From Vitrella brassicaformis CCMP3155 (Eukaryota > Protista > Chromerida): DNA of 64,000 bases. Position numbers and translations under genes: made by a program. The stretch lies in assembly GCA_001179505.1 (NCBI GenBank), contig CDMY01000624.1, positions 247,519 through 311,518 of the forward strand, in the 5' to 3' direction. Positions 1-64,000 of this stretch are shown here, piece by piece. Each line of letters starts with the position of its first letter. Position 1 is the stretch's first letter. The notes under the pieces were generated by a model that was not told the origin of the DNA, ran no database searches, and saw nothing but the letters and a program-made list of their open reading frames with translations.

Positions 1-416
1 CTGACCTTACCGATCGATGCGAGCCGGAGATAGGGCGAGAGCCCTCTGGGCGACTGGCTAGTCGTTTACTCTAGGGCGGCAGGGCCGTGCACACTCGACA
101 AGATGGATACGCCGCTGATGGACATCGCGCCACGTGGCGGCTTCTCGTCCAACGGTGAGTGGGAAGATGCCGCGATTGGCTTACTCACAAGCGCACCCTG
201 ATAAGTTGTTTGCTGTCTGTGCGTGTCGGCGGTCTTCAGGTCTGCCTTGTCAACAGGCGGACTGATTGCTTGACTGAGCGTCTGTGCGTACGGCTGGCCG
301 TCTACTTGTACGTTTCATAGGCAAGCACTGATTGATGCGCACATGAACGCACACACCAAGTGGCCGCCCATCTCTGTGTATGGTCTATGGTGCAGCTCTC
401 TGTCTGAGTGAGAGCG
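1..416. repeat. Upstream block shared by ankyrin-array units (copy 1, cut by window start)
   Basis: Motifs GATCGATGCGAGCC, GAAGATGCCGCGATTGGC, GGTCTTCAGGTCTGCCTTGTC and GATAGGCAAGCACTG recur at ~12610-13020 and ~19450-19700; each copy precedes an ATG exon reading MxxRPDTDMAS. Confidence 0.85.
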
Positions 417-2606
417 ATGTTGTCTGGTCGTCCCGACACCGACATGGCCTCCCCTGCTATGGCGGACGGTGGCGATGGCGATGAAGGTACACTCCACTCA
501 GACAGATGCAGCACATCACACACACAGCATCATCGCCAAGCGTCGTGTGTGTGCATGTGTGTGTTCTGTGTTCCTTTGCAGATCATGTAGCCGTGGAGGA
601 ACGGCGTGACGGCAGCGCACAGCCAGACGGACCAGATCGCAATGGTGGCGATAGTGGTGGGTAACAAAATAATGCAACACACACGAGCCCCCGCCGTCGG
701 TCGCTATCCTCTTTGTGTGCATGGGTGCAGGTAGAGGTGTTGGCAGTGTTGGTGGGCATCAGCGCAGCGGAGAGAACCGGAGCCGACATAACGGAAGTAG
801 GTAAACACCCACAGACACACAAATCAGAATCGCCCCTCATTCATCATTGCTAATCTGTCTGTCCGCCTTGCGATCCACAGATCCGCCGTTACCCCTTGGC
901 TGGAAGAGCTTGGAGAACGGGGTGATCGACGTCGACTTCCCTCGTGGCACCAGTGACGCCAGCAGACGCTTGTCCGAGGCCGTCATTCGCCGCACAATCA
1001 CTGACGAACAGCAGATGACGCAGCTGATTCAGCAGAATGGAGCCGACCTCAATGTGGAGCCACGGCTGTGGGTGGCGGGCACCAGGTTCGGCTATGTAGC
1101 TTATCCGCTGCTGTCGCTGTGCATCTTTAACCTCACTGACAACAGCGTGCCGTCCATCTGGGCAGCCGACGTTGGCGGTGCTGGCACTCCCGTTGCCATG
1201 CCGAAGTGGCAGACCCGCGGCCTCCAACTCGCCATCATGCGGGCTCTCATCGAAGGCGGTGCCGACATCAATGGTGGGGGTCCACGCAGACCCATCCGAG
1301 TGGCCATCGCCTCGTGTAACCGGGAGGCATTTGGGCTCCTGATGAGTCAGCCAGGTACACACGCATTCACGGCACTCACGACACGGAACACACACCATGA
1401 TGTCTGTCTGTCTGTCTGCCTGTTCCAGGCATCCAGCTGCCGGGGCTCTGCGTGATGGAGCTGCCGATCCCGTTGCCGACGGATCAGCCGACTGAGGAGA
1501 GCGAGGCCATCCTGCTGTCCTTCTACCAGCTGCTCATCCAGCGGGACAGCAGCCTCGCGACCGAGCGGCGCCCGAATTGCATGAATCCGCTGCATGCGGC
1601 CATGACGCCTCCCGTCTGCTCCCAGCAGTTCATCGACAGCTACATCGACATGCTGGTGGCCGACGGGGCGGACATCAGGGCCGTGCACAACAATGGGTGG
1701 ACGCCATTACACGTCGCGGCCTGTCAGGGTTCCCACTGTGTCGCTGCGTCTCTGTGCCGGCGTCTCACCGCTGCCGACATCAACAGAGGGAGGCCGACTG
1801 ACCTGCACCCCCTCACACCCCTCACCGTCGCTGCCGTGCGGCTCGATTTAGTCGCCCAGCAGCTGCAGAACGACAACACGGGGCGGGCCGTGAGGGACCG
1901 GGCCAGCATCCGGATCCCCAACCTCAAGACCACCATGCGTGTGCTCCTCCAGGCGGGCGCTGACATCGCTCTCATGCCCACAGCCACAGAGCATGACCGC
2001 CGCCGTCGCCAGCTTGTGCTGCCCGAGTATGCGACAGTGCTCAACAATCTGCCGGATGACGTCATGGCTGCCGTCAACGCCGCCCTCGCCCCTCAGCGGT
2101 CACTCGCGGCCTTGCTCGGCCCCCGGCTGGCCGTCGGCCCGCAGGAGGCCCCCATCTTCGCCTGGCGCCTCGCATCGTACCTCTTCGACATGGCGGCCGC
2201 CACCCAGACCATCACTGAGGCCATCGGCTTGCGGCACTCCGCCATGGCCCGGCGTGTGCGTGCGGCTGTCGAGCACTTCGTTTGGTCGGGAGTGTACGAG
2301 GCCAGCAGCAACAGGGAGGTGGTGGGCGGAATGGCCGATGTGGGCGGCGAGATGGTGCGGATGCCGCTGCAGTGCTTCGCCATCAATGCGGGATAGCAGG
2401 ACGGACAACATCGGCTGCTGGGTGTGCGTGAGGTGGTGCACAGGGCCCGGCTGGACGAGGCGTCCCAGCATGGCGTGGCGGGGCTGGTCAAGGGCTTCAA
2501 CGAGCACCTGGGGGATGACGACTGCCAGTTCCAGTGGCAGCAGCTGGGGTGGGTCGAGAGGGGCCGGGACGGCAGAGCGACCTTCAGACCGCTGCAGCTG
2601 ACGTGA
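417..2606 (+). CDS. Ankyrin-repeat protein, array copy A1 (type-I C-terminus); in-frame TAG at 2394-2396 removes the last ~70 aa
   Basis: First exon MLSGRPDTDMAS at 417; module exon ~881-1354, intron 1355-1428, large exon from 1429. Ankyrin motifs GADINGGGPRRPIRVAI and GADIRAVHNNGWTPLHVAACQG. Copy A2 has CAG at the TAG position and the frame continues to TGA 2606. The small 5' exons are not fully resolved. Confidence 0.8.
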
Positions 2607-3397
2607 GATAAGCGAGCGGGGCACGTCGATTGGTCGATGGATGGATGGATGAGGGGAAGACAGTCAGGCGGGCGGGCAGGTTTTGATGTGCGCATGAATA
2701 GATTGGTGTCGCTGCCTCACCTGGTCCTGCTTGTCGTGCGTGGATGGAAGGATGGATCGATGAGAGGCAGGCCAGCAGATGGACAGGCACCGGTCGGTGT
2801 GAGTCACTCATGATGTGTTCGCTCAGTGGCACTCATCCAGTCGGGCGTCACTGACGTGAATTTGTTGTGGATGGCTCACCCGCTGTCTGCCTGCCTGCCG
2901 GTGAATAGCTGTATACGAGTGAATTCACGTGTTGGTGCAGCTGGTGTCTGTGTGCCGTGACTGACTTACTGAGTGACTGACTGACAAGCATGTGATCGAT
3001 GAACCCTTCGATGTCTCGATTGGTGGTGGTCCACACACACGAAACAGAAACTAGAAAGCCACTATACACCCACTCAAAACACCCACCTCTACGAGAAGGG
3101 CTGGTTGATAAAATGGCGGGAGAGACTGCTGTGCCGCCGCTTGATGTGATGTGATGTGATGTGATGTGATGTGTGGATAAGGGAGTTAGTGGTCGGTCGA
3201 TCACGCCGCTCCGTTTGACCATATTCATTCATATCTGTCTGTCTGTCACGCCACTGCATTGATAAACCAGTCAATAGATAAACACACATGACATGCAAGG
3301 TAAGGTCTCAGCTACACAGCCACACGCTGTCATATTGCCGGCCTCATCCATCTGCTCGCTACGCAAAATGAGTAACAGATGCAGATGCACACTTGCC

Positions 3398-3697
3398 NNN
3401 NNNNNNNNNNNNNNNNNNNNNNNNNNNNNNNNNNNNNNNNNNNNNNNNNNNNNNNNNNNNNNNNNNNNNNNNNNNNNNNNNNNNNNNNNNNNNNNNNNNN
3501 NNNNNNNNNNNNNNNNNNNNNNNNNNNNNNNNNNNNNNNNNNNNNNNNNNNNNNNNNNNNNNNNNNNNNNNNNNNNNNNNNNNNNNNNNNNNNNNNNNNN
3601 NNNNNNNNNNNNNNNNNNNNNNNNNNNNNNNNNNNNNNNNNNNNNNNNNNNNNNNNNNNNNNNNNNNNNNNNNNNNNNNNNNNNNNNNNNNNNNNNN
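3398..3697. other. Scaffold gap (300 N)
   Basis: Run of exactly 300 N. Confidence 1.
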
Positions 3698-4465
3698 CGG
3701 CTCGATTTAGTCGCCCAGCAGCTGCAGAACGACAACACGGGGCGGGCCGTGAGGGACCGGGCCAGCATCCGGATCCCCAACCTCAAGACCACCATGCGTG
3801 TGCTCCTCCAGGCGGGCGCTGACATCGCTCTCATGCCCACAGCCACAGAGCATGACCGCCGCCGTCGCCAGCTTGTGCTGCCCGAGTATGCGACAGTGCT
3901 CAACAATCTGCCGGATGACGTCATGGCTGCCGTCAACGCCGCCCTCGCCCCTCAGCGGTCACTCGCGGCCTTGCTCGGCCCCCGGCTGGCCGTCGGCCCG
4001 CAGGAGGCCCCCATCTTCGCCTGGCGCCTCGCATCGTACCTCTTCGACATGGCGGCTGCCACCCAGACCATCACTGAGGCCATCGGCTTGCCGCACTCCG
4101 CTATGGCCCGGCGTGTGCGTGCGGCTGTCGAGCATTTCGTCCGCTCGGCAGTGTACGAGGCCAGCAGCAACAGGGGGGTGGTGGGCGGGATGGCCGATGT
4201 GGGCGGCGAGATGGTGCGGGTGCCGCTGCAGTGCTTTGCCATCAATGCGGCGCAGCAGGGCGGGCAGCACCGGCTGCTGGGTGTGCGTGAGGTGGTGCAC
4301 AGGGCCCGGCTGGACGAGGCGGCGCAGCATGGCGTGGCGGGGCTGGTCAAGGGCTTCAACGAGCACCTGGGCGATGACGACTGCCACTTCCAGTGGCAGC
4401 AGCTGGGGTGCGTCGAGAGGGGCCGGGACGGCAGAGCGACCTTCAGACAGCTGCAGCTGACGTGA
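3698..4465 (+). CDS. Ankyrin-family copy A2, 3' part only (5' end lost in the gap), type-I C-terminus intact
   Basis: Aligns to A1 from 1839 (offset 1859); open to TGA 4465, ending WQQLGCVERGRDGRATFRQLQLT. Confidence 0.8.
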   Translation, partial: RLDLVAQQLQNDNTGRAVRDRASIRIPNLKTTMRVLLQAGADIALMPTATEHDRRRRQLVLPEYATVLNNLPDDVMAAVNAALAPQRSLAALLGPRLAVGPQEAPIFAWRLASYLFDMAAATQTITEAIGLPHSAMARRVRAAVEHFVRSAVYEASSNRGVVGGMADVGGEMVRVPLQCFAINAAQQGGQHRLLGVREVVHRARLDEAAQHGVAGLVKGFNEHLGDDDCHFQWQQLGCVERGRDGRATFRQLQLT

Positions 4466-5171
4466 GATGGGCGGGCGAGGCACGTCGATTGGTTGATGGA
4501 TGGATGGATGAGGGGAAGACAGTCAGGCGGGCGGGCAGGTTTTGATGTGCGCATGAATAGATTGGTGTCGCTGCCTCACCTGGTCCTGCTTGTCGTGCGT
4601 GGATGCAAGGACGGAGAATTGGGAGGCAGGCCAGCAGATGGACAGGTACCTATCAGTCGGTGTGAGTCACTCTCATGATGTGTTCACTCAGTGGCACTCA
4701 TCTAGTCGGCGTCACTGACGTGAATGGGGTGATGGAGGGCTCATCTGCTGCCAGCCTGCCAATGCGCGAAAGTTGTGAGGGACGAATTCACATGTTCGTG
4801 TTGCTGTATGTGTCTGTGCGGCGACTTAATGGCTGAATGACACTGCATTTAATCGATGACAGCTTCGATGGTCCCGATTGGTGAGCATAGCAGACACACA
4901 CTATGAGATATCTTGAAAAAGCAAAAAAGAAAACCCTCTCAAACGCCTCGACACTCATACACAGAACACCATAATATCTGGCCGCAGCGCATCAGTGGAA
5001 AATCGCCGTGACCTAGTCTACAACTATTGTGCACCACAGCACAGCACAGGACAGCACAGAGAGGCGCAGTGGGCTCACGGACATGCACACGCAGCCGAAT
5101 CATGACACATCCAGAGCACAGACACGCACGTGGGTCTCCCTCCTCTGCCCCCTCCCGTCAACACATGTCTG

Positions 5172-5988
5172 TCAGGTGTGTGGGTCGAATGCATGTTGGT
5201 AGACGGGCCCCGAGAGCTTTGCATCACATTGGTTGCGGCAGATGGGGCACAGCAGCCTCCCGCCGTCGTGCTCCTTGAGCTCCTCGAAACAACCTGCAAC
5301 ACACAGCCACACACACACAGACATCGATGATGGTGATGCTGTGGTGTGGCTCCTGTCCCTCCCGCCTGCCCAGCGTACCGTTGCAGAGGCACAGGTGTCT
5401 GCAGGGCATCAGGACCACCTCAAGGGGAGCGTCGTAACACACCACACACGTCGACATGATGCCCTTCTCCCTGCGCCTCTTATTGCTCTCCTCCTCTGCT
5501 TTAGCATGTTCGGCTCGCTCCTCATCAAGGTGCTTCTCCATGGCCTCGATGACGGCCGCCGTCAGCTCTTCCTGCCGGCCCAGCTGGGAAGCCGCCATAG
5601 CCAGCTGGCTTTGCACGTCTTCCAACTCAACTCGCAGCAGCCGAAGGTCGCCCTCCATCTGTTGCTCACTCAGCCACTTAACCGCCACCTCCAAAGTGCT
5701 CATGTGGCCAATGCGGCAGTCCTTCAGAGTGCGGCCGTCTTTGAGTTCAAACCAGCGGTAGGCGGGCCGCAGCAGCAGCTTGACTTGGTGGCGAGGGAGG
5801 CCCTCGTTGTCGCGGATCTTGGCTTTGACCTTCTCGATGGTGTCGGTCGGGTTGACATCGACCACACGGGTTTTGTCTGCGGTAAGGCACACACACACAG
5901 GGGGGAGGGAGGCGGTGAGTGCGTCCGGTTGTGTGTCTGTGTTTTGCTCACCAGAAGTGTCGTAGATGTCCTTGTAGAGAATCTGCAT
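5172..5988 (-). CDS. Ubiquitin-like domain + coiled coil + RING-HC protein (putative E3 ligase), 3 exons
   Basis: Exons 5988-5952, 5876-5379 and 5293-5172, GT-AG and in frame. N-terminus MQILYK...DTIEKVKAKIRDNEGLP...LKDGRTLKDCRI matches the ubiquitin fold. The spliced C-terminus CVVCYDAPLEVVLMPCRHLCLCNGCFEELKEHDGGRLLCPICR is a complete C3HC4 RING. Confidence 0.88.
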
Positions 5989-6169
5989 GCCTGGCCGCAG
6001 ACAGATGAGTCTCTTTCGAATGCGAAGACCTGAAGACCTGTCTTGCTGTCTGTCTATCTGTCCATTCTGTCTTCACTTTTCTGCTCTTTCGTTGTCTCTT
6101 TGTCTTCTTTGAGCTCGCCTCTCCGGCGATGGTCCTCGCTCTTTTGGGCCCAGGACAGAGATCTTCGCA
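5989..6169. promoter_or_regulatory. Putative bidirectional promoter between divergent UBL-RING and ANK-RING genes
   Basis: 181 bp between divergent ATGs (5988 minus, 6170 plus); inferred from position only. Confidence 0.45.
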
Positions 6170-9100
6170 ATGGGCAATGAGCAGTCATCTCAGCATGGAG
6201 GGACGAGTGACCTGGCGGTGGGTCGGTCGGGCACCTCGCGGAATGACTTGAGGGGCGCAGAGGGAGACGCTGCGGCACCTGTCACAAGGTGAGAATCAAA
6301 GAGAATAAAAGCATGTACATCGGCCACATGGGATTGACTGTTGCATGTTTTGCTTGTGCTGATGCTGTTCGGTAGCGTGACGACGGAGACTGTGGATGAC
6401 ACGCTACTTGATGACACGGGTGAGAAGTGCCGTCCCGTGTCGGCCTCGACAAGCATATGGAAACTGGCACACGTGCAAGGTGACAGACTGCACACTCCGC
6501 ACCACGCAGGTCCACACCCATTGCATGTTGTGGGTGCGCGTGTCAATTGGTTCCGCGTCGTGTCAGGTGAGCATTCCAACAGGGTGTTGTTCTCGGAGTG
6601 TCTGAGTGAGTACACGGACCCCGTGGAGCCATCCCCTGAACACAATGGGCGAATCATACTCGCTAGGGACACGTAAGTGTTGACCCGAGGATATATCCCC
6701 CCACTCACTGGCAGATAGGGGGCGGCGAGGCTCATGTTGGGTGGTGCGCGTGTGTCGTTGTTTGAACTTGAAAAGTATGATAGCGTATCACTTTCAAGCG
6801 GGGATGTTTCGCGTCGTCCCTGTCGTTGGCATCTTCTACTCAAAGATCAAGCTCCGCGCAGATACCAAGGTGAATCGACTGACTGACTGAATGACAGGCT
6901 CACCCTAACAGAGGAGCGCACACACGTTTGGGATTTGCTTCTGTTTGTATGTCTGTGTGTCAGTTTACTGATTTCCAGCTGGTTTTGGGTCCCGATGTGG
7001 GTGTGATATCCGAGAGCCTACCCCCTCTGCATTGGGTCGCTGGGGCCGACGAGCAGGGCAACCTTCACGTCATGGCATTCAATGACAGAACAGCAGACGA
7101 CAGCAAAGCGGTGAGCCGCCATGACAAGAACACCTGGAAGGCTTCGCCTTTCTACTTCCTTCCTAGAACCCTTACTCATTCACCATTCCGGCCCTAGACG
7201 ACCCTGCCATGCGGGTAAGAGGCACCTCGGGTCGATCACGTCACGCGCAACCTGCCGCCTGCATTCTTTTGTACGTGTAGGTTGTGTGGCCCGAGCCACG
7301 TACGCCTGAGGGCGGCTCGCGCACACTGGTCGTATTGCATCGGGACCAGATGGTGCTGTGGAACTTCCCCGACCTGATCCGCGAGGCCACGTCAGGCAAG
7401 TTCGACAGCACCAACGATGCGGTGCTGACAGCCGCTGCAGTATCGGGGCTCAAAAAGCGGTACTGCAAGAAAATACAGCTCAAGGACCTGTTCAGGACCA
7501 CACCCACCATGGTGAAAGAGGGGAGGTGGGAATCAGTCAATGCAGTGAATACGTGAATCCATGAGTGTGTCAATGGCTACGCGTTTACAGGCGCCGGGTG
7601 GCCGCAGCCAGACTGTCGACGGCCTATGCAGCAAATCATCAGGTCAGCGAGTGGGTCACTCACTGTACACGAAAACAGGCAGAGCAATTGACTAATGATG
7701 GTGTTTGTCTGCGGATTCGTCGGCTTCAGGTGTTCCTGAAGTTGCCGACTTGTGTTTCTCGCGTGACGGGCAAGTGCTCTTCGCCGCCATCAAACCCAAC
7801 CACATCGTTGCTTGGCTCGTGTCGGTAGGCGGCACATGTGTGGATGGGTATAGATGGCCCCACACTGTCCAACGTCTACCATGCCTGGTTGTCTTTGCCT
7901 CCTTTTCCCCACCAGTGTCCCGAGAAAGGCGCTCCTCAGGCAGAGGACCTGTTTTCCCATGCGCTTTCCTCCGACCTGGACAGCCCCACTATCGCATCCA
8001 TCAACACCTTCACACCCCCCATGCTCACGGACATATCCCTGGCTCACCACCAGTCCGCACCACCTCCGCCAGAGTACCTGGTGGTCGGCAGTGGCAGCAA
8101 CATGAGCGTGCAGTTTTACCGCACCAGCAGAGACCAACACCGCCCCCTCACTCTAGAGCAGACGATGCGCCTCATGTGCGTGGGGGGTGTAGGGCTGGAT
8201 GGCCCGGCACGAGTGCGGGTGGCGCATGGCCAGGGTGCGGGCAGCGCCTTTGTGGTGGTGGGTGTGCCGGTGAGAGAGGCGGATGGCGGGCTGGTGCAGA
8301 GGTTCGTCCTCATCGAAACCAGGGAGTGGACCGCACAGAGACCATTTCTGCCCGCAAAGGCTGTCAGACAGGTGAGTGAGGCGGTGCGAACAGAGCATGA
8401 CAAGCCCCACAGGCACACGGATCTGCTATGCTGTTTTTCCTGCTGGTCAGCTGCCGATGTCTCATTCATGTGTGGATTGGGCGTGCGGGATGCCACGTGA
8501 GCACGACTCAGTCAAGGTGGAGCAAGGGCGCAGCCTCATCATCTACTGCTTCGAACGGATGTCACCAGCTGACAGGACTACCAGGAAACAGGCAGAACTA
8601 AACCTACACCATCAGGTTAGCCGACGTGAGCAGGATGTCATGTAGACGCATCACCGACTCACCGTTTGTCCTTCTTCTGTCTGCTCAGTCGCTGAGTCAG
8701 CTGCGGTCTCCTTCGCCGGGCCTGCCCGACACCACCTCCCACGTGCAGCTCTTCACACCAGCCGAGCAGGCGCCACCGTTGTCGCCCAGAGCAGAAGAGC
8801 CCGATGCAGAGGAGACTATGGGAGGTGAGGCCGTGGAGAGAACGGTGGGGAAAAAGGAGGCATCCACTACTATCCAGCCACCGCCAGGATTCCAGCCATC
8901 CTTCCCCGATACCCCCGCATCCTCCCCTGCAGGTGCGCAGTTACCACACGGCTGGATCAGCTGTGGGAATGGCGTCACCTTTCCTGCTGGCACCAGTGAC
9001 GCCAGCAGACGGCTGTCCGAGGCCATCATTCGCCGCACCATCGCTGGCGAACAGCATATGACGCAGCTCATCCAGCGGTATGGAACCGACCCCAATGTGG

Positions 9101-12100
9101 AGCCACTGCTGCGGCTGGCGGGCACTACGGGTCGCTATGTAGCTTATCCGCTGCTGTCGCTGTGCATTGACAACCTACGTGACAACCTCACTCACAATAG
9201 CGTGCCGTCCATCTGGGGAGCCGTCGGCGAGGGCGAGTGTCCCGTCGCCATGCCGACGTGGGAGACGCCCTCCCTGCAGCTCGCCGTCATGCGAAGCCTG
9301 ATCGAGAGAGGGGCGGACATCAACAGGGGTGCGGGAGTGGCTAGACCCATCCGAGTGGCCATCGCCTCGTGCAACCAGACCGCCTTCGATCTCCTGATGG
9401 GCCGGCCAGGTGCGCACCAATTCACAGCACTCACGACACGGAACACACACCATGATGTTCGTCGGGACGTCTGTCTGTCTGCCTGTCTGTCTGTCTGTCT
9501 GTTCCAGGCATCCAGCTGCGGGGGCTTTGGGTGATCCATCTGCCTTTCACGTTGCCGACGGACCAGCCGACTGAGGCTCACGAGCGCACCCTGCTGTCCT
9601 TCTACCGGCAGCTCATCCAGCGGGACAGCACACTCGCAACCGAGCGGGGCCCGAATGGCACCAACCTGGTGCATGTGGCGGCCTTGAGCCATTCCGTCTG
9701 GTCCCAGCAGTTCATCGAGAACTACATCGACCTGCTGGTGACCAACGGGGTGGACATAAAGGCAGTGGACATCGGTGAGCGGACGCCATTGCACTACGCG
9801 GCAGGCTGCGGCTGTCACTGTGTGGCTGCCTCTCTCTGCCGCCGTCTCACCGCTGCCGACATCAACAGAGGGGTGCCAAATGACCCCACCCTCACGCTCC
9901 TCACCTACGCTGCCCGACAGCTCGATGAGGTCACCCAACAGCTGCGAGATGACACCACGGAGCAGCCCGTGAGGGACCAGGCCACCGTTCGAATCCCCAA
10001 GCTCCAGAAGACCGTCCGTGTGCTGCTCCAGGCGGGCGCCGACATCGCCCTCATGCCCACAGCCAGAGAGGAGGACCGCCGCCGTCACCAGCTGGTGCTG
10101 GCTGAGCGCATGGCGGCGGCCAATGAGCTGCCCATTCCCGAGCCGCACCCGGCCACCATCGAGGCGCAGGGGCGGCTGCAGAAGATGAAGGAGCACCGCG
10201 ACAAGCGCAAGGGCCGGCAGGCCACACGAGAGGCCAACGAGGCCCCCACAGCGGCCGAATTGGCGCGGCAGCAGAGGGAGGCCGACGCCCTCATCAGAGA
10301 GGAGGAGGCCAACAAGAAGGAGGCGGCGGCTAAGGCGAAGGCGGGCAAGAAGGGTAAGGGCAAGCGGGGCAAGGGGCAGCACAGCGCAACTTCCACCCCC
10401 ACCGCCGCCGGCAGCCGCCAGGGCGGCGAAGACGACCGGGCGGACAGCACTGGGGCAGCCGATGACGACGACCAGCCAGATCCCAACGATGAGGATAGCG
10501 ACGCCCTGCTGCTTGCGTCGGCCTTCGCCCAACGCGCCATCGAAAGCCGTAAGCAGGCCAACAACCCCAAGCAGCCCAAAGGATCGACTCATCCCCCCTT
10601 CTTGCCCTTCCAGCACCCCACAGCCAAGCAACAGGCCACCCTGCCACCCTCAGCCGATAAGTCCCGATCCCACCGGCCCCACAATCGCCCTCTGCTCTCT
10701 CGCCCCAGCGGTGTGTCGACGGCCGACCAGACGCCAGGCGAGGAGCGGCTGGCGGGCCCATCGGCAGACAGCAAGTTGGGAAGAGGCAGCGGGTTTGGCC
10801 TCTCGGCTGCTGCACCATCCCTGTTGTCTCGGGCGGCCGCTCCCCCTCCCCATCTGCCGTCAGCTGTGGAGCTGCGCGACTCGGGCAAGCGCCGACCGTT
10901 TGTGTCGTCGAGTCCCACTCACCCGCCCCCACCGCGTCGGCCCCTGCCACCTGCACACAGACCGGCGAGCGGTGCCGATGAGTCAGTCCCGCCTCCAGCG
11001 CATGCGCCACAGCAGCCGTAAGCGGACAGACACAGAGAAGGGGATAGATGGGTGGGCACAGTGAATGGTGTTGGTGTGTGTTGTCGTCTCTCTTTGTGTC
11101 AGTGACGACTTGCTTCCCTCCTCGTCGACTGGGCATCGTCCGTCGTGTCACCGGGGCCCTCCGCCACTCGTCAAGTGCCCCAAGTAAGGAACAGACAGGC
11201 CGACACAAGGACGCTCCAGGCACACACCGGTGGGGGGTTATCGTGCATGTGTCTTCTCAGGTCGTCTGGGGCTTCGTTGAGCCACGATGATGCCTGTCGG
11301 TCGCCATTGTTTGAGCTGAGGTGCGCATACACGCGCCGCACAGCCGCCATTGAATTGCCATGTTTGTTCTGTCTTGTGTCAGGTCCGCGGCTGACGCCTG
11401 TCCGTCGTCCAGTAGCTACGACGATTCCAGTGCTGCACCAGCAGCCCCGGCAGCCGCAGCAGCAGCCGCATTCGGAACACCATCAGCACCATACGAAGCA
11501 CCACTAGGGTAGGCAGGCACACCAACACACACACACGCACCACAGAGGCGGCTCGTCACGTCATTGGCTTGCGTGTGTGTGGTCAGGCCATCGCACTACC
11601 ATGAGGACCGACAGGGCGCCTCGGCGTCGGCACACCATGGTGCTGCAGCTGCTGCCCCTGCTGTAGACGACATTGTGCGGCAGCGAGACGAACTCGCCCG
11701 GCAGCTCGAAGAGACTCAACGAAGGTACGCTGGGATGCTCGCTCACCTCTGCAGCACAGACACACACACACGCGATATGATGCGATTGATGCACACAGGC
11801 TTGCCGAGCTCACCACAACCGCCCAGCAGCACCAGCCGTCATCGTCCGGCAGCTCCAGTGCCCCTCTGTCGCCTCAGCAAACACGGCCACAGCAGCCGCA
11901 GCCACCTGCCGGCACTGGTGCTGACAGCACACAGGCCGGCGGGTGCATCATCTGTTTCGGCGAGCACGGCCCTGCCTCCATCATGTACGTGCCCTGCAGA
12001 CACATGCACATCTGCCACAAGTGCTACGCCCACCGCAGGGACGCCTGGCACCACAGCCTCCCCCGCCTCAAGGCCGACAATGCCCGTCGGGCGGAGGAGA

Positions 12101-12240
12101 ACAAGGCACGGATCAAGCGGGACCAGGAGCCGCTGGAGCTGCGGCCGGAGGGCTACCTGTGCGAGCAGTGCCAGACGGAGGTCGTCTTTGCCGGGTCGAT
12201 GGACGAAGTGCTGCGGTGGATCGGCCAGCCATTCACATGA
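6170..12240 (+). CDS. Large spliced gene (~1510-1550 aa): N-myristoylation motif, unique beta-propeller-like region, ankyrin module (A3), coiled coil, low-complexity linker, RING-HC
   Basis: In-frame GT-AG chain: 6170-6288, 6376-6479, 6567-6672, 6776-6869, 6964-7110, 7281-7511, 7591-7642, 7730-7824, 7916-8371, 8451-8615, 8689-9409 (probable extra intron 8825-8932), 9508-11017, 11103-11183, 11261-11320, 11383-11508, 11587-11724, 11799-12240. Starts MGNEQSS; WD40-like VADLCFSRDGQVLFAAIKPNHIVAW; ankyrin GVDIKAVDIGERTPLHYAAGCG; RING CIIC...PCRHMHICHKC...CEQC. The propeller call is weak. Confidence 0.7.
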
Positions 12241-12449
12241 CTGACTGACTGACTGACTGACAGCCAAAGATGCCCGTCAGTCAGTCAGACGGCGACAGAG
12301 ACTGACTGCATCGGCGATGGGGAGAGAGCGGCGGGAGGGTGTCAATGACTCTGACTGACAGGTAGATGCATGACATGAGTGGGCTGACACAATTCATTGG
12401 CTGGGCTGCATTGAGATAGATGAGCTTCATACGAACGAACATGAGTGTC

Positions 12450-13105
12450 AAGTAATGACATGCGCCTCTCAGTCATCACACAGACAGACCTTTACCGAAA
12501 GCAACTCATCCAAAGTGATTGGGGCTTACTGCGGCTGAATGATTGGCACCCGACGAACCCTGTGGACCCACCTAAGGGTTCCTTTGCACTCCTTCGTCGA
12601 CCTTTCAGGCGATCGATGCGAGCCTGAAATAGGGCGAGAAGGGACGATTTTGTTTCGTCTTGGTGCAGCAATGGCGGCACAATGAGGACCTCTGAGCAGA
12701 CGAGTCCGATTGTCCATCGCTCAGCCGCTTCCCGTGTGCGGATTCTGCCATTGATTGAGCCTCGCCAGCATTGAGCCCTGCTGCCCGACGGATCACCGCG
12801 CCACGTAGCGGCTTCTCGTCCGACGATAAGTGGGAAGATGCGGCGATTGGCTCACTCACAATCGCACCCGGATGAGCTGTCTGTGTGTCTGTGTGTGTGG
12901 ATGGTATGGCTTCAGGTCTGATCTGCCTTGTCAACAGGCGGACTGATTGCTTGACTGAGCGTCTGTGTGGACAGCTGGCCGTCGACTTATGCCTTTGATA
13001 GGCAAGCACAGCACTGATTGATGCGCACATGAACGCACACACCAGAAAGAGCCATCTCTGTGTCCGTGAGGTTCGTGCAGCTGCCTGTGTGCATCTCAGT
13101 GAGCT
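12450..13105. repeat. Upstream block shared by ankyrin-array units (copy 2)
   Basis: Homologous to 1-416 and ~19290-19794 (e.g. CCTTTGCACTCCTTCGTCGACCTTTCAG is shared with ~19420). Confidence 0.85.
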
Positions 13106-16100
13106 ATGTCGTCTGATCGTCCCGACACCGACATGGCCTCCCCTGCTATGGCGGACGGTGACGATGACGGTGCAGGTGCAACCAGAGCCAAGACGCCGTG
13201 TGTATGTCATCGTGTGATTGCAGACGGTGAAGGGGAGGAGGAGGACCATGGCGGCGCCGGGCACATAGAGGGAGACAATCGCAATGGCGCTGACCGTGGT
13301 CAGTGACCGCACCAAACACAACAGCAGCACGTTCACCTGCTCGGCTGTGTGTGCGTTTGCTGTGTGTGTGCGTGTGTGTAGGTGATGGTGGAGGCGTTAG
13401 CGGTGTGTGTCGGGGTCTCAATGTTAGTGCTGGTGGCGCCAGTTGGCAGCAGGGCAGCGGGCAGAGCCAGGGGCCACAAAGCGGAGGTAAACAATCGCCG
13501 ACACACAAATTGTTAATGAGCCCGTCTATCTGTCTGTCTGTCTGTCCGCTGTGCCGCCCACAGGTCCGCCGCTACCATCTGGTTGGAAGAGCTCCGAGAA
13601 GGAGGTGGTCGTCGTCCGCCTCCCCCCTGGCACCAGTGACGCCAGCAGACGGTTGTCCATGGCCATCATTCGCCGCACCATCACCGACGCACAGCAGGTG
13701 ACCCAGCTCATCGAGCAGAATGGAGCCGACCCCAATGTGGAGCCACGGCTGCGGGTGGCGGGCAGCACGGGTCGCTATTCCGCTTATCCGCTGTTGTCGC
13801 TAGCGATTGACGGCATGACCACGAACAGCGTGCCGTCCATCTGGGCAGGCAACGGCGACGTCGATGATGGCACTCCCGTCGTTTTGCCCATGTGGGAGAC
13901 GCCCGGCCTCAAACTCGCCGTCATGAAGGCCCTCATTGAAAGCGGCGCCGACATCAACACGAGGCGTAGACCCATCCGAGTGGCCATCGCCTCGTGTAAC
14001 CGGGAGGCATTTGGGCTCCTGATGGGCCAGCCAGGTGCACCCCCATTCACACCACTCGCGACACGTAACACACACCATGATGGACGTTCGTCTGTCTGAC
14101 TGTCTGTCTGTCTGGCTGTCTGTCTGTTCCAGGCATCCAGCTGCGGGGGCTCCGCGTGATGGAGCTGCCCGTCACACTGCCGACGGATCAGCCGACTGAG
14201 GAGAGTGAGGCCACCCTGCTGTCCTTCTACCAGCTGCTCATCCAGCGGGACAGCACACTCGCAGCCGAGCGGTCACCAAATGGCGGCAATCCAATGCATT
14301 GGGCGGCCATGACGCCTCCGGTTTGGTCCCAGCAGTTCATCGAGAACTACATCGACCTGCTGGTGGCCAACGGGGCGGACATCAGGGCCGTGGACAACGA
14401 TGGAGTGACGCCATTGCACTACGCGGCCTTTCATGGTTCCCACTGTGTCGCTACGTCTCTCTGCCGCCGTCTCACCGCTGCTGACACCCAGACACCCCTT
14501 GCCGTTGCCACCATACAGCTCGATGAGGTCACCCAACAGCTGCAGGACGACACCACGGGGCAGGCCGTGAGGGACCAGGCCAGCATCCGGATCCCCAACC
14601 TCAAGACCACCATCCGTGTGCTGCTCCAGGCGGGCGCTGACATCGCCATCATCCCCACAGCCACAGAGGAGGACCGCCGTCGTCAGCAGCTGGTGTTGGT
14701 GGAGCGCACGGCAGCGCCCAACGAGCTGCCCATTCCCGAGCCGCGCCCCGCTACAGAAGCAGCGCAAGAGCGGCTGCAAAAGATGAAGGAGCACCGCGAC
14801 AAGCGCAAGGGCCGGCAGGCCACACGAGAGGCCAACGAGGCCCCTACAGCGGCCGACTTGGCGCGGCAGCAGAGGGAAGCCGACGCCAAGATGGCGGCCC
14901 TCATCAGAGAGGAGGAGGCGGCAAAGAAGAATAAGGAGGCAGGCAAGAAGGGTAAGGATGACGATGCAGGTGCAACCAGAGCCAAGACGCCGTGTGTATG
15001 TCATCGTGTGATTGCAGACGGTGAAGGGGAGGAGGAGGACCATGGCGGCGCCGGGCACATAGAGGGAGACAATCGCAATGGCGCTGACCGTGGTCAGTGA
15101 CCGCACCAAACACAACAGCAGCACGTTCACCTGCTCGGCTGTGTGTGCGTGTGTGTAGGTGATGGTGGAGGCGTTAGCGGTGTGTGTCGGGGTCTCAATG
15201 TTAGTGCTGGTGGTGCCAGTTGGCAGCAGGGCAGCGGGCAGAGCCAGGGGCCACAAAGCGGAGGTACACAATCGCCGGCACACAAATCGTTGACAATCTT
15301 CTCTCTCTCTGTCCGTCCGCTGTGCCGCCCACAGGTCCGCCGCTACCATCTGGTTGGAAGAGCTCCGAGAAGGAGGTGGTCGTCGTCCGCCTCCCCCCTG
15401 GCACCAGTGACGCCAGCAGACGGTTGTCCGAGGCCATCATCAGCCGCACCATCACTGACGTACAGCAGATGACCCAGCTGATTCAGCAGCATGGAACCGA
15501 CCCAAATGTGGAGCCACAGCTGCGGGTGGCGGGCAGCACGGGCGGCTATGCAGCTTATCCGCTTCTGTCGCTGTGCATCGACAATCTCACGGACAACGGT
15601 GTGCCGTCTATATGGGCAGACGTCGGCGATGGCCAGTGTCCCGTCGCCATGCCCACGTGGGAGACGCCCGGACTCCAGCTCGCCGTCATGCGAATCCTAA
15701 TCCAGAGAGGGGCGGACATCAACAGGGGTGCGGGAGTGGCTAGACCCATCCGAGTGGCCATCGCCTCGTGTAACCGGGCCGCCTTCGACCTTCTGATGGG
15801 TCAGCCAGGTACACACCCATTCACAGCACTTACCACACCTGACACAAACCATGATGTTCGTCGGAACGCCTGTTTGTCTGTCTGTCTGTTCCAGGCATCC
15901 AGCTGCGGGGCCGATTGGTGATGCAGCTGCCGTTCACACTGCCGACCGACCAGCCGACTGAGGCGCACGAGGCCATCCTCCTGTCCTTCTACCGGCAGCT
16001 CATCCAGCGGGACAGCACACTCGCAACCGAGCGAGACGCCGATGACACCAATCCGCTGCATGGTGCGGCCATGACGCCTCCCGTCAGGTCCCAGCAGTTC

Positions 16101-18782
16101 ATCGAGAAGTACATCGGCCTGCTGGTGACCAACGGGGTGGACATAGCGGCAGTGGACATTGATGGGTGGACGCCATTGCATCTCGCGGCCTTTCATGGTT
16201 CCCACTGTGTGGCTGCGTCTCTCTGCCGCCGCCGTCTCACCGCTGCTGACATCAACAGGGGGCTGCCAAATGAACCCACCCAGACATCCCTTACCCTCGC
16301 TGCCGTGCGGCTCGATGGCGACACCCAACAGCTGCAGGACAACACCACGGGGCAGGCCGTGAGGGACCAGGCCAGCATCCGGATCCCCAACCTCAAGACC
16401 ACCATCCGTGTGCTGCTCCAGGCGGGCGCTGACATCGCCCTCATGCCCACAGCCACAGAGCGAGACCGCCGTCGTCACAAACTGGTGCTGGTGGAGCGCA
16501 CGGCGCTGCCCAACGAGCTGCCCATTCCCGAGCCGCGCCCCGCCACCATCGAGGCGCAGGAGCGGCTGCAGAAGCTGAAGGAGCACCGCGACAAGCGCAA
16601 GGGCCGGCAGGCCACACGACAGGCCAACGAGGCCCCCACAGCGGCCGAGTTGGCGCGGCAGCAGAGGGAAGCCGACGCCAAGATGGCGGCCCTCATCAGA
16701 GAGGAGGCGGCCAACAAGAAGGAGGAGGCGGCTAAGGCGAAGGCGGGCAAGAAGGGTAAGGGCAAGCGGGGCAAGGGGCAGCACAGCGCAACACCCGCCG
16801 CCGGCAGTCCGCCGGGTGGCGAAGACGACCAAGCGGATAGCACTGGGGCAGCGGATGACGACCAGCCAGCTTCCAACGATGAGGACATCGACGCCCTCCT
16901 GTTGGGGTCAGCCTTCGCCCAACGCGCCGTCGAAAGCCATGCGCAGGCCATCAACCAGCACAAGGCGGCCCCCACCAAGACCCAGCCAGCTGCCCACCCC
17001 AAAGGATCGACTCATCCCCCCTTCTCGCCCTCTCCGCCCCCCACAGCCAAGCAACAGGCCACCCTGCGGCCTTCAGCCGATAAGTCTCGATCCCACCAGC
17101 CCCACGATCGCCCTCTGCTCTCTCGCCCCAGCGGTGTGTCGATGGCCCACCAGACGCCGGGCGAGGAGCGGCTGATGGGCCCATCGGCAGGCAGCAAGTT
17201 GGACAGAGGCAGCGGGCTGGGCCTCTCTGGTGCTGCATCATCCCTGTCGTCTCGGCCGGCCCCTCCCCCTCCCCGTCTGCCGTCAGCTGTGGAGCTGTGC
17301 CAGTCGGGCAAGCGGCGACCGTTTGTGTCGTCGAGTCCCTCTCACCCGCCCCCACCCTCTCGGCCCCTGCCACCTGCACACAGACCGGCGAGCGGTGCCG
17401 ATGGGTCATTTCCCCCTCCAGCGCATGCGCCACAGCAGCCGTAAGGAGACAGACACAGAGAAGGGGGTGGATTGGAGGGCACAATGAATGGCGTTGGTGC
17501 GTGTTGTCGTCTCTCTTTGTATCAGTGACGACTTGCTTCCCTCCTCGTCGAGTGTGGATCGTCCGTCGCGTCACCGGGGTCCTCCGCCACTCGTCAAGTG
17601 TCCCAAGTAGGGAACAGCCAGGCCGACATCAGGACACCTCACGCACACATCGGTGGGTGGTTATCGTGCATGTGTCTTCTCAGGTCGTCTGGAGCTTCGT
17701 TGAGCCACGATGACGCCCGTCCGTCGCCATTGTTTGAGCTGAGGTGCGCACACACGACCAACACACGCCACATAGGTTCCTCCGAACCTCCATGTTTGTG
17801 CTGTATTGTGTCAGGTCCGCGGCTGATGCATTTCCGTCCTCCAGTAGCTACAACGGTTCCAGTGCTGCACCACCAGCTCCAGCAGCAGCCGCATTCGCGG
17901 CACCATACCAGAACCCACTAGGGTAGGCAGGCACACCAACACACACACCACGCCCCACACACCGGCGATGGTGTGTGGTCAGGCCATTGGATGATGATGA
18001 GGGTGGACAGGGAGCCTCGGCTGCGGCTGCTGGTGGTGTGAATGATAGGTGGGTGGCACACATACATGGACATTGACGCACCCATGGGACGGATACCATT
18101 CCGATGCCTTACCGTGTCTTCGTGTGTGTGTGTGTGTGTGCAGTGTGCGAGTGTCGTCACGAGAGGCTGAGCTGCAGCGGCAGAGGGACGAACTCGCCAG
18201 GCAGCTCGAAGAGACCCAACGAAGGTACGCTGGGATGCTCGCTCCCCTCTGCAGCTCACACACACACACACACACACGTGTTATGATGCGATTGATGCAC
18301 ACAGGCTTGCCGAGCTCACCACCACCTCCTTTCAGCAGCACAAGCCGTCATCGTCCGGCAGCTCGAGTGCCCCACCACCGCTACAGCAGCCCCCCCAGCA
18401 GCAGCAGCAGCATCAGCAGCAGCAGCCACTGGCAGCGGCCCAGCCAGAGGGAGATGGGCGTGAGTGTGCCATCTGCCTCGACGCGCCCCCATCGGTCATG
18501 TACATGCCCTGCAGACACCTGCGGCTGTGTCGCCACTGCTATGACCACCGCTGCAGCAAGTGGCGGCGGGACCTCCAGCAGGTGCGGGCCGAGAATGCGC
18601 GGCGGCGTGAGGAGAACGAGGGCATCAAGAGACTGAACGAGGGCCGCAAGAAGGAGAAGAAGATACCACTGGTGGAGCTGCTGGACGAGCCGAAGTACCT
18701 GTGTGAGCAGTGCAAGACCAAGGTGGTGTTCGCCGGGTCGCGCGATGAGGTGCGGCAGTGGGCCGATCAGCCCATCACATGA
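13106..18782 (+). CDS. Tandem-fused double ankyrin cassette (A4+A5) with C-terminal RING-HC; predicted 1543 aa, 15 exons
   Basis: In-frame chain: 13106-13175, 13224-13298, 13382-13486, 13564-14034, 14133-14969, 15018-15092, 15159-15263, 15335-15808, 15895-17440, 17526-17606, 17684-17743, 17815-17922, 17983-18048, 18144-18224, 18305-18782 (4632 nt). RING CAICLDAPPSVMYMPCRHLRLCRHC...CEQC. Could instead be two transcripts. Confidence 0.7.
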
Positions 18783-19139
18783 CATTCCTGCCCGCCTGCC
18801 AACAGACATAGATGTGGGAGATGGCGGGAGGGAGGGGTGGCCTGACTGTGTGATGAATGTTCATTCACGTCTGTCTTCTGATGGCATGCACTGCATGAGT
18901 GGATCCGATCGTCGCTCCCCCTTGTCCCCCTCCCTCCCTCACTCCCTCCCCATCACATCCATGCATACCACACGTGTCAGCATGACATTGACATCGACAC
19001 AGCCAGGCCAGCATGACATTGGTTGGTATCGATACGAGGGAGGCCCACATACATACCAACACGGCAGAGGGGGTTGGGAGGGAGGGATGCCGCGTAGCCA
19101 GGCGGCCGGCAGCCAATAACTATGCCTGCCTCTTGTCAC

Positions 19140-19794
19140 TGGATGGATGGATGGATGGATAGGAGGCAGGCCAGCAGATGGACAGGTATACCTATCAGTC
19201 AGTGTGAGTCACTCTCATGATGTGTTCACTCAGTGGCACCCATCCAGTCGAGGGTCACCGACGTGAATGCGGTGATGGAGGGCTCACCTGCTGACACACA
19301 GACACATGGGGATCCAAGCGACCTGATCTCTCACCATGAGCAATTCATCCAAAGTGAGCGGGGCTCACTGCGGCCGGATGGTTGGCTCCTGACGAGTCCT
19401 GTGGGCCTACCGAAGGGCTCCTTTGCACTCCTTCGTCGACCTTTCAGCCGATCGATGCGAGCCGGAGAGAGGGAGAGAAGGGGACGACAGAATCGTCGCA
19501 CGTAGCGGCTTCTTGTCCAACGGTGAGTGGCAAGATGCGGCGATTGGATCACTCACAAGCGCGCTGACGACCTGTTTGCTGTCTGTGTGTGTTGGCGGTC
19601 TTCAGGTCTGCCTTGTCGACGGGCGGACTGGTTGATTGACTGAGTGTGTGTGTGCGGCTGGCTGTCACCTCATACCTTTGATAGGCAAGCACTGGTTGAT
19701 GCACACACAAATGCATCAGATGCCTGCAGGCCCTTATCTGTCTGTGTTTATGGTCTATGGTGCAGCTCTCTGTCTGTCCGAGTGAGTGAGAGCG
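19140..19794. repeat. Type-I 3' flank remnant (19140-19270) joined to upstream block copy 3
   Basis: GGCAGGCCAGCAGATGGACAGG...GAGTCACTCTCATGATGTGTTCACTCAGTGGCAC matches ~4625-4700 and ~2765-2835, then runs into the shared upstream block. Confidence 0.8.
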
Positions 19795-22702
19795 ATGTCT
19801 GGTCGTCCCGACACCGACATGGCCTCCGCTGGCCCGGCCGACGGTGGCGATGGCGATGAAGGTACACTCAACTCAGACAAATGCAGCACGTCACACACGC
19901 AGCATCATTGCCAAAGGTCGTGTGTGTGTCTGTGTCCGCTTCACCGTCTTTGCAGAGTATGCCGAGCAGCGTGGCGGCGGTGACGAGCGGCGGCCAATGG
20001 ATGTCCAGGAGGGCCAGGAGGGCCGTGCGGGCGATGGTGCGGTGGGCCATGTCGTCATGAGGCAGAGGAACAACGCCTCCACGACAGAGCCCTATCAGAT
20101 GCCATCGCCGGTACCCCAACAAACAAGAGCACCGCGACAGACAGACAGACACCTCCACGCACTCTCTCGTACGTGTGTGTGTGTGTGTCATCGGCTGTCC
20201 CGGCAAATGGCAGGACATTCATCTCACGGCCAGCGTGGCGGATGGGCCACAAGCAGCATCGGCAGCAGCATCGGCAGCAGGGGTGCAGGAACCCTCATCT
20301 AGCTATACAGGTAGTCAATGAATGCACCACAGCCAGCCTGACGCACCACGTCGTCATTGCCTGGGTCGTGTGTGTGTGAATGTGTGTGAAGGTGTAGCTG
20401 TAGGTGTTGTGAAGCGTGTCGGCTCTCCTCTGGAGCGTGAGGAGCATAAGAGGGCCAAGGGAGACGGCCAGACGCACCAACCTGCCGCCAAGGTGCCAAA
20501 TGCCCAGCAGCCACAGGTGATTGCATGCCTCCTCTGCTCCTCAGCCAGCACCAGCACACGATGATGGCATGGCTGTGTTGTGTTGTGTATGGTGGTGCAG
20601 CGTCCCCCCGCTCCCCATCCTGCTGCTGCTGGTGTTGGTGTCCTTCCATCCGCTAGTCCGACGCTGGGCGGCCATGCGCATCGCCCACCGCAACCGCCCC
20701 GCGTCGGAGGGGGCGTGAGCAGCACTGCTGGTGGGGATCTCGGTGTTGGTGCTGGTGCTGGTGAGGGTGCCTCTGATGGGCAGCAGGGCCGACAGAACGG
20801 AGGTCGGTGAACGAATCACCCACCACCAACACACACATATAGCACCCTCCCCTGTGGATGCTGTGCCACCCACAGGTGCACCGTTACCCCACGGCTGGAA
20901 GAGCTCGGAGAACGGCGTCGACGTCCGCTTCCGTCGTGGCACCAGCAACGCCAGCAGACGGCTGTCCGAGGCCATCATTCGCCGCACAATCACTGACGAA
21001 CAGCAGATGACCCAGCTGATTCAGCAGAATGGAGCCGACCTCAATGTGGAGCCACGGCTGCGGGTGAAGGGGACCACGGGCGGCTATGCAGCTTATCCGC
21101 TGCTGGCATTGTGCATTGACAACCTCACGGACAACGGCGTGCCGTCCATCTGGGCAGGCGACGGCGATGACGAGTGTCCCGTCGCCATGCCGCTGTGGGA
21201 GACGCCCTCCCTGCAGCTCGCCGTCATGCGGCTGTCATCGAAAGCGGTGCCGACATCAACGCGGGTGAGGGGGACCATACGCCCATCTTGGTGGCCATCG
21301 CCTCGTGCGACCGGGCCGCCTTCGACCTCCTGATGGGCCAGCCAGGTGCGCACCCATTCACAGCACTCACGACACGGAACACACACCATGATGGACGTTC
21401 GTCTGTCTGTCTGCTCCAGGCATCCAGCTGCAGGAGGTGATGGACCTGCCGCTCCCATTGCCGACGGACCAGCCGACTGAGGAGAGCGAGGCCATCCTGC
21501 TGTCCTTCTACCAGCTGCTCATCCAGCGGGACAGCAGCCTCGCAACCGAGCGGTCACCAAACGGCGGCAATCCGCTGCATTGGGCGGCGATGGTGCCTCC
21601 CATCTGGTCCCAGCAGTTCATCGAGAACTACATCGACCTGCTGGTGGTCAACGGGGTGGACATTGCCGCCGTGGACGACAATGGACGGACGCCATTGCAC
21701 TTCGCGGCCATCAGCGGTTCCCACTGTGTCGCTGCCTCTCTCTGCCGCCGTCTCACCGCTGCCGACATCAACAGAGGGCTGCCGAACCTCCCCACCTACA
21801 CAGCCCTCACCCGCGCTGCCCGACAGCTCGATGGCAACACACAGCGGCTGCAGGACAATGACACAGTGCCGGCCGTGAGGGACCGGGCCACGAGACGGAT
21901 CACTCACCTCCAGACCACCATCCGTGTGCTGCTCCAGGCGGGCGCTGACATCGCCCTCATGCCCACAGCCACAGAGGAGGACCACCGTCGTCGCCAGCTG
22001 GTGCTGCCCGAGTACACGACACTTCTCAATCAGCTGCCACAGGCCGTTATGACGGCCGTCAACGCCGCCCTGCGACCCCAGCGCGAGATGGCCGACGCGC
22101 TGACAGAGGCACTCCACAATGCCACCGCCCAGCAGCTCAAGGCCGCCTTCCCCTCCTTCGACCCGTCCCGCCCCTCGGTGCCTCCTCCCCCCTTCCCCCC
22201 ACACGTCGACCCGGAGCCCTCCTGGCAAGACGACTACATGCCCTTCGCCAACAAGGACATGTCAGCCATCGCCTGGCGCGTGGCGTCGTCCTTTGTCAAC
22301 CCATCGGTGCTGCAGCAGAGCCCCCGCCCCGTCCAGAACGTGACTGAGGTCGGCCGCCGCGTCAACGCTGCGATGGCGCGGTTCGTGGAGGCCGCCGCAT
22401 CGCTGCAGGTGGTGGGCAATGAGGAGGTGGTGGGCGGGACGACCAATGTGGGCGGCGACAGGGTGCGGGTGCCGCAGCTGCAGTGCTTTGCCGTCAGGTG
22501 GCAGCATAGCGGGCAGCACCGGCTGATGGAGTTGCGTGAGGTGGTGCAGCGGGCCATCCTGGACGAGGCCGCCAGATACGACGGGCTACCGGCCAGCATC
22601 GACAACGGCTTCACCAAGGACGTGGCGGCGTTCGAGTGGCAGCAGCTGGGGTACGTCGACGAACGAGGGCAGTGGGTGACACTCGGCATGCAGTCAGTGT
22701 GA
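19795..22702 (+). pseudogene. Ankyrin-family copy A6 (type-I-like C-terminus) with a 1-nt frameshift at ~21230
   Basis: Starts MSGRPDTDMAS; module exon from 20876. ATGCG-GCTGTCATCGAA lacks one G relative to A1 (ATGCGGGCTCTCATCGAA), giving TGA at 21333. The downstream exon to 22702 is intact with ankyrin repeats (GVDIAAVDDNGRTPLHFAAISG). A sequencing error cannot be excluded. Confidence 0.65.
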
Positions 22703-23341
22703 GTCACTCTCCTGATGTGTTCACCCAGTCGCATCCATCCAGTTGTGTGTCATTGAGGCGAATGCCGTGGTAGATGGCTCACCTTCTGCCTGCCTGCCTC
22801 TACATAGCCAGAGACGGCGGCAGGGTGAGGTGCGTTTAATGGTGTTGACTGAATGAGCTCACGTGTTGGTGCTGCTGGATGGATGTGCTTGTGTGCGGTG
22901 ACTGGACGGACGGCAGGCCGGCAGGTTTTGATGTGTGCATGCCGCCCTCCAGTCAACACTCGCTCCACCCAACACCATTGGCAGAAAGGGCGGTGCTCTT
23001 CAGGTCGATGCAATGGACCCTTCTCACTCACAGGACGCCTCACAGGTCAATGAGTCCATCTATCTCATGACCATGACCACCTGAGAGAACAGATGAATCA
23101 TGACACACAAAATGAGATAGATCTGCGCCATCAGATGAATGACTTTGCTTACCACGGTGCATCATCACCACGAAGAGCCCACTGCCGCCCTCCTCCCACC
23201 GATCGACTCCGCGCTGCGAGCTTGAAAATACCGAAAGCTCTTGTAATTCGGTGTATGTTCCTGCGCTGCTGCGAGACCAGAGAAGGCACCGCCCAGGAGA
23301 GAGAGATCCGCGTCAAACAACAGCGCCACGCCGCCGCCGAG

Positions 23342-26116
23342 ATGGGCAAAGACGTAAGCCCACACAAACGAGATGCATGTGGGCGTGAGGGAGAGAGGGA
23401 GGCTGCGCATGTGCCCATGTGGCGCAGCACGAATCGGTCTTTTGCTCTCTCTGCGGGTGTGAGAGAGACGTATACTCATCTGTGTGAGGGTCTGTGTGTG
23501 TGGCAGTTGAACGGCTCCGAGGGCGGCTACCCCGTCGGCGCCCTCCCCATGGAGACCAGACTCTTCATCGACAAGTCAGCCAACAGACACACACATAATG
23601 ATGATGCGTGTCGGCGGGAGAGGCCTGTCTGTCTGGGTGTCTGGGTGTGTAGTGAGTTTGTGGACGAGCATGACGGGACGCACTTCGATACGGTCGACCC
23701 GACCAACGGCAAAGTCATCGCCAAGATCCAGGAGGCCGGGTGAGTTTGTTTCTATCAGACAAGGCAAGGCACACACATATTAGTGTGAGGCACACACGTA
23801 TTAGTGTGTGTGGATCTGCCTCCCGTGTGTGTGTGTGATCAGGAAGCTGGATGTGGATCGTGCCGTCAAGGCGGCTGCCAAAGGTGGGCAGGCACCAGAC
23901 ACACATACACGTGGGATGTGTGTGGATGTGTGTGTGCGATGAATGCACTGCAGCGTTTCCGTCGTGGAGCGAGTCGTCTGGCCCCGTTCGCGCCCAATGT
24001 CTGCACAAACTCTCTGACCTCATGGAAAAGCACATCGACCAGGTCAGCACACACACACACACACATGGATGGATGGACACACACACACACGTGTGTGTCG
24101 GTCTGTCTGGTTCAGTTGGCCGAGGTCGAGTCGCTGGACAACGGCAAACCCAAACACATCGCCAAGTGAGCGACCCACCCAACACAAACAAAAGCCGACA
24201 GACACACTTGTGTGTGTGTGGCTCTCTGTCTGTCTGTCTGTGTGTGATTGATAGGAATGTGGACCTTCGCCTGTGCATCAAAATTTACCACTACTACGCC
24301 GGATGGGCCGAGGGCAAAACACAAGTGACTGCGTGGCCTGTGAACGGCGTGGATCTGACAAGGTCACCATCTGTCTGTGTGTGTGTGGTTGTGTGATTGA
24401 TTAGGGCAAGCACATTCCCATCAGTTCCCTAAACGAGACGCCCGCCAACTGGCTGTGCTACCAGAGGTCAGCCACAGGGTGTGCACACTTTCATTCGCCC
24501 GTCTGCGTGGAAGTGTTGGTGTGATTGTCATGTGTGCAGACGTGAGCCGGTCGGCGTGTGCGGTCAGATCATCCCATGGGTATGTGGGGGCGGGGGTCAT
24601 CGACTGAAAGGCACCACTCGATGGGATGGATGCCGCTGTCTCTGTGTGCCTCAGAACTTCCCAATGTGCATGTTTGCCTTAAAGATCGGACCCGCCAGTA
24701 TACACACACACTGATAGAGGCCACGGATCCCTGTTGATGCTCATGTGCGGATGTATGTGTGTGTGTGCCATCATGGCAGTGGCTGCCGGCTGCACTGTGG
24801 TCATCAAGACCAGCGAGAAAACGCCCCTCACCGGGCTGCTCATGGGACACCTCATCAAGGAGGCTGGGTGAGTATTACAAACCCACATACCATTCGATGG
24901 CATTGTTTGGTGTCAGGTTCCCGCCCGGCGTCATCAACATATTGTCCGGCTACGGGCCCACCACAGGCGACATGATTGTGCGACACGAAATGATCGACAA
25001 GGTCAGTCGGTGGCACACAAGTGGGGCAGGATGTCTCTGTCTGTGGGATGGACGCTTTCTCTCTGTCTGTCTGTGTCCGTGCAGGTTGCCTTTACGGGCA
25101 GCGGTGTGACGGCCGAGAAGATCCTCGTGGCGGCGGCTCAGAGCGGAATGAAAAAAGTCAACACAGGTGGGTACTCCACGTGCACACACGCACATATAGA
25201 GAGAGACGGGTGGCAGACGGTGAAACATCCGATGGTCTCGATTGTGTGTGTGTGTAGAGTTGGGCGGCAAGAGTCCCCTGATCGTGTGCAAGGACGCCGA
25301 CCTCGACCAGGTACCGCGTACGCATGCTACACGACACACCGTCCAAACATATGGGATTCTTCCCGTCCTGTCCTGTGGTGTCCTGACACCTATCAGGCGG
25401 TTGAGGTTGCCCACCTGGGTCTCTTCTTCAATTCGGTACGCGTGAACGTGTACCCCGTGCTATCCCTCCACTGATCCGCGTGAATGACATCTCAATAAAG
25501 GGTCAAGTTTGCATTGCGTCGAGCCGCATTTTCGTGGAGGAGTGCATCTACGACGAGTTTGTCGAGAGGGTCAGAAGATCACACACACACACACACACAC
25601 ATCATGGTGAACATCAGATCACCTGTGTGTGTGCATGTGTGTGTTAGGCGTTGAAGCGTTCCAAGGAGGCCAAGCTGCTCGACCCCAAAGATCCCGAGTG
25701 GTACGGCTGGATGGATGGACGGCTGATGGACGGCAAAGCGGATCGATGGAGTCACGTCTGTGTGTGTGTGCTTCGTCAGCACGCAGGGCCCTCAGGTGGA
25801 CGTCAAGCAGTTCGACCGCATGTACGCTCCCAACCAGACAGACAGACAGACCGACACTCTGACAGAGACAGAAACACATACATGGAGGTGTCAATCTGTC
25901 TGTGTCTCTGTTGTGCTGTTCAGCATCAACTACATCCACACCGGCAAAAAGGAGGGCGCCACGCTGCTCTGCGGTATGACAGACAAGCAAATGTGGGAGT
26001 CCCTGTGGCTCTTTCCCTGTCTCCCTGTGTGTGTGCAGGCGGCAATCAGTACGGTTCAGAGGGCTACTGGGTCGAGCCGACCATTTTCACAGTCCGTCAG
26101 CTGCCACCAACACACA

Positions 26117-26151
<35 letters not shown>

Positions 26152-26913
26152 GGAAGTCGTCCAAACTCCATTGCATGTCTCTCTCTCTCTCTCTCTCGCT
26201 GTCTGTGTGTGCAGGACGTCAAGGACGACATGCGCATCGCCAAAGAGGTCCGCGTGGCGTCCTGAGAACACACACGGGCACAGGATTCCCTCTCGCTGTC
26301 TGTTCAGGAGATTTTCGGCCCCGTCATGTGCATCCTCAAGTTCAAAGTGAGCGACGGATGAACGACACATCGACCCGACTATGGTCTGTGTGCCTGTCCA
26401 TGTGTCTGTGTGTGTCTTTAGACGCTCGACGAGGCCATCACGCGAGCCAACACCACCTCGTACGGACTCGGCGCCGGTACACACACACACACACACACAC
26501 ATAAACGGGGAGCCATGTGGAAGTGCATCTCTCTCTGTCTCTCTCTGTGTCTGTTTGTGAAGGCATCTGCACTCGCGACATCGGCAAGGCCATCACATTG
26601 GCCCATAAGATTCGCGCTGGCACCATCTACAGTATTCACACCACACAAACAACTGGACATACACACACGCATCCTCTGCGTGTGTGCTCTGTGGCAACAC
26701 AGTCAACTGCTACGACGTGTTCACGCCCGAGGCGCCGTTCGGCGGATACAAACAGAGCGGCCAGGGACGGTATCTGTGGCAGACACAAATCCGCGCATCC
26801 ATACCAACGTGAGCCGTTCTATGTGTGTTGTGTGCAGTGAGGTGGGTGAGGATGCTCTTGACTGCTACCTGGAGAAGAAGACCGTCATTTGCGACCTCTC
26901 CTTCAAGGAATAA
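23342..26913 (+). CDS. Aldehyde dehydrogenase, ALDH1/2-like, multi-exon
   Basis: MGKD start exon; RLFIDNEFV..., EPVGVCGQIIPWNFP, VVIKTSEKTP, VAFTGS (NAD binding), ELGGKSP (catalytic Glu), GQVCIASSR (catalytic Cys), [17 protein letters not shown]; ends DLSFKE*. Confidence 0.95.
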
Positions 26914-28033
26914 GTAGAGCATGCTACACGCCCATCATCACACACATGACACGCCCCCCATCCAGATGGAGAGCGGCGCATGCCTAATGAGAGAGGCGTG
27001 TTTTTTCCATCGTGGCCGTTTTGTGCTGAAGTGTGTGGGTGTGGTCGTTCCTTGTAAGTGATTGTCCGTCAACGGACATCGTGTGCACATCACCTCTGTT
27101 GATGCAGAGCACGTAGGCGGGCAGCTGCGCACAGGGGAGGGCCACAGACACACAGAGAAAAAAACAGTTACTGTGTTCTTCCTCCGATCTCCATGCATGA
27201 CGACTGACTGGTGATGACTGGTGGGCGATTTGCTCCGCATAGTGTGTGTGGACGGGACGTGTGGCAGCTCTCTGTTGGACAGCTGAGCCATCGTGTCACC
27301 GTCTTCACAGATCAGATGTGAGTGCGGTGAAGCGATGAGGGCGCTGACCAACAGAGGAGTGTCACACAGCACACGCACCCACACAGAGGGAGGTGGGAAG
27401 GCTTATGTTACCATGAGTGAGTGAGTGAATAAGTGAATAAGTGCATTGGCCTACCGTTTTGTGTATCTGTCCGGCCGGTTGGTTGGTTGTGATGTGCGTT
27501 GTGGGGCGGGGTGGCATGCAGCACAGAGGGCAACACACACTCTCTGCTGCGCATTTGTCCTCGTCCTCCATGGTGCGTTCAATCAGCCGTGAGTGACCAC
27601 AGGGAGGGAGGCCGTCACACGGACCTGACAGACAGGAAGTCCTGACGGCGATTTGCTGTGCGTATTTATCCATCCACTTATGCGTCAGTGGCACGTGTGT
27701 GTGTCTGAGGGTTGGCGCGAGCCACCAAAGAGAGAGAGACAGAGAGCGGGGGAGAGAGAAGGACTGCATGTCTCTGCCTCTCTCTCCGCTGCTTCTTTAT
27801 GAATGTTTGCCAAGGTGCTGTGTTTTTTCCCATGCTGTCTTCCCATGTGTGTGTGCAAGACAAGAAGAGCACGAGATGGCCCATCCATCCGACCAACGCC
27901 ATCTTTTTCAGTGGTTTTTTGGAGGTGTTGGTGATGTCCGTCTGTCTGTCCATCTGTCTGTGTCGGACTCCTCGATCCCTTTGTGCAGTCATTGTGTGTG
28001 GTGTTGTGTGCCCCGCCAGTGTTCGCTTCTTTG

Positions 28034-28169
28034 CACACCTTGTCAGTAAGCTGGCCCTCGCCGTCTCCTGCCGGTGTCTTATACGGAGAGAATGGGATCG
28101 ACACCCATTCGACGCGTGTAAGACACCGTCATCGGACGGCAAGGGTCAGGTGACTGAGGTGCTGGTGTG
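28034..28169. repeat. Imperfect inverted repeat / long hairpin in intergenic DNA
   Basis: Pairs: GAATGGG/CCCATTC (28090-28096 with 28104-28110), CGGTGTCTTA/TAAGACACCG (28072-28081 with 28119-28128), TCAGTAAGCTGGCCCTCGCCGTC/GACGGCAAGGGTCAGGTGACTGA (28043-28065 with 28135-28157). Confidence 0.8.
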
Positions 28170-28783
28170 GTGGTTTGTGACGTCGGACTGCCTGGTTGGC
28201 TGGCGTGTGTGTCCGATCGAGGCGAACAGACAGGATGCGTCGTGAGTGGGGGGGCAGCCGAGAGAGAGCCGCCTTTTTTGTAGTCGGTGTGGTCGGAGGT
28301 GTTAGTCATGCCTTTCTGTCTGTCTGGCTGTCTGTCTGTCTGTCTGTCTGTTTTTTGTCGACGACCTGCGTGTCTTGCGTGAGGAGAGGCGAGCTGCGGA
28401 CGATGCCTGCCTATGCGTTCCCCAGCTTTTTTCTCACTTGCCGTGCCTCCCTCCCTCCCTACTCAATGAATGACATTGAGGTGGAGTTTTTTGGGGTTTT
28501 CTGTCCTTGTCGGGCGTGATAATGTGGTGCGGGCAGGCGCGATCATGTGTGCGGGAGACTGACGGATGAGCGGGAGAGTTGACGGTCAACTCTTGTGTGT
28601 CTCGCAATCACATTACACCACATCACTTGGTACGGCTCACACAATACACAGGCTCCTTCCTCTCTGGAAGCCAAGCTGCACACGAGCCAAAACACAACAC
28701 ACAAATCCGACAAATCAACCAACGAGAAACAGGGCACATCCACCCCACCATGCAGAGAGGCCCTCACTGAGGCAGCTAGCTAG

Positions 28784-31700
28784 CTAGCTCTGCTGCTGCT
28801 CCTCCTCCTTGGCGATCATGAGCAGGTCGACCGAGAAAGGCCCAGGGTCAACATCGACCTCCCACTTCAGATGCATCCGCTGCAGCACCGCCCTGCCATC
28901 CTCATTCCCCTGGCCATGCTGGTCTCTCATCAGCTGTGCGTACTTGGCACTCGAGGCCCAGTTGACCGAGTGTTCGAGGGCGCTGGCCACCTGCCGGTGC
29001 ATGTTGGACGGGAACCGGCGGTGCACCGTCTGGTCGCGATAAGCCACAGACCGGGGTGGAGGCTTGGTGCGCCGACGCATCTTCTCCTTCTCGCCAATCC
29101 GACCGCCCTTCTCCCTCTTGCCGTCCGTCGCTGACGCATCCCCAGTGCCGTCATGTCCGTCTGTGTCATCGCCGAGCAGGGGGATCGAGTCGGCGGGAGA
29201 TGCAGTGGTCAGCAGGTGGTGGACGAGCGTGTCGTCGATGCCTTCGACCACGTTGTCGTGGTCGTATCTGTTGCTGTACACTCGCAGCAGCCGTCTCAGC
29301 CGGTCGGCCAGCTGCGGGTCCCTGCTGACGGCATCCAACAGCACTTGCCCTCTCAGGTCAGAGTTGGGGTCCTCCAGCCACGGGAAGCCTTTTGTCGACA
29401 GCAGGATGACGTCCCGCATCTCCACCAGACACCGGAGGGGCAGCAGCGCCACCACATTGCTCCCATCAGCCGTCGGCAACCGGTCAGCCGACCCATCTCC
29501 CTCCGCCCTCACCAGGGGAACCAGATGCCGCAGCGCTTGCAAAGCCACCAGGATCCGTCGACCAAAGCCGATGGCTGTGGAGCGGCGCAGCACCATCTTG
29601 TCCTCAGCCCAGTCGCTGCGACAGGCGTCGGACCTCACGAGAGCCGTCCCGCCCTGCACCGGCACCCCATGGATGGGCGAGTCGGTGGTCCACGCGTCTG
29701 GGCCGCTCCTCTGGTGCGGCGCGTTGGACTTGAAGTCGCCCAGGTGCATGGCCTTGACCTGCGCAAAAGACGGGGGCGACTGCGGTAGGTCGTCTGTGTC
29801 TGTGATGGCGTCGGTCATCGTGCCGTCCAGCCCTCTCAGCAGCGTGACGGTCTCTCCGCCGCAAGAGCTGTGGGCAGCAGTTAGGGGTGGCTCTCGTTGC
29901 TGCGGGTGGCGGAAGTCGTCCCGGCTGAAGTTCATCATCTGCCGCTCGATCGCGGTGCTCAGGGAAGAGACCATCTGGCTGCCGTCGCCGATAGCAAGCT
30001 GACCGCCGTCGCCCTCACCGCCACCGCCGCCATTTTCTCCTTCCTCTTGGAGCAGGTCAGCATCGATCTTCCATGTGAATCCGGCCACGAGCGTGGGCGT
30101 CATGAGCGGCTCGGGCAAGGCGATTTGTTCCGAGAAGCCGCCGCTCTTGGTGAATGCCGTGTGGAGGTACTGCAGGGCCACCTCCATGCACCGCACAAAC
30201 GTGTCCCTCCACGGCCACTGGATGCCGGCGTGTTGGGCATGGTCGACCGAGGGCAATGGCGCGTGCAGCGTGAGGGCGAGCAGAACCGAGGGCAGCTGCA
30301 GAGGAGGGATCTGCCACAGCTGAGAGGGGGAAGCGCGGGAGATCGATGAGTGAGCCAGCAGCCGAGAGTCGACCCCTGCACACACACCCACAACACGCGG
30401 TTCCAATCTAATGCCTGGAGGGCCGTTTCGCCCGTCTGGCTGCCTCACCCACCTCGCGACACATGCGCCAGAGCTTCCCCGAGAGTGCCCAGCTGATCCG
30501 CACTCTCCACCGCCTTGCTCGCGAGGTACCTGGTCAGCACCCGCAGCGCCCCGAACGACACGTCCCCGCCCCAGTCGCCGCCCTCACTCCTGCAGGCCAT
30601 CAAATCGATGGCCTGACAGACCTGCATGGTGGTCCACCTCCTCAGCAGCCGGTGGTCGCCGGCCTCAATCACGTCAGCCAGGGCCGCGATGAGCTCGGGT
30701 GTGCCCACTGGTGTGGGAAGGGTGGCCAGGCAGGTCACCAGACGGCCCAGTAGAGGGGCGTCGTACGTCCACAGCAGGGAGGGGAGCTCTTCTCGAGGGA
30801 AGGGCCGTTTCCGGCTGGAAGTGTCATCAGGAACTAGGGGAGTCAGGGCCTCACTGGCGACCTGTAGAGAGAGAGAAACAGAGAGAGGGACGCAATGAAT
30901 GGCCATCGCGTGATGTGGCGACGCGATGTGTCCCCGTCGGCTCACCTCCAGCTCATCTGCAGTGGCAACGGTCTCTCCCTTTTGCTGTTGTTCTTCTTCT
31001 CCGGGCTTGGGTGGTATTTCGACTGTGTCGCAGTAGTCCTCGGCTAGGTAGAGGGAGAGTTCCTCGATGAAGGGCTCCTTCAAGGGGTAGCGCACCGAGG
31101 CCAGGAACTCCAGCGCCATGACCAGCTGCTCGTTGGTGAGGTCGGGGAACCGACGGGAGACCTCCTCGGCACACAGATCCCACACCTTCAAGTGTGTCAC
31201 ACGCATGGCCAGATGGACGGATGGACACAGGCATATAATGGGTGTGTGGTGTGGGTGGCTCTCTGTCTGACCTACCTGTGTTTTGTCTGTGCCGACTTGG
31301 CAGGCGCTGAAGGCCTTCATGACCTCCAGCAACGAGTCGGTCTCGATGGCCGAGGGACCCCTCCAGAACTTGCGCCTGGCCTCCTCCAACAGACCCTCGC
31401 TCACCATGCACCCCACTCCCTCTACACCCACTTGTCTGTCGATCTCCACCATCAGCCGCAGCAGGTAGCACAGCTCAGACAGACTCAGATCAAGAGCCGC
31501 CCGCTCGGCGTGATACCGGCACACCTGTGCAAACACCTGGTAGTCGCTGCTAGTGTGTGGAGCACGGTCTGCCCCACAGACCACCACGAGGCCGTGAAAG
31601 GCCTCCACAAAGCGGACGAAGTCACGTGCAGAGAGGTCAGTGGCCGGGCCCACAGATGCGGCGAGAATGGCCAATAAATGGGAGCCGGCGAGCAGCCGCG

Positions 31701-32238
31701 GCAGAGGAGAGATCCTGCTGCCCTTGGCTGCCTTCCAGAAGGACGCGGCGAACCCCACAGCCGTCTGGGCGTCGGGTGCATGCCCCTCGTGGCACCGCCT
31801 GGCAATTTCTTGGACGATGTCGCGCCATGCCGTCTTGCGTTTGTGCAGCGCTGAGCGCTCGCAGAGGCTGGACAGCTGCCCGTAGTTGAGGGAAGACAGA
31901 GCAGAGGATGCAGCAGGCTGAGCGCCGCTGAGAGCAGCGAGACGATGGATGAACAGTCGCATGAGCCCTACAGAGAGAGGGAGGACGGTTGGATGGATGG
32001 ATGGATGGTTATTGTGGGGGGAGGAAAACTGACTTCCCAAAAAGCTCGCACTTCTGCTCGGACCCTTTGTGTTTTTGGTGCCACCCTTGAGGACGGGAGG
32101 GAGAGGAGGACAGCGGCGAAAGCTGCGATGCCTTGTGGCGCCAGCCGGAGGCACCAATGAAACATGTGAGCCACACCGCACCAGACAGTCACGCACCACG
32201 CACACGTGGACACACAGGGAGCGCGGCGCCTGCCGCAC
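28784..32238 (-). CDS. Helical-repeat (HPR/FASTK-like) protein with partial RAP-like C-terminus; probable organellar RNA-binding protein
   Basis: Long exon ORFs 30445-32238 and 28784-30448 interrupted by GT-AG introns. Helical repeats such as LSLSELCYLLRLMVEI and LTNEQLVMALEFLASVRY. C-terminal SNMHRQVASAL...WEVDVDPGPFSVDLLM resembles the start of a RAP domain. Arg/Ser/Ala-rich N-terminus; start codon uncertain (32238 or 31962). Confidence 0.6.
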
Positions 32239-32800
32239 AGACAGATGCAGGCAGCGACAGACAGCCAGGCCGGGTGGGATTCATGGCTGGTGGGGTGGGA
32301 GGGAGGGAGGCAGGAGCGAGGATGACGGTTGCCTAGATGTGCTGACGTGACGTGACAGCTGGGTTACATAGTCAGGCTGGCGAGACCAGCAGGCGGACAG
32401 ATGGCATTCGTTCGGCGGGCAGTTTTCCGTCTCTCTGGTGTGGGTGCAGTGCATCTGTGTGGCCTTCTTGTCATGGCTCCCATGTGTGTGGTCTATGCGT
32501 TGTTGTGTTGTGTGCAGAGCCTCGCGTTTGCGGACCGCGAATCGAAGAAAGCCCGTGTTGATCCACAAGCATCAGCCGAGCCGCAGACGAACCAGACAGA
32601 GGACAATGAGCCGAGTGAGCAGAGCGAATGGGGGCGAATCAGAGAGAGTGGGCGTCAATCCTCTGCCTGTGTGTGTGTGTGCGCATGTTGTGTGGTGTGG
32701 TGTGGTGTGTTGCAGGAATGGCCACTGAGCCTTCGAATCTGACGAACGGAACGACCGAAACGAGAGGTACACAACATGGCACACAACACACACACACACA

Positions 32801-33225
32801 CTTGACCCGCAGAGAGCACCAGCCAACGCACCACTGGCTGCCCTAGTATGTGTGTGTATGTGTGTGTGCTGCGTGTCAGATTTGGCTGTAGAGTCAAGTA
32901 CAGTTGACCCATCTGTTCCTGCTGCCGACCAGCAGGAAGAGCAGCAGCCTGCTGAGGCGCCCGACCAGTCGATCGTCGAGCCGCATCAGCAGCGTCAGCA
33001 CCAGCCTTCTTTGCCCCAGGAGAACGGCCTGCCATCGGTGGTCGAGCCCTGCCTATCGTCGGCCGGCCCCCCAGCAGCCCCACCGCCCGCGCCTGTGTCT
33101 GTGTCTGTGTCAGTGTCTGTCAATCCCCAGCAGCACCACTCCGACCCCTCCCCGGCTCCCCTCCCCTCCCCGGCTCCCCAAGACTCAACAACGGGGTGCT
33201 CACAGAGTGTAGACGCTGTCGGTGT
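32801..33225 (+). repeat. Inverted copy of 63576-64000 (5' exon region of the USP7-like gene), cut by the gap
   Basis: The reverse complement matches 63576-64000 with no difference seen; same peptide DLAVESSTVDPSVPAADQQEE. An upstream exon MATEPSNLTNGTTETR begins at 32718. Confidence 0.92.
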
Positions 33226-33525
33226 NNNNNNNNNNNNNNNNNNNNNNNNNNNNNNNNNNNNNNNNNNNNNNNNNNNNNNNNNNNNNNNNNNNNNNNNNNN
33301 NNNNNNNNNNNNNNNNNNNNNNNNNNNNNNNNNNNNNNNNNNNNNNNNNNNNNNNNNNNNNNNNNNNNNNNNNNNNNNNNNNNNNNNNNNNNNNNNNNNN
33401 NNNNNNNNNNNNNNNNNNNNNNNNNNNNNNNNNNNNNNNNNNNNNNNNNNNNNNNNNNNNNNNNNNNNNNNNNNNNNNNNNNNNNNNNNNNNNNNNNNNN
33501 NNNNNNNNNNNNNNNNNNNNNNNNN
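33226..33525. other. Scaffold gap (300 N)
   Basis: Run of exactly 300 N. Confidence 1.
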
Positions 33526-33606
33526 CCCCCCAGGCCACATGCGCTTCTATCGTCCGTCCGTGTGTGTCTATGCCTTTGGTAATGACGGTAATGATACTAT
33601 CAACAG

Positions 33607-34595
33607 GGTCAGTGCTGCATTGCGTCGAGCCGCATCTTTGTCGAGGAGTCCATCTACGACGACTTTGTTGAGAGGGTCAGACGATCACACGCACATACAC
33701 ACATCATGGGTGCACATTAGATTACCTCTCTGTGTGTGTGTGTTAGGCGTTGAAGCGTTCCAAGGAGGCCAAGCTGCTAGACCCCAAAGACCCCGAGTGG
33801 TACGGCTGATGGACGGCAAAGCGGATGGATGGAGTCACGTCTGTGTGTGTGTGAATGCTTTGTCAGCACGCAGGGCCCTCAGGTGGACGTCAAGCAGTTC
33901 GACCGCATGTACGCTCCAAACCAGACAGACAGACAGACAGACACTCTGACAGAGACGCACCCACATGGAGGTGTCACTCTGTCTGTGTCTCTGTTGTGCT
34001 GGTCAGCATCAACTACATCCACACCGGCAAAAAGGAGGGCGCCACGCTGCTCTGCGGTGGGCAAATCACACACACCGCAACTGTGCGAAGTCCCTCTCTC
34101 TCTGTCTGTGTGTGTGTGTGTGTGTGTCCAGGCGGCAATCAGTACGGTTCAGAGGGCTACTGGGTCGAGCCGACCATCTTCACAGTCCGTCAGGACACAG
34201 ACATACACAGAGAGAGAGAAATGGAAGTCGATAAGACTCCATTGCATCCCGCCCTCTGCCTGCATCTGTGTGTGTGCAGGACGTCAAGGACGACATGCGC
34301 ATCGCCAAAGAGGTCCGCCAGGCATCCTGATAACACACATGGAAACACATGTCCCCCTCTCCCCCGCTCTCTCTGTGTGTGCAGGAGATTTTCGGTCCCG
34401 TCATGTGCATCCTCAAGTTCAAAGTGAGCGACGAATCAATGACACCGATGTGTGTGCATGTCCGTTTGCGCGTCTTTGTGTGTCTTTAGACGCTCGACGA
34501 GGCCATCACGCGAGCCAACACCACCTCGTACGGACTCGGCGCCGGTACACACACACACACACACACACATAAACGGGGAGCCATGTGGAAGTGCA

Positions 34596-34627
<32 letters not shown>

Positions 34628-34993
34628 AAGGCATCTGCACGCGCGACATCGGCAAGGCGCTCACACTGGCCCATAAGATTCGCGCTGGCACCATCTACAG
34701 TAATCACACCACACACACAACTGGACATACACACACGCATCCTCCGTCTGTGTGCTCTCTGTGTGTCAGTCAACTGCTATGACGTGTTTACGCCCGAGGC
34801 GCCCTTCGGCGGATACAAACAGAGCGGCCAGGGCCGGTCAGCATGGCAGACACAAATCCACGCATCCACACCAACGTGCGCCGTTCTCTCTGTGTGTGTG
34901 TGTGTGTGTGTGTGCAGTGAGTTGGGCGAGTCTGGCCTGGATGCCTATCTGGAGAACAAGACCGTCATATGCGACCTCTCCTTCAAGGAATGA
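33607..34993 (+). CDS. Second aldehyde dehydrogenase paralogue, 3' half only (5' part lost at the gap)
   Basis: Exons [58 protein letters not shown], ending DLSFKE*. Intron positions match the first copy; introns and some codons are diverged. Confidence 0.9.
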
Positions 34994-36234
34994 AGACAGA
35001 GCAACACGCCCATCCACACACACGACACGTCATACTGACACACACAAATGTAAGTGGGCGCGAGAGTGAGAGCGGTGCATGGCTAATGAATGAGAGAGAA
35101 GAGAGAATGCATTGTGTGTGTTTTTTCCCTTGATCGTGGCCGATTTTGTGCTGAGATGTGTGTGACCATCCTTAATGCGTTGGGACTGGTGTACGGCCGC
35201 CGTGTGCACATGGCCTCTGTGCATGCGGAGCTCGTAGACCAGCTGCCGCGCACAGGGGAGGGCCGCACACAGACACACAGACACAGAGAGAGAGGAAAAG
35301 AAGGACTGCCTGTGTTTTTCCGCATGACGACTGACTGGTGATGACTGGTGGGCGGGCGATTTGTTCCGCATAGTGTGTGTGGACGTGTGGCACTTCTCTG
35401 TGGTTGAGGATCTCCGTCACCTCACCGTCTGTCTTCACAGATCAGATGTGAGTGCGGTGAAGCGATGAGGATCCTCACGAACTGAGGAATGCCACACACT
35501 CCGCACCTATACAGACAGGCACACAGGAGGCTTCTGCTACCGTGACTCGTCTGCCTTTTCGTCTGCATCTCGCTGCATGGGTCGTTGGTTGTGATGTGCG
35601 TTGGGGGGCGGGGCGGCTCCTCATTTGACGCACTCAATCAGCCATGAGTGACATTTGTGTGAGGAAGCTGACGTGAGCCATCGGACGGAATTATGGGGGG
35701 GATGGACAGAGAGAGAGAGAGGGAAGTGAGCCCAAAGAGGAAGTTTCTGTGTTGCCCGTGTCCACTGACCGACCGACACCCCAGGCCCCCTCTGAATGAA
35801 TGACCACCATCTTTTTCCGTCGGAGGTGCTTTCGCGACGTCCCTCCACCTGTCAGGTCCCTGTATGTGCGCAGCTTGGTTGAGTTGAGTTGACTTGACTT
35901 GACTTGAGTGAGATCTGTGGTACGTGTGATACTGCCTAGTTGGTTGGTCCCCTCCCTCTGGATGTTTGTGCATCATTTTTTTCCCTCATCCCCTCAGCCA
36001 AGGCAGGTGATGACACTGGGAGGGAGTGAGCGACAGAGTGACGGATAAAAAACAACGCAGCGAACAAACGCAGCAAAAATGGCAATGAATGCGATCCTCT
36101 GCAAGCTCAGCTCGCAAACTCGGGGAGTGAGAAAAAGCCGGAGCGTCCACGCTGGCAGTTGATGGTGACCTTGCCAGCTATTGACCCGATCTGCCTTGGC
36201 TGTTGATCTTGGTTGATTGAAGGTTGACCACCCC

Positions 36235-38552
36235 ATGACCTCATCTTCGTCGCACACCACCGGCCTCTCTGGACTGGGTAGGCTCTATCCACCAGATGGC
36301 GGTTGATTCATTCTCTCCCCTCCCTGTGTGTTGTGTGTCATTCATGTGCTTCTCTCCGTCTTGTGATTGACTCTGTCTGTCTGTCTGTCTGTGTGTCAGG
36401 TGTGATTGGCAACGGCACGTTTGGCGCCATCATCGACAAGAGGGGACGATACGTGTGGGCATGTCCTGGTCAGTCAGTCACACAAACATGACAACCACAC
36501 ATCAATCCATCTATGTGTGTGGTTGGGTGTGATTGTGTGTGTGGTCGTGTGTTCAGGTCATTTCGGCAGCGACCCGATCTTCTCGTCGCTGCTCAACAAC
36601 GACTCTGAGGAAACAGGCTTCCAGGACATTGTGCTCACGGGTACGTATCATTGGATGCATTGGATGGGGGCGTCTGGGTGGGGGTGGTGTGAGATACACT
36701 ACACACGGCCATCGGTCCTGACTGCCTGTCTGTCTGTCACCCCCCTCTCTCTCTCTCTCTCTGCGTGTGTGTGTGATAGACTTTGTGTCGTCCCACCAGC
36801 GGTATCTGCCGCACAGCGCAATCCTCTGTACCGCACTCACCAGCGGAGGTACACACACACACATACAGAGGGATGGTACACCTGAATTCGCACACGTGTG
36901 TGTGTGTGTCAGCCAATGACGTGGTGGAGATCCGCGACTTCGCGCCTCGGTTCCAGATCTTTGACAGGATACACTGCCCCTTCCAGGCAAGCAGGGCAAC
37001 CACACACTTGAGGGAGGGAGGGAGGGAGGGAGAGAGGGAGGTGCGATGGGTCCACCCACTTGACGTGTGTGTAGACGTTTCGCATCTTGGAGCCGATCCA
37101 CGGCGACCCCCAGATCACCATCCGGATCAGACCAACCTTCAACTACAACAGCACAGATGGCTTCCAGGTACATCAGACACACAGACAGACAGATGGCCGT
37201 GTGTCTACAAAAAAAGTCTGTGTCTGTGTGTGTATGTGTGTGTGTCGATCGTGATAGACGCGCGGCAGCCACCACATTCGCTACTGCGGTCCGAGGGACA
37301 CATGGCGCGTCACGACCAACGCACCGGTCGGTCATCCAGACAGGCCGTCTGTGCGTATCTCAAATGAAATGGGTGTGTGTCGTCTCTCGTGTGTGTCTGT
37401 GTGTGTGTGTGTGCAGATAGCGTCCATTCTTGAGGAGACCCCCTTTCTGCTGCAGAACAGGCTCTTCATCATCATGGGCACCGACGAATCTCTGCAGGCA
37501 CTGAACTGAACAGCCCACTTAGACACACACACACAGACACACACACACACAAAGGGCGTGTGTGTGTGTATGTGTCCATGTGTGTGTCGCATCGGTATGT
37601 TGGTGTGTACAGTCTCCGATATGCGACGTCTGTCTGGATTTCGAGCGCAAGTGTCTGTCCTACTGGAACGACTGGGTCACACGACTCGCACTGCCCGTCG
37701 AGTACCAAGAGGTTCTCACTGTCATCACACACATCCATCCATCCATCCACCCACACATGGCTGTGTGTGTGTGTCGTGTAGGTGTTGATCCGCGCCTCCA
37801 TCACGCTGGCCGTGCTCAACAGCGAAGACCAGGGCGGACTTGTGAGCTCCCTCACTATGGGCATCCCTCTCGCAAGCGACGCGCCGGCCAGCAAGGTCCG
37901 TCTGCATCTGTGGCATACACACAGCGACACACGTACTTGACCTGCACACGGGGGCGTGTTCTTGTGTTGTGCTATGGTGTGGTGTGGTTAGGATGAGCGC
38001 GTGTGTCGTCTGTACGACGAGTGTCTCTCCCTGTCTGTGCTGCGCAACTTCGGGCTGTTCCCCATCGGCAGGAAGTTCCTGGAGTTCCTCAAGAACCGGT
38101 GCGTTTGAGCACACGGATGTCCTCCACCCACCTGTTGTGTACTCGCCTCTGTGTGCGTGTGTGTGTGTGGGTGTCAGCGTGTTTTCATCCTCCCTGCCGC
38201 AGCTGACTTACGGCATTCACACGGTGCGGACACACCTGCACTTAGATGGGAATGCAGATGTGTGTGTGTGGGTGTGTGCAGGAGACGAGCATCCCGTTGG
38301 AGCGAGCTCGGTATCTGGCGGGCTACAAGGGAATGGGCAGCGTCAACATCGGTACACACACACACATACACACACCGACGATGCTTCACACGTGACTGCA
38401 CTGCACTGCACTGCACTGCACACAACAAACAGGTGGCCTTAGCTCGGGTGACGACCAGCAGCAGGGAGGGGCCGACAAGCAGCAGCCCACACACGACTCA
38501 ACAGCAGCCACCCACCAGCACAATGGTCAGCACACACAACCACACTTAGACA

Positions 38553-38591
<39 letters not shown>

Positions 38592-39701
38592 GAAGGGAGA
38601 GAGAGACAGACAGACTCTGTCTGTCTGCGAGTAGGTGTGATTGTGGAAGGGGGCAGGGGCATGCGGCCTCTGGTCGGGCTGCTCGTCATCGCATTGGCAC
38701 AGGTACACACACACACACACACACACATGCACATGTGTGGTTGCTGGCTGTTGGTTGCTGGTCAGGTGTTTTACGATCCTCGTCTGCTGCCGCTGTCGAC
38801 CCACAAGCTCTTCGAAAGGCTCGAACACCTGGCAGGCGTCGCCTTCAGCGCCTTCATCGAGATGCAGCACGCCATACAGGGCGTACTGCAAGCCGAGAAA
38901 ATTGAGGGTACGCAAGGCAGCAACCGAGCCCTCCCCCATTGTGCATCCAAGCGCATCGATCCGTGTGTGTCGTTGAGGCCATGCAGCAAGCCGCTCGGTG
39001 CGTCCCCCCTCTCACCCAGCACCACCACCAGCAGCGGCAGCAGCACCAGCGGCTGACACATCAGCAGCATCGGCTGCCGGGCCAGAGGGATGGTTCGACG
39101 ATGAACCGCGGTAGGTGGCTGACCAATCAAATCAATCACACGTCGGGAAACACTGACACTGGATGTCGCGGTTGAGTGCGTGTAGGTCTCTGACGGTGTG
39201 GGAGGACGAGGACGACGACTTCTTGCGTCAGATCGAGCACGCCAGAAGCACCATGCAGGCGCTCGTGACCGACATGCACTCCCCCCCACCGCCCCCGCCA
39301 CCCGCACACAACGACACACGACGGTACGGTACACACACCAGTGAGTGGCAAGAGAAGGGAAGCCCGTTCATTGCATGTGTCTGCGTGTGTGTCATTCATT
39401 CCTTCATCACAGGCCTCACTCCCGCACGCCGTTCCCCCCGCCCCCGCCCCCTCCCGCACACCCGCACGCTTACCAACACCCACAGAGGTCTGGTGCGCAC
39501 ACACATCGATCATGACACAACAGGGACGGACGGATGGATGGATGGATGGACGTGTGTTTGTGTGTGTGTGTCTGTGTGCAGGCGTGGCAATGTGGCAAAG
39601 AGGTTGCCATTGGTGCACACCTTCTCGTCTGTGCTGTGCTGGGCGGCGGCTGAGCGGATCGCCCAGGTCTCGGAGAGGCTTGAGCAACACGAGAAGGTCC
39701 A

Positions 39702-39736
<35 letters not shown>

Positions 39737-40752
39737 GGAGAGTACATCCTTCAGTTCCTGACATGAATGTCGTTTGTGTGTATGGTGTGTATTGGATGGC
39801 ATCCATCAATCCCATCAAATCCATCCATGTATCAGAAGCTGCAGTGGTGGAGTCGCGCCAAGTACATGCGGGAGACCATCCTCACACACGCATATAACCC
39901 ACACAGACAGACATTCACCACACACTGGAAGGTAAGCAAATAAACTAACTACTGCCTGGCCTGCAACACACACACATCTCTCTCCCTCCCTCCCTCCCTC
40001 CCTCCCTCTGTGTGTGAAGGGTCACTCGGTCGGCCCGTCGTTGTTGCGTCTGGCCGAGGTGGGCTTCATCAGCGGCAGCGACGTCCGATTCGCAAACACT
40101 GTGCGGGCCTTCGAACAAGACGCAGCCATGACCTGCACCTGCAGCTACAGCGCCCTGGTCAGCGCCAGCCTGCAGCTGCACTGTTCACAGGACCCACACA
40201 CACACGAGCCAGGTGGCAGCAAAGACAGCACCAACAAGCAGCAGCAGCAGCAGCAGCAGCAGAGACAGCGGCCTCCCTTGCTGAACAGCAGCCCGACCAC
40301 TACAGCTGCTGCGGCCTCTCTGTGCGATTCGCTCAAGGCGAGTGCGACGACCTTCACGACCAACACGCTGCTGTGGTACGTCGAGGCGCTGCGGGCGTGC
40401 GGCCGGGCCGTGGAGGCGCGCCTGCTCTTCGACTCACTGCTCAGGTGAGGTGACTGACCTGGCCCCCACACACACAGAGAGAGAAAAACAGAGGGGCACA
40501 CTGCACTTGGGGCATTGCATGCCATCGTGTAGGTCTGCGAATGAGTGCGGTCTGCTCTCTCAGTCGATTGACATGAAGTAAACCAGCCAGCCACACCACA
40601 CAGGGAGGAGGTGTATGTGGGACCGACGTGTGCTGTGCTGTGGTATGTGTGTGTCCACTAGGAGCGGTGAGTTGTGGGGCAACTTCCCCCACGCGGCCAC
40701 CTGCCTGTCGCTCATTCGGTGCGGCACACGGCTCTCCAGGAACTGGAACTAA
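36235..40752 (+). CDS. Glycoside hydrolase family 15 homologue (bacterial-type trehalase/glucoamylase architecture), multi-exon, probably catalytically inactive
   Basis: Spliced peptides follow the GH15 consensus in order: GVIGNGTFGAIIDKRG, DFAPRF, IRIRPTFNY, YWNDWVTRLALPVEYQEVLIRASITLAVL...GGLVSSLTMGIP, RYLAGYKGMGSVNIG, TVWE, HTFSSVLCWAAAER, SLLRLAEVGFISGSDVRFANTV, WYVEALRACGRAVEARLLFDSLL, ANECGLLSQSID, ELWGNFPHAATCLSLI. TAA at 40750-40752. Confidence 0.82.
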
Positions 40753-41084
40753 ATGAACGTCTGTGGCCTGACGAACGGACGCCGTGTGTACAGTACAGTG
40801 TACTTCCACGTATGGATGTGTGTGTGTGACCTCCATCGCTCATCCATTGATTGGTTCATTTGCATGAATAGATCAAGTGAATGTACAGTACACCAAGTGA
40901 AGTGTCTGTGAGCCACCCCACCCACTCCGGTGGGTTCCGTCGTACATACATCCATGATCCATCCATCGATCGCAAAAAAGAGTGAGTGTCACCGTATTGA
41001 TTGCATTCACACACTAATGTGATGTGCCTCATCGATTCGATGGACTGGACAGACCGACTCCGGTTACTGTACTGCAGGCCTCCC

Positions 41085-41842
41085 TCAGTCGTAGTGCAGC
41101 AGCCTTTTCTTCTCCTCAGCGTCCCTGTCCGCCTCGTGCGCCTCTTCCGACCGCCCCTCCGTCCGTGCAGGCACTGCGGCATGCCTCGCGGAGGTCGCTC
41201 TGGACCGCACCTCCCGAAGACCTCCCGCCTCTGTTATTCTTTGTTCAACTGATCGGTTAATACATGTAATGAACAAAGAAAGGCGACAGGAAATGGCCAA
41301 TTCAATTCGTGGAGACTTGACGAGTGACTTGGTGTCGCCTCCGCCTTTGCGAAATCTGCACCCACAGAAGGAAGCGACCCGGTCAGTCAGGCAGGCAAGC
41401 AGGACGGCAATGGATGGTGCACTCACTGCTGGCCTGCGTACTGTACTTGGTGTGCAGATGATGATCGGATTCCTGAAACCCGACCCTGTGTCGCCGAAGG
41501 CGTCTTGAAGGCTGAGAGAGCCATCCAGCCCCTTGTCAACACCCTTGAACGTCACGTCCTCAACGCGCGTGCCGACGGGCGCAAACAGACTCTGCAGCCC
41601 GCGGAGGTCGGGCACATCCTTTGTGATGACGCACGCGGGCTGTTCCAGCCTGTTGACGTGTGATATGAAGCGGTAGATTCCCGACCCCTTGAGCTCAGCC
41701 TGCATGCTCATCGCACCAGCCTCTGCGTCGCAACACACACACATCAAAGCAAGGAGGAAACAAACGGGTGAGTGAGTGAGGCAACGGCAGCGCGTGGGGG
41801 GGAGGGGAGGCTTTTCCCACTCACCATATTGGGCCGGGTCCA
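41085..41842 (-). CDS. Hypothetical small spliced protein
   Basis: Candidate exons MDPAQYG|gtgagt and (cag)EAGAMSMQAELKGSGIYRFISHVNRLEQPACVITKDVPDL...NPIIICTPST|gtacgc. No family recognised; the 3' end is unresolved. Confidence 0.4.
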
Positions 41843-42358
41843 TGACTCTGCTGCGGTGCTGCGGTAGATCTGCAGATCTGCAGGACGGAGGAGGAGATAA
41901 GCAGGTGAAGGGAGATTGGCTGAGAGGCAGATCAACGCGAGCAGATGGAAGCTGCAAATGACGCGCACACCGTCCGCGTGCCTTCTCCAGTGCCTCTCCC
42001 TATGTGGGGCATCTGTTTACTCCAAATTGCGAGCTCCCACGAAAATCCCGCTCCCACGCGTCTCAGCTTTTGTCTGAGCATGAATCCAACCGTCGCACGT
42101 GCGCCACTGCTTCTCACGTACGTAAGACCAACAAAATGAAGTTGTACGACATCTCTCTGTACAGATACCTGCCAAATGACCATCGATATTTCAGCGTCTG
42201 TCTCTGCGTACTACGTACCAATGAATGCAGGTTCGCGTCTGAGGCTCGGCATCCGTCCCGTCGTGCCCAGCACTTCACGGCACCCACCGGAGACGGCCGA
42301 CACCCGAGTCATTACCGACCCCAACAAGCAGCAGAGCCTGTAGAAGCAAGGGAGGCCG

Positions 42359-43410
42359 ATGTTGCGGTTGCCCTTGAGGACGATGATGACACGGGGCTGC
42401 TGCCGAAGGGGTACTACGACGATGAGGGGGTTCAGGTACGTACGGAATGAGTGGGAATTCTGCGGAACTTGCGCGCACACTGTGTCTGTACACATCCATC
42501 TCCCGTACGCTGAGCAGGACTACTACTTCTGCCAGACAGAAAAGCGGATAGTTGGCGAAACGCGGGTCGCGGCGGACGTGTATGGCCTGTGCTGTGTGTC
42601 TTGCTTGGGCGGTTTTGAAGTGAGCCCCATCGGAAAGGTGCGTGACTAATACTCACTCATAGCATCAGGAAAAGCCATGCATTGCATCGTTGATGATCGT
42701 TCTTTGTCCTGGTTCTCCTCAAGGCTATCGGGATGCACCCAGTCGCGTCCTTCTGCCTGGCAGCGCTTGCTGTAGCGATCCAGTTGGCGTTCCTGACCGT
42801 CCTGGACATCAACGTGTGGAATGTGCTCGTCTCAACGCTGGGCGACATGGAGATAACGAGCGAGGACTTGCGGAGAATACGGGAGGCGTTCGATCAGCTG
42901 ATCGAGGCGCAGACGGTGCACCTGACAGAGCAAGACTACCCCATTGATGATCTGATATGCAGTATCGCTGGAGTCGTTGTCCTCATGTTGGTGCTCGGTC
43001 CCGACATTCGTGAGCGTGTCAAGTGTCTCGAGCTGACGGGCTGTATGGCTTTCCCCCTGACCGAGACAATGTGGGCCGACTATGAACTGAGGGTACGCTG
43101 CACAAATGCACCCACCGATGCCTTCGACTGGCTGCTATTTCAAGCACATACCGATTGTTGATTTGTTGACCGCGCGTCTGCCAACCAACCAGATGTCTCA
43201 TCCCACGTGGCGGCCCCTGCTGCCTCACCGGACGCGTTCGATCATCGAGAAAAGCGCAGGATACTTCTACCTCTATCTCGCGGCACTCGCCAACTTCACT
43301 GGTCAGTTCCACGAAGGGAGACACCACAGCCAGTCAGCTTCCGTCCTTTCACATTTCCGACGGCTGGCTGTGTGTCAGGCTTCTGTATGGACTTCTACTT
43401 GGAAGCAATG
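42359..43410 (+). CDS. Multi-pass membrane protein, N-terminal/middle exons (boundaries uncertain)
   Basis: In-frame exons ending 42436, 42518-~42637, 42724-43092 and 43193-~43301. Hydrophobic segments HPVASFCLAALAVAIQLAFLTVL and LICSIAGVVVLMLVLGP. Confidence 0.5.
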
Positions 43411-44358
43411 TGAGCAACTTCCAACGTGGCATCCTCGAGTTCAGTGCGACAATATCACATAGACCAGATGACGCACATTAAGATAAACAGGTCTGAGGGT
43501 GTGTGTCCGTTCAGCGCTCATCCAGATACATGAAACCCAAAACAGATGACATCCATACACTCCAATCCACCGATCGTCACCCCTCCTAAGCTAACACACA
43601 AATATCTGTCCCCTTCCCTCACGACCTCTCCACCTTCCCTCTGTCTGCGACCGCTGTAGGCAACACACACACAGAGAGACAGTCATAGAGAGGCACAAGC
43701 ATGTGTGTATTGCATTGCGGTCCTCACCCAGGGTAACATGCATCTGACCTTTGATTTCTCATCTCTCGTCGCATGTCATTCTGAGACGACCGGCTCCCGC
43801 AGCCTGGCCCAGTTCAGGCTCTGCAATCGGCTGGAATGGTGCGCAAGACCGGTCGAATCGTTTATCTCCCCGATTGGAAACCCTGCCGCAAACTCGACGG
43901 CTATGACCCTGCACTCGAGACGCGAGAGCCGTCTGCCGTGCACCTGTTGGTGGCGCACCATTCCCTCCCCCGCCCCTTCCTCTCTGTGCATGCTCTCCAC
44001 AGACCGATCGGCCGCCACGATCACTTCCGGCCAGACCTTCATGTCGCTACGGTCGGCTGCCAACTGAATGGGGAGAAAATTGAAGACCAGGGGATGATGT
44101 GTATCACGTCTCATATCCGTTTGTATGAGGTTTGTCATACCTTTGCGAGGAAGCAGTGATACTTCTCCAACTTGCCGCCCTGTGCGAAGGAGGAGGGGGA
44201 ATGACATGGGGGACAGAAGCTTCCTTCATTGTACCATACTTCACACACACACACCACACGAATACTTACGTGGCCACCACCACACGATGATGCGCTGGCC
44301 TGCATCACACAACGCAGGGACGGATCATGTCATTCGATTTCACGACGAGGCCCGGTGA

Positions 44359-45207
44359 GTGACATTGACGGACCCCGAACAAGCGCATGTGCCCTTGGCT
44401 CTGTGTCTGTCCCTCAGGGAGACAGTGCAGGACGTCCTGGGTATCTCCTTCCTCACCGATGTGGACGTCTTTCTCTTGCTTGCCCTGCCCATCCTCTCCA
44501 ATCTCTCCGTCCAAGAGGCCAACTGGCGAATCGTGGAGACGCTGCGGCCCTACCCATCGCCGTCGCTACATGCGGACGGCAAATACCAACCTGTGTACCC
44601 CACCAGGCCTCGCTGCAGCCTTAATATTGTCGGCGTGTGGGGGCGCATTCTGCTGGCGTCTCTCATCGGCACTCTCCTGACTCCCCTCTCTCTCCTCGTG
44701 CTGCTCACTGCCGCGGCCATGGCGCGAATCCGCACACGAGACAAGGCCGTGATATATCGATTGAGTGGCGTGAGTGGGATGGTGCTTGGCGCGTTCTGGC
44801 TCGGGTATGAGGCCGTGCAGCTGTGCTTGGATATCTGGCGAGCGCTGCTGACCTCATTCTTTGTCGGGATGCTCATCAGCTACAGCGGCCTGAGCAGTTT
44901 CAAAGCTCTCTCATGGTGGTTCACGACACGGCAGCCGAGCTCGTGGACGGCCAAATTCTCATGGGTGGCGCTGTGGAAGTCGCTGGGTCAGTTCCTGCCG
45001 CTCGGCGTGACGCTGCTGCTTCATGTGGCGACGAATCGGGCTTACTGGTGGGACATATACGAGGAGCGCCTGGAGAGGCAGGGGTTACTGGCGGGTGGCC
45101 ATCCCGGTGCCACCAGCATGGGGCAGGGCGACAGAGAGACCGGGCTGGCTGACGAAAGGACTGGGCTGTTGGCGAGCCAAGACAACGAGCTAGCGGCTGA
45201 GGAGTGA
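44359..45207 (+). CDS. Multi-pass membrane protein ORF (may be the last exon of the 42.4-43.4 kb gene)
   Basis: 282-codon ORF with ~5 hydrophobic segments (e.g. RILLASLIGTLLTPLSLLVLLTAAAM, SGMVLGAFWLGYEAV); no family recognised with confidence. Confidence 0.6.
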   Translation: MTLTDPEQAHVPLALCLSLRETVQDVLGISFLTDVDVFLLLALPILSNLSVQEANWRIVETLRPYPSPSLHADGKYQPVYPTRPRCSLNIVGVWGRILLASLIGTLLTPLSLLVLLTAAAMARIRTRDKAVIYRLSGVSGMVLGAFWLGYEAVQLCLDIWRALLTSFFVGMLISYSGLSSFKALSWWFTTRQPSSWTAKFSWVALWKSLGQFLPLGVTLLLHVATNRAYWWDIYEERLERQGLLAGGHPGATSMGQGDRETGLADERTGLLASQDNELAAEE

Positions 45208-46074
45208 CAAGTGGGCCGGGCGGGTGATTGATTGATTGATACATACGTCGACTAGTTCGCTGAGACCTTAAGGAGCATCAATCAGATCGATCTGTATATG
45301 TGGCTTAAGGTGCATGCAAACAGAGACGACATCTATCGTCACGTGAATGTATGTACAGTCGACGGACACTCACTGGCTTGCGTGAGGTCGCGTGTCTCAA
45401 CACGGTGCTGGAGTGGCTTTGATTGTAGGCAGTGCGTGTGTGCATCGGTCGATCCATGCGTTGTGGTGAGGTGGCTACACATACACAACTACATACTTGA
45501 ATGGCTGGCCGCGTGCCTCCAGTACCTCTGCGCTATCTTCAACTTTTTTTTGCCGCATGGGGGGCCCGTTGCGTGTTGGGAGGTACCGTTGAAGTGAAAG
45601 GGGGACGACCAGACACCTGGTCTACGAGTGTTGGAGACCTCACGAGCATTAGATGAACACACTCATTGGGTTGCTTCGTTGATCTGGTCTGCCCTCTAAG
45701 TAACTGAGCCAAAATGGCACACACACACTCTTGATGCTATGCATCAGACAGACCAAAAAAGGGATCAAAACACTCACGCACTCACGCAGGCCGCAGGCAG
45801 GGGGGCCTCATTCGACCCTGCATGCGTCGGACCCACTGACTGCAGAAGCGATAGAAAGCGCCAAACTGAGCCGCAGATAAGCAGCAAGCAAACAGGAAAG
45901 CAGCTGGGTACCCTCAAGCAAAGCACCCCGGCTCGTCCACCCACCCACGCTGCACAGACACACACCTCTACTGAGACACCACACACAATGAACGGTTGCT
46001 TCGACTGTACACACACGCAATGTAATGCACTCACTACCAAAACTGCCCTATACACACACGCGCACACACACGTG

Positions 46075-53213
<7,139 letters not shown>

Positions 53214-53484
53214 GTAGTAGCCTCCAGTAGCCCAGCGACACAGACAAGTGTGTAAAGGACGGGAGTAGGGTAGCGCGTTAGGCTCTGTGGACGCAACGGG
53301 TGTGAGGAGAGAGGGGACTTCAATTCATTAATCACGCTCGGACAGGATTGGCCAGGATATGACCGTTGTGTGTGCAGTGTACCAGCGGTCTGTGACGTGT
53401 GGGGTTCAGTGAGCGATATTATCTTCACTCACATCGGATCTGACACGAACCACAAGGCTTAGCCCTCACAAGCCTTAGCTCACA

Positions 53485-53808
53485 ATGGAGAAAGAGCGGT
53501 GGGAGCCTGTGGAGCAGGAGAAAAAGCACTTGGACCACCCAGTGGACTTGGAGGAAATGGACTCGGAGCCAGTGGACGATGAGCTGCGAAGCCTTCAGGA
53601 GCTGTTGGAGCTGTTGGCGAAAAAGCACTCGGACCAGCCAGTGGACTTGGAGGAAATGGACTCGGACTCGGAGCCAGTGGAGGATGAGCTGCCAGTGGAC
53701 AAGAACTCGGTGCCAACCATTGAGGAGTTCTTGGAGATGTTGGAGCAGGACTGTGCCAGGAGGAAGGAAGAAACTGACAGGCTGCGGGAGGCAAACAGAC
53801 TCTTGTAA
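53485..53808 (+). CDS. Small acidic intronless ORF (107 aa) with an internal ~99-bp duplication
   Basis: ATG-TAA ORF containing KKH.D.PVDLEEMDS(DS)EPV.DEL twice (from 53521 and 53620); no homologue recognised. Confidence 0.4.
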   Translation: MEKERWEPVEQEKKHLDHPVDLEEMDSEPVDDELRSLQELLELLAKKHSDQPVDLEEMDSDSEPVEDELPVDKNSVPTIEEFLEMLEQDCARRKEETDRLREANRLL

Positions 53809-55225
53809 GTACGTGGGCGAGAGGGAGGGAAGCTTGAGGGAGCCTAGCGACGCATTCACGCACGTCTTGTAATCGATATCTGTCATTCTCTCAGTGACCT
53901 GTACGGGCCAATGGCCACCTTGTTGGAGAAGAAGGGGAGTGGTTTGTATGGCTGGCAGCATCTTCTCAACGGTGATGTCCTCGTGGCGATCGGGATTCGG
54001 TCGCCCCCGTGGACCGAACAAGGGAAGAAGGACGTGTGAGTGGACCGCGTTAACGCGTAGACCTTTGCCGCGCACAGATCGTACCACGGGATGACGTGTG
54101 CGTGTTATGTATCGCGAGCCAGGCTGCCTGCATGGAGCAGACAACGCAGGAAGGTGTTCACGAGCGGGACTCGTTTTTCGATGGAATATTTGTATTTGAT
54201 CATGATGGACCGAGGGAAGGGTGACAGACATCGGTGTGTATGGTTGGTAGGGTGTACAAAACCAAACAGCTGACTGACGCGAGTAGCCCTTGTGAGAGAG
54301 AGGAGACTTCAATTCACAAACGCATGAAGACAGCTGCATACACATGAAGGGTCCACTGTAGGCACGTCCATCCAGCCAGCCAGCCAGCACCGCGACGCAC
54401 CTCACGCACACAGACAGACAGACAGACAGACGCACAGACAGCGACGGAAGCAGACAGGCAGAGGACGGCACACACGCACATGTCAGCCACCCACTCACCC
54501 GAGTGAGCGAGTCGCTGCGAGGTTAAAAAGCGACTCTTGGGTAGGTGGGTGTACGTCACTCATGTTGGGTGGGGTGTGTGGCTCTCTCCTCCATCCATCC
54601 ATCGCACGACAAGTGTATGATACATACAGACAGAGACGATAGACAAAAGGCCACTTTGCTTTGCTCGCAGACAGACAGACACTCATTGATTGGATTGGGG
54701 GGAAATGACGGCACGACGGACGGGTGCTAAGCAGAGAGAGGGAGGGAGAGGGGGGAGAGGGGGTTCAAAAGGCAGGCCGACAGACAGACAGACAGACAGA
54801 CAGAGAGGCTGTGAGATCGATCTCGTCAAAACGGCTGCCTGCCTCCATGCCATCCAATCACTGATGCAGCTCTACTAATCATCCTCCCTCCCTCCCTCTC
54901 ATCTTCCCTGTCTGCCTGCCTGTCTGCCTGCCGTGTGCCGCTCTGCACCCCACACACGACCGAGAAAAAAGCAACGAACCATCCATTCATGCCCCCATCC
55001 TCGGTGCGGCGTATCTATGGCGCCCACAGACAGACTCAGACAGACATACGCACACGCACGCACGTACAGATAGGTACGTCCACTGACTGCACTCCATCCA
55101 TCCATCCATGCATGGGCAGTCAGTAACAAATAAATCACCTTCTCGTCTCGTCGCTAGCTATCCCCCAGTCTCCAGCTACACATCTGTCTGTCTGTGTGTC
55201 TGTGTGTGTGTCTGTCGTCAAGCGG

Positions 55226-55720
55226 CTACCCCAGCTTGAGAGCCCGCTCCCTCCTGATGGTCCGGTTGATGCCGTGCGGCTCGTCGTGCTCAACTGCACA
55301 CACACACACACACACACGCAGTTCTGTGGGAATGGTGCAGCGTGGGTGTGTGTGTGTGTGTTTCTTACGCAGCAGTGCGACGGCGGGGTCATGCCCCTGT
55401 GCATCTGCTTCCGTCACATCCGACCACACGGCATCTGCAGGACAGGACACCCAACACACACAACACATATACACCAACCAGGTCGACACGAGCTGACAGA
55501 CATAGAGATTTGTCGGCTCGCTCACCGTCTTTGAGGAAGCCTTTGGTGCCGTCCAGGTGCCGCTTGAAGAACCGCCAACTGCACACACACAAAACACCAC
55601 ACCCCACATCACACCACATCACATTCAGTTGTGTGTGTGTGTGTACCTTGAGAATTCGCTCTTGGGGAGCTGCAGTTTGTGTCGTATCTTGGCCTTGATT
55701 TCAGACACCCTCTCGCCAGT

Positions 55721-55751
<31 letters not shown>

Positions 55752-56989
55752 GGGAGGAATGTTATGTTGCTGGCCGGTTTGGTTTGTTGGGTGTGTGGCT
55801 ATGTGTTTGTTGCTGGCTGGCTGACTGACCTCGACAGCGATGAGGAAGGGGTTGCCGAACCGCTTGCCGTCCTTATTGGCGTGAAACACCTTCACCACCT
55901 GCCATACCACACACACACACGCCAAGCAAACAAACACACACGCGTCAATGTGTGGCTGGGCGTCAGCCAGCCCAACGCACCCACCCACCTTTGCCTTCTC
56001 CTTTTTGATCTTGTCCTTGGTCTGTGGGTCCCAGTCCGGCTCGACCCTCAGTGTCCAATAAAGGATGTTGGCCCGCGGCTCCCAGGACTCCTCGCCGTCC
56101 TTCTCCGTCCGCTGCTGCAGCCGCCGGCTGCCCCGCTGCTGCTGCGGCCGGCCGCTGCCGTGGTGGTCCTTGTCGCTGCCATTGTTGCCCGACGAGTGGG
56201 GCCAGAGGGCCTTGAGCGAAAAGTCAAGGCGCTTCCCCTCGTGCACCTGGAAGTAGCTGTCGTAGTGGTGCTTGGGCGGGGGCGGCTGGCTGCTGTGCCA
56301 GACGAGAGCGTCGGGCCGCTGGCCACCCACTCCTGGGCACTCGATGAGCCGCAGGGGGGTGTCAGGCTGGGGATCGAAGCCGCGCGACCGCATCTCGGGA
56401 GTGATCTTGCGGCGGACCTCCTGCAGGAGGTCGTTGAGGGTGGGCGACGTGGAGCTGGGCTCTGGGAGGTACAGCACCATGTAGCCGACGCAGTGGACCT
56501 GGTCGTTGAAGACCCGGACCACCCACGGCTTCATCCGGACGCTCTGGCAGACAGACAAGGAAACACACACCATACCATACATAGAGACGGTGAGACGTGA
56601 CGGCCGGACAGTGCGTGGTTTGTCGGGTGTGTTCCTGTGGTGCTGTGTGGGTGCTTTGCTCACTGCCAGTGTGAGAGAGACCATGCGTCTCTTGGGGAAG
56701 GGCAGCTTCACCACATGGGCCACAGCGAGGTCGTGAGAGTAGGAGGGAAAGAGCTGCTGCACGTCCATCTCGTAGTGCAGGACGAAGGCGTTGTTGGTCC
56801 GGTCGTCGTAGGGGTCGATCATCCGCGACACACGGTCCGAGGAGAGGTTGACGGGCGATGTGGCGTAGGCGTAGGGGTGCCGCGAGAAGACCCATATCAT
56901 CTCGGGGTTGACGTCCAGGTGCCACGCCATCGCCTCATACACCTGCACACACACACAGAGAGACAGAGAGAGAGAGATGGCCGCACACA

Positions 56990-57025
<36 letters not shown>

Positions 57026-60000
57026 TGGCCGTTTGAACCATTGACCATGTGTGAGTGTGTGTTTGGGAGAGAGGGAATAGGGAGGAGACTAACGTGTGTA
57101 CCTCTGCCTCCTTCCACCGCGTGTCGACGGTGATCTCCACCGTCTTGACGGGCCGGTACTTGGGATGGTTGCCAAACTCGTCCACACACGCGTCCATCAC
57201 CGAACCACCACCTCCTCCACCGCCACCCTGGCCGCCGCCCTTCTTCTCGCCCTCACCACCACCGCCCCCAATCTGCTGGTCCTTGTCGACCGGCGAGGCG
57301 CCGCCGCCCCCGCCCTCTGCCGAGCCGCCCTCAGACATGACAGCGTCTTCCTTGCTGCCATTCTGCATCATGGCTGATGGCGGGGAGGGTCCTGGCTCGG
57401 CGGGGGACATGCTGGCATCCGCGTCGCCGCCCTTCTTGCCCTCCTGCTGGCCGCCGCCGGACGCCTCTCGCTGCCGCTCCTTCTCACGGTCCTCTGACAC
57501 CAGACGAAGGAGCTCCCCCGAGACGCCCTCGTGCTCCGACAAAATCTGAATCAACCAACGATGAGTGGATGAGTGGATGGATGAGGCAAAGGATGGATAT
57601 CTCTTGGTCTGTCTGTCTGTCTGTCTATGTGTGTGTCAGTTCAGTCACCTGGAGGGCGTTGTAGAGTTTGACGACCATGGTGCGCTTGCAGCTTCTGTTC
57701 TTGACCCACTGGTGAGGCTCCTTGTCGGGGAAGTAGGCCTCGATAGGCCCCTCCGGCAGCTGCTTCTCCATCGCCGAAGCGTGTTCCAGCGCAGCGTCAA
57801 CCGCCAAGTCCATCAGTGCCGCAGGCGGGAGCGGCTTGGTCGGCACCCGAACCGACTGGCTGTCCGATGACGTCGTCGTCGTCACCACCGCACGATCGCC
57901 CTCCTCTCCCCCGCCCGCAGCCGCACTGACACCTGACGCATCGGCCAAAGGTGTCTGTCCATTCGGGAGCTCCGGCGCGGCGGGCCGGGCGTCGTGCATC
58001 TCTTGGTCGGGTGGCTGGGCGGGGACGGCTGCATCGGCCGCCTCGGTCTCCTGCGCCGCCCCCTCTTGGTCGACGATGCGCTGCGCCCTGGGTTCGAAGC
58101 GCTCGTCGATGTCCTTCTCGATGCGGTCGTATGTGCGCTGCAGGTCGTTCTCACGGTCCCACCTGTCCTTGTTGTACTTGTCCTCCCTCGCCCTGTCTCT
58201 CTCCGCTTCTGTCTCCGAGACGGAGCGGCACACGACGAGGACGTCGCCGTTGATGATGTTGGCGCGGTCGAAGTAGGTCTGGGGGTTGATCTTGGCGTAG
58301 GCCCGGCCGGCCTTCTGCTCCTCGAACAGTTGGTAGAAGGGCATGTGGGCCCACAGGTGGGGGCGGTCGTAGGCGTCGCGGTGGCGCAGGGGGTCCACGG
58401 ACGAGGAGTGCTGCTGCCACGCGTAGCCGCGCCAGTCATCGGGCGGCAGGACCAGACGGCCGGCGTCGATCAGGTGCTGTCCGTGCTCCAACAGGCGGAT
58501 GATGCGATTGTGCGCAAACAGCACTAACACCTGCACACACACGTGCAGAGAGAGAGAGAGAAACAGAGAGACGTGTGAACGAACGACCCTCCAGCCACTG
58601 CACTGGGTGTGTTGGGTGTCTGTCTGTCTGTCTGGGGGGGAGGGGGGATTACGGACCTGGTTGACGTAGACAATGTTGGCTGCGTCGTTTTTGGAGAACT
58701 GCCAGAGGCCGAGGTTGAACATCTCGTGTGTGATGATGTCCCAGTACTTGACGTAGAAGGTCTGGGTGCCGCTCTTCATCAAGAGGCCCGGGGCGATCTC
58801 GTCCTCTCTCAAGTGCTGCTGCGCGCACTCGTCTCGGTACCACTCCTGCTGGGCCGGGAGCTCGAACCGACGAGGGTTGGTGGCGTGGAAACAGGGGTAC
58901 CACCTTTGGTGGCACTGGACCATGACGAACAGCACTGGGTGAGTGCGGTCCCGCCGGACGGCGTAGAGCTCGCTGACGAATCGCTTCTCGGACTGGGTGA
59001 CGATCTTCCAGCGGGGCTCGCACTGGCGGCGGTACTGCACGCTGCCGAGGAAATTGACGGCGAAGAGCTGGCTGTGAAGGCCCGTCTTGCGGTTGATGGC
59101 CGAGACGATGTCCCACTGGGAGGCGTCGCGCTTGATGCCCTCGAGCTCGAACTGGTAGGGCCACTCCAAGGGGCTGGGCCACATGCCAGGCACCTCATTG
59201 CGGAAGCGGTGCTCCATCACCACACGGATCCTGCACACCGACAGACAACACACACAGATGAGTAGTGGATGTGCTGTGGTGTCTGGCTGGCCGGAGGGAG
59301 GTGCGGACCTCATGTTGTTTGCGATTTCCTCTCTGAGTTGGAGGCGCTTGAAGCTCTCCTCCTCCTCTCGCTGCACACGCTTGACCAACTCGGGGTTTGC
59401 CTGACAACAAACAGGCCACACAGACACATCTCTATCTCCCTCCCTCCCTCCCTCCCTCCCTCCCCCTCTGTGTGGGTGGGCACCCCCCACCTGTTTGGGG
59501 TCAGGCTGGCAGAGGATGTCCTGGGCCTCGCTCTCCTTGACGTAGACGAGCATGTAGGCGTTGCCGCGCCGCTCGTCGCGCTTCCAGTGGTCGTCCTTGG
59601 GCGGCATGGGCCGGTCCCTGATCTTCTCGTAGTACTCGCTCTCGGCGATGATGAACTTGCCGCCGAAGTTCTCGTCGATGGCCGCCACGCTAGAGGTCGA
59701 GTAGACCGTGTCGTCGTCGAACCGGATCCACTGGCTGCCGGGGGTCGGCCGGATGAAGCAGTAGTAATGGCCACTGCCAACCTCACCTTAGATTAGATAC
59801 ACACACACAGACACAGAGAGAGAGAGAGATCCACCGTGTCGTGTTTGCCGGTCGTTCTCCTTGTCTCTCTTTGTGTGTTGGTGGGGCCGACCTTACCCTG
59901 GTGGACGACTACGGTGTGGAGCATGTATGTGCCGGCCCCCTGGCAGAAGGGCTCGAGGTCGAGGGTCTCGGGGAACTCGAAGCGGTCGTTCACCTTAGCC

Positions 60001-63000
60001 ATGTCCATCCGCTCCAGATCGAACTGACAAACAGATAACAACACACAGGGATGTGTGTGTGTGTGTTGGGGGGGAGCTTCCTCTGTCTCTCTCCCTCTCT
60101 GCGTGTGTGTGTACCTGGAAGCGTTTGAGGTGGAAGTGCAGCACCGGTGGGAATTTGAGGAAGCGCGTGCCCTTCTTGGCGTTCTGCTTGCCGAACTTGT
60201 CGGTCTCGTATTTGTTCTCGCCCTCCAGCAGCTCCTCCTGTGTGTAGTTGCGCAGAGACGCCTCAAGGTTCGAATGCCCGCGCACATCCAACTGTGCACA
60301 CAAAGAAAGACACCCACACACACATTTTATGGCACATGAGGGTCTAGGGCTGTGTGTGTGTGTGGGGTGGGGGGAAGGCTGCACACCGAAATGTCGTAGA
60401 ACTTTTCGGTCTTTTTGGAGGTGTAGTCAACCTCAGTGCAGGACACGTACTGCTCGAACTCGCCTTCAAACAGACGGGCAATGGTGCCGTCCACAGAGGT
60501 ACCCTGACAACACACGGCACACACAACACAACACAACACAACACACGGCACACAGAAGCCAGCATGTGCGTGTGTGCGTGTGTGCGTGGGGGGTTAGTGA
60601 CTGCAGTGACGGACCTTCATTTGCTCCTCGAGTTTGTCGCAGAGGAGCCTGCTCAGCTCCTGGGCGTCGTGCTGCGTGAAGGCCTCGACCGAGTCCCACC
60701 CAAACGACCTGCACCACAACACACACACACATGGATGATCTATCTCTTTCCCCCCCTCTCCACTCGCCCTGCGTGTGTGTGTGTGTGTTTGAGTGTACTT
60801 GATGAGTTGGTTGCAGTCGACGGCCTGGTCTGACTGGTGGAGGTAGTGGAAGACCGTCTGCAGTGCCAAAGCCACAGAGGGCGTCTTCTCCTCCTACATC
60901 ACACAATCACACACACATACACACACACACACAGAAGACACCCACATACTCGAGTGTTCAGCGTGTGGAAGTGTGGCCCTCGGTGTGTCTTGTCTTGCTT
61001 CTTACGGCGAATGGGTCCATGTCGGCGTCTCCATCGCCCTCCGTCTCAGTCTCGCCTACACCACTCTCACTGACACCACAACACAACACAACACACAAGA
61101 CACCATACGAACGATCCACCTCGTCGTGTGTGCGTTAAGCCACCCTCCCCCTCCTCCCCCCTCACCGACCCGTCTCTGTGCGATCTCTGTCTGTCGGTCC
61201 GCTGCGCCTCCTCCGTGTCCATCGGCATGGGACCGCTCTCACTCCCACCACGGCCACCGCCACCCACAGGTGGGGGAGGGGGCGGCTTGCCGCCAGCAGG
61301 GACGGCGGCTGCTGCAGCGGCAGCAGCAGCAGCAGGAGGTCCCTCTCTCTTGCCGCCGTCTGCCGTGTCCGACGGCGAGGGCGACTCCTTCGTCGAATCC
61401 TTGCCAGCCAGCAGCTGATATCACCAGACAGATAGAGACACACGCACACAGAAAGTGGCTGCGGTGGGGTGCGGTGGGTCAGTCCCCCCCTGTCAGACGC
61501 ACCTCAACGTCCTTCTCGTGCGTCATGCGATAGATGGCGTCTGTGAGTTTGCCCGTGTGGTAGAGCGACTGCAGGAGGCTGTTCATGTAGCACGTCGCCC
61601 CGCTGTTGCGGATGCCGATGTAGCCGTAGTCGCCACGGGGGTTGGTGAAGGGGCCCGTGTTGGCCTCGATGTACGGCATCGCCGCCGCCCGCACCACCAG
61701 GGCGCCTTCGGGGTCCAGCCACGGGTCCAGCGGCTTCAACTGCACACAACACAGAGAAATACAGGGACAAGTGGGAGAGAGGCAGGTGTGTGATTGGGTG
61801 GTGTGGGCGGTGTGGGGGCGTACGTCGTCGAGGTTGATGAACTCGTGATATCCTCTGTCGGCGTCCTGCTTGCTGAACGAGTGGTGGTCGGCCTTGTACG
61901 CCGAACCACTGCACACACACACGCACACACAGGCGCAGAAACACGAGTTTCCTCCTCCTGCTTGTATGTGTGTGTGGGTCAGTAGACTGAGAGACTGACC
62001 GTATGTCGTGCCACTTGACGACGAGGATGGAGTAGCTGGTGTACTGGTACTGCACCAGGGGGTTGATCTGCTTGTCGAACACACCCTCCACAAAGATCGA
62101 CAAGGCCTTCTGGTGGGACCTGCTACACACACAACACGGCAGCCACAGCCACACCCAATGCACCCATCCCTCCCTCTCTCTCCCTCTCCCTCCCTCTGAC
62201 TGTGTGTGCGCGTGTGGGTGTTGGTTACTTGCCGCCCTTGATGCCCCTGGGGAAGAGCATGATTCTGAAATCGAATGCGCCGATCCGCTTCGGCGGCGAA
62301 GAGCGGATGGCCTCCTTGACCTCGAGCGGGGGCGTGGTCTTCAACACGTCCTTGAAATTCGGTAAACGAAACTCCATCTGACCCACACAGACCACAGACA
62401 GACACAGTGAGTGGGTGTCATTAAAGGGTGTCATTGTGGGTCGTGTGGGTCGGGTCGCATCGCACGCACCTCATGCTCGCCTAGCGGCGGCAGCTTGTCG
62501 CCCGTCCACTCGCACACAAAGGGCGCCTGTGTGGGCTCGCCATCGGGGTAGCTCGGCAAACCCCTACCCCGCCCACCGGCAGAAGGCGACACACCTCCAC
62601 CACCACCGCCCCCTCCCCCGCCCCCGCCGTGACTCATCCGCCCGTGGGCGTGCTGCTGCTGCTGCTGCTGCTGTGCGGGGGAGAGAGCGCCGACCTCCCG
62701 GCCAGTGGTGCCGCCCTCTGCGCCCATGATGCCCCTGACGACCCCGCCGACGGTGCGGGTGAATCCGGTCATGGTGTAGTTGCTCCACCCACCGGCTTCC
62801 ACCTGCTCGATGGACTCGCCGATGCCGCCCCCACCCCCGCCGGCCGTGGGGTGCTGTGAGGGGTGGGTGTCGCCCATGGACATGTCCTCGCCCATGCGGG
62901 AGTTGCCGCCGCCCATGAGTGGTGGGTCCTGAGGAGGAGGCTGAGGCTGCTCGGGGTCCGAGATGGCCTGCTGCTGCTGCTGCTGAGCCGTGTGGTGCTG

Positions 63001-64000
63001 TTGCTGGGCAGCAAGGGGGTTATTGGTGGTGTTGGTGGTGTTGGCTGTGCTCGTCTCAGTCTGGATTGCGGTCTCGGTCGGCTGCTGCTGCTGCTGCTGC
63101 TGCTGGTGAGCCGTGTGGTGGTGGGGCTGCTCTTCCTGTGGGCTGGTTGCCGTGGTCTGGTTGGCCTCAGTCGTCGGGTCAGGGACCTGACACACACAGC
63201 ACAGACAGACACATGAATGAGGACATTCGACTATGGACCCTCCTGATGTGGATCTGGATGTTGTGCCTCGTGTGGTGTGGTGTGGTGTGGTGTGGTGTGC
63301 GCACCTGTGTGGTGTCTACAGGTCCGTTGTCCGTCTCGGTCTGCTGGTGCTGCTGGTGCTGCTGCTGCTGGTGCCTGGTTTGCGATGTGGAGAGAGGGCC
63401 GCCGAGCGACGGCAGCACTGTCGGGTCTGGGACGCCCGACGCCGCACTCGTGAGAACCTCCTGGTGGTCTTGCTGCTGGTGGTGGTCGTCGGAGTGCGTG
63501 TGGTTGCTGTTGGTGCTGTTGGTGTGTTGGTGCAGTATCGGCACTGTGGGGAATGGGGGCAGGGCCTGTGCAGAGACACCGACAGCGTCTACACTCTGTG
63601 AGCACCCCGTTGTTGAGTCTTGGGGAGCCGGGGAGGGGAGGGGAGCCGGGGAGGGGTCGGAGTGGTGCTGCTGGGGATTGACAGACACTGACACAGACAC
63701 AGACACAGGCGCGGGCGGTGGGGCTGCTGGGGGGCCGGCCGACGATAGGCAGGGCTCGACCACCGATGGCAGGCCGTTCTCCTGGGGCAAAGAAGGCTGG
63801 TGCTGACGCTGCTGATGCGGCTCGACGATCGACTGGTCGGGCGCCTCAGCAGGCTGCTGCTCTTCCTGCTGGTCGGCAGCAGGAACAGATGGGTCAACTG
63901 TACTTGACTCTACAGCCAAATCTGACACGCAGCACACACACATACACACACATACTAGGGCAGCCAGTGGTGCGTTGGCTGGTGCTCTCTGCGGGTCAAG
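55226..64000 (-). CDS. USP7: USP7/UBP12-13-like ubiquitin-specific protease (MATH + C19 peptidase + C-terminal region); 5' end beyond the window
   Basis: MATH exons (FDFRIMLFPRG, HHSFSKQDADRGYHEFI); Cys box GIRNSGATCYMNSLLQSLYH; QHDAQELSRLLCDKLEEQMK; KGTRFLKFPPVLHFHLKRF; His box HTVVVHQG-EVGSGHYYCFI-WIRFDD; final exon EHDEPHGINRTIRRERALKLG* resembles the USP7 activating tail. Orthology is inferred. Confidence 0.88.

What the first reader, a model, noticed from the sequence alone, without database searches (positions are those of the whole stretch)
417..22702. A recombining array of modular ankyrin genes with swappable N-termini at one shared phase-1 splice acceptor
Six related copies (A1-A6) share a two-exon core (PLPxGWxS...ANK). 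In the copies with a visible 5' end, the core starts at a homologous acceptor (~881, 8933, 13564, 15335, 20876) and is fed by different upstream exons. The junction is phase 1 in A3-A6; for A1 the upstream donor phase is unresolved. The upstream parts are short Gly/Asp-rich exons (A1, A4), a longer low-complexity set (A6), a ~600-aa unique domain (A3) or a whole preceding ANK gene (A5). This is the signature of exon shuffling. The array also shows intact, truncated, frameshifted and fused members. Inference: a fast-diversifying, lineage-specific family of substrate-binding/E3 proteins, like expanded recognition families in immunity or host interaction.
Basis: partly seen in the sequence, partly recalled or inferred. 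Interest (0 to 1): 0.75.

Follow-up and report, generated by a model that had tools for sequence, protein, structure and literature searches.

The report
Recombining ankyrin gene array in Vitrella
Six neighbouring copies of an ankyrin-repeat gene private to the alga Vitrella brassicaformis are being reshuffled by ordinary DNA recombination (gene conversion, one in-frame fusion, one young chimeric gene); the splice site they share is inherited, not a docking point for foreign exons.

Summary
Six paralogous ankyrin copies lie at 417-22702, and the core exon starts at 881, 8933, 13564, 15335 and 20876 behind a conserved pyrimidine tract plus CAG.

- The phase-1 acceptor is kept in all 25 closest copies genome-wide, so it is shared by descent.
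- In A1, A4, A5 and A6 the exon feeding it is homologous, and A1, A4 and A6 share the same first exon.
- They differ by a short or a long internal cassette that encodes a disordered N-terminus.
- Cassette type disagrees with the phylogeny of the ankyrin body (AU p=5e-12), and identity between copies is mosaic. Recombination between paralogs is therefore real.

A3 is a young chimera. A 2.8-kb copy of a WD40-like gene, whose parent lies on another contig, is joined at a CAG microhomology to the first base of the core exon. In the parent that point is mid-exon, and the frame reads straight through, so this is not intron-mediated exon shuffling.

A4 is fused in frame to A5. A6 has a 1-nt frameshift. 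A1 has an in-frame TAG. A2's "truncation" is only the assembly gap. Only A3 and A5 carry a RING.

The scan met this family (150 or more genes) before on other DNA (s1-197196).

The parts
417..2606 (+). A1, short-N-type ankyrin gene (database model P0013, 587 aa). Exons: 444-485, 581-658, 733-796, 881-1354 (core, phase 1-1), 1429-2372, 2445-2603. There is an in-frame TAG at 2394-2396, which the model skips with a 72-nt 'intron'.
   Evidence: Exact mapping of P0013. The TAG is CAG in A2. Ank Pfam hits.
3398..3697 (.). Assembly gap lying inside a near-identical repeat. It hides the 5' half of A2.
   Evidence: the first 300 nt after the gap are 100% identical to A1 1839-2140, and the left flank is unique.
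3698..4465 (+). A2, the 3' part of a recent copy of A1 (dS 0.054). Its C-terminal domain is intact to the stop, with no TAG.
6154..8932 (+). A3 N-terminal block: a copy of the promoter-proximal 2.8 kb of a WD40-like gene whose parent lies on G000:C800 (12 exons, start MGNEQ at 6170).
   Evidence: 92% identity to C800 over 2818 bp, ending at 8932. Exons 95.6% and introns 92.9% identical, dN/dS 0.38, dS 0.086, no stops. WD40-like by language-model features only.
8930..8932 (+). A3 joint. This CAG is shared by both parents. Homology to C800 ends here and homology to the ankyrin core begins here. The frame is open across it (ORF 8626-9534).
   Evidence: In C800 the frame runs on as coding for ~140 more codons.
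8933..12240 (+). A3 ankyrin body, low-complexity tail and C-terminal RING-HC with a ~45-aa insert (last exon 11800-12237). The whole gene is database model P0104, 1519 aa, 20 exons, 6170-12237.
   Evidence: 83.7% identity to A5 over 2.7 kb.
13106..14955 (+). A4, short-N-type copy. First exon from 13106; e2-like exon ~13223-13300; e3-like exon ending at 13486; core from 13564; ankyrin exon cut off at 14955 inside its Lys-rich tail.
14955..14956 (+). A4-A5 joint. The A4 ankyrin exon is joined in frame to the last ~10 nt of a first exon, which still has its GT donor.
   Evidence: Three-way alignment. ORF 14156-15100 reads through. Behind the joint, identity to A4's 5' region is 98-100%.
14956..18782 (+). 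A5. It has no first exon of its own. e2-like exon 15011-15097; e3-like exon ending at 15263; core from 15335; ankyrin exon plus tail 15915-17441; intact RING-HC last exon ending at 18782.
19795..22702 (+). A6, long-N-type copy (database model P0106, 767 aa). Exons: 19795-19860, 19955-20110, 20214-20312, 20394-20516, 20601-20802, core from 20876. A 1-nt deletion in a G run at ~21236 shifts the frame.
   Evidence: The same long cassette occurs in paralogs P0001, P0008 and P0019.
797..880 (+). Intron before the core exon in A1. Its homologues are 13487-13563, 15264-15334 and 20803-20875. They are 71-84 nt long, (CTGT)n-rich in short-type copies, and end in a conserved ...GCC.CCCACAG.

Best explanation
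This is a tandem cluster of a large ankyrin-repeat family private to Vitrella brassicaformis. It evolves by birth-and-death plus recombination between paralogs.

The ancestral gene of this ~25-copy subfamily already had three parts:
- a first exon, short exons for a disordered acidic/Gly-rich N-terminus, and a phase-1 intron;
- a folded ankyrin body that starts exactly at the core exon;
- one of two tails, either a conserved ~250-aa domain or a low-complexity tail ending in a RING.

The shared acceptor is therefore shared by descent (shown).

The first-exon region and the body flank the N-terminal cassette and are homologous in all copies. Gene conversion or crossing-over can therefore exchange the short and long cassettes and patches of the body. 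The discordance and the mosaicism are shown; the mechanism is inferred.

Illegitimate, microhomology-level joins have also made two new architectures here:
- A3: the 5' 2.8 kb of a WD40-like gene is joined to an ankyrin-RING copy at a CAG, in frame and exon to exon.
- A4-A5: an ankyrin exon is joined in frame to the end of the next unit's first exon.

Other copies carry single lesions (the A1 TAG and the A6 frameshift). A2's state is hidden by the gap.

Function is inferred only: ankyrin solenoids that bind partners. In A3 and A5 the solenoid is coupled to a RING, so those two are plausibly substrate adaptors with their own E3 domain.
For: - Organism and family: ~79 Vitrella proteins match, with only generic ankyrin hits outside Vitrella. 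There are at least 153 genomic matches to the core exon.
- Acceptor: kept in 25/25 closest copies. The NCBI-type models of A1 and A6 use it in phase 1.
- Upstream exons: homologous. The tally is ~13 short, 7 long and 5 without a first exon.
- Structure: in the AlphaFold model, residues 1-80 are disordered and the fold begins at the core exon. PDB matches are ankyrin solenoids only.
- Recombination:
  - A4 and A5 are 98-100% identical over ~500 nt, then 62-75%.
  - Run test, global p<0.0005.
  - A3-A5 dS is 0.34, 0.27, 0.13 and 0.65 along the gene.
  - A3's RING exon is 75% identical to a copy on C431 but 56% to A5's.
  - Monophyly of the long-cassette copies is rejected, p-AU 5e-12.
- A3 chimera.
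- A4-A5 joint.
- Lesions.
Against: - No transcript evidence was available for any junction.
- The database model of A3 splices oddly around the joint (exons 8689-8823, 8895-8930, 8995-9411). If RNA supports that model, the simple read-through is wrong.
- The core-exon tree alone is a star, and its AU test is only p=0.066.
- Recombination inside the longer alignment violates the single-tree assumption of the AU test.
- The A6 frameshift lies in a G run and could be a sequencing error.
- The A4-A5 joint rests on one assembly.
Confidence: 0.75

Rival explanations
1. Classical exon shuffling. The core is a mobile module, and unrelated 5' exons are brought to one phase-1 acceptor by recombination within introns.
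For: - The core exon is symmetric: phase 1 at both ends, 881-1354, 474 nt.
- One unrelated N-terminus, A3, ends exactly at the exon's first base.
- Cassette type reassorts relative to the body.
Against: - Four of five copies are fed by homologous exons, and 20 of 25 subfamily copies share the same first exon.
- In A3's parent gene the joint is mid-exon, and the frame reads through.
- The A3 database model does not use the acceptor.
- Only one foreign partner was found among 25 copies.
Confidence: 0.08
2. Ordinary decaying tandem duplication. Most or all of these copies are pseudogenes, and the 'fusions' are deletions with no function.
For: - A1 has an in-frame TAG and A6 a frameshift; A4 is truncated and A5 lacks a first exon.
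- Pairwise dN/dS is 0.3-0.8, and pN/pS is 0.73 over 23 copies.
- No close MMETSP transcript was found.
Against: - Long frames are kept open: A3 has 1519 codons over 20 exons, and A5's body, tail and RING are open.
- Splice signals are kept in 25/25 copies.
- Scaffold windows have pN/pS of 0.2-0.3, while only loop patches are high.
- The A3 N-domain has dN/dS 0.38 with no stops in either copy.
- Both joints are in frame.
Confidence: 0.12
3. Assembly artefact. The apparent truncation, fusion and frameshift come from mis-assembly of near-identical repeats.
For: - A2's truncation is certainly the gap.
- A sister array on C278 has two gaps in the same place of the repeat, and these faked a 1560-aa open frame.
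- 32801-33225 is an exact inverted copy of the contig end, next to the second gap.
- The A6 lesion is a G-run length change.
Against: - The A4-A5 and A3 joints lie between non-homologous sequences, so a repeat-driven misjoin is unlikely.
- Both joints are in frame.
- A3's two halves have diverged from their parents (92% and ~84%), so they are not chimeric reads of existing loci.
Confidence: 0.05

Closest known systems
Tandem multigene families evolving by birth-and-death with gene conversion and unequal crossing-over (for example plant NLR clusters and other expanded recognition families)
   Same: - Tandem copies 77-92% identical with mosaic identity tracts.
- A mix of intact, truncated, fused and frameshifted members.
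- A conserved scaffold with variable patches.
- Restricted to one lineage.
   Different: - The repeat domain is ankyrin with a private C-terminal domain or a RING.
- No ligand or immune role is known.
- Positive selection was not formally shown here.
Young chimeric (fusion) genes made by DNA-level duplication and illegitimate recombination (jingwei-type examples, from general knowledge)
   Same: - A3 has two identifiable parents.
- It is young (dS 0.086 on the N-terminal side).
- The joint has microhomology.
- The reading frame is preserved.
   Different: - No retroposition is involved: all introns of both parents are retained.
- The joint coincides with an exon's first base on one side and lies mid-exon on the other.
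Ankyrin-containing E3 ligases and substrate receptors (HACE1, FEM1 family)
   Same: - An ankyrin solenoid precedes a ubiquitin-ligase-related element.
- These proteins are among the structural matches.
   Different: - The matches are to the ankyrin fold only.
- A3 and A5 have a RING-HC with a long insert, not a HECT domain or a Cullin-box.
- A1, A2 and A6 have no ligase domain at all.
Exon shuffling of symmetric phase-1 modules (Patthy's rules, from general knowledge)
   Same: The core exon is phase 1-1, and the folded domain starts at the exon boundary.
   Different: The module is not found in unrelated genes except A3, and that joint is not intronic on the donor side.

Membership tests
Ankyrin-repeat proteins (Pfam Ank/Ank_2/Ank_4) | Sequence match to ankyrin repeat profiles above the curated cut-off | tested here: met
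   Ank_2, Ank and Ank_4 score above cut-off in the second core exon of A1, A3, A4, A5 and A6 and in P0104.
Ankyrin-repeat proteins (Pfam Ank/Ank_2/Ank_4) | Helix-turn-helix solenoid fold | tested here: met
   The AlphaFold model of paralog P0009 has pLDDT 84.7. The best PDB matches are DARPins, AnkB, HACE1 and FEM1. The model is of a paralog, not of a window copy.
RING-HC (C3HC4) E3 ligases | C-x2-C ... C-x-H-x2-C-x2-C ... C-x2-C ligand pattern and profile match | tested here: inconclusive
   All eight ligands are readable in A3 (P0104 1421-1500) and in A5 (18300-18782). The last pair is separated by a ~45-aa insert, and zf-C3HC4_3 scores 20.8 bits against a cut-off of 27. No RING is present in A1, A2 or A6.
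Exon shuffling at a shared intron | The same module joined to unrelated upstream exons in several genes | tested here: not met
   Of 25 copies, 20 have the family's own first exon and one of two family cassettes. Only A3 has a foreign partner.
Exon shuffling at a shared intron | Breakpoints inside introns of matching phase on both sides | tested here: not met
   On the donor side, the A3 joint lies inside a coding exon of the C800 parent.
Exon shuffling at a shared intron | Symmetric module (same phase at both ends) | tested here: met
   Core exon 881-1354 is phase 1 at both ends in P0013. The ankyrin fold, however, continues into the next exon.
Chimeric gene by illegitimate recombination | Two identifiable parents, a sharp joint, and a frame kept open | tested here: met
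   The parents are C800 (92% identity to 8932) and the ankyrin-RING paralogs (from 8930). ORF 8626-9534 spans the joint.
Chimeric gene by illegitimate recombination | Expression of the chimera | not testable with these tools
   No RNA data were available. A database gene model (P0104) joins both halves, but the evidence behind it is unknown.
Gene conversion / concerted evolution in a tandem array | Mosaic identity and phylogenetic discordance along the gene | tested here: met

The most novel reading that the evidence does not exclude
The family is a modular binder repertoire with three kinds of part: disordered N-terminal cassettes, ankyrin bodies, and effector tails (a constant domain or a RING). 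These parts are reassorted preferentially at exon edges, because the short microsatellite-rich introns ((CTGT)n, (CA)n) beside them act as break and recombination hot spots. On this reading, the A3 joint at the exact first base of the core exon is a product of that mechanism rather than a coincidence.
Probability: 0.1. Interest if true: 0.7.

Novelty: new member of a known kind. Interest (0 to 1): 0.38.

Why it matters
It gives a clean, datable example of how a private gene family in a free-living relative of apicomplexan parasites builds new architectures. Two examples lie within 20 kb: a WD40-like + ankyrin + RING chimera with both parents still in the genome, and an in-frame two-body fusion.

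It also corrects a tempting inference. A shared intron phase in paralogs is inheritance, not evidence of exon shuffling.

For annotation:
- The A1 model hides an in-frame stop behind a 72-nt "intron".
- The A6 model patches a frameshift.
- A2 cannot be judged until the gap is closed.

Tried and rejected
- **Multi-body fusions elsewhere.** A "1560-aa open frame" spanning two cores on C278 turned out to run through two N gaps, so I dropped the lead.
- **Core-exon-only tree.** It is a star phylogeny. Cassette labels cluster no better than shuffled labels, and the AU test gives p=0.066. This was inconclusive until the alignment was lengthened.
- **Pfam on the open frames of 6341-8645** gave nothing. 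The WD40-like reading of the A3 N-domain rests only on language-model neighbours.
- **Whole-model fold search** returned only ankyrin hits, so the C-terminal domain remains unidentified.
- **Literature search** for Vitrella plus ankyrin found no description of this family.
- **Spliced models.** I used only single exons by reference and database proteins returned by the tools. In the dN/dS script the two halves of A6's core exon were bridged with NNN at the frameshift.
Full report
**Source and family.** The window is G000:C624:247519-311518 of Vitrella brassicaformis CCMP3155. The sequence is about 60% G+C.

**Observation.**
- Self-blastn finds six related ankyrin units:
  - A1 (~417-3025)
  - A2 (3698-4883, right of the N gap)
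  - A3 (8930-12272)
  - A4 (13157-14957)
  - A5 (14951-18814)
  - A6 (20860-22570)
- They are 77-92% identical over 1.1-2.7 kb.
- Pfam finds ankyrin repeats in the second core exon of every copy.
Each start lies behind a pyrimidine tract and CAG.

**Gap.**
- The 300 nt right of the gap are 100% identical to A1 1839-2140. Identity then falls to 91-98%. The 512 nt left of the gap are unique.
- A1 and A2 differ by dS 0.054.
- The gap therefore lies inside a very recent repeat, and A2's 5' half is unread. Calling A2 truncated is not justified.
- A sister array on contig C278 has gaps at the same place in its repeats.

**Gene models.** Three database proteins are exact models of window genes.
- **P0013 (587 aa) is A1.**
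  - Its exons are 444-485, 581-658, 733-796, 881-1354, 1429-2372 and 2445-2603.
  - The 72-nt "intron" 2373-2444 removes an in-frame TAG (2394-2396). This codon is CAG in A2, and paralog model P0018 ends at the same place.
- **P0106 (767 aa) is A6.**
  - It uses 20802>20876 in phase 1.
  - It works around a 1-nt deletion in a G run at about 21236.
- **P0104 (1519 aa, 20 exons, 6170-12237) is A3**.

**Are the N-termini different?** Mostly they are not.
- The N-termini of the paralog models all start with the same MASPAMADGGDGDE-type first exon. They all end with a GVG..QQGSGQ..G exon just before the core.
- In the window:
  - first-exon homologues lie at 417-485, 13106-13165 and 19798-19860;
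  - the exon before the core lies at 727-796, 13378-13486, 15164-15263 and 20690-20802.
- What differs is the middle. A1, A4 and A5 have one short exon there. A6 has four exons, and paralogs P0001, P0008 and P0019 elsewhere in the genome share that long cassette.
- Among the 25 closest core copies in the genome:
  - all keep the CAG acceptor;
  - about 13 have the short cassette and 7 the long one;
  - 5 lack a first exon: A3, A5, two copies interrupted by gaps and one other.
- The 5' region with the first exon is shared by both types at 78-86% identity, while the cassettes match only their own type.
- An AlphaFold model of the intact paralog P0009 (pLDDT 84.7) shows residues 1-80 as disordered. 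The fold begins at the first residues of the core exon, and PDB matches are ankyrin solenoids only.
- So the shared phase-1 acceptor is inherited, and it marks the border between a disordered leader and the folded body.

**Is the array recombining?** Yes.
- A4 and A5 are 98-100% identical over 13157-13650 / 14951-15420. They are 62-75% identical at 13800-14100, and near 100% again in short tracts further on.
- A run test on polymorphic sites gives a global p<0.0005.
- Between A3 and A5, dS is 0.34 (core exon), 0.27 (ankyrin exon), 0.13 (tail) and 0.65 (RING exon).
- A3's RING exon is 75% identical to a copy on C431 but only 56% identical to A5's.
- On the core exon alone the tree is a star, and the test is inconclusive.
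- On 1337 columns (core exon, intron, ankyrin exon) for 23 copies:
  - A6 (long) groups with A1 and A4 (short);
  - A3 groups with A5;
  - a tree that holds the seven long-cassette copies together is rejected (lnL difference 125.6, p-AU 5e-12).
- Each cassette is homologous within its type, so the discordance needs exchange between paralogs. The flanking homology (first-exon region and body) makes gene conversion the simplest route. That step is inferred.

**A3.**
- Its upstream 2.8 kb (6154-8932) is 92% identical to a locus on contig C800. That homology stops at 8932, and homology to the ankyrin core starts at 8930.
- The three shared bases are CAG.
- In C800 the reading frame runs straight on through this point for about 140 more codons. 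Further coiled-coil-like frames follow, and there is no RING. In the parent the site is therefore mid-exon.
- In A3 the same frame continues into the core (ORF 8626-9534), so no splice is needed.
- The database model instead uses two small introns and a 36-nt exon in another frame, and it skips the conserved PLPxGW motif. Only RNA can decide between the two readings.
- Exons of the two N-domain copies are 95.6% identical and introns 92.9%, with dN/dS 0.38, dS 0.086 and no stops. The chimera is therefore young and has not visibly decayed.
- The N-domain has no Pfam match. Language-model neighbours are WD40 propellers, which is a lead only.

**A4-A5.**
- At 14955|14956 the Lys-rich part of A4's ankyrin exon is joined to the last ~10 nt of a first exon, with its GT donor intact. 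The joint is in frame.
- ORF 14156-15100 reads through it.
- Two origins fit: a deletion between neighbouring genes, or an internal tandem duplication of ~1.8 kb followed by conversion. I could not separate them.

**Selection and function.**
- Pairwise dN/dS is 0.3-0.8.
- Over 23 copies, pN/pS is 0.73. Scaffold windows are at 0.2-0.3, and 8-codon patches reach up to 1.9.
- This is suggestive of a variable surface on a kept scaffold, as an earlier report of this scan says for the same family on other DNA (s1-197196). No formal, recombination-aware test was run here.
- Only A3 and A5 carry a RING-HC. All eight ligands are present, there is a ~45-aa insert, and the Pfam score is below cut-off.
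- That RING exon occurs at 57 or more loci in the genome.

**Literature and limits.**
- No paper describing this family was found.

Noticed in passing
window 32801-33225 and 63576-64000: These 425 nt are an exact inverted copy of each other. One copy abuts the second N gap (33226-33525) and the other is the very end of the contig. This is probably a scaffolding artefact.
   Followed up: no
window 2394-2396: A1 has an in-frame TAG (CAG in A2) followed by 69 open codons in the same frame. The database model hides it in a 72-nt 'intron'. Paralog model P0018, from about 30 kb upstream on the same contig, ends at the same residue.
   Followed up: partly
window 8824-8994: Database model P0104 splices out 8824-8894 and 8931-8994 and reads 8895-8930 in another frame, dropping the conserved PLPxGW motif. 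A plain read-through is open here.
   Followed up: partly
window 11800-12237 and 18300-18782: The last exon encodes a RING-HC with a ~45-aa charged insert before the last Cys pair. It has 57 or more relatives across the genome, many of them not next to an ankyrin core.
   Followed up: partly
window 5224-5988 (-): A separate gene between A2 and A3 encodes a ubiquitin-like domain plus the start of a C3HC4 RING (Pfam ubiquitin 5.6e-10, zf-C3HC4_3 8e-8).
   Followed up: no
window 25499-27387 and 33605-35515: A second, unrelated duplicated segment, 79% identical over 2 kb.
   Followed up: no
window 52389-52841: A direct repeat 99.6% identical, about 248 nt long and offset by 205 nt.
   Followed up: no
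L023 (G000:C278:79000-88900, reverse strand): A sister array of three ankyrin cores has two 300-N gaps at the same place in the repeat. These fake a 1560-aa open frame. Arrays of this family are systematically hard to assemble.
   Followed up: yes
introns before and after the core exon (e.g. 797-880, 1355-1428, 13487-13563): The short introns (71-95 nt) are largely (CTGT)n or (CA)n microsatellites. More distant family members have the whole protein in one open frame of 570-650 aa with no intron at these sites.
   Followed up: no

What the first reader, a model, noticed from the sequence alone, without database searches (positions are those of the whole stretch)
36235..40752. Bacterial-type GH15 glycosidase that has become a probable pseudo-enzyme
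The protein aligns along its length to the bacterial GH15 trehalase/glucoamylase consensus as I recall it, including the N-terminal beta-domain, but key residues are replaced. The substrate-binding DYRYCWLRD motif reads DERVCRLYD (37992-38018; W to R, R to Y). The general-base motif GLLSE reads GLLSQ (CAG at 40561-40563). LDAS reads VGPS and GNFPQ reads GNFPH. The general-acid WE (TVWE, 39199-39204) is kept. The frame is intact over ~20 exons, with several low-complexity inserts, so the gene appears to be under selection. GH15-fold pseudo-enzymes exist as the regulatory alpha/beta subunits of phosphorylase kinase (established). This could be an independent case: a sugar/glucan sensor or scaffold, perhaps of horizontal origin (inference).
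Basis: partly seen in the sequence, partly recalled or inferred. Interest (0 to 1): 0.75.

Follow-up and report, generated by a model that had tools for sequence, protein, structure and literature searches.

The report
Remodelled bacterial-type GH15 sugar-enzyme relic
The alga Vitrella brassicaformis expresses an intact 24-exon gene for a protein that keeps the whole fold of a bacterial trehalase-type (GH15) sugar-cutting enzyme. It has lost both catalytic glutamates and most sugar-binding residues, as have its relatives in dinoflagellates, Perkinsus, Chromera and one apicomplexan, so it probably binds or regulates rather than cuts, though this is untested.

Summary
Window 36235-40752 (+) is a 24-exon gene. 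Its spliced product of 809 aa is identical to the public record CEM26994.1 / A0A0G4GCW7, "uncharacterized protein" of Vitrella brassicaformis. Spliced transcript contigs in four public runs carry the predicted exon joints.

The protein aligns over its full length with a proteobacterial GH15 clade (hhalign probability 100, E 2e-139). That clade sits in otsB-GH15-otsA trehalose operons. The predicted structure matches solved GH15 enzymes best (Z about 27).

These substitutions are confirmed:
- DYRYCWLRD reads DERVCRLYD.
- LDAS reads VGPS.
- GLLSE reads GLLSQ.
- GNFPQ reads GNFPH.

One claim fails. "TVWE" is not the general acid. No method aligns it there with confidence, and the canonical acid loop before helix "VHT" is gone in Vitrella. 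Only Chromera keeps WEARG there.

The remodelling is not private to this gene. It is shared by a monophyletic family in Myzozoa: chromerids, Cardiosporidium, perkinsids and dinoflagellates. In that family the base position flips between Glu and Gln at least six times.

My best reading is a non-hydrolytic GH15 derivative of bacterial origin that acts as a binder or regulator (about 0.6). A new enzymatic activity is not excluded (about 0.3). I found no paper on this family. Earlier scan notes do not mention it.

The parts
36127..40900 (+). Minimum transcribed span seen in spliced public contigs (5' UTR from at least 36127, 3' UTR to at least 40900)
   Evidence: table 8: X7 record 10 starts at 36127; X1 record 4, X7 record 11 and X8 record 13 reach 40900
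36235..36277 (+). Exon 1 (aa 1-14 plus 1 nt), start codon ATG 36235-37
   Evidence: X7 record 10 covers 36127-36279; identical to P0138
36400..36468 (+). Exon 2 (VIGNGTFGAIIDKRGRYVWACP); start of the N-terminal beta-sandwich domain
   Evidence: joint 36468|36557 in X7 and X8
36557..36640 (+). Exon 3
36780..36848 (+). Exon 4
   Evidence: joint 36848|36913
36913..36986 (+). Exon 5, followed by a GC-AG intron (donor GCAAGC at 36987)
   Evidence: joint 36984|37073 with 2 shared letters = 36986|37075 in X7 and X8
37075..37167 (+). Exon 6
37258..37326 (+). Exon 7
   Evidence: record lengths of X7 record 10 fit exons 2-8
37417..37497 (+). Exon 8, followed by a second GC-AG intron (donor GCACTG at 37498)
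   Evidence: joint 37494|37610 with 3 shared letters = 37497|37613 in X1, X7 and X8
37613..37711 (+). Exon 9 (linker helix between the domains)
37782..37895 (+). Exon 10. L257 (37869-71) replaces the invariant Glu of bacterial SIPE. A263, S264 and K265 replace R-N-W.
37992..38098 (+). Exon 11. DERVCRLYD (37992-38018 = D266-D274) lies opposite bacterial DYRYCWLRD: Tyr->E267, Trp->R271 (38007-09), Arg->Y273 (38013-15), Asp kept as D274.
   Evidence: residue roles from PMC12446779
38178..38223 (+). Exon 12
38282..38351 (+). Exon 13 (YLAGYKGMGSVNIG, opposite bacterial GYRGMGPVRVGN)
38433..38525 (+). Exon 14: low-complexity insert (aa 341-371), predicted disordered
   Evidence: (X2 record 6)
38635..38702 (+). 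Exon 15
   Evidence: record arithmetic of X7 record 10 (277 nt between exons 11 and 16)
38766..38907 (+). Exon 16 (helix alpha5 of the barrel)
38987..39110 (+). Exon 17: Pro/Ala-rich insert, then GPEGWFDDEP. F477-D478 (39094-39099) is the family-conserved FFDD motif and one candidate counterpart of the bacterial W-E.
   Evidence: acceptor set by RNA joint 38907|38987
39186..39323 (+). This is an acidic helix in a lineage-variable insert.
39413..39487 (+). Exon 19: proline-rich insert, predicted disordered
   Evidence: joint 39323|39413 in X7 and X8
39582..39696 (+). Exon 20. RRGNVAKRLPL stands where the bacterial acid loop (PDAGxWExRG) should be and has no acidic residue. It is followed by the conserved VHTFSSVLCWAAAER helix.
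39836..39931 (+). Exon 21
40020..40444 (+). Exon 22. VGPS (G628 P629, 40032-37) lies opposite LDAS. The bacterial RY...DDFG segment is replaced by a poly-Gln low-complexity insert (aa about 680-715). Then comes the conserved TNTLLWYVEALR helix.
40533..40577 (+). Exon 23. GLLSQSID with Q775 (CAG 40561-63) at the position of the GH15 general base Glu.
   Evidence: the transcripts show the same letters (table 3)
40662..40752 (+). Exon 24. WGNFPH with H790 (40690-92) opposite the bacterial Gln. Stop TAA at 40750-52.

Best explanation
This is the expressed Vitrella brassicaformis member (CEM26994.1, 809 aa) of a Myzozoa-wide protein family. The family descends from one bacterial GH15 gene of the trehalase type; its nearest relatives are proteobacterial genes in otsB-GH15-otsA trehalose operons.

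Shown: the protein keeps the complete two-domain GH15 architecture, an N-terminal beta-sandwich plus an (alpha/alpha)6 barrel. On the long stem branch of the eukaryote clade the catalytic pocket was rebuilt:
- The Arg that binds O4 of the -1 glucose became hydrophobic (Y273).
- Two pocket Trp became basic (K265, R271).
- The Tyr that holds the base became variable (E267).
- The LDAS and RY...DDFG segments were lost.
- The acid loop before helix alpha6 degenerated.
- The general base became free to alternate between Glu and Gln (Gln in Vitrella).

Inferred: the protein no longer hydrolyses trehalose or alpha-glucosides by the inverting GH15 mechanism. It is kept for a non-hydrolytic job that still uses the pocket face of the barrel. 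The most likely job is binding a sugar or sugar-phosphate ligand, or a partner protein, in cytosolic carbohydrate (trehalose or starch) metabolism. That would make it a pseudo-enzyme comparable in principle to the GH15-like domains of phosphorylase kinase alpha/beta. The absence of an N-terminal signal peptide is my reading of the sequence, not a tool result.
For: Gene and expression: the 24-exon model has one stop and is identical to P0138. Spliced contigs occur in 4 runs from 3 studies, with no base differences from the genome.

GH15 descent: hhalign of the eukaryote family against the proteobacterial clade gives probability 100, E 2e-139 and 587 columns. A bacterial GH15 HMM scores 449 bits. 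NCBIfam TreH1 gives 3.3e-26. The AF2 model has pLDDT 84. Its best structural matches are all GH15: 5z3a Z 27.5, 1lf6 Z 27.3 over 516 residues, 9ju0 25.7, 1ug9 24.2. The Atlas structural match to a proteobacterial GH15 cluster has TM 0.93.

Bacterial origin: in the tree the eukaryote clade is 100* and joins the near clade, also 100*. The otsB-GH15-otsA context is seen. The gene has 23 spliceosomal introns, and the neighbours of relative P0014 are eukaryotic.

Loss of catalytic machinery: all 22 near-clade bacteria keep W257 D258 Y259 R260 C262 W263 R265 D266, W393 E394, D465 A466, R503 Y504, E556 and Q571. All 33 eukaryote members lack most of these. The base flips between E and Q at least 6 times and is never any other residue. 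The acid loop is unaligned in all members except Chromera. The window's pre-VHT segment has no Asp or Glu. Residue roles are taken from PMC12446779.

Selection: of 98 columns that are at least 90% conserved in 54 bacteria, 44 are kept and 17 are replaced by a different residue fixed in at least 10 of 13 eukaryotes, for example R271, G628-P629 and F477-D478.
Against: - No activity or binding data exist.
- An acidic residue is always present in the conserved FF[DE]D motif. Glu is kept at the base position in about two thirds of family members. Some lineages could therefore still have a working acid/base pair.
- Amide residues can take part in base catalysis in some (alpha/alpha)6 glycosidases, such as GH95 (from my own knowledge).
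- The two new conserved basic residues suggest a defined, possibly anionic, ligand. That would fit a new enzyme as well as a binder.
- I could not inspect model coordinates, so which residue occupies the acid position in space is unknown.
- Full-length P0138 scores 18.0 bits on Pfam PF00723, below the 22-bit cut-off.
Confidence: 0.6

Rival explanations
1. It is still an enzyme, but with a new substrate or mechanism. Examples: a glycosidase acting on a different, perhaps anionic or phosphorylated, sugar; or an inverting phosphorylase or transglycosylase that needs no protein base. It would use the conserved Asp/Glu of the FFDD motif as the acid and the new Arg/Lys residues to hold the substrate or phosphate.
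For: - Seventeen formerly invariant positions are replaced by a different residue that is itself fixed across the family, including R271, K/R265, F477-D478 and G628-P629.
- An acidic residue is always present in FF[DE]D.
- The base position is restricted to Glu or Gln only.
- Asp274 and Arg268 of the pocket motif are kept.
- Phosphorylases with the same fold, GH65 and GH94, appear among the structural matches.
- The same family can host a changed mechanism, as in dextran dextrinase (PMC12446779).
Against: - The E/Q flipping (at least 6 changes) and the variable residues at the former Tyr, Arg and Gln contacts of the -1 sugar look like relaxed constraint rather than a redesigned catalytic centre.
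- The canonical acid loop is disordered or degenerate.
- No sampled lineage keeps both a canonical acid loop and a Glu base. Chromera has WE plus Gln; dinoflagellates have Glu but no acid loop.
Confidence: 0.3
2. It is a decaying pseudogene or an annotation artefact whose open frame is accidental.
For: Many low-complexity inserts are present. The Pfam score of the full protein is below the cut-off.
Against: - The 2430-nt frame is intact across 24 exons.
- Correctly spliced transcripts occur in several runs.
- Orthologues at 45-65% identity occur in Chromera, Cardiosporidium, perkinsids and dinoflagellates, with many invariant residues.
- The AF2 model is confident.
Confidence: 0.03
3. It is bacterial contamination of the assembly, or a very recent transfer of a bacterial GH15 gene.
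For: The closest non-eukaryote relatives are proteobacterial.
Against: - The gene has 23 spliceosomal introns with the host's CA/GT-rich style.
- The stem branch is long, 1.25 changes per site.
- The eukaryote clade broadly follows the expected organismal groups: chromerids, perkinsids and dinoflagellates.
Confidence: 0.01

Closest known systems
Proteobacterial GH15 genes in otsB-GH15-otsA operons (e.g. Mesorhizobium xinjiangense P0047, Geomonas oryzisoli P0049); putative trehalases, none characterised as far as I found
   Same: Same two-domain architecture and collinear over the full length, at 32-40% identity to the window protein. They are the nearest clade in the tree. The Atlas structural match has TM 0.93.
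   Different: The bacteria keep every canonical GH15 motif: RNWDYRYCWLRDA, PDAGxWExRG, LDAS, RY..DDFG, GLLSEDID and WGNFPQ. The window protein has lost or changed all of them. It also carries four disordered inserts and 23 introns.
GH15 trehalases TreH1/TreH2 (NCBIfam NF041084, NF041085)
   Same: These are the best named family models for both the window protein (92 bits, E 3e-26) and its bacterial relatives (308 bits).
   Different: The scores are far below the equivalog cut-offs of 820 and 1000 bits. The catalytic residues are not kept.
Solved bacterial GH15 enzymes: Thermoanaerobacterium glucoamylase 1LF6/1LF9, Kribbella isomaltose glucohydrolase 5Z3A, Arthrobacter glucodextranase 1UG9/1ULV, Gluconobacter dextran dextrinase 9JU0
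   Same: These are the best structural matches, Z 24-27.5, covering both domains. There is weak but significant profile similarity (1lf6 1.7e-6, 9ju0 1.1e-4).
   Different: All use two Glu, the W-E acid and the base or nucleophile, plus Arg-Asp, Trp and Tyr contacts in subsite -1 (PMC12446779). The window protein has Q775, no demonstrable acid Glu, and Y273, R271 and E267 at those contacts.
Glucoamylase-like (GH15-like) domains of phosphorylase kinase alpha/beta subunits (PMC10978961 names the domain; their non-catalytic status is from my own knowledge)
   Same: A GH15-fold domain kept in a eukaryotic protein that is not known to hydrolyse sugars. This is a model for a regulatory or scaffolding use of the fold.
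   Different: PhK subunits are about 1100-1200 aa, carry extra C-terminal regulatory domains and sit in a kinase holoenzyme. The window protein ends with the barrel and keeps the bacterial N-terminal beta domain. No PhK chain was among the 50 best structural matches. Common descent was not tested in a tree.
Other catalytically degenerate carbohydrate-enzyme homologues used as regulators, such as plant beta-amylase-like BAM4/BAM9 and class II trehalose-6-phosphate synthases (my own knowledge, an analogy only)
   Same: An enzyme fold of storage-sugar metabolism is kept under selection after loss of catalytic residues.
   Different: Unrelated folds and lineages. No evidence here for any specific partner.

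Membership tests
Glycoside hydrolase family 15 (Pfam PF00723 Glyco_hydro_15; bacterial type with TREH_N domain) | Sequence match to the family model above the curated threshold | tested here: inconclusive
   Full protein P0138: 18.0 bits, E 0.0014, below the 22-bit cut-off. Its C-terminal 246 aa alone (P0001): 22.7 bits, just above it. No PF19291 hit. Homology is nevertheless beyond doubt from profile methods: hhalign probability 100, E 2e-139, and 449 bits on a bacterial GH15 HMM.
Glycoside hydrolase family 15 | N-terminal beta-sandwich plus (alpha/alpha)6-barrel architecture | tested here: met
   AF2 model with pLDDT 84.2 and pTM 0.85. 1lf6 matches at Z 27.3 with 516 aligned residues over 7..807; 5z3a at Z 27.5 over 222..808. 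Atlas TM 0.93.
Glycoside hydrolase family 15 | General base Glu in the GLLSE-type motif | tested here: not met
   Q775 (CAG 40561-63) in genome and transcripts. E is invariant in 54 bacterial sequences. The eukaryote family has E or Q.
Glycoside hydrolase family 15 | General acid Glu in the W-E dyad, about 8 residues before helix alpha6 (VHT/FT motif) | tested here: not met
The HMM leaves profile positions 395-408 unaligned. The 24 residues before V564-H565-T566 have no Asp or Glu.
Glycoside hydrolase family 15 | Subsite -1 contacts: Tyr...Trp-x-Arg-Asp motif, and the Arg of the RY segment at subsite +1 | tested here: not met
   Tyr->E267, Trp->R271 and Arg->Y273; only Asp274 is kept. The RY..DDFG segment is replaced by a low-complexity insert. 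Residue roles from PMC12446779.
Glycoside hydrolase family 15 | Inverting hydrolysis of alpha-glucosidic or trehalose bonds | not testable with these tools
   Needs an enzyme assay.
GH15 trehalase equivalogs TreH1/TreH2 (NCBIfam) | Score above the equivalog cut-off | tested here: not met
   92.1 bits against a cut-off of 820, and 74.8 bits against 1000.
Phosphorylase kinase alpha/beta regulatory subunits | GH15-like domain followed by the PhK-specific C-terminal regulatory domains, and membership by descent | tested here: not met
   The protein ends at the barrel (aa 809). Its nearest relatives are proteobacterial GH15. No PhK chain is among the top 50 structural matches. A joint tree with PhK sequences was not made.
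Myzozoan GH15-like family (unnamed; UniProt 'GH15-like domain-containing protein' or 'uncharacterized') | Shared derived motifs: D-x-R-x-C-R-L-x-D/E, FF[DE]D, VGPS, TNTLLWY.EALR, G-L-L-x-[EQ]-x-x-D, WGN.P | tested here: met
   All are present in the window protein. It groups with Chromera (96-98*) inside a 100* eukaryote clade. It is 65% identical to the Cardiosporidium fragment.

The most novel reading that the evidence does not exclude
An ancestor of Myzozoa captured a proteobacterial trehalose-operon GH15 gene and turned it into a non-hydrolytic sensor or regulator of a sugar or sugar-phosphate, such as trehalose, trehalose-6-phosphate or phosphorylated alpha-glucan. The ligand would be held by the newly basic pocket (K/R265, R271) together with the retained Asp274 and the Glu/Gln at the old base position. 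This would be a second, independent conversion of the GH15 fold into a regulatory module, parallel to phosphorylase kinase alpha/beta. It would be conserved from dinoflagellates to an apicomplexan.
Probability: 0.3. Interest if true: 0.7.

Novelty: new variant of a known kind. Interest (0 to 1): 0.5.

Why it matters
Catalytically degenerate relatives of sugar enzymes often act as regulators of storage-carbohydrate metabolism. None derived from GH15 appears to be described outside phosphorylase kinase.

This family is conserved across chromerids, perkinsids, dinoflagellates (including coral symbionts) and at least one apicomplexan. It comes from a bacterial trehalose-operon gene. It shows a clear signature: the fold is kept, the pocket is rebuilt and the catalytic base is free to toggle between Glu and Gln.

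It offers a tractable case of how a transferred bacterial enzyme is repurposed in eukaryotes. It is also a candidate regulator of trehalose or starch metabolism in ecologically important algae and parasites. If the protein instead proves active, it would define a new GH15 specificity or mechanism.

Tried and rejected
- Pfam on ten exon translations found no GH15 hit. PDB phmmer with exon 22 and exon 10 found none. The pieces are too short.
- I never sent a typed or joined model to a search tool. The joined CDS was built from window coordinates in local scripts: once to check the frame and once to compare it with P0138. One search also merged the separately aligned exon fragments into one display row. 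After listing of cluster members returned the identical public protein P0138, I used that id.
- mafft --addfragments with exon peptides misplaced the low-complexity exons, giving 142 clashes. I used it only for the conserved exons.
- phmmer of a near-clade bacterial protein against the PDB gave no hit. Profile searches gave weak GH15 hits plus spurious designer-PPR hits to one helix hairpin.
- Long ORFs beside the gene have no Pfam family, so the gene neighbourhood gives no functional hint.
- Literature searches for GH15 together with dinoflagellates, chromerids or Perkinsus found no paper on this family.
- Earlier scan notes hold nothing on GH15 or trehalase.
- I considered the FFDD motif as the true counterpart of the W-E acid dyad. 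MAFFT supports this. HMMER does not, and remnants in Chromera (WEARG) and P0021 (PDAG) just before the VHT helix argue against it. I left it open.
- I considered a compensating carboxylate at E769 (N-E-C-G-L-L-S-Q). It is not shared by all Q-type members: P0022 and P0003 lack it.
- A residue-level active-site overlay was not possible, because the tools do not expose model coordinates.

Full report
**Gene model and expression**

The + strand between 36235 and 40752 holds a gene with short introns rich in CA/GT and GGAT repeats. I set splice sites by reading frame and by GT/GC-AG boundaries. This gave 24 exons, a CDS of 2430 nt and a product of 809 aa with a single terminal stop at TAA 40750-52.

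I laid public runs on 36100-40900. Four of them (X1, X2, X7, X8; three studies) hold spliced contigs. These contigs carry the predicted joints, including:
- two GC-AG introns (donors at 36987 and 37498);
- the short exons 14, 15 and 19, shown by a joint or by record arithmetic.

One RNA joint (38907|38987) corrected my first acceptor for exon 17 by three codons. No base differences from the genome were listed, so the CAG codon at 40561-63 is also CAG in the transcripts.

The runs are only guessed to be RNA, but contigs without introns can hardly be anything else. The transcript extends at least from 36127 to 40900.

**Handling of the spliced model**

Single exons found no GH15 family in Pfam and nothing in the PDB.

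I then ran exon 22 (window:40020-40442) against 1.84 billion representatives. It returned a 246-aa fragment identical to the C-terminus (P0001) and a set of homologues. A cluster look-up returned P0138 (809 aa, CEM26994.1 / UniRef A0A0G4GCW7), an 'unnamed protein product / uncharacterized protein' of Vitrella brassicaformis CCMP3155. A local comparison showed it to be identical to my 24-exon model.

From then on I used P0138 by reference. No typed or joined sequence was sent to any search tool.

**Is it GH15?**

Pfam's GH15 model scores the full protein at 18.0 bits, below the 22-bit cut-off. The C-terminal fragment alone scores 22.7 bits. By that one criterion membership is borderline. Every more sensitive test is unambiguous:
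- NCBIfam's GH15 trehalase model TreH1 gives E 3.3e-26.
- A word search with the Chromera orthologue P0002 found about 85 proteobacterial GH15 proteins of about 595 aa at E 1e-107 to 1e-75. Ordinary GH15 (Streptomyces and others) scored only 1e-38 and weaker.
- A profile of 17 eukaryote members against a profile of 22 of these bacteria gives hhalign probability 100, E 2e-139 and 587 aligned columns, end to end.
- A bacterial GH15 HMM scores the window protein at 449 bits.
- An AlphaFold2 model built with a 67-sequence alignment has mean pLDDT 84.2 and pTM 0.85. It shows an N-terminal beta-sandwich and a helical barrel.
- The best structural matches to that model are all GH15: isomaltose glucohydrolase 5z3a (Z 27.5, 320 residues), bacterial glucoamylase 1lf6 (Z 27.3, 516 residues spanning 7..807), dextran dextrinase 9ju0 (25.7) and glucodextranase 1ug9 (24.2). 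Other (alpha/alpha)6 families score 22.8 or less.
- The ESM Atlas independently gives a proteobacterial GH15 cluster at TM 0.93.

**What the nearest bacteria are**

In Mesorhizobium the near-clade gene lies between a trehalose-phosphatase gene (PF02358) and a trehalose-6-phosphate synthase gene (PF00982), with touching or overlapping reading frames. In Geomonas the same two genes lie a few kb downstream. With the TreH1/TreH2 hits, this makes a trehalase-type ancestor likely. That is an inference; I found no characterised member.

All 22 aligned near-clade proteins keep the canonical motifs RNWDYRYCWLRDA, PDAGxWExRG, LDAS, RY...DDFG, GLLSEDID and WGNFPQ.

**The substitutions**

Positions are taken from three alignments. 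Residue roles come from the acarbose complex of dextran dextrinase and its comparison with other GH15 enzymes (PMC12446779).

| Bacterial GH15 residue and role | Window protein | State in the eukaryote family |
|---|---|---|
| Tyr that hydrogen-bonds the base | E267 | variable |
| Pocket Trp | R271 | Arg in 12 of 13 |
| Arg that binds O4 of the -1 sugar | Y273 | hydrophobic throughout |
| Asp binding O4/O6 | D274 | kept |
| Glu of SIPE | L257 | Leu in 12 of 13 |
| Trp of RNW | K265 | Arg in 10 of 13 |
| D-A of LDAS | G628-P629 | fixed in the family |
| RY...DDFG segment (holds the subsite +1 Arg) | poly-Gln low-complexity insert | not alignable; six of 13 members have a gap |
| General base Glu | Q775 | Glu or Gln |
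| Gln of GNFPQ | H790 | variable (Ser, His, Cys and others) |

**The general acid**

W487-E488 ('TVWE') lies in an acidic, lineage-variable stretch. Chromera has TWAV there, P0009 has YGWA, and most dinoflagellates have FF followed by other residues.

In bacteria the W-E dyad sits about eight residues before the conserved VHT helix. The evidence on that position is as follows:
- A bacterial GH15 HMM run with all filters off aligns that loop in only one eukaryote member. That member is Chromera, where WEARGL-RVHT matches WElRgrervHT with posterior 8-9. In all others, including the window protein, profile positions 395-408 stay unaligned.
- The 24 residues before V564-H565-T566 of the window protein (PPAHPHAYQHPQRRGNVAKRLPLV) contain no Asp or Glu. 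Dinoflagellate sequence P0021 still has PDAG there.
- MAFFT instead places the bacterial W-E on the family-conserved motif FF[DE]D, which is F477-D478 in the window.
- hhalign places W on F477 but separates the E by ten columns, without confidence.
- AF2 models residues 475-522 with moderate confidence (pLDDT 61-75). It models residues 523-560, the stretch before the helix, as disordered.

I could not inspect coordinates, so the spatial occupant of the acid position is unknown. What can be said is that no Glu is demonstrably kept. The best candidate carboxylate is D478, not E488.

**Family and phylogeny**

Homologues with the same derived motifs occur in:
- Chromera velia (P0002, 50-57% identity);
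- the apicomplexan Cardiosporidium cionae (partial P0195, 65% identity over 260 aa);
- Perkinsus chesapeaki and 'Perkinsus sp. BL_2016';
- many environmental sequences related to them;
- the dinoflagellates Polarella, Gymnodinium, Polykrikos and Symbiodiniaceae, plus MMETSP transcripts.

The contig of the compact member P0014 carries eukaryotic neighbour genes (arrestin, TFIIS, TMA7, LYR and others), so this branch is not bacterial.

In maximum-likelihood trees rooted on distant GH15:
- the eukaryote sequences form one clade (SH-aLRT 100);
- that clade sits on a long stem of 1.25 changes per site;
- it joins the proteobacterial near clade (100), and whether it is sister to that clade or nested in it is unresolved;
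- inside the clade, Vitrella pairs with Chromera (96-98), and perkinsid-like and dinoflagellate sequences form their own groups.

This fits one old transfer from a bacterium into an ancestor of Myzozoa, followed by vertical descent. The 23 introns rule out contamination.

**Pattern of constraint**

Take the 98 alignment columns that are at least 90% conserved in 54 bacterial GH15 proteins. Of these, 44 are kept in at least 10 of 13 eukaryote members. Another 17 carry a different residue that is itself fixed. The remaining 37 are variable.

The former catalytic base is Glu in 21 and Gln in 12 of 33 eukaryote members and is never anything else. It needs at least six changes on the tree, five of them forced by well-supported branches. 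A residue that must be a carboxylate for catalysis would not behave like this. A residue that only has to fill a space and form hydrogen bonds would.

No sampled lineage combines a canonical acid loop with a Glu base. Chromera has WE plus Gln. Dinoflagellates have Glu but no acid loop.

**Interpretation**

Shown:
- descent from GH15;
- bacterial (proteobacterial, trehalose-operon type) affinity;
- retention of the fold;
- expression;
- family-wide loss of the canonical catalytic and subsite -1 residues;
- continued constraint on a rebuilt pocket.

Inferred: the protein no longer performs inverting hydrolysis of trehalose or alpha-glucosides, and it serves as a binding or regulatory module. I put this at about 0.6.

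The main rival, at about 0.3, is a changed enzymatic activity. The points in its favour are:
- the family always keeps an acidic residue in FF[DE]D;
- it keeps Asp274 and Arg268;
- it has gained two conserved basic residues;
- related folds include phosphorylases, which need no protein base.

Pseudogene and contamination readings are contradicted by the data.

**Novelty**

The protein exists in public databases only as 'uncharacterized'. Some dinoflagellate relatives are auto-named 'GH15-like domain-containing protein'. Full-text searches found no paper dealing with GH15 homologues of chromerids, dinoflagellates or perkinsids.

The kind, a glycosidase fold kept without its catalytic residues, is known; phosphorylase kinase alpha/beta is the GH15 example. 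The earlier notes of this scan mention other glycosidase relics in the same genome (GH16, GH17) but nothing on GH15.

Noticed in passing
window 36987-37074 and 37498-37612: Two of the 23 introns use GC-AG rather than GT-AG boundaries (donors GCAAGC and GCACTG). Both are confirmed by spliced contigs.
   Followed up: partly
P0002 (Chromera velia A0A0G4GTT1), residues about 683-700: The Chromera orthologue alone keeps a canonical GH15 acid loop (TAGVWELPEDWEARGLRVHT) directly before the VHT helix, although its base is Gln. Dinoflagellate sequence P0021 keeps only PDAG there. This suggests the acid loop decayed independently in several lineages.
   Followed up: partly
P0195 (Cardiosporidium cionae, partial, 258 aa): An apicomplexan fragment is the closest relative found: 65% identity to window residues 11-271. 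The family is therefore not restricted to free-living or photosynthetic myzozoans. Only the N-terminal part is in the record.
   Followed up: partly
L001:2623-6618 (Mesorhizobium xinjiangense) and L002:6001-13233 (Geomonas oryzisoli): The nearest bacterial GH15 genes are embedded in, or lie next to, trehalose-6-phosphate synthase and phosphatase genes (the otsB-GH15-otsA arrangement). This clade has no solved structure detectable by phmmer.
   Followed up: partly
window 40350-40440 (aa 735-765, TNTLLWYVEALRACGRAVEARLLFDSLL): This helix hairpin gives spurious but 'significant' profile hits to designer pentatricopeptide-repeat proteins in the PDB and weak TPR_14 hits in Pfam. It is a trap for automatic annotation.
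   Followed up: no
P0025 (Perkinsus chesapeaki, 1206 aa): The public gene model fuses a ribosomal-protein-like N-terminus, the GH15-like protein and a C-terminal leucine-rich-repeat region. This is probably a merged gene model, not a real fusion.
   Followed up: no
window 38998-39158: A very high summed contig depth occurs here in all four runs, with many loose ends. It lies in the CAG/CCA-rich low-complexity part of exon 17 and is probably cross-mapping of similar repeats from other genes.
   Followed up: no
window 28784-34572 and 41085-46347: Long ORFs flanking the gene (up to 597 aa) have no Pfam family at E <= 0.001. I did not work out what they encode.
   Followed up: no
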